Assembly: GCA_030390025.1 (NCBI GenBank)
Contig: JASTWF010000322.1
Span: 248,001 to 312,000 of the forward strand
Direction: 5' to 3'
DNA: 64,000 nucleotides
From: Squalus acanthias
Taxonomy: Eukaryota
Shown here: positions 1 through 64,000 of the stretch, piece after piece
Layout: each line of letters opens with the position of its first letter
Position numbering within the stretch: position 1 is the first letter of the stretch
Translations under genes and position numbers: made by a program
The notes under the pieces: generated by a model
What the model was told of the DNA's origin: nothing
What the model saw: the letters and a program-made list of their open reading frames with translations, nothing else
Databases searched by the model: none

Positions 1-620
1 AGTGCAGGAGCAAGGATGTCTTGCTGCAGTTGTACAGGGCCTTGGTGAGACCACCTCTTGAGTATTGTGTGCAGTTTTGGTCGCCTTATCTGAGGAAGGA
101 TGTTCTTGCCATGGAGGGAGTGCAGCGAAGATTCACAAGGCTGATACCCGGGATGGCAGGAATGACGTATGAGGAGAGATTGGGTCGATTGGGCTTATAC
201 TCGCTGGAGTTTAGAAGAATGAGAGGGGATCTCATTGGAACTTATAAAATTCTGACAGGACTAGACAGACTAGATGCAGGAAGGATGTTCCCGATGGTGG
301 GGGAGTCCAGAACCAGGGGTCACAGTCTAAGGATAAGGGGTAAGCCATTTAGGACTGAGATGAGGAGGAATTTCTTCACCCAGAGAGTGGTGAACCTGTG
401 GAATTCTCTACCACAGAAGGCAGTTGAGGCCAATTCATTAAATATATTCAAGAAGGAGTTGGATATATTTCTTAAGGCTAAAGGTATCAAGGGATATGGG
501 GAGAAAGCAGGTACAGGGTACTGAGTTTGGATGATCAGCCATGATCGCATTGAATGGCGGAGCAGGCTCAAGGGGCCGAATGGCCTACTCCTGCTCCTAT
601 CTTCTATGTTTCTATGTTTC
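1..620 (+). mobile_element. CR1 LINE 3' fragment (ORF2 C-terminus + 3' UTR)
   Basis: ORF 21..524 reads LYRALVRP.LEYCVQFWSPY...FFTQRVVNLWNSLP, the CR1 ORF2 C-terminus. It is followed by the 3' UTR and a (TTTCTATG)n tail at about 600-620. Confidence 0.93.
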
Positions 621-769
621 TTCATTCTCCCGTGTCGCGAATGTCTATGGCGTGAATTTACAGCTGCTTCACAAGGGGGCCTGCTGTTCAGATTGCGGGA
701 GCCCATTGTGCCTGTGCCGACTCTTTGGTCGAGTTATCCCAACGGCTGGCTTGGAGTCGAACCCAGCAC

Positions 770-1850
770 AAAGGAAGGTGGTTGTGGTGGTTGTGGTGGT
801 TGAAGGTCAATCATCACAGCCCCAGGACATCGCTGCAGGAGTTCCTCAGGGTAGTGTCCCAGGCCCGACCATCTTCAGCTGCGTCATCAATGACCTTGCC
901 CCACCCCCCCCCCCCCCCCCCCACCAACATAAGGTCAGAAATGGGGATGTTCGCTGCTGACTGCACAGTGTTCAGCGCCATTCTCAACTCCTCAGATAAT
1001 GAATCAGTCCGTGCCCGCATGCAACAAGACCTGGATGACGTTCAGGCTCGGGCTGATAAGTGGCTGGTAACATTCGCGCCACACAAGTGCCAGGCAATGA
1101 CTATCTCCACCTCCACTATCTCGCCCCTTGACATTCAACGGCATTACCGTCGCCGAATCCCCCACCATCAACATCCTGGGGGGTCACCATTGACCAGAAA
1201 CTTAACTGGACCAGCCACATAAATACTGTGGCAACAAGAGCAGGTCAGAGGCTGGGTATTCTGCGGCGAGTGTCTCACCTCCTGACTCCCCAAAGCCTTT
1301 CCACCATCTACAAGGCACAAGTCAGGAGTGTGCTGGAATGCTCTCCACTTGCCTGGATGAGTCCAGCTCCAACAACACTCAAGAAGCTCGACACCATCCA
1401 GGACAAAGCAGCCCGCTTGATTGGCACCCCATCCACCACCTTAAACATTCACTCCCTCCACCACCGGCGCACCGCGGCTGCAGTGTGCACCATCTACAAG
1501 ATGCACTGCAGCAACTCGCCAAGTCTTCTTCGGCAGCACCTCCCAAACCCGCGACCTCTTCCACCTAGAAGGACAAGGGCAGCAGGCGCATGGGAACACC
1601 ACCACCTCCAAGTTCCCCTCCAAGTCCCACACTAGCCTGACTTGGAAGTATATCGGCCGTTCCTTCATCGTTGCTGGGTCAAAATCCTGGAACTCCCTCC
1701 CTAACAGCACTGTGGGAGCACCTTCACCACACGGACTGCAGCGGTTCAAGAAGGCGGCTCACCACCACCTTCTCAAGGGGCAACTAGGGATGGGCGATAA
1801 ATGCCGGCCTTGCCAGTGACACCCACATCCCATGAACGAATAAAAAACAA
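770..1850 (+). mobile_element. CR1/L2-group non-LTR retrotransposon, second family, frameshifted RT 3' fragment
   Basis: RT motifs VPQGSV and MFAADCT lie in different frames. The end is GGGATGGGC..ATAAATG..CCCACATCCC plus an A-rich tail. The same family recurs at about 18027-18515, 32810-33555 and 43463-44230. Confidence 0.85.
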
Positions 1851-1859
1851 ATAAATTAG

Positions 1860-2251
1860 TCCCATATCCCTGCAAATTTTTCCCCTTCAAGTATTTATCC
1901 AATTCCCTTTTGAAAGTTACTATTGAATCTGCTTCCACCGCCCTTTCAGGCAGCGCGTTCCAGATCACAACAATTCGCTGCGTAAAAAAAATTCTCATCT
2001 CCCCTCTGGTTCTTTTGCCGATTATCTTCAATCTGTGTCCTCTGGTTACCCACCCTCCTGCCACTGGAAACACTTTCTCCTTATTTACTCCATCAAAACC
2101 CTTCATGATTTTGAACACCTCCATTAAATCTCCTCTTAACCTTCTCTGCTCTAAGGAGAACAACCCCAGCTTCTCCAGTCTCTCCACATCACTGAAGTCC
2201 CTCATCCCTGGTACCATTCTGGTCAATCTCCCCCTTAACCTTCTCTGCTCT
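1860..2251 (-). mobile_element. CR1 LINE ORF2 3' fragment
   Basis: ORF 1759..2505 includes LEKLGLFSLEQRRLRGDLMEVFKIMKG...FFTQRIVVIWNALPE. Confidence 0.85.
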
Positions 2252-2906
2252 AAGAAAGAAAGACTTGCATTTCTATAGCGCCTTTCACGACCACTGGATG
2301 TCCAAAAGTGCTTTACAGCCAATGAATGTAAGAACATAAGAATTAGGAGCAGGAGTCGGCCACACGGCCCCTCGAGCCTCCACCGCCATTCAACGAGATC
2401 ATGGCTGATCTTCGACCTCAATTCCACTCTCCGGCAAGAAGTACTTTTTGAAGTGTGGTCACTGTTGTAATGTGGAAAACGTGTCAGCCAATTTGCGCAC
2501 AGCAAGCTCCCACAAACAGCAATGTGATGATGACCAGATCATCTGTTTTTGTTATGTTGGTTGAGGGATAAATATTGGCCCCAGGACACCGGGGAGAACT
2601 CCCCCCCTGCTCTTCTTCCAATAGTGGCCGTGGGATCTTTTACGTCTACCTGAGAGGACAGACGGTGCCTCGGTTTAACGTCTCGTCCGAAAGACGGCAC
2701 CTCCGACAGTGCGGCACTCCCTCAGTACTGGCACCGGGGAGTGTGGGCCTGGATTATGGGGCTCGAGTCCTAAAGTATATACGTCTACCTCCGACAGTGC
2801 AGCGCGCCCTCAGTACTGGCACCGGGGAGTGTGGGCCTGGATTATGTGGCTCGAGTCCTAGAGTATATACATCTACCTCCGACAGTGCAGCGCTCCCTCA
2901 GTACTG
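2252..2906 (-). mobile_element. Deu-domain SINE (SacSINE1-like) with 88-bp VNTR, 5'-truncated, interrupted by a short CR1 3' end (about 2330-2435)
   Basis: The reverse complement carries the Deu core GTGCCGTCTTTCGGA..ACGTTAAACCGAGG..GACGTAAAAGATCCCACGG. About 2 VNTR units lie at 2704-2906. Confidence 0.8.
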
Positions 2907-3318
2907 CACTAAGGAGAACAACCCCAGCTTCTCAAGTCCCTCCACATCACTGGTACCATTCTGGTCAATCTCCCCTTAACCTTCTCTGCTCCAAGGAGAA
3001 CAATCCCAGCTTCTCCAGTCTCTCCACATCACTGAAGTCCCTCATCCCTGGTCCCATTCTGGTCAATCTCCCCCTTAACCTTCTCTGCTCCATGGAGAAC
3101 AATCCCAGCTTCTCCAGTCTCTCCACATCACTGAAGTCCTTCATCCCTGGTACCATTCTGGTCAATCTCCCCCTTAACCTTCTCTGCTCTAAGGAGAACA
3201 ACCCCAGCTGCTCCAGTCTCTCCACATCATTGAAGTGCTTCATCCCTGGTACCATTCTGGTCAATCTCCTCTCAATCTTCTCTGCTCCAAGGAGAACAAC
3301 CCCAGCTTCTCCAGTCTC
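2907..3318 (-). repeat. Tandem array of a 90-bp unit from CR1 ORF2
   Basis: About 4.5 copies translate as RLTRMVPGM.DFSDVERLEKLGLFSLEQRRLRG. The same unit occurs at about 2140-2250 and 52925-53115. Confidence 0.85.
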
Positions 3319-3649
3319 TTTAACATCCCCCTGAGAGGGCAGACGGGGCCTCCGACAGTGCATGCGGTCCAGCTGTGGACTTCACCCTCAACCTTAAAGG
3401 GACTGACCCGAGGACACATGAAGACAGTGGTTCTGCCTGTCCCAGGATAACGAGGAGAGACCGGGACTAATTCCCACAGGCGAAGAGGAATGAAGCGCTT
3501 TTTAAATTAGGGAAGGCTTTGATAGGGTTAGAGAGATGGCAATGATGGATCATCAAGGGGACGGGTTAGCAGAAACTTTATTCCGTGCAGGATTATGGAA
3601 GAAGGGAATGTTTTAATACAGGGAGAGGTTAAGGGGAAACCATTGCATG

Positions 3650-5463
3650 TTCTATGGGGAGAGAGCGGGGCAGTGGGATAAGTTTGGGGATTGATACAGG
3701 GCTATGGGGGGACAGTGGGGCAGTGGGATTAGTTTGGGGATTGATACAGGGCTATGGGGAGAGAGCGGGGCAGTGGGATTAGTTTGGGATTGATACAGGG
3801 CCATGGTGAGAGAACGGGGCAGTGGGATTAGTTTGGGGATTGATACAGGGCTATGGGGAGAGAGCGGGGCAGTCGGATTAGTTTGGGGATTGATACAGGG
3901 CTATGGGGAGAGAGCCGGGCAGTGGGATTAGTTTGAGGATTGCTACAGGGCTATGGGGAGAGAGCGGGGCAGTGGGATTAGTTTGGGGATTGATACAGGG
4001 CTGTGGGGAGAGAGCGGGGCTGTGCGATTAGTTTGAGGGATGATACAGGGCTATGGGGAGAGAGTGGGGCAGTGGGATTCGTTTGGGATTGATACAGGGC
4101 TATGGGGAGAGAGCGGGGTAGTGGGGTTAGTTTGAGGTTTGAAACAGGGCTATGGGGTGAGAGCGGGGCAGCGGGATTAGTTTGGGATTGGCAAGGCTAT
4201 GGGGAGAGAGCAGGGCAGTGGGATTAGTTTGTGGATTGACACAGGGCCATGCGGAGAGAGCGGGGCAGTGGGATTAGTTTGGGGTTTGATCCAGGGCTAT
4301 GGGGAGAGAGCGGGGCAGTGGGATTAGTTTGGGATTGATACAGGTCTATGGGGTGAGAGCCGGGCAGTGGGATTAGTTTGGGGATTGAAACGGCTATGGG
4401 AAGTAAACGGGGCAGTGGGACTAGTTTGGGAATTGATACAGGGCTATGGGGAGAGAGCGGGCCAGTGGGATTTAGTTTGGGGATTCATGCAGGGCTATGG
4501 GGAGAGAGCGGGGCAGTGGGATTAGTTTGGGAATTGATACAGGGCTATGCGGAGAGAGCCGGGGCAGTGGGATTAGTTTGGCATTGATACAGGGCTATGG
4601 GGAGAGAGCGGGGCAGTTGGATAAGTTTGGTGATTGATACAGGGTTATGGGTGAGTGCAGGGCAGTGCGATTAGTTTGGGGATTGATACAGGGCTATGGG
4701 GAGAGAGCGGGGCAGTGGGATTAGTTTGGGAATTGATACAGGGCTATGGGGAGAGAGCGGGGCAGTGGGATTAGTGTGGGATTGACACAGGGCCATGGGG
4801 AGAGAGCGGGGCAGTGGGATTAGTTTGGGGATTAATACAGGGCTCTGGGGAGAGTGCGAGGCAGTGGGATTAGTTTGGGAAATGATACAGGGCTATGGGG
4901 AGAGAGCGGGGCAGTGGGATTAGTTCGGGATTGACACAGGGCTATGGGGAGAGAGCAGGGCAGTGGGATTAGTTTGGGGATTGATACAGGGCTATGGTGA
5001 GAGAGCGGGGCAGTGTGATTATTTTGGGGGTTGATACAGGGCAATGGGGAGTGTGCAGGGCAGTGGGATTAGATTGGGGATTGATACAGGGCTATGGGGA
5101 GAGAGCGTGGCAGTGGGATTAGTTTGTGAAATGGTACAGGGCTATGGGGAGAGAGTGCGGCTCTGGGATTAGTTTCTGATTGACACAAGGCTATGGGGAG
5201 AGAACGGGGCAGTGGGATTAGTTTGGGAATTGATACAGGGCTATGGGGAGAGAGGGGGGCAGTGGGATTAGTTTGGGGATTGATACAGGGCTATGGGGAG
5301 AGAGCGGGGCAGTGGGATTAGTTTGGGATTGATACAGGGCCATGGTGAGAGAACGGGGCAGTGGGATTAGTTTGGGGATTGATACAGGGCTATGGGGAGA
5401 GAGCGGGGCAGTCGGATTAGTTTGGGGATTGATACAGGGCTATGGGGAGAGAGCGGGCAGTGG
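3650..5463 (+). repeat. G-rich 49-50 bp minisatellite (about 36 copies), running into the gap
   Basis: Unit GATACAGGGCTATGGGGAGAGAGCGGGGCAGTGGGATTAGTTTGGGGATT. It resembles the end of CR1 ORF2 (compare 17258-17305 and 53530-53573). Confidence 0.95.
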
Positions 5464-5663
5464 NNNNNNNNNNNNNNNNNNNNNNNNNNNNNNNNNNNNN
5501 NNNNNNNNNNNNNNNNNNNNNNNNNNNNNNNNNNNNNNNNNNNNNNNNNNNNNNNNNNNNNNNNNNNNNNNNNNNNNNNNNNNNNNNNNNNNNNNNNNNN
5601 NNNNNNNNNNNNNNNNNNNNNNNNNNNNNNNNNNNNNNNNNNNNNNNNNNNNNNNNNNNNNNN
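5464..5663. other. Assembly gap
   Basis: 200 consecutive N. Confidence 1.
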
Positions 5664-5818
5664 CTCTCTCTCCCCTCTCTCTCTCTCTCTCTCTCCCCCC
5701 TCTGTAATCTGGTTGAGTGGTCCTGATGGAGTGCTGAGATGCGAAGATTCCTGTGTTGTTGTCGTGTTTGATGAATCTCTCTCTCTCTGTCCCTCCCTCC
5801 CTCGTTCCCTCTCTCCAG

Positions 5819-6032
5819 GCGTGGAGGCAACCTCTCCTTCACCACCCGAATCACCCGACGAGTGCTGCAGGTCGAGGGCTCGCTGGAAAACTCAGACGAG
5901 GAGACGGAGAGCCGAGACGGAGACGCCAGTGGCCAGCAGACACCCTGCCCAGACGCCGGGGCAGCAGATACCGGCCCAGCAGCCTCCGCCCGCGCTGGGG
6001 GAGTAAACCAGAGCACCGGGGCCGCTGTCTGA
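5819..6032 (+). CDS. Terminal coding exon of a non-muscle myosin II heavy chain (MYH10/MYH14-like non-helical tailpiece)
   Basis: A long polypyrimidine tract ends in cag at 5816-5818. Then G|CGT GGA GGC... translates (R)RGGNLSFTTRITRRVLQVEGSLENSDEETESRDGDASGQQTPCPDAGAADTGPAASARAGGVNQSTGAAV*, with TGA at 6030-6032. From memory this matches the tailpieces of MYH10 (RRGGPISFSSSRSGRRQL..EGASLELSDDDTESK) and MYH14 (RRGPLTFTTR..SDEE). The paralog is not resolved. Confidence 0.85.
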
Positions 6033-6249
6033 CCCCCGACCTCCCCCCCTCCCCCCGACATCCCCCCCCCCCCCCCCCCCCCCCCTCCATACACCATCAA
6101 CAACCAATCACAGGGCCCCGTCACTCACCGCATGCGTGTGTGTGTTTGTGTGGAGCTCCTACAGTCAAACAGCCGCGGCACGGTTTATTCGCGGTGGAAG
6201 GGAACAAACAGCTTTTCACAAAGTGGGAGACTTAATCCTCGCTCAGCAT

Positions 6250-6375
6250 TCTCTCTGTCTCTGTCTCTCTCTGTCTCTCTCTCTCTCTCTGTCTCTCTCT
6301 CTCTGTCTCTCTCTCTCTGTCTCTCTCTCTCTCTGTCTCTCTCTGTCTCTGTCTCTCTGTCTCTGTCTCTCTCTG

Positions 6376-6407
<32 letters not shown>

Positions 6408-6427
6408 TCTCTGTCTCTCTCTCTCTG

Positions 6428-6461
<34 letters not shown>

Positions 6462-6636
6462 TGTCTCTCTCTCTCTCTCTCTGTCTCTGTCTCTCTCTGT
6501 CTCTCTCTGATCTCTCTTGATCTCTCTCTCTCGCGCTGTCTCTCTCTCTCTCTGTCTCTCTCTCTCTCTCGCTCTCTCTGTCTCTCTCTCTCTCTCGCGC
6601 TGTCTCTCTCTCTCTCTCTCTGTCTGTCTCTCTCTT
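6250..6636. repeat. (CT)n/(CTGT)n compound microsatellite
   Basis: Directly visible; lies in the presumed myosin 3' UTR. Confidence 0.97.
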
Positions 6637-7302
6637 TCAATCCCTGAGCAGGTAGTTTTAAAACCCTCTCTCACAGCCCACACGGCTGTCTGGGACCTTC
6701 CCTCCCCTCCCCTCCCCTCCCCACACCTTGTCCCGGGGTGGGGGGGGGTGGAAAGAGGGCTGGAGAATGACCCCCTGATCGCACAGCCGCCATCAGTGCC
6801 GAAGGTGATCCTGCGAGACAGGAACCAAGCCCACACTCTCTCCCTCTCAACGCGTCTCCACGGAAACCCCGGGCTGGCGGGAGAGAAAGCGAGGGCTGGG
6901 GTCTGCGCCTTCCCCTGGGGTCTGGAGGGGTGGGGGGCTCCCACAGTGCACTGAGAGGCAGCGGGCTGTGTCTGGCAGTGTTTATAAACCGCGCTTTTTG
7001 ATTTCCTGGGACCTGGACTTTAGATATTAGACTCGAACGTTAACCCTGGGGAAGGGAGGAGGGGAGAGGACGGGGAGCAGAGGGGTGGAGAGGAGAGGGA
7101 GAGGAGAAGTCTCCACTCCACTTCCTCCCCACTCTCCCAAAAGGTGCCAGGCCATGCTCCCATATTCCCCTCCCCACCCCGGTGCCCATTCTCCACGTTT
7201 TGGCACCCCGAGCGTCGGTGGCTATTCGACTATGGCGGGCGGCGCAGGCCTCCCACCCAGGCCCAGAGGGATCTCCCACTGACCTGTGATCAGGACCCTA
7301 AC

Positions 7303-7455
7303 CAGTGTTCCCTTTTTTAAAAGGGGGGTGGGCGCGAGGCCCGTTTAAGGGGCAGAGCGGCCCACTCGAATCTCCGCGCGCACGCTCAGTGGTTTTTCCC
7401 CCCAATGTAAAGCCGGGGGAGCGCCAGACCGCTGCCCAGCTGCTAGGGAACGTTG
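7303..7455. mobile_element. Short hAT-like non-autonomous element (MITE)
   Basis: Ends CAGTGTTCCCT ... AGGGAACGTTG form imperfect TIRs. Flanks ACCCTAAC / ACCCTTGA look like a degenerate 8-bp TSD. Confidence 0.5.
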
Positions 7456-7624
7456 ACCCTTGACTCCCAAACCCTAACCTTCCGCCTCCCGTTTTTAAAT
7501 TTTAAAAAAAGGGAAGATTTTGCCCGAACTCTTAAGGTGCACTTTAAGTGGAGATCGGATTGGCGACCGTTTCATCCAGGAGCAAAGTGGCTGGTCTCCA
7601 CGGGTATGGGTGGAGCGATGAAGG

Positions 7625-8211
7625 ATAGAAAGGCTTGCATCTATATAGCGCCACCTCAGAACAACCCGAAGCCAATGAAGTACTTTTTTCGAAGTGCAGT
7701 CGCTGCTGTAATGTGGGAAACGCGGCAGCCAGTTTGCGCACAGCAAGCTCCCACAAACAGCAATGTGATAATGACCAGATCATCAGTTTTTTTTAGTGAT
7801 GTTGGTTGAGGGATAAATATTGGGCCCCAGGACACCGGGGAGAACTCCCCCCTGCTCTTCTTCCAATAGTGGCCACGGGATCTTTTACGTCCACCTGAGG
7901 GGGCAGACGGGGCCTCGGTTTAACGTCTCGTCCAAAAGACGGCACCTGCGACAGTGCAGCGCTCCCTCAGTACTGGCACCGGGGAGTGTGGGCCTGGATT
8001 ATGGAGCTCGAGTCCTAGAGTATATACATCTACCTCCGACAGTGCAGCGCTCCCTCAGTACTGGCACCGGGGAGTGTGGGCCTGGATTATGGAGCTCGAG
8101 TCCGAGAGTATTTACATCTACCTCCGACAGTGCAGCGCTCCCTCAGTACTGGCACCGGGGAGTGTGGGCCTGGATTATGGAGCTCGAGTCCGAGAGTATT
8201 TACATCTACCT
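7625..8211 (-). mobile_element. Deu-domain SINE with about 3 VNTR units, 5'-truncated
   Basis: Tail, Deu core and 88-bp units (7950-8211) have the same layout as the 33668-34952 copy. Confidence 0.85.
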
Positions 8212-8973
8212 GGGGGGGCAGCCGCGCTGATATATCAAGCAGTCCCTCTACAAGGCAATGGGGCGTGTCTGAAGCCAGCCAGCCTCGTTCCATCTACCGC
8301 ATGAACCCTCTCTTCCCCCCCCCCCCCCCCCCCCCCGACTCTCTCCGAGGGTCAGTCTTCCCTACGGTGCACACGGGGCTGCAGGGACCCCCTCCACCCC
8401 CGATCAAACTGCATGCCTCCCCCCCCAACCCTGCTTCCTCCGGGAGTGAGGGACCCTTCAGATTGCCCCCCCCCACCCCCACCCAATGCACGCACGCACT
8501 GCGAGTTAGAGAGCTTCGAGTGCGGCCCATTCCCCAATGAGGCCCTGGGGTGACCAGAGCAATCTCGTTCACTCTAAGCAGCCCATCCTCATCCCCACCC
8601 CACCAGACTGCCGTCACCCGGGAACCGGAATTAAAACAGAGCCTGTCGCACAGACGCGGCACACAGATATCAGACGCGCGCACACAGACTCAGGCACACA
8701 CACACACAGACGCGCACACAGACGCATGTGCTCAGACACGCGCGCACAGACACACACTCTCACAGATTGAGAGTACTCGGAGATCGGTAACCTCGCTGGA
8801 TTGCTAGTGCCTGGTCTCGCTCTCTCTCTCTCCGGCCCCCGCCCCCCTCCCCTCCCCTCCCTTCCCTTCCCTTCATGTCTCTGTTTCTCCTCCTCCAATG
8901 GCCTTCTATGTTTTATTTTATATTGTAATTACACGGATTCTCTGTAAGCGGAGTTGCATTTTTAAAAATGACA

Positions 8974-8979
8974 ATTAAA
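8974..8979 (+). terminator. Candidate poly(A) signal (ATTAAA) of the myosin gene
   Basis: ATTAAA is preceded by a U-rich tract and followed by GTCGTGAGTTTTTTTTGG. It sits at the end of the unique sequence downstream of the myosin stop. Confidence 0.35.
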
Positions 8980-9074
8980 CGGATCGACCAAGGTGCTCTT
9001 GTCGTGAGTTTTTTTTGGCGGTGGGGGGAGGGCGTTCCCGCTGTCCGCCCATGTCAAGAGGGCGACGGCCTAAT

Positions 9075-9450
9075 CTGCGCACAGCAAGATCCCACAATTA
9101 GCAATGTGGCGATGCACAGCTAATCTGTCTTTTTTGTAAGTGATATGGGTTGAGGGATAAATATTGGGCCCCAGGACACCGGGGAGAACTCCCCCCTGCT
9201 CTTCTTCGAAATAGTGGCCAGGGGATCTTTTACGTCCACCTGAGAGGGCAGACGGGGCCCTCGGTTTAACGTCTCATCTGAAAGACGGCACCTCAGACAG
9301 TGCATCGCTCCCTCAGTACTGGCACCGGGGAGTGTGGGCCTGGATTATGGGGCTCGAGTCCTAGAGTATATACATCTACCTCCGACAGTGCAGCGCTCCC
9401 TCAGTACTGGCACCGGGGAGTGTGGGCCTGGATTATGGGGCTCGAGTCCA
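9075..9450 (-). mobile_element. Deu-domain SINE fragment with VNTR
   Basis: Deu core at about 9150-9295, then about 1.7 VNTR units. Confidence 0.8.
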
Positions 9451-9613
9451 ATTAAGTGAATCTTCGTTGCCCCCCCTTCCAAGGCAAATATATCCTTCCT
9501 TAGGTAAGGAGAGCAAAATCGACCTCTACAAGGGTCGGGGAGGGTCCGCAGTTCGAGCTGGGGCCAGAAATACGACGCACACACACACACCTGGATCAAT
9601 CATAGGACGCGGT

Positions 9614-9619
9614 TTTATT
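9614..9619 (-). terminator. Poly(A) signal AATAAA of zinc-finger gene 1
   Basis: TTTATT on the + strand, about 625 nt past the stop codon. A GU-rich element (GTGTGTGTGTGCG) lies about 25-40 nt downstream on the minus strand. Confidence 0.65.
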
Positions 9620-9889
9620 CAAACAGGCCTCTTTGTCTCTCTCTCGCTCACGGCCGTGAATGAGCTAAACCGACTGGACAGCGGAGAACTGCAGACCGGG
9701 TCCCCGGAGAGCCGAGAGTGGGGTAAAGATGGCCTCGGAGTCAGCTCGCGTTCCAACTGATCATCGCTCTCGGAGCAGCGGTGAAGCTAGCGGAGTTTCT
9801 ATCGATTGTGGGGAAAGTCTTGCATGGGGCACGCACTTCCTGTTCGCAGTCCTTACTTCCTCCTGTCACACCTTGTTGGTGACGCTTTT

Positions 9890-10130
9890 GAATCGCGCCA
9901 GACGTAACTGGATCGCGCCAGACGTTAATGGATTGCTCCAGACGTTACCGGATCTCTCCAGGCGTTACCGGATCACGCCAGACGTTAATGGACCAGCCCA
10001 GATGTAACCGGATCGCTCCAGGCGTTAATGGACCAGGCCAGACGTAACCAAATCTCTCCAGACGTTACCGGATCTCTCCAGACGTTAATGGACCAGGCCA
10101 GACGTTACCGGATCTCTCCAGACTTTAATG
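9890..10130. repeat. About 20-bp tandem repeat in the zinc-finger gene 1 3' UTR
   Basis: GACGTTACCGGATCTCTCCA and GACGTTAATGGACCAGGCCA variants alternate; about 12 units. Confidence 0.85.
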
Positions 10131-10243
10131 AATCACTGCTGTCGTCCTTCCCGCTGGTGGGGGTCTCGGGGGTGGGGGTCTCTGGGGTGGGGGGGGGGGG
10201 GGTCGTGTCGGAGACGGCGGGGGAATGAGCGGAGACGCGGCGC

Positions 10244-10819
10244 TCACTGGGGCAGCAGGGCCGCGCCATGCCGGGAGCGCTGGTGCGCCAGCAGGTTGTA
10301 GGAGCGGTTGAAGCCGCGGGGGCAGGCGGTGCAGCGGTACGGCCGCTCGCCGGTGTGGGTGCTCTGGTGCTGCACCAGGTTATAGGAGCAGCCAAAGCTG
10401 CGGCCGCACAGCGAGCAGGCGAAGGGCCGGCGCCCGGCGTGGGCCGCGCGGTGGCGCTCCAGGTGCGCGGCGCAGGTGAAGGCTTTGCCGCACAGCCGGC
10501 AGGGGAAGGGCCGCTCGCCGGTGTGGCTGCGCTGGTGGGCAGCCAGGTTGAAGGACTGGCCGAAGGCCTTGCCGCAGAGCGTGCAGAGGAACGGCCGCTC
10601 ACCACCGTGCGTCCGGCGGTGCCGGGCCAGGTTGGACGCGCTCTTCAGCCGCTTGCCGCAGACGGCACAGGGAAAGGGACGCTCCTCGCTGTGGCTGGGC
10701 TGGTGGGAGGGCTGGAGGAAGCTCCGGTTGCTATCGCCGCCCGCCGCGGGCTCCTCCTCCCGTGCTGCCGCCCCCTCTCCCACGGGGGGTCCCTGGTCAG
10801 CCGGGGGAGGGTCAGCCAT
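10244..10819 (-). CDS. C2H2 zinc-finger protein 1 (5 tandem fingers, 191 aa from the ATG)
   Basis: Five CxxC..HxxxH-type fingers with TGERPF/Y-type linkers; intact GC-rich ORF; ATG at 10819 (ccgATGG). Splice acceptor ttttccccgtttcttttgcag lies upstream, so the exon starts at 10873. Confidence 0.9.
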   Translation of the reverse strand: MADPPPADQGPPVGEGAAAREEEPAAGGDSNRSFLQPSHQPSHSEERPFPCAVCGKRLKSASNLARHRRTHGGERPFLCTLCGKAFGQSFNLAAHQRSHTGERPFPCRLCGKAFTCAAHLERHRAAHAGRRPFACSLCGRSFGCSYNLVQHQSTHTGERPYRCTACPRGFNRSYNLLAHQRSRHGAALLPQ

Positions 10820-10999
10820 CGGGCGCGCGGGGGGAAAAGAGAGAGGACGGGGAAACGTGGAGAAAGAAACTTCCTGCAAAAGAAACGGGGAAAAACAACA
10901 CGCGGTTAGATTCGATCCGCAACCGGGTGGATATTCGACTGGGGAGGCATCGCGAAACGGGCGTTATCGCCCGTCACACGCCCCCCCTCCCTCCCTGTG

Positions 11000-13900
11000 A
11001 GACATCACAGTTTGGGGGAAGTGGGTGGTTATTTGGCCATGTGAGGCGTCGCAGTTTGAGGGGAGTGGGACTATTTGGCCATGTGAGGCATCGCATTTTG
11101 AGGGAAGTGGGGGTATTTGGGGCTGCGTCTGTTTGGAAGACTGGATACTGGTCAATATCCCACCGACACTCGCTGTCCCAGACTCAGCTGTGATGCCCTC
11201 CCAAGTCAAATATCTCACGCTCCCAAAGCTTGACGGTGATGCCCTCCCGAATCAAATATGTCACTCTCCTGAAGCTCGCCAGTGACGCCTGGCTTGGAAA
11301 AATTATCCCCCCTCTCCTGAGGCTGGGATGCCTCACGTGGCCAAATACCCAAACTCTTCCGAAGCTGTGCTGCCTCACATGGCCAAATATTTCACTGTGC
11401 TGAAGCTGTGATGCCTCACATGGCCAAATATTTCACTCCCCTCAAACTGCGATGCCTCAAATGGCCAAATATTTCACACTCCCGAAGCTGCGATGCCTCA
11501 CATGGCCAAATATTTCACACTCCCGAAGCTGCGATGCCTCACATGTCCAAATATTTCACACTCCCGAAGCTGCGATGCCTCACATGGCCAAATAGCCCCA
11601 CTCCCCTCAAACTGCGATGCCTCACATGGCCAAATATTTCACACTCCCGAAGCTGCGATGCCTCACATGGCCAAATAGCCCCACTCCCCTCAAACTGCGA
11701 TGTCTCACATGGCCAAATATTTCATCCCCCTCAAACTGCGATGCCTCACAAGGCCAAATATTTCACTCCCCTCAAACTGCGATGCCTCAAATGGCCAAAT
11801 ATTTCACACTCCCGAAGCTGCGATGCCTCACATGGCCAAATATTTCACACTCCCGAAGCTGCGATGCCTCACATGTCCAAATATTTCACACTCCCGAAGC
11901 TGCGATGCCTCACATGGCCAAATAGCCCCACTCCCCTCAAACTGCGATGTCTCACATGGCCAAATATTTCATCCCCCTCAAACTGCGATGCCTCACATGG
12001 CTAAATATTTCACACTCCCGAAGCTGCGATGCCTCACATGGTCAAATAACCCCCACTCCCCTCAAACTGTGCTGCCTCATATAGCCAAATATCTCCCACT
12101 CACCTGAAGCGGGGATGCCTCACATGGCCAAATACCCCACTCTCCTGAACATGGATGCCTCACATGGAAAATATTTCACTCTGTTGTAGCTGTGTTGCCT
12201 CACATGGCCAAATACCCCCACTTCCCTCAAAATGCGATGCCTCACATGGCCAAATACCCCCACTTCCCTCAAAATGCGATGCCTCACATGGCCAAATAGT
12301 CCCACTCCCCTCAAACTGCGACGCCTCCCATGGCCAAATAACCCCACTTCCCTCAAAATGCGATGCCTCACATGGCCAAATAACCACCCACTTCCCCCAA
12401 ACTGATGTCTCACATGTCCAAATATTTCACTCTGCTGCACCTGCGATGCCTCACATGGCCAAATATCCCCACTCCCCTCAAACTGCAATGCCTCATATGG
12501 TTAAATAACCACCCACTCCCCTCAAACTGCGATGCCTCAAACATCCAAATATCCCACTACCCTCAAACTGCAAAGCCTCATGTTCGAATACCCCCACTCC
12601 CCTCAAACTGCGATGCTTCACATAATACACCCACTCCACTGAAATTGCGATGCCTCACATGTCCAAATATTTCACTCCCCTCAAAATTGCGATGTTTCAC
12701 ATGGCCAAATACCCCACACCGCCTAAAACTGCAATGCCTCACATGTCCAAATATTTCACTCCCTTCAAACTGCGATGCCTCACATGTCCAAATATTTCAC
12801 TCCCTTCAAACTGCGATGCCTCACATGGCCAAATAACCCACACTCCCCTCAAACTGTGATGCCTCACATGGTCAAATATCTCATTCCCCACAGCTGGAAT
12901 GCCTCACATGGCCCAATACCGCCACACAGCTCAAACTGCGATGCCTCATTTGTATAAATACCCCCACTCTCCTCAAACTGCGATGCCTCACATGTTCAAA
13001 TAACCACCCACTCCCCTCAAACCGCGATGCTTCACATGGCCAACGACCCCCAGTCTCCCTCAAACTGCGATGCCTCCCTTGGCCAAATATCTCCACTCCC
13101 CTCAAACTGCGATGCTTCACATGGCCAAATATTCCCACTCCCCTGAAACTGCGATGTCTCACATGTCCAAATATTTCACACTCCTCAAACTGCGATGCCT
13201 CACATGGCCAAATATATCACTCCCCTCAAACTGCGATGCCTCACATGGCCAAATATCCCCACTCACCTCGAACTACGATGCCTCACTTGTCCAAATATCT
13301 CCACTCCGCTCAAACTGTGATGCCTCACACGGCCAAATACACCCACTCTCTTGCAACTGCGATGCCCCACATGTCCAAATATTTCACTCTCCTCAAACTG
13401 TGATGCCTCACATAACCAAATACCCCCACTCACCTCAAACTACGATGCCTCACTTGTCCAAATATTTCACTCCCCTCAAACTGCGATGCCTCACATGGCC
13501 AAATACACCCACTCTCCTGCAACTGCGATGCCCCACATGTCCAAATATTTCACTCTCCTCAAACTGTGATGCCTCACATAACCAAATACCCCCACTCACC
13601 TCAAACTGCGATGCCTCACATGGCCAAATATTTTACTCCCCTACAGCTGGGATGCCTCACATGTCCAAATACCCCGACTGCCCTCAAACTGCGATGCCTC
13701 ACATGGCCAAATACCCTAAATTCCCTCAAACTACAATGCCTCCCATGTCCAAATATTTCACTGCCCTCAAACTGCAATGCCTCACATGTCCAAATGTTAC
13801 ACTCCCCCCAAACTGTGATGCCTCACATGGCCAAATACCCCCACACCCCTCAAACTGCAATGCCTCACTTGGCCAACTACCCTCAAACTGCGATGCCTCA

Positions 13901-15190
13901 TTTGGCCAACTACCCTCAAACTGCGATGCCCCACATGGGCAAATACCCGCAGTATCCCTCAAGCTGCGATGCCTCACATGTCCAAATATTTAATTCCCTC
14001 AAACTATGATGCCTCACATGGCCAAATAGTTCACTCCCCTCAAACTGCGATGCCTCACATGGCCAAATACCCCCACTCCCCTCAAACTGCGATGGCTCAC
14101 ATGGCCAAATAACCCCACTCCCCTCAAACTGCGATGCCTCACATGGCCAAATAGTTCACTCCCCTCAAACTGCGATGCCTCACATGGCCAAATACCCCCA
14201 CTCCCCTCAAACTGCGATGCCTCACATGGGCAAATAACCCCACTCCCCTCAAACTGCGATGCCTCACATGTCCAAATATTTCACTCACCTCAAACTGCGA
14301 TGCCTCACGTGTCCAAATATCCGCACTCACCTCAAACTGCGACGCCTCACATGGCCAAATATTTCCACTCCCCTCAAACTGCGATGCCTCACATGGCCAA
14401 ATATTTCCACTCCCCTCAAACTGCGATGCCTCACATGTCCAAATATTTCACTCCCCTCTAACTGCGATGTCACACATGGCCAAATATTTCACTCCCCTCA
14501 AGTGCGATGCCTCACATGGCCAAATATTTCCACTCCTCTCAAACTGCGATGCCTCACATGTCCAAATATTTCACACCCTTCAAACCACGATGCCTCACAT
14601 AGCTAAATACCCCCACTCTCCTCAATCTGCGATGCCTCACATGGCCAAATACACGCAATACCCTCAAACTGCGAAGCCTCACATAGCCAAATATTTCACT
14701 CCCTTCAAACTGCGATGGCTCACATGTCCAAATATTTCACTCCCCTCAAACTGCGATGGCTCACATGTCCAAATATTTCACTCCCCTCAAACTGCGATGG
14801 CTCACATGTCCAAATATTTCACTCCCCTCAAACTGCGATGGCTCACATGTCCAAATATTTCACTCCCCTCAAACTGCGATGGCTCACATGTCCAAATATT
14901 TCACTCCCCTCAAACTGCGATGGCTCACATGGCCAAATATTTCACTCCCCTCAAACTGCGATGCCACACATGCCCAATACCTACACTCCCCTGCAGCTGC
15001 GATACCTCACGTGTCCAAATATCTCACTCTCCTCAAAGTGCAATGGCTCACATGTCTAAATAGCCTCACTCCCCTCAAACTGCGATGCCTCACATGTCTA
15101 AATAGCCTCACTCCCCTCAAAGTGCAATGGCTCACATGTCTAAATAGCCTCACTCCCCTCAAACTGCGATGCCTCACATGGTCCAATAGC
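11000..15190. repeat. 41-42 bp minisatellite (about 100 copies) filling the presumed first intron of zinc-finger gene 1
   Basis: Unit CTCAAACTGCGATGCCTCACATGGCCAAATATTTCACTCCC. The first copies (about 11000-11125) are in the opposite orientation. Confidence 0.95.
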
Positions 15191-15319
15191 CCCCTCCCCC
15201 TGCCCACTCTCCCTGCCATGTCCTCACTCGGCCACTTGGAGGTGAGCGAGAGCCTCGCAATTCAAATCCTGTTTTTATGTCGGGTGGGGGCGAAATCTAA
15301 AAAAACACCAAAAGACTGC

Positions 15320-15705
15320 ATTTAAAGGCGCGGGGTCAGGAGGCGGCGCCGGCCACCGGCACTTCCGGCGCGGGGTCACCTCCCCTTTAAAACTAGGCCG
15401 CAGCCTGCTTCCCCGCCCTCCGGCGGCTAAATTGCACCGCGATTTCGCCCGCCACCGGCGGCGGGGGATCAAACGCCACCTTAGCGGCACTTACCAGCCG
15501 CTCCGGTCGGGCTTTCGAAGCGTTTAAATGGAAATAAAAAGCCAAACTCCAAAGGCCGCCTGCCGCTCGACGTCGACGGACGCCCCGACCCAACACTCCC
15601 CCGGCGCATGCGCGGCCGCCCCGCCGCTGCCCAGATAGGGCGGATTCAACCGCGCGGGGCAGGCTGGGTAAGGGCGGCCGCCATTGCCGCCCGCCCGCCT
15701 CCATT
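15320..15705 (-). promoter_or_regulatory. CpG-island promoter / non-coding first exon, probably of zinc-finger gene 1
   Basis: CpG-dense unique sequence with ETS CACTTCCGG (15360-15368), NRF1 GCGCATGCGC (15604-15613) and YY1-like GGCCGCCATT (15676-15685). There is a strong minus-strand donor CTG|GTAAGTG at 15495/15494. Confidence 0.65.
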
Positions 15706-15714
15706 CTAAGCACT

Positions 15715-18026
15715 ATTCACAGAGTTGTGAGTTCCAGACCCTCTGAGTGAGAAAAATGTTGACCTCAACTCCTCCCTAACCCTTCTACCAATGACTTTAC
15801 ATCTATGCCCCCCTGCTTATTGACCTCTCTGCTCAGGGAAATAGGCCAGGGGGATGGAGTATAAATGTAGGCAAGTCTTGCTGCAACTGTGAGACACACA
15901 CCTGGAGTACTGCGTCGCAGTTTTGGTCTCCTTATTTAAGGAGGGCTATACTTGCATTGGAGGCAGTTCAGCGAAGGTTCACTAGGTTGATTCCTCGAGA
16001 TGAGGGGGTTGTCTTATGAGGAAAGGTTGAGCAGGTTGGGCATATGTACATTGGAGTTTAGAAGAATGAGAGGTGATCTTACTGAAACATATAAGATTCT
16101 GAGGGGGCTCGACAAGGTAGATGCAGACAGGATGTTTCCCCTCACGGGGGTATCTACAACTAGGGGGGCACAGTTTCAGGATAAGGAGTCGCCCATTTAA
16201 AGCAGAAATGAGAAGGAATTTCTTCTCTCAGAGGGTCGTGAATCTTTGGAATTCTCTTCCCCAGAGAGCTGTGGAGGCTGGGTCAGTGAATAGATTTAAG
16301 GTGGAGATAGACAGATTTTTGAAATATAGGGGAGTCAAGGGTTATAGGGAGCGGTCAGAAAAGTGGAGTTGAGGCCAAGATCAGATCAGCCATGAAACAC
16401 TCCAGTCCTGGCAACATCCTGGTAAACCTCCTCTGCACCCACTCTAGTGCAATCACATCCTTCCTGTAATTTGGTGACCAGAACTACACGCAGTACTCAA
16501 GCTGTGGCCTAACTAGTGTTTTATACAGTTCAAGCATAACCTCCCTGCTCTTATATTCTATGCCTCGGCTAATAAAGGCAAGCATTCCGTATGCCTTCTT
16601 AACCACCTTATCTACCTGGCCTGCTACCTTCAGGGATCTGTGGACATGCACTCCAAGGTGCCTTTGTTCCTCTACACTTCTCAGTGTCCTACCATTTAAT
16701 GTGTATTCCCTTTCCTTGTTAGCCCTCCCCAAATTCTTTACCTCACACTTCCCCAGATTGAATTCCATTTGCCACTGTTCTGCCCACCTGACCAGCCCAT
16801 TGATATCTTCCTGCAGTCTACAGCTTCCTTCTTCATTATCAACCACACGGCCAATTTTTGTATCATCTGCAAACTTCTTAATCTTACCCCCTATATTCAA
16901 GTCCAGAATGGTTCCGGGGATGGGGGGATCTGAGCTACAAGGACAGGTTGGAGAAGCTGGATTTGTTTTCATTAGAGCAAAGGAGGTTGAGGAGTGATTT
17001 GATAGAGGTGTATAAGATTATGACGGGTTTGGATAGGCTAGACGGGGAAAGGCTGTTCCCACGAGTTGATGGTACAAGGACTAGGGGACACAGATTTAAG
17101 GTTTTGGGCAAGAGATACAGGGGGGATGTGAGGAAAAACTTTTTTACGCAGCGAGTGGTGAGGACCTGGAACTCGCTGCCGACGGAAGTGGTGGAAGCGG
17201 AGACACTCAATGTTTTCAAGGGGAGACTGGATAAGGCACTTGAGGGAAATAAACTTGCAGGGCTACGGGGATAGAGCGAGGGGGAATGGGACTGACTGGA
17301 TTGCTCTACAGGGAGCCGGCACGGACTCAATGGGCCGAATGGCCTCCTTCTGTGTCGTATGACTGACATTCAAGTCCAAATCATTGATATACTCCACAAA
17401 ACGCAGAGGACCCAGTACTGAGCCCTGCGGAACCCCACTGGAAACAGCCTTCCAGTCACAAAAACACCCTTCGCCCATTACCCTTTGTCTCCTGCCTCAG
17501 ACAATTTTGGATCCAACTTTCCCTTGGATCCCATGGGCTTTTACTTTCATGACCAGCCTGCCATGCGGGACCTTATCAAAAGCCTTGCTAAAATCCATGT
17601 AGATTACATCAAACGCACTGCCCTCATCGACCCTCCTTGTTGCTTCCTCAAAAAATGCAATCAAATTCACGGTGTCAGAGAATAAAACCCCAACCCCACC
17701 AACCCCTTCACAGCTGCCATCACCAAACAAATATTAGGTCCCCCACACCCAGCCACCTATCAGATATTAAAAAACAGCACAGGCAGCAGATGTGAAATAA
17801 AAATCATTCTTATTATTTTTAACATTTGCAGATGACACCAAATTGATGGGGGTGAGGATAGTCAACAGAGAGAGTAGACAAGGGTAATGCAGTAGATGTC
17901 ATTTATCTGGATTTTCAAAAGGCCTTCAATAAGGTACCCCATAATCGACTGATGAACAAGGTCAGAGAATGCGGAGTCAGGCGACAAGTAGCAGAATGGA
18001 TTGCTGGCTGGCTTCAGGACAGAAAG
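15715..18026. mobile_element. Mosaic of nested CR1 fragments in alternating orientation
   Basis: ORFs 16000..16372(+), 16484..16972(-), 16948..17274(+), 17263..17478(-) and 17497..17730(-) carry CR1 RT motifs ([28 protein letters not shown]). The + copy at about 16905-17365 interrupts the - copy. Confidence 0.85.
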
Positions 18027-18515
18027 CTCAACAACACTCAAGAAGCTCGACACCATCCAGGACAAAGCAGCCCGCTTGATCGGCACCCCATCCACCCCCT
18101 TAAACATTCACTCTCTCCACCACTGGCGTACCGTGGCTGCAGTGTGTACCATCTACAAGATGCACTGCAACAACTCGCCAAGGCTTCTTCGGCAGCACCT
18201 CCCAAACCCGCGACCTCTTCCACCTAGAAGGACGAGGGCAGCAGGCGCATGGGAACACCACCACCTCCAAGTTCCCCTCCAAGTCACACACCATCCTGAC
18301 TTGGAAATATATCGGCCGTTCCTTCATCGTCGCTGGGTCCAAATCCTGGAACTCCCTCCCTAACAGCACTGTGGGAGCACCTTCACCACACGGACTGCAG
18401 CGGTTCAAGAAGGCGGCTCACCACCACTTTCTCAAGGGCAACTAGGGATGGGCAATAAATGCTGGGCCTTGCCAGCGATGCCCACATCCCATAAACGAAT
18501 AAAAGAAATTAAAAA
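18027..18515 (+). mobile_element. CR1/L2-group second family, 3' fragment
   Basis: Near-identical to 1370-1850, including the terminal stem and A-rich tail. Confidence 0.85.
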
Positions 18516-20380
18516 ACAGCGAGTCTAGGTAAAGGGTAACTATTCACAGTGGCAGAAGGTGGGTAGTGGTGTTCCACAAGGATCAGTGCTGGGACCACTG
18601 CTGTTCAGAATTAACGATTTAGACTTTGGAATCAAAATCACAATTTCTAAATTTGCGGATGACACCAAATTGGGGGGGATAGTCAATACTGAGGAGGGCT
18701 GCAACAAATTACAGGAGGACATGAATAAACTTGCAGAATGGGCATATAATTGGCAAATGAAGTTCAACACAGATAAATGTGAGGTATTGTATTTTGGTAG
18801 GAAGAATAGGGAGGTCACTTATCACTTGGAGGGTGCGAGTCTAGGTGGGGTAGAGGAACAAAGGGATCACTGAGTACAAATACACAAATCACTAAAAGTT
18901 GCGACACAGGTTAGCGAGGCCATAAAAAAAAGCAAACCAAGCACTAGGGTTTATTTCTAGAGGGTTGGAATTGAAAAGTACGGAAGTTATGCTAAACCTG
19001 TATCGAACCTTGGTTAGACCACACTTGGAGCACTGTGCACAGTTCTGGTCTCCATATACCTTGGTTAGACCACACTTGGAGCACTGTGCACAGTTCTGGT
19101 CTCCATATACCTTGGTTAGACCACACTTGGAGCACTGTGTACAGTTCTGGTCTCCGTACACCTTGGTTAGACCACACTTGGAGCACTGTGCACAGTTCTG
19201 GTCTCCGTATACCTTGGTTAGACCACACTTGGAGCACTGTGCACAGTTCTGGTCTCCATATACCTTGGTTAGACCACACTTGGAGCACTGTGCACAGTTC
19301 TGGTCTCCATATACCTTGGTTAGACCGCACTTGGAGCACTGTGTACAGTTCTGGTCTCCATATACCTTGGTTAGACCACACTTGGAGCACTGTGCACAGT
19401 TCTGGTCTCCATATCCTTTGGTTAGACCACACTTGGAGCACTGTGCACAGTTCTGGTCTCCATATACCTTGGTTAGACCACACTTGGAGCACTGTGCACA
19501 GTTCTGGTCTCCGTATACCTTGGTTAGACCACACTTGGAGCACTGTGCACAGTTCTGGTCTCCATATACCTTGGTTAGACCACACTTGGAGCACTGTGCA
19601 CAGTTCTGGTCTCCATATACCTTGGTTAGACCACACTTGGAGCACTGTGCACAGTTCTGGTCTCCATATACCTTGGTTAGACCACACTTGGAGCACTGTG
19701 CACAGTTCTGGTCTCCGTATACCTTGGTTAGACCACACTTGGAGCACTGTGCACAGTTCTGGTCTCCATATACCTTGGTCAGACCACATTTGGAGCACTG
19801 TGCACAGTCCTGGTCTCCATATACCTTGGTTAGACCACACTTGGAGTACTGCGTATTATAAAATGGATATAGAGTCACTCGAGAGGGTGCAGAGAAGATT
19901 TACAAGGATGATACCAGAAATGCGAGTTTATACATAGCAGGAAAGGATGAACAGGCTGGGTCTCTTTTCTCTTGAAAAGAGAAAGCTGAGGGGTGACCTA
20001 ATAGAGGTCTTTAAAATGATGAAAGGTTTCGATAGAGTGGATACAGAGAGAATGTTTCCACTTTTGGGGGAGAGCAAAACTAGAGGCCATCAATATAAGA
20101 TAGTCACCAAGAAATCCAATCGGGAATTCAGGAGAAACTTCTTTCCCCAGAGAGTGGTGAGAATGTGGAACTCGCTACCACAGGGAGTGGTTGAAGCGAA
20201 TAGCGTGGATGCATTTAAGGAGAGGCTGGATAAACACATGAGGGAGAAGGGAATAGAGGGTTATGCTGTTAGAGTTAGATGAGGAAAGACAGGAGGAGGC
20301 TCGAGTGGAGCATAAACGCTGGTATGGACTGGATGGGCTGAATGGCCTCTTTCTGTGCTGTATATCCGATGTAATTTTTA
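18516..20380 (+). mobile_element. CR1 LINE RT/3' fragment with an internal 51-bp array
   Basis: [10 protein letters not shown] and [10 protein letters not shown] (18559..18873), C-terminal ORF 19947..20282, then the 3' UTR. Confidence 0.88.
19007..19853 (+). repeat. 51-bp tandem array (16 full units plus a partial) inside CR1 ORF2
   Basis: Unit ACCTTGGTTAGACCACACTTGGAGCACTGTGCACAGTTCTGGTCTCCATAT, which translates TLVRPHLEHCAQFWSPY. Confidence 0.97.
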
Positions 20381-20949
20381 TCCAATTGTTAACTCTCTCT
20401 CTCTCCACAGAGGCTGCCTGACCGGCAGAGTGTTTCCCAGCATTTTCTGTTTATATCTCTCTCTCTCTCTCTGTCTCTCTCTCTCTCTGTCTCTCTCTCT
20501 CTCTGTCTCTGTCTATGTCTCTTTTTATTTAAGGAGATGCTCAGTCAAAGAGGTCGGTTTCGAGCAGCGTCTTAAATAAGTGAGAAAGAGAGAGCGAGGC
20601 GGAGAGGTTTAGGCAGGGAATTCCAGAGCTCGGGGCCCAGGCAGCTGAAGGCACGGCCGCTAATCGAGAAGGATCATTCAATCAGATCCTATCTGACCTG
20701 CATCCGAACTCCATCGACCCGCCTTGGCTCCATAATCCCTTAATACCCCTGGCTGGCGAAATAAACCCATCCATCTCAGTGTTAAAATTATTAATCGAGC
20801 GAGCATCGAGTCTTTTTTGATGCAGATTGGCACAACATGAAAGGGACTCCCCGCTACACTGGGCTCGATGTCATTTCCGTTCCAACACTTAAGTTTTTCC
20901 AATGATTATAAGATAAGCTTTATAATGCAGATGTTAAAACAACTTTTCT

Positions 20950-21707
20950 CCGGCGCCTTTAACGTAGTAAAACGTCCCAGGGTGCTTCACAGGAGCGATT
21001 ATCAAACACAATCTGACCCCGAGCCACATGAGGAGATATTAGGACAGGCGACCAAAAGCTTGGTCAAAGAGGTCGGTTTTAAGGAGCGTCTTAAAGGAGG
21101 AGAGAGAGGCGGAGAGGTTTAGGGAGGGAATTCCAGAGCTCAGGGCCCCAGGCAGCTGAAGGCACGGCCGCCAATGGTGGAGCGATGGAAATCGGGGATG
21201 CTCAAGAGGCCAGAATTGGAGGAGCGCAGAGATCTCGGAGGGATGTAGGGCTGGAGGAGGTTACAGAGATAGGGAGGGGGCGAGGGCCATGGAGGGATTT
21301 GAACAGGAGGATGAGAATTGTTGGGCTGGAGGAGGTTACAGAGATAGGGAGGGGCGAGGGGCCATGGAGGGATTTGAACAGGAGGATGAGAATTGTTGGG
21401 CTGGAGGAGGTTACAGAGATAGGGAGGGGGCGAGGGGCCATGGAGGGATTTGAACAGGAGGATGAGAATTGTAGGGGCTGGAGGAGGTTACAGAGATAGG
21501 GAGGGGGCGAGGGCCATGGAGGGATTTGAACAGGAGGATGAGAATTGTAGGGGCTGGAGGAGGTTACAGAGATAGGGAGGGGGTGAGGGGCCATGGAGGG
21601 ATTTGAACAGGAGGATGAGAATTGTAGGGGCTGGAGGAGGTTACAGAGATAGGGAGGGGGTGAGGGGCCATGGAGGGATTTGAACAGGAGGATGAGAATT
21701 TTAAAAT
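20950..21707 (-). mobile_element. L2 LINE 3' end with a 75-77 bp tandem array (21250-21700)
   Basis: Reverse complement of 23930-24375; about 6 units of GGAGGAGGTTACAGAGATAGGGAGGGGGCGAGGGCCATGGAGGGATTTGAACAGGAGGATGAGAATTGTAGGGCT. Confidence 0.85.
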
Positions 21708-22095
21708 TGAGAAGACTGAGGGGAGACCTGATCGAGGTCTTTAAGATTATGAAGGGGTTTGATAGGGTAGACGTAGAGAAGATGTTTCCACTTGTGGGGG
21801 AGACCAGAACTAGGGGCCATCAATATAAGATAGTCACTAATAAATCCAACCGGGAATTCAGGAGAAACTTCTTTACCCAGAGAGTGGGGAGAATGTGGAA
21901 CTCGCTCCCACAGGGAGTGGTTGAGGCGAATAGCGTCGATGCATTTAAGGGGAAGCTGGTTAAACACATGAGGGAGAAAGGAATGGAAGGATATGGTGAT
22001 GGGGTGAGATGAAGAGGGGTGGGAGGAGGCTGGTGTGTAGCAGACACACCGGCACGGACCAGCTGGGCCAAATGGCCTGTTTCTGGGCTGTGGAT
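21708..22095 (+). mobile_element. CR1 3' fragment
   Basis: ORF 21680..22012 RRLRGDLIEVFKIMKG...WNSLPQ, then the 3' UTR. Confidence 0.85.
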
Positions 22096-22099
22096 TAAA

Positions 22100-24375
22100 G
22101 GTAAACTATCCCTCCTCGTCCTTCTTGACTTGTCTGCAGTCTTTGACACGGGTTGACCACTCCATCCTCCTCCAACGCCTCTCCACCGTCGTCCAGCTGG
22201 GTGGGACTGCACTCGCCTGGTTCCATTCTCATCTATCTAATCGTAGCCAGAGAATCACCTGCAACGGCTTCTCTTCCCACTCCCGCATCGTTACCTCTGG
22301 TGTCTCCCAAGGATCTATCCTTGGCCCCCTCCTATTTCTCATCGACATGTTGCCCCTTGGCGACCTCATCCGAAAACACAGCGTCAGTTTCCACATGTAT
22401 GCTGATGACACCCAGCTCTACCTCATTACCTCTTCTCTCGAGCCCTCCACGGTCTCTAAATTGTCCGACTGCTTGTCCGACATCCAGTTCTGGATGAGCA
22501 AAACAGAGGAACAGGAGGAGGCCCATTCAGCCCCTCGAGCCTGTTACACAGGAACAGGAGGAGGCCCATTCAGCCCCCTCGAGCCTGTTACACAGGAACA
22601 GGAGGAGGCCCATTCAGCCCCCTCGAGCCTGTTACACAGGAACAGGAGGAGGCCCATTCAGCCCCCTCGAGCCTGTTACACAGCAACAGGAGGAGGCCCA
22701 TTAAGTCCCCTGGAGCCTGTTACACAGGAACAGGAGGAGGCCCATTCAGCCCCTCGAGCCTGTTACACAGGAACAGGAGGAGGCCCATTCAGCCCCTCGA
22801 GCCTGTTGCACAGGAACAGGAGGAGGCCCATTCAGCCCCCTCGAGCCTGTTACACAGGAACAGGAGGAGGCCCATTCAGTCCCTCGAGCCTGTTACACAG
22901 GAACAGGAGGAGGCCATTCAGCCCCTCGAGCCTGTTCCGCCATTCAATGAGATCACGGCTGATCTGTGACCTAACTCCATCCACCCGCCTTTGCCCCATA
23001 TCCTTTAATACCTTTAAAAATCTATCAATCTCTGATTTAAAATTAATCTAGCATCAATTGCCGTTTGCGGAAGAGAGTCCCAAACTCCTACCACCCTTTG
23101 TGTGTAGAAGTGTTTCCTAACTTCACTCCTGAAATTCATTAAATATATTCAAGAAGGAGTTGGATATATTTCTTAAGGCTAAAGGGATCAAGGGATATAG
23201 GGAGAAAGCAGGGACAGGGTACTGAGTTTGGATGATCAGCCATGATCGCATTGAATGGCGGAGCAGGCTCGAGGGGCCGAATGGCCTACTCCTGCTCCTA
23301 TCTTCTATGTTTCTATGTTTCTATATTTCTATTCTTCCGTTTACACTGCCTGCAATGCTGCCTATCTTTGTGCCATCGGCAAATTTGTAAGACTTCTATG
23401 TGACCATCCAAGTCGTTAATAAATACTGAGAATAGTTGAGGCCCCCACACAGATCAATGTGGTACAACATTAAATGTTCTCCAGTTAAATACTGGGAAGA
23501 CCGAAGCCATTGTTTTCGGTCCCCGCCACAAACTCCGTTCCCTGGCCACTGACTCCATCCCTCTCCGTAACATCTGTCTGAGGCTGAACCACACTGTTCG
23601 CAACCTTGGTGTCATATTTGACCCTGAAATGAGCTTCTGACCACATATCCGCAGCATAACAAAGACCGCCTACTTCCACCTCCGTAACATCGCCCGTCTC
23701 CGCCCCTGCCTCAGCTCATCCGCTGCTGAAACCCTCATCCCTGCCTTTGTTACCTCCAGACTTGACTATTCCAACGCTCTCCTGGCTGCCCTCCCACATT
23801 CCACCCTACGTAAACTTGAGGTCATCCAAAACTCGGCTGCCCCCGTGTCCTAACTCGCACCAAGTCCCGTTCACCCATCACCCCCTGTGCTCGCTGACCT
23901 ACGCTGGCTCCCGGTCCGGCAACGCCTCGATTTCACAATTCTCATCCTCCCGTTCAGATCCCTCCATGGCCCCTCGCCCCCTCCCTATCTCTGTAACCTC
24001 CTCCAGCCCTACAATTCTCATCCTCCTGTTCAAATCCCTCCATGGCCCTCGCCCCCCTCCCTATCTCTGTAACCTCCTCCAGCCCTACAACCCTCCGAGA
24101 TCTCTGCGCTCCTCCAATTCTGGCCTCTCGCGCATCCCCGATTTCCATCGCTCCACCATTGGCGGCCGTGCCTTCAGCTGCCTGGGGCCCTGAGCTCTGG
24201 AATTCCCTCCCTAAACCTCTCCGCCTCTCTCTCCTCCTTTAAGACGCTCCTTAAAACCGACCTCTTTGCCCAGCTTTTGGTCGCCTGTCCTAATATCTCC
24301 TTATGTGGCTCGGGGTCAGATTGTGTTTGATAATCGCTCCTGTGAAGCGCCCTGGGACGTTTTACTACGTTAATC
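22100..24375 (+). mobile_element. L2 LINE RT to 3' end, split by CR1-derived inserts at about 22503-23470
   Basis: GVSQGSILGPLLF..HMYADDTQLY..IQFWMSK (22125-22502) resumes with LQLNTGKTEAIVFG at about 23478. It ends with the L2-type tail GTGAAGCGCCCTGGGACGTTTTACTACGTTAA. Confidence 0.85.
22503..22935 (+). repeat. 42-43 bp minisatellite (about 10 units) still attached to its parent CR1 3' UTR
   Basis: Unit CCTGTTACACAGGAACAGGAGGAGGCCCATTCAGCCCCTCGAG. It continues directly into CCGCCATTCAATGAGATCA..., a minus-strand CR1 3' end. Confidence 0.93.
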
Positions 24376-24834
24376 GCAGGTCGTCGTTGTCGGGAAACTC
24401 AAGGGAACACCCCCTGTAATGGACAAGTGTAACTTACCTAGTTGTGAGCGCAGCAAGACAGTGTAATCCCCTGCAGTAATTACCAAGTTATCAAGGTGTG
24501 TACTAGGCTCGGGGAGCCTGGCTTCGAAACACCAGCCTCACGGGCGCGAGGGAATTATTTCCTTTCTCTAACATGTTTACCGAGCGAGTCATAGACTGTA
24601 ACAGGCTCGAATGACTCACTTCCTCATTGTCTCCAGGGGCACACCCTTGCAAGCACACTCGCCAAGCAGTGAGATCTGTCCTCCCGTGCCCCAGCACGTC
24701 TCCTGTGCGATGAAGGGTCGACGTCGAAAGAAAAAGCTGGCGGGTCCACGCCGCTCTTTCTCGACCTCAGGATGTTCCCCGAAGCCGTCTTGGCAGCAAC
24801 TGTTCCGCCTCCTCCACCTCACCACAGGGACTGC

Positions 24835-26040
24835 ACCTCAGAAAGTGCTTGGTCGACTGTGAAGCAGTCCTGAAATCGGGAAAGATATCAACGCAGGTTC
24901 TGAAGTGAGGCCGCTGTTGCAATGCAGGAAACTCGGCGCCCAATTTGCGCACAGCAAGATCCCATAAACAGCAAGGTCAGGACGACCAGATCGCCTGTTT
25001 TTTAGTGATGTTGGTTGAGGGATAAATATTGGGCCCAGGACACCGGGGAGAATTCCGCACCCCCCTGCTCTTCTTACAATAGTGGCCGTGGGATCTTTTA
25101 CGTCCACCTGAGAGGGCAGACGGGGCCTCGGTTTAACGTCTCTGACAGTGCAGCGCTCCCTCAGTACTGGCACCGGGGAGTGTGGGCCTGGATTATGGGG
25201 CTCGAGTCCCAGAGTATATACATCTACCTCCGACAGTGCAGCGCGCCCTCAGTACTGGCACCGGGGAGTGTGGGCCTGGATTATGGGGCTCCAGTCCTAG
25301 AGTATATACATCTACCTCCGACACTGCAGCGCTCCCTCAGTACTGGCACCGGGGAGTGTGGGCCTGGATTATGGGGCTCGAGTCCTAGAGTATATACATC
25401 TACCTCCGACAGTGCAGCGCTCCCTCAGTACTGGCACCGGGGAGTGTGGGCCTGGATTATGGGGCTCGAGTCCTAGAGTATATACATCTACCTCCGACAC
25501 TGCAGCGCTCCCTCAGTACTGGCACCGGGGAGTGAGGGCCTGGATTATGGGGCTCGAATCCTAGAGTATATACATCTACCTCCGACAGTGCAGCACTCCC
25601 TCAGTACTGGCACCGGGGAGTGTGGGCCTGGATTATGGGGCTCAAGTCCTCGAGTATACACATCTACCTCCGACAGTGCAGCGCTCCCTCAGTACTGGCA
25701 CCGGGGAGTGTGGGCCTGGATTATGGGGCTCGAGTCCGAGAGTATATACATCTACCTCCGACAGTGCAGCGCTCCCTCAGTACTGGCACCGGGGAGTGTG
25801 GGCCTGGATTATGGGGCTCCAGTCCGAGAGTATATACATCTACCTCCGACAGTGCAGCGCTCCCTCAGTACTGGCACCGGGGAGTGTGGGCCTGGATTAT
25901 GGGGCTCGAGTCCGAGAGTATATACATCTACCTCCGACAGTGCAGCGCTCCCTCAGTACTGGCACCGGGGAGTGTGGGCCTGGATTATGGGGCTCCAGTC
26001 CGAGAGTATATACATCTACCTCCGACAGTGCAGCGCTCCC
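24835..26040 (-). mobile_element. Deu-domain SINE with about 10 VNTR units, 5'-truncated
   Basis: Tail and Deu core at 24835-25142; 88-bp array at 25143-26040. Confidence 0.88.
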
Positions 26041-26164
26041 AAGTTGTTGTTGTTGCCTCTTGGCAGTCGTCTGAACCCCTGTGACGAATCTGTTCAATAT
26101 CCCGTTATCTTCAGCGACCTAGCCATTAAAAGCTGACATGATCTCTGCCGACACTCCTCCAATT

Positions 26165-26568
26165 CTAGCACCATATTCCACCCTCCGTAAACTTGACCGT
26201 GTTCAAAACTCCTGCTGCCCCCGTGTCCTAACTCACACCGAGTCCTGTTCACCCATCACCCCCTGTGCTCGCCCCCTCCCTATCTCTGTAACCTCCTCCA
26301 GCACCGACAATTCTCATCCTCCTGTTCAAATCCCTCCGTGGCCCCTCGCCCCCTCCCTATCTCTGTAACCTCCTCCAGCCCTATAATTCTTATCCTCCTG
26401 TTCAAATCCCTCCATGGCCCCTCACCTCCTCCCTATCTCTGTATCCTCCTCCAGCCCCTACAATTCTCATCCTCCTGTTCAAATCCCTCCATGGCCCCTC
26501 GCCCCCTCCCTATCTCTGTAACCTCCTCCAGCCCCTACAACCCTCCGAGATCTCTGCGCTCCTCTAAT
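26165..26568 (+). mobile_element. L2 fragment with the 75-77 bp array
   Basis: Same unit as 21250-21700 in reverse orientation; about 3-4 copies. Confidence 0.8.
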
Positions 26569-26569
26569 T

Positions 26570-26832
26570 TGAAACTCCTTTGCTATGTCTTTGATATAAT
26601 GTCTTCCTGACTGATCTGATTGTTTCTCTGCCGAGGTGTGATAAAAGGCAGTCAGAAAGATTAACTGTAGTCGTCTGACATTGTACGCTACACAGGCATT
26701 GTTCTCTGTCTATATATGCTTTGCCGATTTGTATTCCTTCACTTCACCTGACGAAGGAGCAGCGCTCCGAAAGCTTGTGATTTCAAATAAAACTGTTGGA
26801 CTATAACCTGGTGTTGTGCGACTTCTCACTTT
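26570..26832 (+). mobile_element. Penelope-like family 2 pLTR fragment
   Basis: Near-identical to 47150-47171 joined to 47905-48140; contains a hammerhead motif. Confidence 0.7.
26744..26780 (+). ncRNA. Minimal type-I hammerhead ribozyme motif (family 2)
   Basis: UCAC-CUGACGA-A-GGAGC(AGC)GCUCC-GAAA-GCUU-GUGA: stem I UCAC/GUGA, conserved core, 5-bp stem II, palindromic AAGCUU in place of stem III. Confidence 0.75.
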
Positions 26833-26844
26833 CGATAGGGTAGA

Positions 26845-28227
26845 CATAGAAACAAAGAAAATAGGAGCAGGAGTCGGCCATTCGGCCCTTCGAGCCTGCT
26901 CCGCCATTCAATATGATCGTGGCTGATCCTCTATCTCAATACCATATTCCCGCTCTCTCCCCATACCCCTTGATGCCTTTTGTGTCTAGAAATCTATCTA
27001 TCTCCTTCTTAAATATATTCAGTGACTTGGCCTCCACAGCCTTCTGTGGTAGAGAATTCCACAGGTTCACCACCCTCTGAGTGAAGAAATTTCACCTCAT
27101 CTCAGTCCTAAATGTCCTACCCCATATCCTGAGACCCTAGACCCCCTGGTTCTAGACCCCCCAGCCAGGGGAAACATCCTCCCTGCATCCAGTCTGTCTA
27201 GCCCTGTCAGAATTTTATACGTTTCAATGAGATCCCCCTCTCATTCTTCTAAACTCTAGTGAATACAGGCCTAGTCGACCCAATCTCTCCTCATACGACA
27301 GTCCTGCCATCCCAGGAATCAGTCTGGTGAACCTTCGCTGCACTCCCTCTATGGCAAGTATATCCTTTCTTAGGTAAGGAGACCAAAACTGCACACAGTA
27401 CTCCAGGTGTGGTCTCACCAAGGCCCTGTACAACTGGAGTAAGACATCCTTGCTCCTGTACTCAAATCCTCTTGCAATGAAGGCCAACCTGCCATTTGCC
27501 TTCCTAACTGCTTGCTGCACCTGCATGTTTGCTTTCAGTGACTGGTGTACAAGGACACCCAGGTCCCTTTGTACATCAACATTTCCCAATCTATCACCAT
27601 TTAAATAATACTCTACCTTTCTGTTTTTCCCACCGAAGTGGATAACTTCACATTTATCCACGTTATACTGCATCTGCCATGTATTTGCCCACTCACTCAA
27701 CTGGTCTAAACATAAAGAGGTTTCCACATGTGGGCGACCGGAACTAGGAACCATCGACATAAGATACATCCCGACATACGAATTAGGAGCAGGCCACTCG
27801 GCCCCTCGAGCCTGCTCCGCCATTCAATAAGATCATGGCCCATCCGATTACTCCACATTCCCGCCTACCCCCGATAACCTTTCACCCCCCTTGCTTATCA
27901 AGAATCTATCGACCTCTGCCCTAAAAATATTCAAAGACTCTGCTTCCACCGCCCTCTGAGGAAGAGAGTTCCAAAGACTCACCACCCTCAGAAAAAATTT
28001 CTCCTCATCACTGTCTTAAATGGGCCACCCCTTATTTTTGAACCGTGACCCCCCTAGTTCTAGATTCCCCCACAAGAGGAAACATCCTCTCCACATCCAC
28101 CCTGTCCAGACAACCTCAGGATCTTCTATGTTTCAATCAAGTCACCTCTTACTCTTCTAAACTCCAGTGGATACAAGCCTAGCCTGTCCAACCTTTCCTC
28201 ATAAGACAACCCGCCCATTCCAGGTAT
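26845..28227 (-). mobile_element. Two CR1 3' fragments; the second is the target of the Penelope insertion and resumes at 31991-32065
   Basis: ORF 27224..27823 is CR1 RT C-terminal. The sequence ...CATTCCAGGTAT | TAGTCTAGTAAACCTTCTC is continuous across the insertion. Confidence 0.85.
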
Positions 28228-28666
28228 GCCTGTCACTTTAATTCACCGCTTCACTCCCACTCTGACCTCACCGTCCTCGGCCTATTACACTGTTCCACGG
28301 AAGCGCAGCGTAAGCTCGAGGAACAGCACCTCATCTTTCGTTTAGGCACGCTACAGCCCTCTGGACTCAATATCGAGTTCAACAATTTTAGATCATAACC
28401 TCAGCTCCAATCACATTTATATTTTATTTTTTCCACCCTTTTATTTGCCCCCCCCCCACCTTTTTTTTCCTCCTAGAAGCTGGCAGCTGTCCTTCATTCT
28501 GCCAGTGGATTTCACACTTCTTTCAGCCTTAATCTGTCACATTAACACCACCTCTAGCCTTGCATATCTCTTAATGTCTCTTCATCTCCCCCTTTGTTCT
28601 TTTATCCCCTCCCCCTTTTCCCAGCTTTACTCTGGCCTTAAATCTATTTGATTTCCGGCTCTTCAC

Positions 28667-28702
28667 AGTTCTGACGAAAGTCATCGAGCTGAAACGTTAA
28701 CT
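28667..28702 (+). ncRNA. Hammerhead motif (family 1) in the 5' pLTR, stem II mutated
   Basis: AGUU-CUGACGA-AAGUCAUCGAGCU-GAAA-CGUU-AACU. The core is intact; stem II has a 1-nt loss and a substitution relative to the 3' copy. Confidence 0.55.
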
Positions 28703-28837
28703 CTCTTTCTCTCTCCACGGATGCTGCCTGGCCTGCTGAGTTTTTCCAGCGTTTTCTGTTGTTATTTCAGATTTCCAGCATCCGCAGTATTTTGCTATCG
28801 TACTAGTGTTTGGTTCACTGCCACCTCTCTTCTAGGA

Positions 28838-31574
28838 ATGCCTACCTTGAAGAAGTTCTGCTCTTCTCTTCGACGGGATTTCCGTTTGGCTCTTCAACCT
28901 TGTTCATCTTCATTGATTTCAGTTTCCCTTCTCGTGTTTGATCAGGTATCTTCCAAGACTCGGTTTCACAGCCACATTACTTTCCTCAGCAACTGTCTCC
29001 GGTTCCGACTTATCCCACGTGGATTCCAACTAAACTTCCACCCTTCGTGTTTCGGATCAACCCAGGATTACAAATATCTCCAAGATATTCATCGTTCCTC
29101 GAACTACTGCTCTCGCCGCATCTTGAGATCCACGCTCAACGCCATGCGGCGCCACATGAACACTCTCGACCTCTCTCTTCAGCAGCACCGACGCACTCTA
29201 TGTCAAAGCTGTCCGGGTCCACAGTTCCATTTCATCCTTAGACTCATCCGACGCTTCAACAAAAAACTTTTCTTCTTCCTTTCCGATGTCAAGGATCGCA
29301 AGCTTCAACAACTCTCGGACACTAACGCCCCTCCGGAACCTTCTTCCCCTTCACTTTCCTCTGACCCCCCTTCTCCCAATCTCACCCCCTGCCGCGTTTT
29401 CACTATCCCCTCTGACCTTCCCCTCTCTGACTCCGAACGATCAGTCCTCAGCAAAGGCCTGACCTTCATCCCCTTACGCCCCCATCTCAATGAATTTCGA
29501 GCTCGGCACGATGCTGAGCTCTTTTTCCGCCGCCTCCGTCTCCGTGCCCACTTCTCTGGCCAGGAGTCTTCCCCCCGCACGGCTGACCCTTTCTCCCGCT
29601 TTCAGAATTCTCGTTCCACCTGGACCCCTCCCTCTGGCCTCTTACCCTCTCTAGATCTTTTCATTGCTAACTGCCGCCGTGACATCGGCCAGCTCAATTT
29701 CTCTGCTCCCCTCACTCACTCCAACCTACCTCCCTCTGAACTTGCAGCACTCCATTCTCTCCGATCCAACCCTGACATTGTCATTAAACCTGCTGACAAG
29801 GGTGGCGCTGTTGTTGTTTGGCGAACCGACCTCTACCTAGCGGAAGTTGACACCTCCTCCTACCTCCACCTGGACCATGACCCCACTACTGAACATCAAG
29901 CCATCGTGTCCAAGACCGTCACTGACCTCATCTCCTCTGGAGATCTTCCCCCCCACGGCCGCCAACCTCATAGTTCCCCAACCACGCACAGCCCGCTTCT
30001 ACCTCCTTCCCAAGATCCACAAACAGGACTGCCCCGGTAGACCCATCGTTTCAGCCTGTTCTTGCCCCACGGAACTTATCTCTTCCTATCTCAACTCTAT
30101 TTTTTCTCCCCTTGTCCAGTCTCTTCCCACCTACATCCGCGACTCTTCCGATGCCCTCCGCCATTTTAACAGTTTCCAGTTTCCCGGCCCCAACCGTCTC
30201 CTCTTCACTATGGACGTACAATCCGTCTACACCTCCATCCCCCACCAGGATGGCCTGAGGGCGCTCCGCTTCTTCCTTGAACAGAGGCCCAACCAATCCC
30301 CATCCACCACCACCCTCCTCCGCCTGGCTGAACTTGTTCTCACATTGAACAACTTCTCCTTTGACTCTACCCATTTCCTCCAAATTAAAGGTGTTGCTAT
30401 GGGTACCCACATGGGTCCTAGCTATGCCTGCCTTTTCGTGGGATATGTGGAACACTCTTTGTTCCAGTCCTACTCGGGTCCCCTCCCTCACCTCTTTTTC
30501 CGGTACATTGATGACTGTATCGGTGCCGTCTCCTGCTCTCGCCCTGAACTAGAACATTTCATTCACTATGCTTCCAATTTCCACCCTTCCCTCACCTTCA
30601 CATGGTCCATCTCCGACTCTTCCCTTCCCTTCCTCGACTTCTCCATCTCCATCTCTGGGGATAGGTTATTGACTAACATTCACTACAAGCCCACTGACTC
30701 CCACAGCTACCTGGACTACACTTCCTCCCACCCCGCCTCCTGTAAGGACTCTATTCCATTCTCCCAGTTTCTCCGTCTCCGCCGCATCTGCTCTGATGAT
30801 GCCACCTTCCATACCAGTGCTTCCGACATGTCTTCCTTTTTCCTCAACCGAGGATTCCCCTCTACCGTGGTCGACACGGCCCTCGACCGTGTCCGTTCTA
30901 TCTCCCGCACTTCTGCCCTCACCCCTGCCCCTCCCTCCCGGAACCACGATAGGGTTCCCCTTGTCCTCACCTTTCACCCCACCAGCCTCCACATTCAACG
31001 GATCATCCTCCGCCATTTCCGCCACCTCCAGCGTGATCCCACCACCAAATACATCTTCCCCTCACCTCCCCTTTCAGCATTCCGCAGGGACCGCTCCCTC
31101 CGCGACACCCTAGTCCACTCCTCTACCACCCCCAGCACCCCATCCCCTTCGCCCGGCACCTTCCCGTGCACGCGCAGGAGATGCAACACATGCCCTTATA
31201 CCTCCCCTCTTCCCACTGTCCAGGGCCCCAAACACCCCTTCCAGGTGAAACAGCGATTTACTTGTACTTCCTGCAATTTAGTATACTGTATTCGCTGCTC
31301 ACGATGTGGTATCCTCTACATTGGGGAGACCAAACGCAGATTGGGTGACCGCTTTGCGGAACACCTCCGTTCAGTCCGTAAGGGGGACCCCGAGCTCCCG
31401 GTGGCCTGTCACTTTAATTCACCGCTTCACTCCCACTCTGACCTCACCGTCCTCGGCCTATTACACTGTTCCACGGAAGCGCAGCGTAAGCTCGAGGAAC
31501 AGCACCTCATCTTTCGTTTAGGCACGCTACAGCCCTCTGGACTCAATATCGAGTTCAACAATTTTAGATCATAA
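28838..31574 (+). pseudogene. Penelope-like polyprotein (RT + GIY-YIG endonuclease) with one frameshift at a C7 run (29948-29954)
   Basis: IKPADKGGAVVV in ORF 28721..30040. FYLLPKIHK, RPIVS, GVAMG, RYIDD, a CTRRRCNTC linker and VYCIRCSRCGILYIGETKRRLGDRFAEH in ORF 29847..31574. Confidence 0.9.
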
Positions 31575-31853
31575 CCTCAGCTCCAATCACATTTATATTT
31601 TATTTTTTCCACCCTTTTATTTGCCCCCCCCCCCACCTTTTTTTTCCTCCTAGAAGCTGGCAGCTGTCCTTCATTCTGCCAGTGGATTTCACACTTCATT
31701 CAGCCTTAATCTGTCACATTAACACCACCTCTAGCCTTGCATATCTCTTAATGTCTCTTAATGTCTCTTCATCTCCCCCTTTGTTCTTTTATCCCCTCCC
31801 CCTTTTCCCAGCTTTACTCTGGCCTTAAATCTATTTGATTTCCGGCTCTTCAC

Positions 31854-31890
31854 AGTTCTGATGAAAGGTCATCGACCTGAAACGTTAACT
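31854..31890 (+). ncRNA. Minimal type-I hammerhead ribozyme motif (family 1) in the 3' pLTR
   Basis: AGUU-CUGAUGA-A-AGGUC(AUC)GACCU-GAAA-CGUU-AACU; palindromic AACGUU in place of stem III. Confidence 0.78.
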
Positions 31891-32065
31891 CTCTTTCTCT
31901 CTCCACGGATGCTGCCTGGCCTGCTGAGTTTTTCCAGCGTTTTCTGTTGTTATTTCAGATTTCCAGCATCCGCAGTATTTTGCTATCGTATTAGTCTAGT
32001 AAACCTTCTCTGAACTGCTTCCAACGCATTTACACCCTTCCTTAAATAAGGAGAGCAATACTGTA

Positions 32066-33667
32066 CATAGAAACATAGGAGCAGGAGTCGGCCATTCGGC
32101 CCCTCGAGCCTGCTCCGCCATTCGATGAGATCATGGCTGATCATCCAAACTCAGTACCCTGTACCTGCCTTCTCCCCATATCCCTTGATCCCTTTAGCTT
32201 TAAGAAATATATCTAACTCATTCTTAAATATATTTAATGACTTGGCCTCAACTACCTTCTGTGGTAGAGAATTCCACAGGTTCACCACTCTCTGGGTGAA
32301 GAAATTCTTCCTCATTTCTGTCCTAAATGGCTTACCCCTTATCCTTAGACTATGACCCCTGGCTCTGGACTCTCCGACCATCGGGAACATTCTTCCTGCA
32401 TCTAGTCTGTCTAGTCCTGTCAGAATTTTATATGTTTCGATGAGATCTCCTCTCATTCTTCTAAACTCCAGCGAGTATAAGCCCAATCGACCCAATCTCT
32501 CCTCATATGTCATTCCTGCCATCCCAGGTATCAGCCTGGTAAATCTTCGCTGCACTCCCTCCATGGCAAGAACATCCTTCCTCAGATAAGGTGACCAAAA
32601 CTGCACACAGTACTCAAGGTGTGGTCTCACCAAGGCCCTGTACAACTGCAGCATAACCTCCCTACTTTTGTATAGTCAATAAGAAGAGCATAACTAGAGG
32701 CCATCAATATAAGACAGTCGCTAATAAATCCAATGGGGAATTCAGGAGAAATTTCTTTACCCAGAGAGTGATGAGAATGTGGAACTCGCTACCACAGGGA
32801 GTGCTAGAGGCAACATTCAGGCTTGGGCAATGACTATCTCCAACAAGCGAGAGTCTAACCACCTCCCCTTGACATTCAACGGCATTACCATCGCCGAATC
32901 CCCCACCATCAACATCCTGGGGGTCACCATTGAACAGAAACTTAACTGGACCAGCCACATAAATACTGTGGCAACAAGAGCAGGTCAGAGGCTGGGTATT
33001 CTGCGGCGAGTGTCTCACCTCCTGACTCCCCAAAGCCTTTCCACCATCTACAAGGCACAAGTCAGGAGTGTGCTGGAATACTCTCCAATTGCCTGGATGA
33101 GTGCAGCTCCAACAACACTCAAGAAGCTCGACACCATCCAGGACAAAGCAGTCCCGCTTGATCGGCACCCCATCCACCACCTTAAACATTCACTCCCTCC
33201 ACCACCGGCGCACCGTGGCTGCAGTGTGTACCATCTACAAGATGCACTGCAGCAACTCGCCAAGGCTTCTTCGGCAGCACCTCCCAAACCCGCGACCTCT
33301 TCCACCTAGAAGGGCAAGGGCAGCAGGCGCATGGGAACACCACCACCTCCAAGTTCCACCTCCGAGTCACACACCATCCTGACTTGGAAATATATCGGCC
33401 GTTCCTTCATCGTCGCTGGGTCAAAATCCTGGAACTCCCTCCCTGACAGCACTGTGGGAGCACCTTCACCACACGGACTGCAGCGGTTCAAGAAGGCGGC
33501 TCACCACCACCTTCTCAAGGGCAACTAGGGATGGGCAATAAATACGAATAAAAAAATAGCACTGATGGATTTAAGGGGATGCAGGATAAGCACATGAGGG
33601 AGAATGGAATAGAAGGCTACGATGATAGGGGTGAGATGAAGAGGGGTAGGAGGAGGATCGTGTGGAG
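32066..33667. mobile_element. CR1 3' fragment (-, 32066-32675), then a + CR1 end interrupted by a second-family LINE fragment (32810-33555)
   Basis: ORF 32151..32654 is a CR1 C-terminus. ORFs 32779..33309 and 33101..33382 match 1100-1800. Confidence 0.85.
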
Positions 33668-34952
33668 AAAGAAAGTCTTGCATTTCTATAGCGCCTTTCA
33701 TGACCACCGGACGTCCCAAAGCGCTTTATAGCCAATGAAGTACTTTTTGAAGTGTAGTCACTGTTGTATTGTGGGAAACGCAGCAGCCAATTTGCGCACA
33801 GCAAGCTCCCACAAACAGCAATGCGATAATGGCCAGATCATCTGTTTTAGTGAAATAACAACAGAAAACGCTGGAAAAACTCAGCAGGCCAGGCAGCATC
33901 CGTGGAGAGAGAAAGAGAGTTAACGTTTCAGGTCGATGACCTTTCATCATCTGTTTTAGTGATGTTGGTTGAGGGATAAATATTGGCCCCAGGACACCGG
34001 GGAGAATTCCCCCCCCCTGCTCTTCTTCGAGACAGCACCATGGGATCTTTTACAGCCACCCGAGAGAGCAGACGGGGCCTCGCTTTAACGTCTCATCCGA
34101 AAGACGGCACCGCCGACAGTGCAGCACTCCCTCAGCACTGGCACCGGGGAGTGTGGGCCTGGATTATGGAGCTCGAGTCCTAGAGTATATACATCTACCT
34201 CCGACAGTGCAGCGCTCCCTCAGCACTGGCACCGGGGAGTGTGGGCCTGGATTATGGGGCTCGAGTCCTAGAGTATATACATCCACCTCCGACAGTGCAG
34301 CGCTCCCTCAGTACTGGCACCGGGGAGTGTGGGCCTGGATTATGGAGCTCGAGTCCTAGAGTATATACATCTACCTCCGACAGTGCAGCACTCCCTCAGT
34401 ACTGGCACCGGGGATAGTGGGCCTGGATTATGGAGCTCGAGTCCTAGAGTATATACATCTACCTCCGACAGTGCAGCGCTCCCTCAGTACTGGCACCGGG
34501 GAGTGTGGGCCTGGATTATGGAGCTCGAGTCCGAGAGTATATACATCTACCTCCGACAGTGCAGCACTCCCTCAGTACTGGCACCGGGGAGAGTGGACCT
34601 GGATTATGGGGCTCGTGTCCTAGAGTATATACATCTACCTCCGACAGTGCAGCACTCCCTCAGTACTGGCACCGGGGAGTGTGGGCCTGGATTATGGGAC
34701 TCGAGTCCTAGAGTATATACATCTACCTCCGACAGTGCAGCGCTCCCTCAGTACTGGCACCGGGGAGTGTGGGCCTGGATTATGGGGCTCGAGTCCTAGA
34801 GTATATACATCTACCTCCGACAGTGCAGCGCTCCCTCAGTACTGGCACTGGGGAGTGTGGGCCTGGATTATGGGGCTCGAGTCCCGGGAGTGGGACTTGA
34901 ACCCACAACCTTCTGACTCAGAGGCGAGAGTGCTACCCACCCAGCCACCGCT
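33668..34952 (-). mobile_element. Full-length Deu-domain SINE: tRNA-derived head + about 9 x 88-bp VNTR + Deu core + L2-like tail
   Basis: The minus-strand head GGTGGCTGGGTGGGTAGCACTCTCGCCTCTGAGTCAGAAGGTTGTGGGTTCAAGTCCCACTCC has an A-box-like start and B-box GGTTCAAGTCC (about 34885-34950). VNTR at 34115-34882; Deu core at 33965-34115. Confidence 0.88.
33854..33945 (-). mobile_element. Solo Penelope family 1 pLTR end inserted in the SINE
   Basis: Reverse complement of about 31862-31955; flanked by a 17-bp direct repeat ATCATCTGTTTTAGTGA (33837-33853 and 33946-33962). Confidence 0.8.
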
Positions 34953-35029
34953 AACACTCAAAACACCGGCGTGGTCCAGTTGGGCTGAATGGCCTCTTTC
35001 TGTGCTGTGAATACTATGAAATCGGATTA

Positions 35030-37800
35030 GAATCACAGAAAAATTACGACACAGAAGGAGCCCATTCGGCCCATCGTGTCCATGCCGGCCGACAAAGAGC
35101 TCTCCGGCCTAATCCCACTGTCCAGCTCTAGGTCCGTAGCCCTGTAGGTTACGACACTCCAAGCGCATATCCAAGTACTGTTTAAAATGTGATGAGGGTT
35201 CCTGCCTCTACCACCCTTTCAGGCAGTGAGTTCCAGACCCCCACCACCCTCTGGCTGCAGAAAGTTCTCCTCAACTCCCCTCTAATCCTTCGACCAATTA
35301 CTTTCAATTTATGCCCCCTGGTTATTGACGTCACTGCTAAGGGAAATAGGTCCTTCCTATCCACTCTATCTCGGCCCCTCATCATTTTATACACCTCAAT
35401 TAAATCTCCCCTCAGCCTCCTCTGTTCCAAAGAAAACAACCCCAGCCTATCCAATCTGTCCTCGTAGCTGAAACACTCCAGTCCTGGCAACATCCTGGTA
35501 AACCTCCTCTGCACTCTCTCTAGTGCAATCACATCCTTCCTGTAATGTGGTGACCAGAACTGCACGCAGTACTCTAGCTGCAGCCTAACTAGTGTTTTAT
35601 ACAGTTCAAGCATAACCTCCCCTGCTCTTGTATTCTATTGAGAGGTCGCACAACACCAGGTTATAGTCCAACAGTTTTATTTGAAATCACAAGCTTTCGG
35701 AGCTATCGATTGCCTATTGGACTATTGGACTGTTGGACTATAACCTGGTGTTGTGCGACCTCTCAATTTTGTCCACCCCAGTCCAACACCGGCATCTCCG
35801 CATCATGACCACTTGTATTCTATGCCACGGCTAATAAAGGCAAGCATTCCGTATGCCTTCTTAACCACCTTATCTACCTGGCCTGCTACCTTCAGGGATC
35901 TGTGGACATGCACTCCAAGGTCCCTTTGTTCCTCTACACTACTCAGTGTCCTACCATTTAATGTGTATTCCTTTGCCTTGTTAGCCCTCCCCCCAAATGC
36001 ATTACCTCACACTTCTCCGGATTGAATTCCATTTGCCACTGTTCTGCCCACCTGACCAGTCCATTGATATCTTCCTACAGTTTACAGCTTCCTTCTCCAG
36101 TATCAACCACACAGCTGATTTTAGTATCATCTGCAAACTTCTTAATCATACCCCCTACATTCAAGTCTAGATCTTTGATAGATACCACAAAAAGCAAGGG
36201 ACCCAGTACTGAGCCCTGCGGAACCCCACTGGAAACAGCCTTCCAGTCACAAAAACACCCTTCGACCATTACCCTTTGCTTCCTGCCTCTGAGCCAATTT
36301 TGGATCTAACTTGCCACTTTCCCTTGGATCCCACGGGCTTTTACTTTCGTGACCAGTCTGCCATGCGGGACCTTATCAAAAGCCTTGCTAAAATCCATGT
36401 AGATGACATCAAACGCACTGCCCTCATCGACCCTCCTTGTTACCTCCTCAAAGAATTCAATCAAGTTAGTCAGACACGACCTGCCCTTAACAAAACCATG
36501 TTGACTGTCCTTGATTGATCTGTGTCTTTCTAAATGAAGGTTTATCCTGTCCCTCAGAATTGATTCCAGTAACTTGCCCACCACCGAGGTTAAACTAACT
36601 GGCCTGTAAATGCTCGAGGAACAGCACCTCATCTTTCATAGAAACATAGAAGATAGGAGCAGGAGTAGGCCATTCGGCCCCTCGAGCCTGCTCCGCCATT
36701 CGATGAGATCATGGCTGATCATCCAAACTCAGTACCCTGTCCCTGCTTTCTCCCCATATCCCTCGATACCTTTAGCTTTAAGAAATATATCTAACTCATT
36801 CTTGAATATATTTAATAGCTTGGCCTCAACTACCTTCAGTGGTAGAGAATTCCACAGGTTCACCACTCTCTGGGCGAAGAAATTCTTCCTCATTTCTGTC
36901 CTAAATGGCTTACCCCTTATCCTTAGATTATGACCCCTGGTTCTGGACTCTCCGACCATTGGGAACATCCTTCCTGCATCTAGTTTGTCCAGACCTGTCA
37001 GAATTTTATATGTTTCGATGAGATCTCCTCTCATTCTTCTATACTCCAGTGAGTATAAGCCCAATCGACCCAATCTCTCCTCATATGTCATTCCTGCCAT
37101 CCCAGGTATCAGCCTGGTGAATCTTTGTTGAACTCCTTCCATGGCAATAACATCCTTCCTCAGATAAGGCGACCAAAACTGCACACAGTACTCAAGGTGT
37201 GGTCTCACCAAGGCCCTGTACAACTGCAGCAGGACATCCCTGTTCCTATACTCAAACCCTTTCGCTATGAAGGCCAACATACCATTTGCCTTCTTCACCG
37301 CCTGCTGCACCTGCAAGCTTACCTTCAGCGACTGGTGCACAAGGACACCCAGGTCTCGTTGCACTTCCCCTTCTCCCAATCTATTGCCATTCAGATAATA
37401 GTCTGCCTTTATGTTTTTGACACCAAAGTGGATAACCTCGCATTTATTCACGTTATATTGCATCTGCCACGCTTCTGCCCACTCACCCAACCTGTCCAAA
37501 TCATCCTGGAGTTTCTCAGTATCCTCCTCGCAGCACACACGCCCACCCAGCTTTGTGTCATCTGCAAACTTGGAGATATTACATTTAGCTCCCTTATCTA
37601 GATCATTAATGTATATTGTGAATAGCTGGGGTCCAAGGACCGATCCCTGCGGTACCCCACTAGTCACTGTCTGCCACTCGGAAAAAGACCCATTAATTCC
37701 TACTCTCTGCTTTCTGTCCGCCAACCAGTTCTCTATCTAAGTCAATACCTTCCCCCAATCCCATGTGCCTTAACTTTACATGCTAATCTCTTATGCGGGA
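35030..37800 (-). mobile_element. Two CR1 RT-to-3' fragments (35030-36610 and 36638-37800)
   Basis: ORFs 35182..35613, 36075..36269, 36306..36632 and 36729..37724 (331 aa, [20 protein letters not shown]). Confidence 0.9.
35639..35811 (+). mobile_element. Short 5'-inverted Penelope family 2 insertion
   Basis: Perfect inverted repeat of about 38 bp; 12-bp TSD CTTGTATTCTAT (35627-35638 and 35812-35823) within a CR1. Confidence 0.8.
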
Positions 37801-38397
37801 CCTCAAAGCACTGGAGAGGTACCACGAACGCTGCCTCCGCAAGATCCTGCCAATCCATGGGCAGGATAGGTGCACCAACGTCAGTGTTCTCGCTCAGGCC
37901 AACATCCCCAGCATCGAAGCTTTGACCACGCTCGATCAGCTCCGATGGATGGGCCACATCGTCCGCATGCCCGATAAGAGACTCCCAAAACAAACGCTCT
38001 ACTCGGAGCTCCGACACAGCAAGAGAGCCCCAGGTGGGCAGAGGAAATGCTTCAAGGACACCCTCAAAGCCTCCTTGAAAAAGTGCAACATCCCCACCGA
38101 CACCTGGGAATCCCTGGCCCAAGACCAGAGCACAAAGTGGAGGAGAAGCATCCGGGAAGGCGCCGAACACCTCGAGTCTCTTCGCCGGGAGCAAGCGGAA
38201 GCCAAGCGCGATCAGCGCAAGGAGCGCACGTCAACCCAAGCACCCCACACCCACCCGCCCCCTTCAACCACCATCTGCCCCACCTGTGACAGAGACTGTA
38301 GGTCCCGCATAGGACTCATCAGTCACCTGAGAACTCATTTTTAATGTGGAAACAAGTCATCCTCGGTTCCGAGGGACTGCCTCAGAAGAAGAAGAAA
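37800..38397 (+). mobile_element. RTE-clade LINE 3' fragment
   Basis: LRWMGHIVRMPDKRLPKQTLYSEL..GGQRKCFKDTLK and a C-terminal CPTC..HLRTH; short 3' UTR ending in (GAA)n. Confidence 0.85.
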
Positions 38398-39022
38398 CAT
38401 AGAAAAATAGGAGCAGGAGTAGGCCATTCGGCCCTTCGAGCCTGCTCCGCCATTCAATATGATCATGGCTGATCCTCTATCTCAATACCATATTCCCGCT
38501 CTCTCCCCATACCCCTTGATGCCTTTTGTGTCTAGAAATCGATCTATCTCCTTCTTAAATATATTCAGTGACTTGGCCTCCACAGCCTTCTGTGGTAGAG
38601 AATTCCACAGGTTCACCACCCTCTGAGTGAAGAAATTTCTCCTCATCTCAGTCCTAAATGTCCTACCCCGTATCCTGAGACTGTGTGACCCCTCGTTCTA
38701 GACCCCCCCCCCAGCCAGGGGAAACATCCTCCCTGCATCCAGTCTGTCTAGCCCTGTCAGAATTTTATACGTTTCAATGAGATCCCCTCTCATTCTTCTA
38801 AACTCTAGTGAATACAGGCCTAGTCGACCCAATCTCTCCACATACGATAGTCCTGCCATCCCAGGAATCAGTCTGGTGAACCTTCGCTGCACTCCCTCTA
38901 TGGCAAGTATATTCTTTCTTAGGTAAGGAGATCAAAACTGCACACAGTACTCCAGGTGTGGTCTCACCAAGGCCCTGTACAACTGTAGTAAGACATCCTT
39001 GCTCCTGTACTCAAATCCTCTT
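38398..39022 (-). mobile_element. CR1 3' fragment
   Basis: ORF 38698..38892; near-identical to 26845-27475. Confidence 0.85.
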
Positions 39023-39530
39023 GCACTGTCGGAGGTAGATGTATGTACTCTGGGACTCGAGCTCCATAATCCAGGCCCACACTCCCCGGTGCCAGTACTG
39101 AGGGAGCGCTGCACTGTCGGAGGTAGATGTATATACTCTAGGACTCGAGCCCCATAATCCAGGCCCACACTCCCCGGTGCCAGTACTGAGGGAGCGCTGC
39201 ACTGTCGGAGGTGCCGTCTTTCGGATGAGACGTTAAACCGAGGCCCCGTCTGCTCTTTCAGGTGGACGTAAAAGATCCCACGGCCACTATTTCAAAGAAG
39301 AGCATGGGGGGGAGTTCTCCCCGGTGTCCTGGGGCCAATATTTATCCCTCAACCATCATAACAAAAAAAAACCAGCTAATCTGGTCGTTATCACATTGCT
39401 GTTTGTGGGAGCTTGCTGTGCGCAAATTGGCTGCCGTGTTTCCCACATTACAACAGTGACCACACTTCAAAAAGTACTTCATTGGCTGTAAAGTGCTTTG
39501 AGACGTCCGGTGGTCGCGAAAGGTGCTATA
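39023..39530 (+). mobile_element. Deu-domain SINE with 2 VNTR units, 5'-truncated, + orientation
   Basis: VNTR at 39023-39210, Deu core at 39210-39360, tail ending AAAGGTGCTATA. Confidence 0.85.
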
Positions 39531-42500
39531 CACACCTGGAGTACTGCGTACAGTTTTGGTCTCCTTATTTAAGGAAGGATATACTTGCATTGGAGGCAGT
39601 TCAGAGACGATTCACTCGGTTAATTCCAGAGATGAGGGGGTTGACTTATGACGAAAGGTTGAGCAGGTTGGGCCTATACTCATTGGAATTTAGAAGAATG
39701 AGAGGTGATCTTATTGAAACATATAAGATACTGAGGGGGCCTCGACAAGGTAGATGCAGAGAGGATGTTTCCCCTCGTGGGGAAATCTAGAACTCGGGGG
39801 CACAGTTTCAGAATAAAGGGTCGCCCTTTTAGAACTGAGATGAGGAGGAATTTCTTCTCTCAGAGGGTCGTAAATCTGTGGAATTCTCTGCCCCAGAGAG
39901 CTGTGGAGGCTGGGTCATTGAATACATTTAAGGTGGAGATAGACAGATCTTTGCAAGATAAGGGAGTGAAGGGTTATGGGGAGCGGGCGGGGAAGTGGCT
40001 TTGAGCCCAAGATCAGCCATGATCTTATTGAATGGCGGAGCAGGCTGGAGGGGCCAAGTGGCCTATTCCTGCTCCTGTGTCTTATGTTCTATAGAAATGC
40101 AAGTCTTTCTTTTATGCAAGTGTAAAAGATCTTTGTGTTTTCTACTTGCCAGTATTTTATCATGCCTTCTTTTTGCTTTCCTAACTTCCTTCTGCACTCT
40201 TGGAGGGGTCACAGTCTCAGGATAAGGGGTCGGCCATTTAGGACTGAGATGAGGAGGAATTTCTTCACTCAGAGGGCGGTGAATCTTTGGAATTCTCTGC
40301 CCCAGAGGGCTGTGGAGGCTCAGTCGTTGAGAATATTGAAGGCATGGCAGATGCAGCATAATGTGGATAAATGCGAGGTTATCCACTTTGGTGGCAAAAA
40401 CAGGAAGGCAGATTATTATCTGAACGGCAATAGATTGGGAAAAGGGGAGGTGCCACGAGACCTGGGTGTCCTTGTGCACCAGTCGCTGAAGGTAAGCTTG
40501 CAGGTGCAACAGGCGGTTAAAAAGGCAAATGGTATGTTGGCCCTCATAGCGAGAGGATTCGAGTACAGGAACAAGGATGTCTGGGCCTTGGTGAGACCAC
40601 ACCTTGAGTATTGTGTGCAGTTTTGGTCACGTTATCTGAGGAAGGATGTTCTTGCCATGGAGGGAGTGCAGCGAAGATTCACCAGGCTGATACCTGGGAT
40701 GGCAGGAATGACATATGAAGAGAGATTGGGTCGATTAGGCTTGTATTCGCTCGAGTTTAGAAGAATGAGAGGAGATCTCATTGAAACTTATAAAATTCTT
40801 ACAGGACTAGACAGACTAGATGCAGGAAGGATGTTCCCGATGGTCGGGGAGTCCAGAACCGGGGGTCACAGTCTAAGGATAAGGGGTAAGCCATTTAGGA
40901 CTGAGATGAGGAGGAATTTCTTCACCCAGAGAGTGGTGAACCTGTGGAATTCTCTACCACAGAAGGCAGTTGAGTCCAATTCATTAAATATATTCAAGAA
41001 GGAGATAGATATATTTCTTAAGGCTAAAGGGATCAAGGGATATGGGGAGAAAGCAGGGACAGGGTACTGAGTTTGGATGATCAGCCATGATCTCATCGAA
41101 TGGCGGAGCAGGCTCGAGGGGCCGAATGGCCTACTCCTGCTCCTATCTTCTATGTTTCTAATGATATAGGCTTCCCTTTCTTTGCCTCGTCTTACCCTGG
41201 AAGCCCCTGGTCATCCAGGGGAGCTCTAAATTTGGCCGTTCAACGCTCTTTCTGTCTTCACCCTGAACTCCAAGCATCTCCCTCTTCAATGCCTCCCACT
41301 GCTCGGACACTGGTTTACCTTCAAGTAACTTGTCTCCGGCCCACTTTTGCTAAATCGCTTCTCAACCTCATGAAATTGGCCTCCCCCTCCCAATTTAGGA
41401 CCCTTACTCCTGTTTTTTCTTTGTCCTAATCCATAATCGTCACAGAAATTCTCGTCACAGGAGGCCATTCGGCCCATCTTGTCCATGCCGGCCGACAAAG
41501 ACCTATCCAGCCTAATCCCACTTTCCAGCTCTAGGTCCGTAGCCCTGTGGGTTTTGGCACTTCAAGCGCATATCCAAGTACTGTTTAAAATGTGATGAGG
41601 GTTCCTGCCTCTACCACCCTTTCAGACAGTGAGTTCCAGACCCCCACCACCCTCTGGGTGAAGAAATTTCTCCTCAACTCCCCTCTAAACCTTCTACCAA
41701 TTACTTTCAATCTATGCCCCCTGGTTATTGACCTCTCTGCTAAGGGAAATAGGTCCTTCCTATCCACTCTATCTCGGCCCCTCATCATTTTATACACCTC
41801 AATTAAATCTCCCCTCAGCCTCCTCTGTTCCAAAGAAAACCATCCCAGCCTAACCAGCCTTTCCTCATAGCTAAAATTCTCCTGCCCTGGCAACATCCTG
41901 GTAAATCTCCTCTGTACCCTCTCTAGTGCAATCACATCCTTCCTGTAATGTGGTGACCAGAACTGCACGCAGTACTCTAGCTGAGGCCTAACTAGTGTTT
42001 TATACAATTCAAGCATAACCAGCCCTGCTCTTGTATTCTATGCCTCGGCTAATAAAGGCAAGCATTCCGTATGCCTTCTTAACCACCTTATCTACCTGGC
42101 CTGCTACCTTCAGGGATCTGTGGACATGCACTCCAAGGTCCCTCTGTTCCTCTACACTACTCAGTGTCCTACCATTTATTGTGTATTCCCTTTCCTTGTT
42201 AGCCCTCCCCAAATGCATTACCTCACACTTCTCCGGATTGAATTCCATTTGCCACTGTTCTGCCCACCTGACCAATTTATTGATACCTTCCTGCAGTCTA
42301 CTGCTTCCTTCTTCTGTATCAACCACACGGTCAATTTTTGTATCATCTGCAAACTTCTTAATCATACCCCCTATATTCAAGTCTAGATCGTTGATATATA
42401 CCACAAAAAGCAAGGGACCCAGTACTGAGCCCTGCGGAACCCCTCTGGAAACAGCCTTATTTGTTCTTTAGTTCAACCCATATGGCCTCGTTGGACGATC

Positions 42501-45500
42501 CTTCTAAGATATCCTCCCTCCTCACAGCTGGAATTGTTTCTTTAACCAATATTACGACCCCCGCCCCCCCAATCCTTTTTTAACCCCCTCTCGATCTCGT
42601 CCGAAAACCCTGTAACCAGGAATCTTCAGCTGCCATTCCTGCCTTTCTTTCAGCCATACATAGAAACATAGAAGATAGGAGCAGGAGTAGGCCATTCGGC
42701 CCCTCGAGCCTGCTCCGCCATTCAATGAGATCATGGCTGATCATCCAAACTCAGTACCCTGTACCTGCTTTCTCCCCATATCCCTTGATCCCTTTCGCCT
42801 TAAGAAATATATCCAACTCCTTCTTGAATATATTTATTGAATTGGCCTCAACTGCCTTCTGTGGTAGAGAATTCCACAGGTTCACCACTCTCTGGGTGAA
42901 GAAATTCCTCCTCATCTCAGTCCTAAATGGCTTACCCCTTATCCTTAGATTATGACCCCTGGTTCTGGACTCCCGACCATCGGGAACATCCTTCCTGCAT
43001 CTAGTCTGTCCAGTCCTGTCAGAATTTTATAAGTTTCAATGAGATCCCCTCTCATTCTTCTAAACTCCAGCGAGTATAAGCCCAATCGATCCAATCTCTC
43101 CTCATATGTCATTCCTGCCATCCCAGGTATCAGCCTGGTGAATCTTCGCTGAACTTCTTCCATGGCAAGAACCTCCTTCCTCAGATAAGGCGACCAAAAC
43201 TGCACACAGTACTCAAGATGTGGTCTCACCAAGGCCCTGTACAACTGCAGCAAGACATCCTTGTTCCTGTACTCGAACCCTTTCGCTACGAAGGCCAACA
43301 TACCATTTGCCTTCTTAACCACCTGCTGCACCTGCATGCTTACCTTCAGCGACTGGTGCACAAGGACACCCAGGTCTCATTGCACTTCCCCTTCTCCCAA
43401 TCTATTGCCATTCAGATAATAATCTGCCTTCCTGTCTCAGTAATGGCTATAATATCACACTGAAGTGCCAGGCAATGACCATCTCCAACAAGCGAGAGTC
43501 TAACCACCTCCCCTTGACATTCAACGGTATTGCCATCGCCGAATCCCCCACCATCAACATCCTGGGGGTCACCATTGACCAGAAACTTAACTGGACCAGC
43601 CACATAAATACTGTGGCAATAAGAGCAGGTCAGAGGCTGGGTATTCTGCGGCGAGTGTCTCACCTCCTGACTCCCCAAAGCCTTTCCACCATCTACAAGG
43701 CACAAGTCAGGAGTGTGCTGGAATACTCTCCACTTGCCTGGATGAGTGCAGCTCCAACAACACTCAAGAAGCTCGACACCATCCAGGACAAAGCAGCCCG
43801 CTTGATTGGCCCCCCATCCACCAACTTAAACATTTACTCCCTCCACCACCGGCGCACCGTGGCTGCAGTGTGTACCATCTACAAGATGCACTGCAGCAAC
43901 TCGCCAAGGCTTCTTCGGCAGCACCTCCCAAACCCGCGACCTCTTCCACCTAGAAGGACAAGGGCAGCAGGCGCATGGGAACACCACCACCTCCAAGTTC
44001 CCCTCCAAGTCACACACCATCCTGACTCAGAAGTATATCGGGCCGTTCCTTCATCGTCGCTGGGTCCAAATCCTGGAACTCCCTCCCTAACAGCACTGTG
44101 GGAGCACCTTCACCACACGGACTGCAGCGGTTCAAGAAGGCGGCTCACCACCACCTTCTCAAGGGGCAACTAGGGATGGGCGATAAATGCTGTCCTTGCC
44201 AGCGATGCCCATATCCCAGGAACAAATAAAAGAATACTCCCACAAGTTTATCTGTGCCCTCAGCTCATCTCCCTTATTCCCTAGACTCCTTGCGTTGAAG
44301 TATATCCCATTTAACATTGCAAAACTCCCTTGTTGTCTATTTCCTAGCCCTCATTTCCTCTGCCTTCCAAACTCGCTTACTAATCTTCTGCCCTCCATTT
44401 CCAGCTTTGCTTCTCTCCCATCTGAAACTACTCTCGGGTTCCCATCCTCCTGCCCAGCTAGTTTAAACCCTCCCCAACAGCACTAGCAAACCTCCCTTCA
44501 CAAGGATATTGGTCCCGGCTCTGTTGAGGTGCAACCCATCCGGCTTGTACAGGTCCCACCTTCCCCCAGAAACATAAGAACTAGGAGCAGGAGTAGGCCA
44601 TTCGGCCCCTCGAGCCTGCTCCGCTATTCAATAAGATCATGGATGATCTGATCTTCACCTCAACTCCACTTCCCTGCCCGCTCCCCATAACCCTCGACTC
44701 CCTTACCATTCAAAAATCTGTCCATCTCCACCTTGAATATATTTAATGACCCAGCCTTCACAGCTCTCTGGGGCAGAGAATTCCACAGATTTACGACCCT
44801 CTGAGAGAAGAAATTCCTCCTCATTTCCATTTTAAATGGGCGACCCCTTATCCTGAAATTATGCCTCCCTAGTTCTAGATTCCCCCACGAGGGGAAACAT
44901 CCTCTCTGCATCGACCCTGTCAAGCCCCCTCAGAATCTTATATGTTTCAATAAGATCCCCTCTTATTCTTCTAAACTCCAATGAGTAGAGGCCCAACCTG
45001 CTCAACCTTTCCTCATAAGACAACCCCTTCATCTCCGGAATCAACCTAGTGAACCTTCTCTGAACTGCCTCCAATGCAAGTATATCCTTCCTTAAATAAG
45101 GAGACCAAAACTGCACGCAGTATTCCAGGTGTGGTCTCACCAGCGCCCTGTACAGTTGTAGCAGGACTTCCCTATTTTTACACTCCATTCCCCTTGCAAT
45201 AAAGGCCAACACTCCATTAGCCTTCCTAATTACTTGCTGTACCTGCATGCTAACTTTTTGTGATTCATGTACAAGGACCTCCAGATCCCTCTGTATCTCA
45301 GCATTTTGTAATCTCTCCCCATTTAAATAATAATTTGCTTTTTTATTTTTCCTACCAAAGTGGATAACCTCGCATTTTCCCACATTATACTCCATCTGCC
45401 AGATTTTTGCCCACTCACTTAGCCAATCTAGTATCCCTTTGCAGACTCTGTGTCCTCCTCACAACTTGCTTTCCCACCCATCTTTGTATCATCAGCAAAT

Positions 45501-45644
45501 TTGGCTACAGTACACTCGGTCCCTTCATCCAAGTCATTAATATAGGTTGTAAATAGTTGAGGCCCCAGCACTGATCCCTGTGGCACCCCACTAGTTACAG
45601 TTTGCCAACCTGAAAATGACCCATTTATCCCGACTCTGTTTTCT

Positions 45645-45745
45645 GTTCTGACGAAAGGTCTTCGACCTGAAACGTTAACTCTGTTTCTCTCTCCACGGAT
45701 GCTGCCTCACCTGCTGAGTTTTTCCAGCATTTTCTGTTGTTATTT
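45645..45745 (+). mobile_element. Solo Penelope family 1 pLTR end beginning at an intact hammerhead core
   Basis: GUU-CUGACGA-A-AGGUC(UUC)GACCU-GAAA-CGUU-AAC at 45645-45679, then the same tail as 31890-31955; inserted in a CR1 RT. Confidence 0.75.
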
Positions 45746-45844
45746 TTGTTAGTTAGCCAATCCTCTCTCCATGCCAATATATTACCCCCAACCCCGTGAG
45801 CTCTTATCTTGTGCAGTAATGTTTTACGTGGCACCTTGCCTCAG

Positions 45845-46395
45845 GAATCTAAAGCCTTCCCTCCGGCACCATCTCTCCAGCCACGCATTCATCTGTTCTA
45901 TCCTCCTATTCCTGTACTCACTAGCACGTGGCACCGGGAGTAATCCAGGAGATTACTACCTTTGAGGTCCTGCTTTTTAATCTCTCTCCTAGCGTCGTAA
46001 ACTCTGCCTGCAGGACCTCATCCCTCTTTCTGCCCATGTCGTTGGTACCGATATGGACCACGACCTCTGGCTGTTCACCTTCCCCCCCTCAGAGTGTCCT
46101 GCAGATGTTCAGTGACATCCTTGACCCTGGCACCAGGGAGGCAACATACCATCCTGGAGTCACGTCTGTGGCCGCAGAAACGCCTGTCTGTTCCCCTAAC
46201 TATCGAATCCCCTACCACTATTGCTCTTCCACTTCCCCCCGAGCCACCCATGGTGCTGTGGACTTGGTGCCACGCCCCAGAGGAATCATCGCCCTCACCA
46301 GTACTCGGAGCTGAAAACCGGTTAGCGAGCGAGATTCACTCAGGGTATTCCTGCCCTACCTGCCTGGTCCTCCTCTTGTGTCTGCACACTCTTTA
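45845..46395 (-). mobile_element. CR1 ORF1 fragment (SGNH/GDSL esterase-like domain), disrupted
   Basis: Manual translation AIVVGDSIVRGTDRRFCG..CCLPGARVKDV..VVVHIGTND..LKSRTSKVVIS. A likely C-terminal piece (LYKPDGLHLN) lies at about 44460-44570 and an N-terminal piece at 49445-49653. Confidence 0.75.
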
Positions 46396-46663
46396 AACAT
46401 ACGTACATAAGATGTAGGAGCAGGAGTCGGCCATTCGGCCCCTCGAGCCTGCTCCGCCATTCAATGAGATCATGGCTGATCTGATCTTGGCCTCAACTCC
46501 ACTTCCCTGCCCGCTCCCCATAACCCTGGACTCCCTTACCATTCAAAAATCTATCTCCACCTTAAATATCTTCCATGATGCGGAGATGCCAATGTTGGAC
46601 TGGGGTGGACAAAAGTGAGAAGTCGCACAACACCAGGTTATAGTCCAACAGTTTTATTTGAAA

Positions 46664-46700
46664 TCACGAGCTTTCGGAGCGCTGCTCCTTCGTCAGGTGA
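46664..46700 (-). ncRNA. Hammerhead motif (family 2)
   Basis: Reverse complement reads UCAC-CUGACGA-A-GGAGC(AGC)GCUCC-GAAA-GCUC-GUGA. Confidence 0.72.
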
Positions 46701-47170
46701 AGTGAAGAGATGCATATAGGCACAACATATATAGTCAGAGAACAGAGCCAGATGATTACAGTTAATCTTTCTGACTGCCTTTTATCACACCTCGGCAGAG
46801 AAACAATCAGGTCAGCCAGGAAGGCACCACATCAAAGACATAGCAAGATACAACTGAGACAATGAGGTGGGGGTCACAGGGGGGTCTAATGTGTCAAAAT
46901 GCTGCAGTCTGTATGGAAAACCATACTGATAGCCAAGTTCCGCACCCATAAGGATGGCCTCGACCGGGATCTTGGGTTCATGTCACGCTACATGAAACTC
47001 CACATGATGTAGAGTCATCCAGACTCGAGTCGTCGTTGGCTTGTTCACGTGATTTCCAGTAAAAAAGTTTAAAGTTTATGGTTTTCCATACAGACTGCAG
47101 CATTTGACACATTAGACCCCCTGTGACCCCACCTCATTGTCTTAGTTGTATCTTGCTTTGTCTTTGATAT

Positions 47171-47906
47171 AGGCCCAGAAATTAAACACGGAGTGTTCAC
47201 GCGGGGGTAAGGCTTCCCCGCGATATCTCACTCCGCGCCTACCTTTTTCCTCCGGGCCCACACGAACTTTAGTTTCAAGGCTGCAGCTGTGCAGTGCTTG
47301 CGTGACCCAGAGATGCAATTAGTTCGTGCGAGCTCTGGGATCACGTGATTCAGTTAGAGCCAATGGCAGCACACCATCTTTCATTCATAGTTTTGACAGG
47401 AAGACCTGTCAAAGCTATGAATAATATACCCCCCCAAAAGAACAGCTAAACCTCAATTAAATTTTTAAAAAAGCCATCACATTAAATAAGTATAGTTAAA
47501 TAAATTAACCACTTTAAACAAAAAATAAAATTTTTGAAAAAATTTAAAATCTTTAAGTTATAAAAATAAACTTACCTTTCTTTAAAGTCTCTAAAAAAGA
47601 TAAACCTGTTGAAAAAAATTTAAAATACTTAATTAACTACTTACCTTGTTAAAAGAGGGTCTTACGCCTCCTTTCTTTGTGTGTAAAATCTTCCATGCTT
47701 ACCTGCGCGTTCAAAGCACTAAGTGCACTGTGTGCGCACAGCCTGTAGCGCGCACGTGGTTCACCTAGGAACCGCCCCCTTTTGAATTCACGAAGTGCCA
47801 GTTTCCCGCGCATGCGCAGTGCATGCTGGAAACCGGCAATTGGAGACCTAAAACGCGAGAGTACACAGTGCGTACTCTCGCGTATTAGGTCTAATTTTCG
47901 GGCCAA
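47171..47906. mobile_element. Non-autonomous DNA-transposon-like insert (MITE, possibly PIF/Harbinger)
   Basis: Imperfect TIRs GGCCCAGAAATTA / TAATTTTCGGGCC. The empty site TCTTTGATATAATGTCTTCC is present at 26588-26607. AT-rich core with internal hairpins. TSD not resolved. Confidence 0.65.
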
Positions 47907-48050
47907 TGTCTTCCTGGCTGACTTGATTGTTTCTCTGCCGAGGTGTGATAAAAGGCAGTCAGAAAGATTAACTGTAGTTGTCTGACATTGTACGCTACAC
48001 AGGCATTGTTCTCTGTCTATATATGCTTTGCCGATTCGTATTCCTTCACT

Positions 48051-48087
48051 TCACCTGACGAAGGAGCAGCGCTCCGAAAGCTTGTGA
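48051..48087 (+). ncRNA. Hammerhead motif (family 2)
   Basis: Identical to 26744-26780. Confidence 0.75.
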
Positions 48088-48187
48088 TTTCAAATAAAAC
48101 TATTGGACTATAACCTGGTGTTGTGTGACTTCTCACTTTTGTCCACCCCAGTCCAACACCGGCATCTCCCCATCATTAAATATCTTC

Positions 48188-51100
48188 AATGACCCAGCCT
48201 ACACAGATCTCTGGGGAAGAGAATTACAAATGCTAACATATTACCCCCAACCCCGTGAGCCCTTATCTTGTGCAGTAACCTTTTACGTGGCACCTTAGCG
48301 AATGCCTTCTGGAAATCCAAATACACTACATCTACTTGTTCCCCTTTATCCACCCTGCTCGTTACATCCTCAAAGAACTCCAGCAAATTTGTCAAACATG
48401 ATTTCCCTTTCATAAAACCATGCTGACTCTGCTTGAAACATAGAAGATAGGAGCAGGAGTAGGCCATTCGGCCCCTCGAGCCTGCTCCGTCATTCGATGA
48501 GATCATGGCTGATCATCCAAACTCAGTACCCTGTACCTGCCTTCTCCCCATATCCCTTGATACCTTTAGCTTTAAGAAATATATCTAACTCATTCTTGAA
48601 TATAATTAATGACTTGGCCTCAACTACCTTCTGTGGTAGAGAATTCCACAGGTTCACCACTCTCTGGGTGAAGAAATTCTTCCTCATTTCTGTCCTAAAT
48701 GGCTTACCCCTTATCCTTAGACTGTGACCCCTGGTTCTGGACTCCCCGGCCATCAGGAACATCCTTCCTGCATCTAGTTTGTCCAGACCGGTCAGAATTT
48801 TATATGTTTCGATGAGATCCCCTCTCATTCTTCTATACCCCAGCAAGTATAAGCCCAATCGACCCAATCTCTCCTCATATGTCATTCCTGCCATCCCAGG
48901 TATCAGCCTTGTGAATCTTCGCTGAACTCCTTCCATGGCAAGAACATCCTTCCTCAGATAAGGCGACCAAAACTGCACACAGTACTCAAGGTGTGGTCTC
49001 ACCAAGGCCCTGTACAACTGCAGCAGGACATCCCTGTTCCTATACTCAAACCCTCTCGCTATGAAGGCCAACATACCATTTGCCTTCTTCACCGCCTGCT
49101 GCACCTGCATGCTTACCTTCAGCGACTGGTGCACAAGGACACCCAGGTCTAGTTGCACTTCCCCTTCTCCCAATCTATTGCCATTCAGATAATAGTCTGC
49201 CTTGACTATATTATGATTTTCTAAATGTCCTGCTACCACTTCCTTGATGATGGACTCCAGCATTTTCCCCAATAACAGATGTTGGGCTAACTGGTCTATA
49301 CTTGCCTGCTTTCTGTCTCCCTCCTTTCTTAAATAGGGGGGGGGGGTTACATTTGCGGTTTTCCAGTCCGCTGGGACCTCTCCAGAGTCCAGGGAATTTC
49401 GGTAGATTACAACCAATGCGTCCGCTATCTCTGCGGCCACCTCTTTGATCTGCGGGGTGGCCAGCTCCTGAAACGTGCTCTCCACGAAGTTCTCAGCCTC
49501 GCGGATGCTCCGCAATGACGCCAGCCGCCACTCGAGCTCCGAAACCCGAGGCTCGAGCTGCTGTAGCTGGCGACACTTCCCGCGCACGCGGTCGTCCAGG
49601 ACTTCCCACATGGCCCAGGATGTACATTCCACAGGACCGAGCTGCCCTGCCACGCCTCTATTTATTAGATTAATTAACTAAAGTTTTTAGTATCCCCTCC
49701 ACCCTAAATTAAAGACAACAGACAAGAAAGAAAAACAGTGATACTCACCAGCCCGGAACCTGAATAGCAAGGAAAAACGATTCTGTTTCAGACCTTGGTT
49801 AGACCACACTTGGAGCACTGTGCACAGTTCTGGTCTCCATATACCTTGGTTAGACCACACTTGGAGCACTGTGCACAGTTCTGGTCTCCATATACCTTGG
49901 TTAGACCACACTTGAAGCACTGTGCACAGTTCTGGTCTCCCTATACCTTGGTTAGACCGCACTTGACTGTGCACAGTTCTGGTCTCCATATACCTTGGTT
50001 AGACCGCACTTGACTGTAAACAGTTCTGGTCTCCATATACCTTGGTTAGACCACACTTGAAGCACTGTACACAGTTCCGGTCTCCATATACCTTGGTTAG
50101 ACCACACTTGGAGCACTGTGCACAGTTCTGGTCTCCATATACCTTGGTTAGACCACACTTGGAGCACTGTGCACAGTTCTGGTCTCCATATACCCTGGTT
50201 AGACCACACTTGGAGCACTGTGCACAGTTCTGGTCTCCATATTATATAAAAGGATATAGAGACACTGGAGAAGGTGCAAAAAGATTTACAAGGATGATCC
50301 CAGTACTGAGAGGTTACAACGATCAGGAAAGGATGAACAGGCTGGGGCTCTGCTCTGGAAAAGAGAAGACTGAGGGGCGACCTGATCGAGGTCTTTAAGA
50401 TTATGAAAGGGTTCGACAGGGTAGACGTAGACAAGATGTTTCCACTTGTGGGGGAGACCAGAACTAGGGGCCATCAATATAAGATAGTCACTAATAAATC
50501 CAATCGGGAATTCAGGAGAAACTTCTTTACCCAGAGAGTGGTGAGAATGTGGAACTCGCTCCCACAGGGAGTGGTTGAGGCGAATAGCACAGATGTATTT
50601 AAGGGGAAGCTGGATAAACACATGAGGGAGAAGGGAATAGAGGGTTATGTTGACGGGGTGAGATGAAGAAAGGTGGGAGGAAGCTCGTGTGGAGCAGGAA
50701 CACCGGCACAGACCACATAACAGAAGAAATAGGAGCAGGAGTCGGCCATTCGGCCCCTCGAGCCTGCTCCGCCATTCAATAAGATCATGGCTGATCTTCG
50801 ACCTCAACTCCACTTTCCCGCCCGATCTCCATATCCCTCGATTCCCCGAGAGTCCAAAAATCTATCGATCTCAGCCTTGAATATACTCAACGACTAAGCC
50901 TCCACAGCCCTCTGGGGCAGAGAATTCCAAAGATTCACCGCCCTCTGAGTGAAGAAATTCCTCCTCATCTCAGTCCTAAATGGCCGACCCCTTATCCTGA
51001 GACTGTGACCCCTGGTTCTAGACTCTCCAGCCAGTGGGAAACAGCCTCTCAGCATCTACCCTGTCAATCCCCCTCAGAATCTTATACGTTTCAATGAGAT

Positions 51101-51865
51101 CCCCTCTCATTCTTCTAAACTCCAGAGAATATAGGCCTAGTCTACTCAATCTCTCCTCATAGGACAATCCCCCATTCCAGGAATCAGTCTGGTGAACCTT
51201 CGCTGCTCTCCCTCTATGGGAAGTATATCCTTCCTTAGGTAAGGAGACCAAAACTGTACACAATACTCCAGGTGTGGTCTCACCAGGGCCCTGTATAATT
51301 GCAGTAAGACGTCTTTACTCTTATACTCAAATCCTCTTGTACTAAAGGCCAACATACCATTTGCTTTCCTAATTGCTTGCTGTACCTGCATGTTAACTTT
51401 CAGTGATTGGTGTACAAGGACACCCAGGTCCCTCTGAGCACCAACATTTCCCATTCTCTCACCATTTAAAAAAATACTCTGCTTTTCTATTTTTCCTACC
51501 AAAGTGGATAACTTCACATTTCTCCCCATTATATTCCATTTGTCATGTTCTGGCCCACTCACTTAGCCTGTCTATATCCCCTTGAAGCCTCCTTGCATCC
51601 TCCTCACAACTTTACATTCCCACCCAGCTTTGTATCATCGGCTAACTTGGGATATATTACATTTGGTCCCCTCATCCAAATCATTGATGTAGATTGTAAA
51701 TAGCTGAGGCCCAAGCACTGATCCCTGCGGTACCCCACTAGTTACAGCCTGCCAACCCGAAAATGACCCGTTTATTCCTACTCTCTGTTTCCTGTCCGTT
51801 AACCAATCCTCAATCCATGCTAGTACATTACCCCCCCCCAATCCCATGAGCCCCTAATTTTGTTT
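48188..51865. mobile_element. CR1 mosaic (- 48188-49760, + 49790-50715, - 50716-51865)
   Basis: ORFs 48523..49653, 50403..50666, 51146..51562 and 51635..51847 carry CR1 motifs. Confidence 0.85.
49792..50240 (+). repeat. Second 51-bp CR1-derived array (about 9 units)
   Basis: Same unit and phase as 19007-19853; two adjacent units share a 3-bp deletion. Confidence 0.95.
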
Positions 51866-51982
51866 AAGTGTAGGGGCAGGGAAAGGGCAGGAAAGGACCA
51901 GCTCGGCCAAACGGCCTGTTTTCTGTGCTTGTAAAGTCCCCGTGTAAAAGTACACCCAAAAGTTACAGACTAAACTAATAGC

Positions 51983-51988
51983 TTTATT
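51983..51988 (-). terminator. Candidate poly(A) signal AATAAA of zinc-finger gene 2
   Basis: TTTATT on + at the edge of a unique block (about 51930-52890) whose minus strand is U-rich. It would imply a 3' UTR of about 5.4 kb containing repeats. Confidence 0.5.
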
Positions 51989-52801
51989 TACAATTAATCA
52001 ATAAAGCGAAAAAACACATTTGGCAAACATTTCGAAAAGTATAATGTAGAGAGACACATGCATAACAAGAAGCGAGTCCGTAATGGGGTTTCGTTACCCT
52101 CTCCGACGAGTCCCTGTGGGCGGCGATAAAAGTTCTTGCGTTTGTGCCCCTTGGCGAGGTCGGGAGTCCTGCTGGAATATCTCGACGAGCTCTTTCACCG
52201 CTCCCCCCTCCCCCAACACCTCACCGAACGTGACCGGGTTACGAGCCCTGTTGCGGTCGCAGTCAAGAAAAACCGTGCCCGGGTTCGCTTCGGCTGGGAT
52301 CCGCCCGCAGGAAAGTCCTCCATCAACCAGCACTCGAGAGCGGCAGCGTTTAAAAGAGCACTGTTCTATTCGGACAGCCGATAACCGATCGAGAGAAGAA
52401 GAAAAAAACGAAACATTTTTTTTTGTAAAAAGGCGTCAGTCCTCTATCTGTGATTTAAAACCAGTAACTGAAAAAGAGAAAAAAAAAACCTCTACTGAAC
52501 CATTTACTAATTTCACCGACATGCAACTCATCCATTTCTTATTGTCAATTGAATCTTTTGTCTGCTAGGAATAAAAAAAAATCTTTTGAAAGACGGGCCG
52601 ACTCGTGGCCAAGCACGCCAAGGAAAGCAAGGGCGATTTGGCGAGCCTTTCCCCCCCACCCCCCGCCCCGAACCGGCGCAGTCGCGAGCTGGGGCCGGTC
52701 ACGGGAATCTTAGATTGGCGTAAAAGATCGCGCGGGAAACACAGAGGCAGCCACGCCCCTCCCCCCCTAACAAAAAGCAAGGAAATTATTGCTGAACCCT
52801 T

Positions 52802-52837
<36 letters not shown>

Positions 52838-52894
52838 CTGGCTAGGGCCCACAGCTGGAGTAGCGAGTCCCAATTCGGGGGCACCACACACTTT

Positions 52895-53645
52895 ATAAGG
52901 AGGACCTTGGAGAGGGTGCAGAGGAGATTTGACCAGAATGGGACCAGGGGATGAGGGACTTCAGTGACGTGGAGAAGCTGGGATTGTTCTCCTTGGAGCA
53001 GAGAAGGTTAAGGGGGAGATTGACCAGAATGGGACCAGGGATGAGGGACTTCAGTGATGTGGAGAGACTGGAGAAGCTGGGGTTGTTCTCCTTGGAGCAG
53101 AGAAGGTTAAGGGGAGATTTAATAGAGGCGTTCAAAATCACAAAGGGTTTTGATGGAGTAAATAAGGAGAAACTGTTTCCAGTGGCAGGAGGGTGGGTAA
53201 CCAGAGGACACAGATTGAAGATAATCGGCAAAAGAACCAGAGGGGAGATGAGGAGAATGTTTTTTACGCAGCGAGTTGTTGTGATCTGGAAGATGTGCGG
53301 GTTAGGTTGATTTGGCTATGATAAATTGACCCTTAGTGTTAGGGGGATTAAATACGTGGGGTTACGGGGATAGGGTGGGACATGTGTCGGTGCAGGCTCG
53401 ATGGGCCGAAATGGCCTCTATCTGCACTGTGGGGATTCTGTGGAATGCGCTGCCTGAAAGGGCGGTGGAAGCAGATTCAATCGTAACTTTCAAAAGGGAA
53501 TCGGAGAAATACTTGAAAGGGAAAAATTTACAGGGCTGTGGGGAAAGAGCGAGGGGAGAGTGGGACTAATTGGAGAGCTCGACCAAAGAGCCGGCACAGG
53601 CACGATGGGCCGAATGGCCTCCTTCTGTGCCGTATCGTTCTATGA
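52895..53645 (+). mobile_element. CR1 3' fragment with a V-SINE/HE1-like insert (about 53290-53440)
   Basis: ORF 52951..53310 is CR1. The insert AAGATGTGCGGGTTAGGTTGATTTGGCTATGATAAATTGACCCTTAGTGT... resembles the V-domain and ends in a CR1-type tail. CR1 resumes at TGGAATGCGCTG. Confidence 0.7.
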
Positions 53646-54014
53646 TCGCCTGTGCTGGTTTCCGGTTGATTGCACAGAAATTCTACCCCCCCCACCCCCC
53701 CACAAGATTACAGGAGATCTCCCGTTTGTCCCCCCACTCCCCGTGTCATTATTAAATGGCTCAGTCCGCAGAATGCTGGTTCTGCCGACTCCCTTGAATG
53801 TTAAAACAAAAAAAGACCACTTCACGACAAACTCGCCAGACGCGTGCACAGGTGAGGGGCGGGCGGGAAGGGAAGGTCGGCAGGACAAAGCTGGCAAAGC
53901 CGTCTGGCGGAATAAAGAGCGAATGGGCCACCGGCGTTCCGATCGAGCGCCCGCTTGGAACGTCCGAGCAGCCGCGCCTGGGCAACTGCCCTCCCCCCCT
54001 CCCCTGCCAGGGAG

Positions 54015-54137
54015 GCAGAGAGAGAGAGAGAGACAGAGAGAGAGAGAGAGGCGAGAGAGAGAGAGAGACAGAGAGAGGCAGAGAGACAGACAGAGACAGA
54101 GAGAGACAGAGAGAGACAGAGAGAGACAGAGAGAGAC

Positions 54138-54217
<80 letters not shown>

Positions 54218-54429
54218 GCAGAGAGGTAGACAGAGAGAGACAGAGAGAGACAGAGACAGAGGCAGAGGCAGAGACAGAGGCAGAGACAGAGGCAGAGACA
54301 GAGAGGCAGAGAGAGGCAGAGACAGAGAGAGACAGAGAGAGACAGAGAGAGACAGAGAGACAGAGAGACAGAGAGAGGCAGAGAGAGAGAGAGAGAGACA
54401 GACAGAGAGACAGAGAGGCAGAGAGAGGC

Positions 54430-54526
<97 letters not shown>

Positions 54527-54597
54527 CAGAGAGAGGCAGAGAGAGAGAGAGAGAGGCAGAGAGAGAGACAGAGGCAGAGAGAGAGAGAGAGAGGCAG

Positions 54598-54630
<33 letters not shown>

Positions 54631-54679
54631 GAGAGAGAGGCAGAGAGAGAGAGAGAGAGGCAGAGAGAGAGAGAGAGAG

Positions 54680-54713
<34 letters not shown>

Positions 54714-54809
54714 AGAGAGAGGCAGAGAGAGAGAGAGAGAGAGGCAGAGAGAGAGAGAGAGAGAGAGAGGCAGAGAGAGAGAGGCAGAGAGAGAGAGAGA
54801 GAGAGAGAG

Positions 54810-54860
<51 letters not shown>

Positions 54861-54946
54861 CAGAGAGAGAGAGGCAGAGAGAGAGGCAGAGAGAGAGAGA
54901 GACAGAGAGAGAGAGACAGAGAGAGAGAGACAGAGAGAGAGAGACA

Positions 54947-54980
<34 letters not shown>

Positions 54981-54988
54981 CAGAGAGA
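54015..54988. repeat. About 970-bp (GA)n/GACA/GGCA compound microsatellite
   Basis: Directly visible. Confidence 0.98.
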
Positions 54989-55064
54989 ATAAAAGACAAC
55001 AAAATGAGGGAGACAGAAGGACTTGAGAGTGGGACACTAGCACCGAAAACTACAAAAGGGGACT

Positions 55065-56320
55065 CCCAGGGTGCTTCACAGGAGCGATTATCAAACACAA
55101 TTTGACCCCGAGCCACATAAGGAGATATTAGGGACAGGTGATCAAAAGCTGGGTCACAGACGCCGGTTTTAAGGAGCGTCTTAAAGGAGGAGAGAGAGGC
55201 GGAGAGGTTTAGGGAGGGAATTCCAGAGCTCAGGGCCCCAGGCAGCTGAAGGCACGGCCGCCAATGGTGGAGCGATGGAAATCGGGGGATGCTCAAGAGG
55301 CCAGAATTGGAGGAGCGCAGAGATCTCGGAGGATTGTAGGGCTGGAGGAGGTTACAGAGATAGGGAGGGGGGCGAGGGCCATGGAGGGATTTGAACAGGA
55401 GGATGAGAATTGTAGGGGTTGGAGGAGGTTACAGAGATAGGGAGGGGGCGAGGGGCCATGGAGGGATTTGAACAGGAGGATGAGAATTGTAGGGGTTGGA
55501 GGAGGTTACAGAGATAGGGAGGGGGCGAGAGCCATGGAGGGATTTGAACAGGAGGATGAGAATTGTAGGGGTTGGAGGAGGTTAGAGATAGGGAGGGGGC
55601 GAGGGCCATGGAGGGATTTGAACAGGAGGATGAGAATTGTAGGGGTTGGAGGAGGTTACAGAGATAGGGAGGGGGCGAGGGCCATGGAGGGATTTGAACA
55701 GGAGGATGAGAATTGTAGGGGTTGGAGGAGGTTACAGAGATAGGGAGGGGGCGAGGGCCATGGAGGGATTTGAACAGGAGGATGAGAATTGTAGGGGGTG
55801 GAGGAGGTTATAGAGATAGGGAGGGGGCGAGGGGCCATGGAGGGATTTGAACAGGAGGATGAGAATTGTAGGGGCTGGAGGAGGTTACAGAGATAGGGAG
55901 GGGGCGAGGGGCCATGGAGGGATTTGAACAGGAGGATGAGAATTGTAGGGGCTGGAGGAGGTTACAGAGATAGGGAGGGGGCGAGCGGCCATGGAGGGAT
56001 TTGAACAGGAGGATGAGAATTGTAGGGGTTGGAGGAGGTTACAGAGATAGGGAGGGGGCGAGGGCCATGGAGGGATTTGAACAGGAGGATGAGAATTGTA
56101 GGGCTGGAGGAGGTTACAGAGATAGGGAGGGGGTGAGGACCATGGAGGGATTTGAACAGGAGGATGAGAATTGTAGGGCTGGAGGAGGTTACAGATATAG
56201 GGAGAGGGCGAGGGGTGTGAGTTTGGACATGGGGGCAGCAGGAGTTTTGGATGACCTCAAGATTACGGGGGAGTGGAAGCTGGGAGGCCGGCCAGGAGAG
56301 CGTTGGAATAGACAAGGCTG
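55065..56320 (-). mobile_element. L2 3' end with about 11 units of the 75-77 bp array (55335-56210)
   Basis: Same layout and unit as 20950-21707. Confidence 0.88.
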
Positions 56321-56543
56321 GAGGCAAGGAAGGCAGAGAAGGCCCTGGGGGTGGGGTGGGGGGAGCAGTTGACAAACAACGGTGCAAACTTGCAAAACAG
56401 GACACCAGGACTTCCACTCTCAGCTAGCCCAAGACACGAGGAGGTGGAGGTCTACAAGTCAACGAGTAACGGGCTTCCACGCCGAGATCACAGGTTGGGA
56501 GGGAGCGCAAGGAGGCTCACAAGGATCTGGGAAGGAGTCAGGT

Positions 56544-56575
<32 letters not shown>

Positions 56576-57426
56576 AGAAAGGGAGACATGTTACAAATCG
56601 AAGCACAAAAAATGAGAAATCTGTCCCGAATGGGTACGGTCCCTCCAAGCGACGGTCTCGCGATCTGACGACTTGGGGATCTTCGACGGAAAGCCGTCTC
56701 TCCATTCGTAAGGTTCTCAACTCGGGACCGAACGGGACTCAGCGACATCGGGCGCAGGCGGAGCGAAGGAGACACACGCGAGGACCTCAACAAGATGGCG
56801 TCGCTGTTGCTGCTCCCCAACATGCGGGCCGGTCCTGGCTCGTTCCCCGGGGTCTGGAGCTCCTGGCGCGGAAACCGGTCCAGACGAGGGCGATGGAAGG
56901 TGTGCAGAGCCGGGGGTTACCGGGGGGGCGTCCTCCAAGCTCCTTCGGAAACCCAGCCCCGAGAGAGAGAACTTGTAAGACGAGGGGAAGCTTGGAAGGG
57001 GCGCCCCGGAGGGAGATGTCCACGGGAGAGAAGGCGGCGGCGGCGGCGAATTTCAGCTCCGCTCAACAACAAAAAAAAAAATGGAGGGCGCGCCCCGCTG
57101 GAGGCTTCCGAGTCAGGGGGTTCCGGAGTTCGGGGGCCCCGCTGGAACCAGCCGACAACGTGGACCGGACGTCGGAAGGGTGGAGGTCGAGTGATCGAGC
57201 GGCTGCGGAGGAGGGAGGGCGGGAGAGGGAGGGAAAGGAAAGGAGGGAAGGTGTTGAATCAGTCCGGGCGTCAACTTTCAAAAATGGCGGCCGCTTGCGT
57301 GGTGCGTGGTGTCTCACGGCGCGCGCACGCACAACCGGAATGGAACGAGGCGCGGATGAGAAACACCGGGTGAGGGGGGGGTTGAGGTTATCTCCGCGCC
57401 AGCCCCCGCCCAGCACCCCACGCAGC

Positions 57427-58113
57427 TCAGGCCCGGTGCAGACGGCGGTGCAGCCGCAAGCCGTTGACGCGGGCGAATCCCCGGCCACAGTCGGCGCAGC
57501 GGTAGGCCTTGTCGCCGGTGTGGCCCCGCTCGTGCAGCAGCAGCTCGGCCGAGGCCAGGAAGCCGCGCCGGCAGACGGAGCATCGGTAGGGGCGCTCGGC
57601 CGCGTGGGCCCGGCGGTGGGCGGCCAGGCGGGAGGAGTCGGCGAAATCCTTCTGGCAGAGCGGGCAGCGGAAGGGCTTGGCGCCCGAGTGGATGCGGCGG
57701 TGGGCGGTGAGGTGGCCGCGCCGGGCGAAGCCCTTGCCGCACTCGGGGCAGGCGAAGGGGCGCTCGCCGGTGTGACTGCGCCGGTGGTCAGCGAGGTGCG
57801 AGGACGTGTAGAAGGCCCGGCCGCAGTCGCCGCACTCGAAGGGCTTCTCCCCCGTGTGGATGCGCCGGTGCACGGCGAGCGTGCCGGCCCGGCCGAAACT
57901 CTTGCCGCAGTCGGAGCACAGGAAGGCCGCCCTCGCCGCCGGCGCCCGGCCACGCTTCCGGCCCCGCTCCCCGCTCTTCTCGGCTGGCGCCGCCTCACGG
58001 CCCTTCTCACAGTCGGGGCACGGGTGACGGCGTCCTCCGGCCGCGCTCCTCCGCCGCCGGCGCCCCTTTCCCCCGTCCTGGTTGGCGCCGCCCTCGGGCG
58101 CAGGCTCCTCCAT
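57427..58113 (-). CDS. C2H2 zinc-finger protein 2 (6 complete fingers plus one degenerate CxxC; 228 aa from the ATG)
   Basis: Six fingers with TGEKPF/TGERPF-type linkers; ATG at 58113 (aagATGG). Branch point and acceptor ttctaaccgcctcttttcctcccggccag lie upstream, so the exon starts at 58145. The frame is open to the acceptor, so an upstream coding exon is possible. Confidence 0.9.
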   Translation of the reverse strand: MEEPAPEGGANQDGGKGRRRRRSAAGGRRHPCPDCEKGREAAPAEKSGERGRKRGRAPAARAAFLCSDCGKSFGRAGTLAVHRRIHTGEKPFECGDCGRAFYTSSHLADHRRSHTGERPFACPECGKGFARRGHLTAHRRIHSGAKPFRCPLCQKDFADSSRLAAHRRAHAAERPYRCSVCRRGFLASAELLLHERGHTGDKAYRCADCGRGFARVNGLRLHRRLHRA

Positions 58114-58189
58114 CTTGAATCCTTCGCTGGCTGGCTGGCGCGGACCTGGCCGGGAGGAAAAGAGGCGGTTAGAATCGCGGTGCAGGCCC

Positions 58190-61100
58190 GTTACCATCGA
58201 AACAGGAGGAGGCCCGCTCAGCCAACTCGAGCCTGTTACACAGGAACAGGAGGAGGCCCATTCAGCCCCTCGAGCCTGTTACACAGGAACAGGAGGAGGC
58301 CCATTCAGCCCCCTCGAGCCTGTTACACAGGAACAGGAGGAGGCCCGTTCAGCCCCTCGAGTCTGTTACACAGGGACAGGAGGAGGCTCATTCAGCTGCT
58401 CGAGCCTGTGACACAGGAAGGAACAGGAGGAGGCTCATTTAGCCCCTCGAGGCTGTTACACAGGAACAGGAGGAGGCCCATTCAGCCCCCTTGAGCCTGT
58501 TACACGGGAACAGGAGGAGGCCCATTCAGCCCCTCGGGCCTGTTACACAGGGACAGGAGGAGGCCCATTCAGCCCCTCGAGCCTGTTACACAGGAACAGG
58601 AGGAGGCCCATTCAGCCCCTCCAACCTGTTACACAGGAACAGGAGGAGGCCAATTCTGCCCCTTGAGCCTGTTACACAGGAACAGGAGGCGGCCCATTCA
58701 GCCCCCTCGAGCCTGTTACACAGGAACAGGAGGAGGCCATTCAGCCCCTCGAGCCTGTTATACAGGAACCGGAGGAGGCCCATTCAGCCCCCTCGATTCT
58801 GTTACACAGGAACAGGAGGAGGCACATTCAGCCCCTCGAGCCTGTTACATAGGATCAGGGGGAGCCCAATTCAGCCCCTCGAGCCTGTTACACAGGAACA
58901 GGAGGAGGCCCATTCAGCCCCTCGAAACTGTTACACAGGAACAGGAGGAGGCCCGTTCAGCCCCCTCGATCCTGTTACACAGGAACCGGAGTTGGCCCAT
59001 TCAGCCCCCTCGAGCCTGTTACACAGGAACAGGGGGAGGCCCATTCAGCCCCCTCGATCCTGTAGCACAGGAACAGGAGAAGGCCCATTGAGCCCCCTCG
59101 AGCCTGTGACACAGGAACAGGAGGAGGCCCATTCAGCCCCCTCGAGTCTGTTACACAGGAACAGGAGGAGGCTCATTCAGCCCCTCGAGCCTGTTACACA
59201 GGAACAGGAGGAGGCTCATTCAGCCGCTCGAGCCTGTGACACAGGAACAGGAGGAGGCCCATTCAGCCCCTCGAGGCTGTTACACAGCAACAGGAGGAGG
59301 CCCATTCAGCCCCTCGAGCCTATTACACAGGAACAGGAGGAGGCCCATTCAGCCCCCTTGAGCCTGTTACACGGGAACAGGAGGAGGCCAATTCAGCCCC
59401 TCGGGCCTGTTACACAGGAACAGGAGGAGGCCCATTCAGCCCCTCGGGCCTGTTACACAGGAACAGGAGGAGGTCCATTCAGCCTCTCGGGCCTGTTACA
59501 CAGGAACAGGAGGAGGTCCATTCAGCCCCTCGAGCCTGTTACACAGGAACAGGAGGAGGTCCATTCAGCCCGTCGAGCCTGTTACACAGGATCAGGCGGA
59601 GGCCCATTCAGTCCCTCGACCCTGTTACACAAGAACAGGAGTAGGCCCATGCAGCCCCTCGAGCCTGTTACCATCGGAACAGGAGGAGGCCCATTCAACC
59701 CCCACGAGCCTGTTACACGGGAACAGGAGGAGGTCCATTCAGCCCCCTCGAGCCTGCTACACAGGAACAGGAGGAGGCCCATTCAACCCCCTCGATCATG
59801 TTACACAGGAACAGGAGAAGGCCAATTCTGCCCCTCGAGTCTGTTACACAGGAACAGGAGGAGGCCCATTCAGCCCCCTCGAGCCTGTTACACAGGAACA
59901 GGAGGAGGTCCATTCAGCCTCTCGGGCCTGTTACACAGGAACAGGAGGAGGTCCATTCAGCCCCTCGAGCCTGTTACACAGGAACAGGAGGAGGTCCATT
60001 CAGCCCCCCACCCACCCCCCCCCACCCCCGAGTCTGTTACACAGGAACAGGAGGAGGCCCATTCAGCCCCTCGAGCCTGTCACACAGGAGTAGGCCCATT
60101 CAGCCCCTCGAACCTGTCACACAGGAGTAGGCCCATTCAGCCCCCTCGAGCGTGTTACATAGGAACCGGAGGTGACCCATTCAGCCCACTCGAGCCTGTT
60201 ACACAGGAACAGGAGGAGGCCCATTCAGCCCCTCGAGCCTGTTACAAAGGAACAGGAGGAGGCCCATTCAGCCCCTCGAGCCTGTTACAAAGGAACAGGA
60301 GGAGGCCCATTCAGCCACTCGAGCCTGTTACACAGCAACAGGAGGAGGCCAATTCTGCCCCTCGAGCCTGTTACACAGCAACAGGAAGAAGCCCATTCAG
60401 CCCCTCGAACCTGTTACACAGGAACAGCAGGAGGCCCATTCAGCCCCTCCAACCTGTTACACAGGAACAGGAGGAGGCCAATTCTGCCCCTTGAGCCTGT
60501 TATACAGGAACAGAAGGAGGCCCATTCAGCCCCCTCGAGCCTGTTACACAGGAACCGGAGGAGGCCATTCAGCCCCTCGAGCCTGTTACACAGGAACAGG
60601 AGAAGGCCATTCAGCCCCTCGAGCCTGTTACACAGGAACAGGAGGAGGCCCATTCAGCCCCTCGAGCCTGTTACACAGGAACAGGAGGAGGCTCATTCAG
60701 CCCCCTCGAGTCTGTTACACGGGAACAGGAGTAGGCCCATTCAGCCCCTCGGGCCTGTTGTACAGGAACCGGAGGAGGCCAATTCTGCCCCTTGAGCCTG
60801 TTACACAGGAACAGGAGGAGGCCATTCAGCCCCTCGAGCCTGTTACACAGGAACAGGAGGAGGCCATTCAGCCCCTCGAGCCTGTTACACTGGAACAGGA
60901 GGAGGCCAATTCTGCCCTTTGAGCCTGTTACACAGGAACAGGAGGAGGCCCATTCAGCCTCTCGGGCCTGTTACACAGGAACCGGAGGAGGCCCATTCAG
61001 CCCCCTCGAGCCTGTTACACAGGAACAGGAGGAGGCCATTCAGCCCCTCGAGCCTGTTACACAGGAACAGGGGGAGGCCCATTCAGCCCCCTCGATCCTG

Positions 61101-64000
61101 TAGCACAGGAACAGGAGAAGGCCCATTCAGCCCCCTCGAGCCTGTGACACAGGAACAGGAGGAGGCCCATTCAGCCCCCTCGAGTCTGTTACACAGGAAC
61201 AGGAGGAGGCTCATTCAGCCCCTCGAGCCTGTTACACAGGAACAGGAGGAGGCTCATTCAGCCGCTCGAGCCTGTGACACAGGAACAGGAGGAGGCTCAT
61301 TTAGCCCCTCGAGGCTGTTACACAGCAACAGGAGGAGGCCCATTCAGCCCCTCGAGCCTATTACACAGGAACAGGAGGAGGCCCATTCAGCCCCCTTGAG
61401 CCTGTTACACGGGAACAGGAGGAGGCCAATTCAGCCCCTCGGGCCTGTTACACAGGAACAGGAGGAGGCCCATTCAGCCCCTCGGGCCTGTTACACAGGA
61501 ACAGGAGGAGGCCCATTCAGCCCCTCGAGCCTGTTACACAGGAACAGGCGGAGGCCATTCAGCCCCCCCGAGCCTGTTACACAGGAACAGGAGGAGGCCC
61601 ATTCAGTCCCTCGACCCTGTTACACAAGAACAGGAGTAGGCCCATTCAGCCCCTCGAGCCTGTTACCATCGGAACAGGAGGAGGCCCAATCAACCCCCAC
61701 GAGCCTGTTACACGGGAACAGGAGGAGGTCCATTCAGCCCCCTCGAGCCTGCTACACAGGAACAGGAGGAGGCCCATTCAACCCCCTCGATCATGTTACA
61801 CAGGAACAGGAGAAGGCCAATTCTGCCCCTCGAGCCTGTTACACAGGAACAGGAGGAGGCCCATTCAGCCCCCTCGAGCCTGTCACACAGGAACAGGAGG
61901 AGGCCCATTCAGCCCCCCGCCCCCCCCCCGATTCTGTTACACAGGAACAGGAGGAGGCCCATTCAGCCCCTCGAGCCTGTCACACAGGAGTAGGCCCATT
62001 CAGCCTCTCGAACCTGTCACACAGGAGTAGGCCCATTCAGCCCCCTCGAGCGTGTTACCTAGGAACCGGAGGTGACCCATTCAGCCCACTCGAGCCTGTT
62101 ACACAACAACAGGAGGAGGCCAATTCTGCCCCTCGAGCCTGTTACCCAACAACAGGAAGAAGCCCATTCAGCCCCTCGAACCTGTTACACAGGAACAGCA
62201 GGAGGCCCATTCAGCCCCTCCAACCTGTTACACAGGAACAGGAGGAGGCCAATTTTGCCCCTTGAGCCTGTTATACAGGAACAGAAGGAGGCCCATTCAG
62301 CCCCCTCGAGCCTGTTACACAGGAACAGGAGGAGGCCATTCAGCCCCTCGAGCCTGTTACACTGGAACAGGAGGAGGCCAATTCTGCCCTTTGAGCCTGT
62401 TACACAGGAACAGGAGGAGGCCCATTCAGCCTCTCGGGCCTGTTACACAGGAACCGGAGGAGGCCCATTCAGCCCCCTCGAGTCTGTAACACAGGAACAG
62501 GAGGAGGCTCATTCAGCCCCTCGAGCCTGTTACACAGGAACAGGAGGAGGCCCATTCAGCCCCCTCGAGCCTGTTACACAGGAACAGGAGGAGGCCCATT
62601 CAGCCCCCTCGAGCCTGTTACACAGGAACAGGAGGAGGCCCATTCAGCCCCCTCGAGCCTGTTACACAAGAACAAGAGGAGGCCCATTCAGCCCCCTCGA
62701 GTCTGTTACACAGGGACAGGAGGAGGCCAATTCTGCCCTTTGAGCCTGTCACAAAGGAACAGGAGGAGGCCCATTCAGCCTCTCGGGCCTGTTACACAGG
62801 AACAGGAGGAGGCCCATTCAGCCTCTCGGGCCTGTTACACAGGAACAGGAGGAGGCCCATTCAGCCCCCTCGAGCCTGTTACAGGGGAACAGGAGTAGGC
62901 CCATTCATCCCCTCGGGCCTGTTGCACAGGAACAGGAGGAGGCCCATTCAGCCCCCTCGATCCTGTTACACAGGAACAGGAGGAGGCTCATTTAGCCCCT
63001 CGAGGCTGTTACACAGCAACAGGAGGAGGCCCATTCAGCCCCTCGAGCCTATTACACAGGAACAGGAGGAGGCCCATTCAGCCCCTCGAGCCTGCTGCAC
63101 AGGAACAGGAGGAGGCCAATTCTGCCTCTCGAGCCTGTTGCACAGGAACAGGAGGAGGCTCATCCATTCCCTCGATCCTGTTACACAGGAACCGGAGGAG
63201 GCCCATTCTGCCCCCTCGAGCCTGTTACACAGGAACCGGAGGAGGCCCATTCAGTCCCCCCGAGCCTGTTACACAGGAACAGGAGAAGGCCCATTCAGCT
63301 CCTCGAGCCTGTTACACAGGAACAGGAGGAGGCTCATTCAGCCCCTCGAGCCTGTTACACGGGAACAGGAGTAGGCCCATTCAGCCCCTCGGGCCTGTTG
63401 TACAGGAACAGGAGGAGGCCCATTCAGCCCCCTCGATCCTGTTACACAGGAACCGGAGGAGGCCCATTCAGCCCCTCGAGCCTGTTACACAGGAACCGGA
63501 GGAGGCCCATTCAGCCCCTCGAGCCTGTTACACAGGAACAGGAGGAGGCCCATTCAGTCCCCTCGATCCTGTTACACAGGAACAGGAGGAGGCCCATTCA
63601 GCCCCCTCGAGCCTGTTACACAGGAACCGGAGGAGGCCCATTCAGCCCCCTCGAGCCTGTTACACAGGAACAGGAGGAGGCTCATTTAGCCCCTCGAGGC
63701 TGTTACACAGCAACAGGAGGAGGCCCATTCAGCCCCTCGAGCCTATTACACAGGAACAGGAGGAGGACCATTCAGCCCCTTCGAGCCTGTTACACAGGAA
63801 CAGGAGGAGGCCCATTCAGCCCCTCGAGCCTGCTGCACAGGAACAGGAGGAGGCCAATTCTGCCTCTCGAGCCTGTTGCACAGGAACAGGAGGAGGCTCA
63901 TCCATTCCCTCGATCCTGTTACACAGGAACCGGAGGAGGCCCATTCTGCCCCCTCGAGCCTGTTACACAGGAACCGGAGGAGGCCCATTCAGTCCCCCCG
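58190..64000 (+). repeat. 42-43 bp minisatellite (>130 units, runs off the window) in the intron of zinc-finger gene 2
   Basis: Same unit as 22503-22935; larger blocks within the array are duplicated. Confidence 0.97.

What the first reader, a model, noticed from the sequence alone, without database searches (positions are those of the whole stretch)
2140..64000. Systematic conversion of retroelement segments into minisatellites: six families in one window
Seen: a 50-bp unit (CR1 ORF2 end, 1 locus), 90-bp (CR1 ORF2, 3 loci), 51-bp (CR1 ORF2, 2 loci), 75-77 bp (L2, 4 loci, both orientations), 88-bp (SINE, 6 loci) and 42-43 bp (CR1 3' UTR, 2 loci). Each family has fixed unit boundaries, and most arrays remain attached to the parent element. 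Inference: a regional process (RT template slippage, ectopic conversion, or circle reinsertion) generates and spreads VNTRs. I do not know of a description of this as a system, but I cannot check the literature.
Basis: partly seen in the sequence, partly recalled or inferred. Interest (0 to 1): 0.7.

Follow-up and report, generated by a model that had tools for sequence, protein, structure and literature searches.

The report
Retroelement-derived minisatellite families, shark-like genome
In this shark-like stretch of DNA, short pieces of several jumping genes have been multiplied into head-to-tail repeats that were then copied between sites; the phenomenon is already described in frogs and reptiles, and the new part is the clues here to how such repeats move from copy to copy.

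Summary
The arrays are real: six retroelement-derived families at 17 loci cover 14,374 bp, 22.5% of the window. Corrections: the '90-bp' unit is 99 bp, has two loci (one split by a SINE insertion), and the 50-bp array has no parent attached. A second sample holds the unique sequence at one tested locus, and its contigs cross the 77- and 88-bp junctions. The junctions mostly arose once and spread. The 88-bp unit carries a non-parental insert at 6 of 6 loci. The same 51-bp unit sits in two CR1 subfamilies 13.5% apart. Only the 99-bp unit has a direct repeat allowing repeated local origin. Spread looks mixed: retrotransposition of array-bearing templates (3' parent side alone kept at 7 loci, 5' alone at 0; one apparent target-site duplication) plus homology-directed grafting onto other copies. 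This kind of system is described: squamate SINE-derived satellites (PMC10702118) and Xenopus subtelomeric SINE/CR1 minisatellites (10.1101/2021.10.18.464293). My ten searches found no shark report. Regionality is untested: no genome was available, and other breakpoints exist genome-wide.

The parts
2127..2254 (-). 99-bp CR1-ORF2-derived array, locus A, left piece; 3' parent flank kept at 1959-2126
2255..2906 (-). 5'-truncated SINE with 2.4 units of the 88-bp array (2699-2906), inserted into the 99-bp array; CTAAG duplicated at 2250-2254 and 2909-2913
2907..3319 (-). 99-bp array, locus A, right piece (about 4 units); 5' parent absent
3652..5463 (+). 50-bp array (36.5 units) resembling a CR1 ORF2 end; no parent attached; ends at an N gap
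7944..8211 (-). 88-bp SINE-derived array, 3 units; SINE 3' part kept, head absent
9290..9449 (-). 88-bp array, 1.8 units; host 7% diverged within 150 nt of the array and 28% beyond
19007..19851 (+). 51-bp CR1-ORF2-derived array, 16.6 units, in a host of a different CR1 subfamily; host allele resumes in the last partial unit
21244..21700 (-). 77-bp L2-derived array, 6 units; 3' parent kept, about 12 nt of 5' parent
22503..22936 (-). 43-44-bp array, 10 units, forming the 3' end of a CR1 copy (3' stem-loop region) inserted in an L2
23935..24090 (+). 77-bp L2-derived array, 2 units, both parent sides kept; junction crossed by contigs of run X3
25140..26040 (-). 88-bp array, 10 units; host 7% diverged near the array and 24% beyond; unique flank confirmed in run X3
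26268..26540 (+). 77-bp array, 3.6 units; deletion on the 5' side, about 30 nt of 3' parent
34109..34884 (-). 88-bp array, 8.8 units, in the only SINE copy that keeps its tRNA-like head (34885 to about 34957)
39022..39212 (+). 88-bp array, 2.2 units, opposite orientation; 3' SINE part kept, head absent
49792..50242 (+). 51-bp array, 9 units; starts at the unit boundary, 3' CR1 flank kept
52923..53119 (+). 99-bp array, locus B (one 90-nt and one 99-nt unit), bounded by the 7-nt direct repeat GGAGATT
55329..56214 (-). 77-bp array, 11.7 units; 3' parent kept, deletion on the 5' side
58183..64000 (-). 43-44-bp array, more than 133 units, running off the window; contains a duplication at about 2.0 kb distance with up to 99% identity; lies just upstream of a C2H2 zinc-finger exon

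Best explanation
These are multi-locus, retroelement-derived minisatellite families of the kind described in squamates and frogs. Step 1 (inferred from junctions): each unit was born once by a tandem duplication inside one LINE or SINE copy, through a short direct repeat (99-bp unit), a blunt join (51-bp) or a join with a short fold-back insert (88-bp). Step 2 (spread is shown, route inferred): the duplicated form reached other loci in two ways. Array-bearing RNA was retrotransposed, giving copies with an intact 3' part, cut off inside the array. Arrays were also transferred by homology into other copies of the same element family. Step 3 (inferred from established minisatellite biology): each array then grew or shrank locally by unequal exchange or conversion, probably helped by a GC-rich, highly recombining setting. 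No function is implied.
For: Single origin: the 16-nt non-parental segment is in the units of 6 of 6 loci, and 5 of 32 unit variants are shared between loci. Exact junction microhomology is 0 nt for the 51- and 88-bp units, 2 nt for the 77-bp unit (null 0.19) and 7 nt for the 99-bp unit (null 0.0007). All 25 full 51-bp units but two with a small deletion there carry a His codon where 13 of 13 monomeric CR1 copies carry Tyr. Transfer between hosts: the two 51-bp hosts differ at 61 of 452 sites, with 19 of 32 coding differences at third positions (P=0.002), while their first units differ at 0 of 51; host 19007 resumes its own Tyr allele after the array. Two of six SINE hosts step from about 7% to 24-28% divergence 150 nt from the array (P=1e-6, 5e-5). 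RNA route: of 14 internal-array loci, 7 keep only the 3' parent side, 0 only the 5' side, 7 both (sign test P=0.016); one 5'-truncated array-bearing SINE has a 5-nt duplication of its target; three L2 hosts are 96-98% alike and share 11 of 14 alleles that differ from the commoner alleles in the laid contigs. Reality: a 620-nt contig of run X3 matches 24350-24969 with 1 difference, and X3 contigs with 11-13 differences cross the 77- and 88-bp junctions. Literature.
Against: One window only; genome-wide counts, chromosome position and orthologous empty sites could not be examined. The loci are not independent events, so the sign test overstates. Only 1 locus shows an apparent target-site duplication; 9 other end pairs gave matches no longer than chance, and a duplication inside a tandem array can arise by phase coincidence. 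The divergence step in two SINE hosts may reflect a conserved central SINE domain or subfamily mosaicism: a control host also steps weakly (7944, P=0.03). For the 88-bp family the flank-versus-unit difference is small (3.7-11.3% against 3.4-5.7%), and for the 77-bp family absent. Other unit boundaries occur in the same parent segments (2,700 joints passed the listing threshold, 15 shown). The parents of the 50- and 43-bp junctions could not be reconstructed.
Confidence: 0.7

Rival explanations
1. DNA-level spread only: arrays move between element copies by non-allelic gene conversion or one-ended strand invasion in a highly recombining region, with no RNA step.
For: The 51-bp array in a foreign-subfamily host with both sides kept; divergence steps in two SINE hosts; GC-ward shift of window alleles against the commoner alleles in run X3 (74 strong-to-weak against 16 weak-to-strong differences; 15 against 2 for transversions); the Xenopus study ascribes such expansions to subtelomeric recombination.
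Against: It gives no reason for 7 to 0 retention of the 3' side, nor for the apparent target-site duplication at 2250/2909.
Confidence: 0.15
2. Units are excised as small circles, amplified by rolling-circle synthesis and reinserted by homology into parent-family copies.
For: A blunt or insert-bearing junction repeated head to tail, inside a host that keeps both sides (19007, 34109), is what a crossover with a multimeric circle would leave.
Against: No direct sign of circles was testable. It does not predict 3' polarity, and it cannot graft onto a host that keeps only 4 nt of the last unit (8208-8211).
Confidence: 0.07
3. Independent local slippage at the same favourable direct repeat in each element copy.
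For: The 99-bp unit is bounded by a 7-nt exact direct repeat (null 0.0007), the Haber-Louis type of origin as described. Several other breakpoints exist genome-wide.
Against: The 51- and 88-bp junctions have no microhomology; a shared insert, shared variants and a foreign allele in host 19007 cannot arise independently.
Confidence: 0.04
4. The repeated loci are segmental duplications of one block, or assembly artefacts.
For: The 50-bp array ends at an N gap, and the long 43-bp array holds a near-identical internal duplication. Array lengths were not checked against long reads.
Against: Among 12 array loci compared, the alignments stop at element boundaries and share no unique flank. Units vary within arrays by 3-4%. 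Run X3 holds the unique flank and both tested junctions.
Confidence: 0.04

Closest known systems
SINE-derived satellites (sSat1-3) of squamates, Vassetzky, Kosushkin and Ryskov 2023 (PMC10702118; parts 1-4 of 5 of the main text read, supplements not read)
   Same: Multi-locus arrays of one fixed part of a tRNA-type SINE; a longer terminal unit running to one SINE end; some units with 14-44 extra nucleotides of unknown origin; units more alike than the SINE copies; several variants per SINE.
   Different: That study covers SINEs only; here LINE ORF2 and 3' UTR pieces give four or five further families in one window. It found either end attached, here the 3' side dominates. It reports subtelomeric location, untested here. 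In the parts read it proposes unequal recombination and does not test spread by retrotransposition.
Subtelomeric minisatellites of Xenopus tropicalis from SINE/tRNA-V, LINE/CR1 and Kolobok-2 pieces (10.1101/2021.10.18.464293; passages read, supplements not seen)
   Same: Several element classes give tandem arrays in one GC-rich, recombining region; a 52-bp SINE piece is expanded only in regional copies while intact copies lie genome-wide.
   Different: Other elements and lineage; the passages give no junction analysis and ascribe expansion to unequal crossing-over. Position and recombination rate of this window are unknown.
Human TE-derived tandem repeats, multilocus clusters and LTR12/L1PA internal repeats, Ahmed and Liang 2012 (PMC3389668; parts 1-3 of 4 read)
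   Same: 23% of human minisatellites derive from elements; 185 multilocus clusters; spread by transposition is suggested where the master carries the repeat; a minority has flanking direct repeats, mostly 7 bp.
   Different: Mostly single-locus and 2-3 units; no regional hotspot was seen there.
Non-allelic gene conversion among Alu copies (PMC8230782; two passages read)
   Same: Older copies partly replaced by sequence of younger subfamilies, as inferred for host 19007.
   Different: The passages do not concern transfer of a tandem array.
SacSINE1 / Deu-domain SINEs of cartilaginous fishes (PMC5499810; passages read)
   Same: tRNA-like head, conserved body and L2-type tail fit the parent of the 88-bp unit, by recall of its appearance.
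   Different: No sequence comparison was possible; the word 'tandem' occurs 0 times in that paper.

Membership tests
SINE-derived satellites (sSat) | Tandem unit shorter than the SINE and derived from a part of it | tested here: met
   88-bp unit continuous with the SINE body at 6 of 6 loci and with a tRNA-like head at 34885
SINE-derived satellites (sSat) | Same unit boundaries at many loci | tested here: met
   6 of 6 loci; contigs with 13 differences cross the same junction in run X3
SINE-derived satellites (sSat) | Terminal unit extends to one SINE end | tested here: met
   3' part kept at 6 of 6, head at 1 of 6
SINE-derived satellites (sSat) | At least four middle monomers (that paper's working threshold) | tested here: inconclusive
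   met at 2 of 6 loci (25140, 34109)
SINE-derived satellites (sSat) | Units more alike than the host SINE copies | tested here: inconclusive
   units 3.4-5.7%, flanks 3.7-11.3%; flank larger in 13 of 15 pairs, pairs not independent
SINE-derived satellites (sSat) and Xenopus subtelomeric minisatellites | Subtelomeric or high-recombination location | not testable with these tools
   no genome held; window GC 47-65% per 2 kb and GC-ward alleles are indirect only
Retrotransposed array-bearing elements (TPRT products) | Intact 3' end with 5' truncation | tested here: met
   7 loci 3'-only, 0 loci 5'-only, 7 both, of 14
Retrotransposed array-bearing elements (TPRT products) | Target-site duplication | tested here: inconclusive
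   5 nt at one locus; 9 other end pairs at chance level
Retrotransposed array-bearing elements (TPRT products) | Array-bearing transcript | not tested
   no RNA run was laid
Direct-repeat-initiated minisatellites (Haber-Louis; seen only as cited) | 5-10-bp direct repeat at the unit ends in the parent | tested here: not met
   met by 1 of 4 testable families (99-bp, 7 nt); 0, 0 and 2 nt for the others
SacSINE1 / CR1 / L2 clade labels | Similarity to curated consensus sequences | not testable with these tools
   no repeat library; labels recalled; RVT_1 at 18529-18870 only; no Rfam match

The most novel reading that the evidence does not exclude
LINE reverse transcriptase is the main vehicle of these minisatellites, and it can prime on old genomic copies: array-bearing RNA anneals to a broken older copy, is copied from that point towards its 5' end and breaks off inside the array. 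One mechanism would then give the 3' polarity, the young array-proximal segment on old SINE hosts and the array in a foreign CR1 subfamily. The 43-bp family would come from repeated copying of the LINE's 3' stem-loop. Minisatellite families would behave as passengers that colonise existing element copies.
Probability: 0.2. Interest if true: 0.65.

Novelty: new member of a known kind. Interest (0 to 1): 0.35.

Why it matters
It extends element-derived minisatellite families, described in squamates and frogs, to a shark-like genome and to several LINE regions at once. It suggests what part of the tandem-repeat excess on small shark chromosomes (PMC10620051, passages) may be made of. The preserved junctions and hosts make an open question testable: whether such arrays reach new loci by retrotransposition or by recombination. 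It is not a new kind of system, and no function is indicated.

Tried and rejected
Rfam: 0 matches. Pattern scans for the 88-bp junction and for the unit core found 0 stretches in metagenome, prokaryote-genome and viral collections. Word shares do not show that organisms B-E hold the 88-bp junction: insert-free words alone could give shares of 0.68 (P=0.12) or 0.57 (P=0.59); only the top run (0.81, P=0.001) needs junction words, and it may be the source sample. Raw reads of organism H were too distant (69 reads laid, 94% running on unlike) to count junctions. Segmental duplication rejected. A first codon count was spoiled by frameshifts and redone on the 92 in-frame codons. In one search unit splitting stopped at 41 units of the long 43-bp array and gave none at 2127. 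Folding z-scores of the CR1 3' end, SINE head and 88-bp junction were not significant (-0.37, -0.56, 0.72), so no structure claim rests on them. Reading-frame preservation (51 and 99 are multiples of 3; 50 and 77 are not) is within chance. Earlier-finding look-ups by sequence and by the fullest word sets gave nothing.
Full report
Setting. The window is dense with LINE- and SINE-like pieces, two C2H2 zinc-finger exons and a Penelope-like ORF. I read it as a cartilaginous-fish genome by recall of its repeats; earlier notes on the same genome say the same, unchecked. The labels CR1, L2 and SacSINE1/Deu-type SINE are recalled, since no repeat library was on hand. No whole genome was held.

Observation. 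The 99-bp pieces at 2127-2254 and 2907-3319 are one array split by a SINE: the left piece ends in CTAAG and the right piece resumes two bases before CTAAG. That gives 17 loci and 14,374 bp, 22.5% of the window. Fifteen of 17 touch parent sequence. All 6 SINE copies and all 4 L2 copies that reach the unit region carry arrays. For CR1 the arrays are subfamily-specific: 13 of 15 copies spanning the 51-bp region are monomers, 76-86% like the unit.

Not an artefact. I laid 23700-25260 on 4 of the 21 listed runs. Run X3 (organism A, not the top holder) has a 620-nt contig over 24350-24969 with 1 difference at depth 6.15; runs of organisms B, D and H have no depth over 24442-24706. X3 contigs with 11 and 13 differences cross the 77-bp junction (records 9, 10) and the 88-bp junction (record 16, depth 51), so these junctions also stand at other loci. 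For organisms B and D no junction-crossing piece is among the 8 shown per run, and word shares cannot decide. Array lengths and the other four families were not checked against reads. Among 12 array loci compared pairwise, alignments end at element boundaries, which argues against segmental duplication.

Junctions. Exact microhomology between the parent at the unit start and at the unit end is 7 nt for the 99-bp unit (null 0.0007 in 20,000 random pairs), 2 nt for the 77-bp unit (null 0.19) and 0 for the 51- and 88-bp units. The 88-bp unit ends in 16 nt not found in the attached parent at 34885; about 6 of them may be altered parent. The segment folds back on itself with an 8-bp arm and one bulge, which 1 of 400 shuffles reached; I infer snap-back synthesis during a single end-joining event. 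It is present at 6 of 6 loci, and 5 of 32 unit variants recur at two or three loci. The 51-bp units carry a His codon where 13 of 13 monomeric CR1 copies have Tyr. So at least two families arose once and spread; repeated local origin is credible only for the 99-bp unit. The 50- and 43-bp junctions lack a reconstructable parent.

Transfer into other copies. The two 51-bp hosts differ at 61 of 452 sites, and 19 of 32 differences in 92 in-frame codons are at third positions (P=0.002), so they are different subfamilies. Their first units differ at 0 of 51 sites (chance 0.0006 at that divergence), inner units by 4.1%, and host 19007 returns to its own Tyr allele in the last partial unit. The array there is foreign and entered by exchange within a shared 24-nt stretch (inference). 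SINE hosts 9290 and 25140 differ from host 39022 at 10 of 148 and 9 of 132 sites near the array but 39 of 137 and 38 of 158 beyond 150 nt (P=1e-6, 5e-5); hosts 2699 and 7944 give P=0.63 and 0.03. A conserved central SINE domain could also cause such a step.

Retrotransposition. In element orientation, of 14 internal-array loci 7 keep only the 3' parent side, none only the 5' side and 7 both (one with about 12 nt; P=0.016); the three loci of the 43- and 50-bp families were left out. Five of 6 SINE copies lack the head and break at different unit positions. The SINE at 2255-2906 is 5'-truncated inside its array and flanked by a 5-nt duplication; 9 other end pairs showed nothing above chance, and phase coincidence inside a tandem array cannot be excluded. 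Three L2 hosts are 2.2-3.7% apart, like their units, and share 11 of 14 alleles that differ from the commoner ones in the laid contigs, as expected of an array-bearing subfamily. The 43-bp array at 22503 forms the 3' end of its CR1 copy.

Regional or genome-wide. Summed contig depth at the edge of the 88-bp insert is 4%, 10% and 6% of that in the SINE body in X3, X2 and X9. The tool warns that this is no copy number, so it only hints that 6 of 6 is an enrichment. Window alleles are GC-richer than the commoner alleles (74 against 16 differences), which fits GC-biased conversion or a GC-rich young subfamily. Against a few fixed families: the same parent segments show other recurrent joints, such as a 36-nt back-jump in L2 (17, 20 and 13 contigs in X3, X2, X9) and 57-62-nt skips in the SINE unit; 15 were shown and 2,685 more were not. 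Earlier notes record a CR1-derived 49-bp satellite and an L2-derived 28-bp array on other pieces of this genome (leads, not checked).

What is known. Vassetzky et al. 2023 (PMC10702118; parts 1-4 of 5 read) describe SINE-derived satellites in 56 squamate genomes with fixed units, one SINE end attached, 14-44 extra nucleotides in some units and subtelomeric location. The Xenopus genome preprint (10.1101/2021.10.18.464293; passages) reports subtelomeric arrays from SINE, CR1 and Kolobok pieces, with a 52-bp unit expanded only in subtelomeric copies. Ahmed and Liang (PMC3389668; parts 1-3 of 4) count 7,276 human cases and 185 multilocus clusters. A review states that dispersal of internal repeats by transposition is commonly accepted (PMC6947457; passages), another lists CR1- and L1-ORF2-derived satellites (PMC9659126; passages). 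Shark papers note more simple tandem repeats on small chromosomes and chromosome ends, without naming an element origin in the passages seen (PMC10620051; 10.1101/2025.06.08.657570; PMC13100897). PMC5499810, PMC8230782 and PMC11481361 were seen as passages. Ten searches listed no paper on such families in sharks; most subscription journals are not searched, and supplements of the frog and shark papers, which I did not see, may bear on this.

Verdict. Real, and a clear example, but a new member of a known kind. Shown: the arrays, their shared junctions, their presence at other loci, and one array in a foreign-subfamily host. Inferred: single origins, a mixed RNA and recombination route of spread, local expansion. 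Untested: regionality, polymorphism, transcripts, circles. Interest 0.35; the bolder reading, reverse transcriptase grafting arrays onto old copies, has probability about 0.2.

Noticed in passing
window 10247-10878 (-) and 57430-58145 (-): Two GC-rich C2H2 zinc-finger exons, each with a splice-acceptor-like site and a multi-kilobase minisatellite just upstream (41-bp array 11323-15199; 43-bp array from about 58183).
   Followed up: partly
window 10996-11120 and 11323-15199: A 41-42-bp array of about 94 units with a short inverted copy next to it; no parent element found in the window.
   Followed up: partly
window 9892-10127: A 20-bp array of about 12 degenerate units downstream of the first zinc-finger exon; no other match in the window.
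   Followed up: no
window 28228-31995: Penelope-like element: 577-aa frame with RVT_1 and a weak GIY-YIG match, bounded by a direct repeat of about 590 nt at 97%.
   Followed up: partly
window 33851-33949: A 99-nt piece inside the full-length SINE is 100% identical, inverted, to 31859-31957 at the end of the Penelope-like element; similar pieces at 45649-45745 and 20388-20462.
   Followed up: no
window 59091 and 61129 onwards: Within the long 43-bp array a block recurs about 2.0 kb later at up to 99% identity over 300 nt: recent unequal exchange or an assembly duplication.
   Followed up: partly
window 18996-19937 and 52933-53310: The 51-bp and 99/90-bp arrays keep the CR1 ORF2 frame open, as 17- and 33/30-codon repeats; within chance for four ORF-derived units.
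   Followed up: partly
window 25164-25229 and 23979-24090, runs X3, X2, X9, X21: Joints point to further, shorter tandem units from the same SINE and L2 segments (about 31-33 and 36 nt), shared by three organisms, one also by 2 reads of organism H; none forms an array in this window.
   Followed up: partly
window 37787-38344: An RTE-like 3' fragment (label recalled) ending in a weak C2H2 motif.
   Followed up: no
window 6250-6635 and 54012-54988: Long interrupted (TC)n/(GA)n tracts of about 0.4 and 1 kb.
   Followed up: no

What the first reader, a model, noticed from the sequence alone, without database searches (positions are those of the whole stretch)
33668..34952. Composite SINE-VNTR retroposon (tRNA head + 88-bp VNTR + Deu domain + L2-like tail)
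Seen: one full-length copy with about 9 units. Five others (2252, 7625, 9075, 24835, 39023; both strands) have about 2-10 units and all stop inside the VNTR on their 5' side. The unit junction has a fixed linker (TAGAGTATATACATCTACCTCC) that does not occur in the head or Deu core, so the arrays share one origin. Inference: a VNTR-carrying SINE subfamily mobilised as a unit, loosely analogous to primate SVA, with reverse transcription often ending in the VNTR.
Basis: partly seen in the sequence, partly recalled or inferred. Interest (0 to 1): 0.72.

Follow-up and report, generated by a model that had tools for sequence, protein, structure and literature searches.

The report
SINE-derived 88-bp minisatellite in shark-type SINE
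A short jumping repeat of a shark-type genome has had one 88-letter stretch of itself copied head to tail, and this stuttering form now sits at six unrelated places in the window, an example of the known process by which jumping repeats seed satellite DNA rather than a new composite element like the human SVA.

Summary
Six loci carry 1.8-10.2 copies of one 88-bp unit; the junction 22-mer hits 25 times against 0 by chance. The same joint is in contigs of a second sample and a second organism.

The reading needs trimming. The unit is the SINE's own post-B-box segment plus 10-16 new, near-palindromic bases, so this is an internal tandem duplication, not an SVA-like composite. It matches the SINE-derived satellites of squamates (PMC10702118). 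Only one copy has a head, with a damaged A box, and a Penelope-type insert has since put T-runs into it.

Two copies sit in clean empty sites (4-bp duplication; blunt), as L2-type retrotransposition gives. Three others join a young array and body (2-4% diverged) to old tails (15-20%), which points to homology-directed events. "Stops in the VNTR" is largely ascertainment. L2 and CR1 in the window carry similar arrays.

Best reading (0.5): a satellite-bearing SINE sub-lineage spread by reverse transcription plus recombination into older copies; DNA-only conversion 0.35. Interest 0.4.

The parts
33668..34958 (-). Copy F, the only copy with both SINE ends: head, 8.8 units, body, tail; blunt insertion into a CR1 3' region
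34885..34958 (-). tRNA-like head; B box at 34894-34902 with a T-arm-like hairpin, damaged A box at 34936-34947
   Evidence: family 5' end from loose ends; no ARAGORN or Rfam tRNA hit; box motifs recalled
34109..34884 (-). Array of 8.8 x 88-bp units (72 bp of SINE body plus a 16-bp junction, of which 10-16 bases are new and near-palindromic)
33950..34108 (-). Central body (Deu-type domain by recall); 12 of 141 positions differ from the six-copy majority
33853..33949 (-). Nested 97-bp Penelope-type fragment, identical to 31859-31955, inside a 17-bp duplication; brings the only T4/T5 runs of copy F's sense strand
33668..33852 (-). 3' body and tail; last 50 nt weakly like the window's L2 3' ends
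2255..2909 (-). Copy A: 2.4 units, body, intact tail (split by a CR1 tail at about 2327-2437), TAAG duplication (2251-2254, 2910-2913) inside a 99-bp CR1 minisatellite
7624..8211 (-). Copy B: 3.0 units, young body, tail 15% diverged with a replaced stretch; no target duplication seen
9062..9449 (-). Copy C: 1.8 units, young body, old (18.5%) 3'-truncated tail; 5' end joined to a short CR1 piece
24894..26040 (-). Copy D: 10.2 units, young body with a 19-bp deletion, old (20%) 3'-truncated tail
39022..40112 (+). Copy E: 2.2 units, body, intact tail split by a CR1 piece (39531-40088, CTATA duplication); 5' end head to head with a CR1 through a 4-bp microhomology
3320..3352 (-). Short internally deleted body fragment of the same SINE at the 5' end of the 99-bp CR1 array

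Best explanation
This is a SINE-derived minisatellite carried by a sub-lineage of a SacSINE1-type SINE (tRNA head, central body, L2-like tail). Step 1 (structure shown, mechanism inferred): the stretch from the end of the head to the start of the central body was duplicated once, and the joint took up about 10 fold-back-templated bases, giving a fixed 88-bp unit. Step 2 (inferred): slippage or unequal exchange at DNA level changes the unit number. Step 3 (inferred, fits copies A and F): RNA holding array, body and tail is reverse transcribed by an L2-type LINE from the tail, giving blunt or short-duplication insertions that usually lose the 5' end. Step 4 (mosaics shown, mechanism inferred): in other cases the young array and body are written into an older resident SINE copy by homology, using RNA or DNA as template, which leaves an old tail and no target duplication (copies C, D, probably B). 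Whether the template RNA is a head-bearing Pol III transcript or a headless read-through transcript is open.
For: One phase and junction at six loci with unrelated flanks, on both strands. Units are 61 of 2508 positions from their majority and no closer within a locus than between loci. All five one-ended copies keep the 3' side, at scattered 5' points. A and F lie in rebuildable empty sites with a 4-bp and no duplication; L2 insertions give short duplications, blunt joints, truncations and microhomologies (PMC2666801, passages). F without its insert has no T4 in 1180 nt, so Pol III read-through is possible. Mosaics: body versus tail differences are 5/141 vs 24/159 (B), 5/141 vs 12/65 (C) and 3/124 vs 21/104 (D), Fisher p < 0.001 each; change points lie at the A-rich tract for C and D (permutation p 0.003) and later for B (0.02). 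The 88-bp joint is in 28 contigs of run X2 (organism A) and 8 of X8 (organism D).
Against: Only one of six copies (A) has a real target duplication, and 4 bp is short. A's 5'-most bases are of the ordinary, non-array type, as two-sided conversion of an ordinary insertion would also leave. F's array (20/776) is closer to the pool than F's own body (12/141; p 0.0016), which fits a young array placed into an older full-length SINE. Five of five 3'-anchored is weak alone (two-sided p about 0.06, by hand). All six body-bearing copies in this window carry the array, whereas linker depth is only about 1-3% of head depth in whole runs (summed contig depth, not a copy number); such local piling suits ectopic recombination. 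No conserved order of unit variants between loci. The tail-to-L2 match is weak (2 of 200 shuffles reach it).
Confidence: 0.5

Rival explanations
1. DNA-level spread only. The array is a satellite module that moves by ectopic gene conversion, one-sided strand invasion or integration of small circles into resident SINE copies. The clean junctions of A and F belong to earlier, ordinary SINE insertions that were converted later.
For: Mosaic copies B, C, D; F's array younger than its body and 5' end; ordinary-type bases at A's 5' end; four of six copies without duplication. The L2 77-bp arrays show the same mosaic: 3' parts 96.6-98.2% alike, 5' parts 82-88%. The window is GC-rich (47-63%) and 28% long-unit arrays, like chromosome ends and small chromosomes of sharks (10.1101/2022.10.17.512540, passages); squamate SINE satellites prefer subtelomeres (PMC10702118).
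Against: Conversion into residents should often leave a head. Heads are about as deep as the shared body segment in whole runs, yet five of six copies have none and no head-only array was found. A is young along its whole length (4/142 and 5/172) and sits in a young array.
Confidence: 0.35
2. One reading: a uniform full-length subfamily (head, array, body, tail) is transcribed by Pol III from a master copy, and reverse transcription stalls preferentially in the array.
For: F has both ends at a blunt site, an intact B box and no T4 without its insert. At most 0.4-1.7% of depth at 34886 could carry F's head-junction base, one per 11-17 of linker depth, which does not exclude other head-bearing copies.
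Against: One head in six; its A box differs from the family's 5' end (by eye); F now carries T5 and T4; three copies are mosaics; stopping in the array is expected from ascertainment and length alone (about 700 of 775 upstream bases are array).
Confidence: 0.12
3. Local segmental duplication or an assembly artefact made the six loci.
For: The window is rich in repeats and has an assembly gap at 5464-5663.
Against: Flanks of the copies do not match each other beyond known repeats; units carry private changes; the joint exists in an independent sample and another organism.
Confidence: 0.03

Closest known systems
SINE-derived satellites (sSat1-3) of squamate reptiles (Vassetzky et al. 2023, PMC10702118; read parts 1-4 of 5 of the main text)
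   Same: Tandem units of 70-290 nt taken from part of a tRNA-SINE; snake sSat3 covers the 3' head and start of the body; most loci keep one SINE end and a few keep both; some units include 14-44 nt of unknown origin; units are more alike than the SINE copies.
   Different: Different SINE (SacSINE1-type) and a shark-type genome; the paper says it is uncertain whether such satellites exist outside squamates. Arrays here are short (2 of 6 reach its four-middle-unit cut-off). The unit leaves out the B box. The parts read give no junction analysis; here two loci have retrotransposition-type junctions and three are mosaics.
SacSINE1 / SacSINE1-CM Deu-SINEs of cartilaginous fishes (PMC5499810, parts 1-2 of 6 read; PMC2746220 and PMC4824008, passages; Nishihara 2006 not seen)
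   Same: tRNA head, central domain, L2-related tail; 463 bp against about 475-478 bp for copy F reduced to one unit and no insert. Sequence identity with SacSINE1 is recalled, not tested.
   Different: No internal tandem array is mentioned in what I read. The array-type unit differs from the ordinary family at 5 substitutions and 1 insertion in the 20 bases next to the head (loose ends, by eye; weak consensus).
SVA/LAVA VNTR composite retrotransposons (PMC4432496, abstract and passages)
   Same: GC-rich central array of variable length inside a non-autonomous retroposon; length changes at DNA level; 5'-truncated copies.
   Different: SVA joins unrelated sources and is L1-mobilised in hominoids, with 30-50-bp units. 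Here everything but 10-16 bases comes from one SINE, the tail is L2-like, there is no poly(A), and duplications are 0-4 bp.

Membership tests
SINE-derived satellite (sSat type) | Tandem unit taken from part of a SINE and shorter than it (70-290 nt) | tested here: met
   88-bp unit; 72 bp run on into head and body in copy F
SINE-derived satellite (sSat type) | Terminal unit extends to a SINE end on one side, sometimes both | tested here: met
   5 of 6 loci extend on the 3' side only, 1 of 6 on both
SINE-derived satellite (sSat type) | Units homogeneous within and between loci | tested here: met
   22 full units: 3.6% within, 3.9% between loci
SINE-derived satellite (sSat type) | At least four middle units (the paper's working cut-off) | tested here: inconclusive
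   met by 2 of 6 loci, D and F
SINE-derived satellite (sSat type) | Subtelomeric preference | not testable with these tools
   no genome held; window is GC-rich and array-rich
SacSINE1-type Deu-SINE | tRNA-derived head with A and B boxes | tested here: inconclusive
   B box and T-arm-like hairpin present, A box damaged in F; family 5' end in reads has the intact box; ARAGORN and Rfam give no tRNA hit
SacSINE1-type Deu-SINE | Central Deu domain homologous to the published consensus | not testable with these tools
   no consensus in reach; likeness is recalled only
SacSINE1-type Deu-SINE | 3' tail shared with an L2 LINE | tested here: inconclusive
   33 of 50 columns match the L2 end at 21244; 2 of 200 shuffles reach the score; same score for a second L2, not significant for three other stretches
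SacSINE1-type Deu-SINE | Length about 463 bp | tested here: met
   about 475-478 bp with one unit and no insert (463 bp from PMC2746220)
SVA/LAVA VNTR composite | Built from unrelated source elements around the VNTR | tested here: not met
   unit is colinear with the SINE's own head-body segment; 10-16 new bases
SVA/LAVA VNTR composite | L1-type mobilisation marks (poly(A) tail, clear target duplications; recalled) | tested here: not met
   no poly(A); duplication 4 bp in A, none in F, none seen in B-E
SVA/LAVA VNTR composite | Array-bearing copies form a clade that moves as a unit | not testable with these tools
   no array-free copy in the window and no outgroup found

The most novel reading that the evidence does not exclude
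In GC-rich domains of this shark-type genome, SINE, L2 and CR1 each carry a young tandem-array cassette that spreads through RNA: the LINE reverse transcriptase either inserts it anew or primes on an old homologous copy and overwrites part of it. That would be a retrotransposition route by which satellites born in transposons move between loci and get homogenised, and by which old copies are partly rejuvenated.
Probability: 0.2. Interest if true: 0.7.

Novelty: new variant of a known kind. Interest (0 to 1): 0.4.

Why it matters
The squamate study leaves open whether SINE-derived satellites occur in other groups and how one unit type reaches many loci. This case appears to extend them to a Deu-type SINE of a shark-type genome. 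It keeps junctions young enough to test retrotransposition against conversion directly. For annotation, such loci will be called as tandem repeats plus SINE fragments and inflate counts. No function for the host is indicated.

Tried and rejected
No whole genome is held, so no genome-wide count, tree or orthologue test was possible. ARAGORN found 0 genes in the window. Rfam over 33300-35400 gave 4 hits, all far below gathering scores and outside the element. No fold of head or unit beat shuffles (z -1.07 to 0.88, 4 stretches); a structured-RNA role for the unit is rejected. The linker was absent from metagenome and viral contigs. A 20-base body motif gave 2 metagenome, 0 viral and 2 bacterial-genome loci; the two named ones are Nitrospirales bins, so I took all four as chance and did not read them; no outgroup resulted. 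Runs: no RNA holder listed; run X15 is only guessed to be RNA, so its 4 contigs with the joint say nothing on transcription. Raw-read run X22 (organism J) laid 13 reads, none on the linker or the unit-specific part: uninformative. The read test covered only the head and one unit (34795-35034), not body or tail. Looked for a displaced head beyond the CR1 next to copy E: none in the window. Looked for a conserved order of unit variants between loci: none clear. Literature searches that found no description of this array. Repbase and Dfam could not be checked. Supplements of PMC5499810 could not be read, one file of PMC4824008 was not searched, and bioRxiv supplements are closed; these may hold the SacSINE1 consensus or shark satellite lists.

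Full report
Observation. The 88-bp array at 34109-34884 has 8.8 units, and the same unit lies at four more loci by TRF and a sixth by BLAST. The junction 22-mer has 25 matches in these six loci and none in 100 shuffles. I call the copies A (2255-2909), B (7624-8211), C (9062-9449), D (24894-26040), F (33668-34958), all minus strand, and E (39022-40112, plus). Only F has a head. That the genome is shark-type rests on recalled repeat sequences and on unchecked earlier notes; organism names are coded.

Anatomy. On the minus strand F reads: a 74-bp head with an intact B box and a damaged A box, eight 88-bp units and a last 72-bp unit, a central body, and a tail. Reduced to one unit and without its insert it is about 475-478 bp (one search gives 475; the 17-bp duplication read makes it 478). 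SacSINE1 is 463 bp with a tRNA head, Deu domain and L2-related tail (PMC2746220, passage; PMC5499810, parts 1-2). I could not fetch its consensus, so identity is recalled. The tail matches an L2 end in the window at 33 of 50 columns, reached by 2 of 200 shuffles. A 97-bp piece identical to the end repeat of a Penelope-type element (31859-31955) has inserted into F. It brings T5 and T4 runs; without it F has no T4 in 1180 nt. So F cannot now give a full Pol III transcript (inference from the known T4 stop signal).

The unit. Comparing unit-to-unit, unit-to-head and unit-to-body junctions shows that 72 bp are the SINE's own sequence and that four more junction bases match the head side. Only 10 to 16 bases are new. 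They form a near-perfect inverted repeat with their neighbours, as fold-back filler synthesis at a break would (inference). The array is therefore an internal duplication with one origin, not a captured foreign VNTR. The 22 full units differ by 3.6% within and 3.9% between loci; all array bases differ from their majority at 61 of 2508 positions, 4 of them an alignment effect of a one-base deletion in A. No fold beats shuffles.

Beyond the window. No genome is held. I laid 4 of the 24 listed runs on the head and one unit (34795-35034). The 88-bp joint is in 28 contigs of X2 (organism A) and 8 of X8 (organism D), so it is not an assembly artefact nor private to one organism label. X22 gave 13 reads, none on the linker. 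Linker depth is about 3% of head depth in X2 and X8; the tool warns this is no copy number, but it suggests a minority form, whereas all six body-bearing copies in this window carry the array. The same segment also forms a 33-bp tandem and several other joints. None of the 24 pieces listed bridges head, unit and linker; 101,539 pieces were not shown.

Evidence for movement by reverse transcription. A sits in a 99-bp CR1 minisatellite with TAAG on both sides and is young throughout (body 4/142, tail 5/172). F sits bluntly in a CR1 3' region whose empty form is seen in three other window copies. L2 insertions give short duplications, blunt joints, truncations and frequent microhomology (PMC2666801, passages). 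All five one-ended copies keep the 3' side, ending at unit positions 37, 69, 1, 50 and 58. Heads are about as deep as the shared body segment in whole runs, so five headless copies of six are not what two-sided conversion of residents predicts.

Evidence against a simple subfamily. B, C and D join a young body (2.4-3.5%) to tails 15-20% diverged (Fisher p < 0.001 each). Change points are significant for C and D (p 0.003) and B (0.02), not for A, E or F. C and D lack a proper 3' end. No target duplication was seen for B, C, D or E. F's array is closer to the pool than its body (20/776 against 12/141, p 0.0016), and its first 20 bases differ from the family's 5' end at 5-6 positions plus one inserted base, two of them in the A box (by eye). 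A's 5'-most bases are of the ordinary type, which either model can explain. E's 5' end is a 4-bp microhomology joint to a CR1, and no displaced head lies in the window. Ending in the array is expected, because a copy is counted only if it keeps units and the array makes up most of the upstream length.

Context. The window is 52% GC and 28% long-unit arrays. L2 and CR1 carry their own arrays at several loci, and the L2 ones are also young-on-old mosaics. Shark chromosome ends and small chromosomes are GC-rich, and small chromosomes rich in tandem repeats (10.1101/2022.10.17.512540, passages). Earlier notes report CR1-born and L2-born satellites in this genome and a LINE that begins with a SINE head (unchecked, leads only).

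Mechanism. Most likely (0.5): one duplication with filler, length change at DNA level, spread of array-body-tail RNA by an L2-type reverse transcriptase, and homology-directed writing into older copies. DNA-only conversion gets 0.35, a uniform Pol III master with stalling 0.12, duplication or artefact 0.03. Shown: shared origin, junction anatomy, two clean sites, three mosaics. Inferred: every mechanistic step, the partner LINE and the polymerase.

Comparison. The closest system is the SINE-derived satellites of squamates (PMC10702118, parts 1-4 of 5): units from part of a tRNA-SINE, one SINE end kept in most loci and both in a few, sometimes 14-44 nt of unknown origin in the unit. This works like them and passes the structural tests; location is untestable. 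It resembles SVA only in having a variable central array (PMC4432496, passages) and fails the composite and L1-mark tests. Eight literature searches found no description of this array. Papers seen in passages only that added nothing: PMC11406177, PMC10468316. Repbase, Dfam and several supplements were out of reach and may list it.

Verdict. A real feature and a new variant of a known kind. Interest 0.4. The boldest reading not excluded, RNA-templated spread of array cassettes by SINE, L2 and CR1 into new sites and old copies, has probability 0.2 and would deserve 0.7.

Noticed in passing
window 21244-21700, 23935-24090, 26268-26540, 55329-56214: 76/77-bp arrays from an L2 (family name recalled) at four loci. 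The 3' parts of three loci are 96.6-98.2% alike, the 5' parts of three loci 82-88% alike: the same young-on-old mosaic as in the SINE.
   Followed up: partly
window 19007-19851, 49792-50242; 2127-3319, 52923-53119; 22503-22936, 58201-63997; 3652-5463: Arrays of 51, 99, 43/44 and 50 bp whose units match non-array CR1-type copies in the window (weakly for the 50-bp unit); three of the four occur at two loci with the same unit. With the rest, long-unit arrays cover 18,064 of 64,000 bases.
   Followed up: partly
window 28652-31955: Penelope-type element: frames with weak reverse transcriptase and GIY-YIG hits below Pfam cut-offs, between direct repeats at 28672 and 31859; further fragments at 20388, 33853 and 45649.
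   Followed up: partly
window 34814-34846 (read data): The same SINE segment also forms a 33-bp tandem (14, 1 and 5 contigs in X2, X15, X8) and joints going back 51, 75 and 82-86 bases with varied fillers: a hot spot of tandem duplication.
   Followed up: no
window 39021/39022 and 21700/21701: Two head-to-head joints of 5'-truncated retroposons (SINE with CR1; L2 with CR1) through short microhomologies, possibly two cDNAs joined at one break.
   Followed up: partly
window 33837-33962; A-rich tract of the SINE body: The Penelope-type insert in F and the young-to-old switch in C and D fall at the same A/T-rich tract.
   Followed up: partly
window 34866-34886 and 34938-34958: Against the ordinary family seen in loose ends, changes in the array-type unit run mostly from A/T to G/C (4 of 5 substitutions in 20 bases, by eye); GC-biased conversion is a guess.
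   Followed up: partly
window 10247-10963 (-): C2H2 zinc-finger exon (Pfam zf-H2C2_2, E 8e-37), next to a 41/83-bp array at 11323-15199.
   Followed up: no
window 24804-24886 (+): Old plus-strand SINE tail remnant lying tail to tail with copy D.
   Followed up: partly
window 56001-60000: GC 63% stretch ending in the 5.8-kb 43-bp array; a promoter-like island is a guess.
   Followed up: no
window 5464-5663: Assembly gap of 200 N at the end of the 50-bp array.
   Followed up: no
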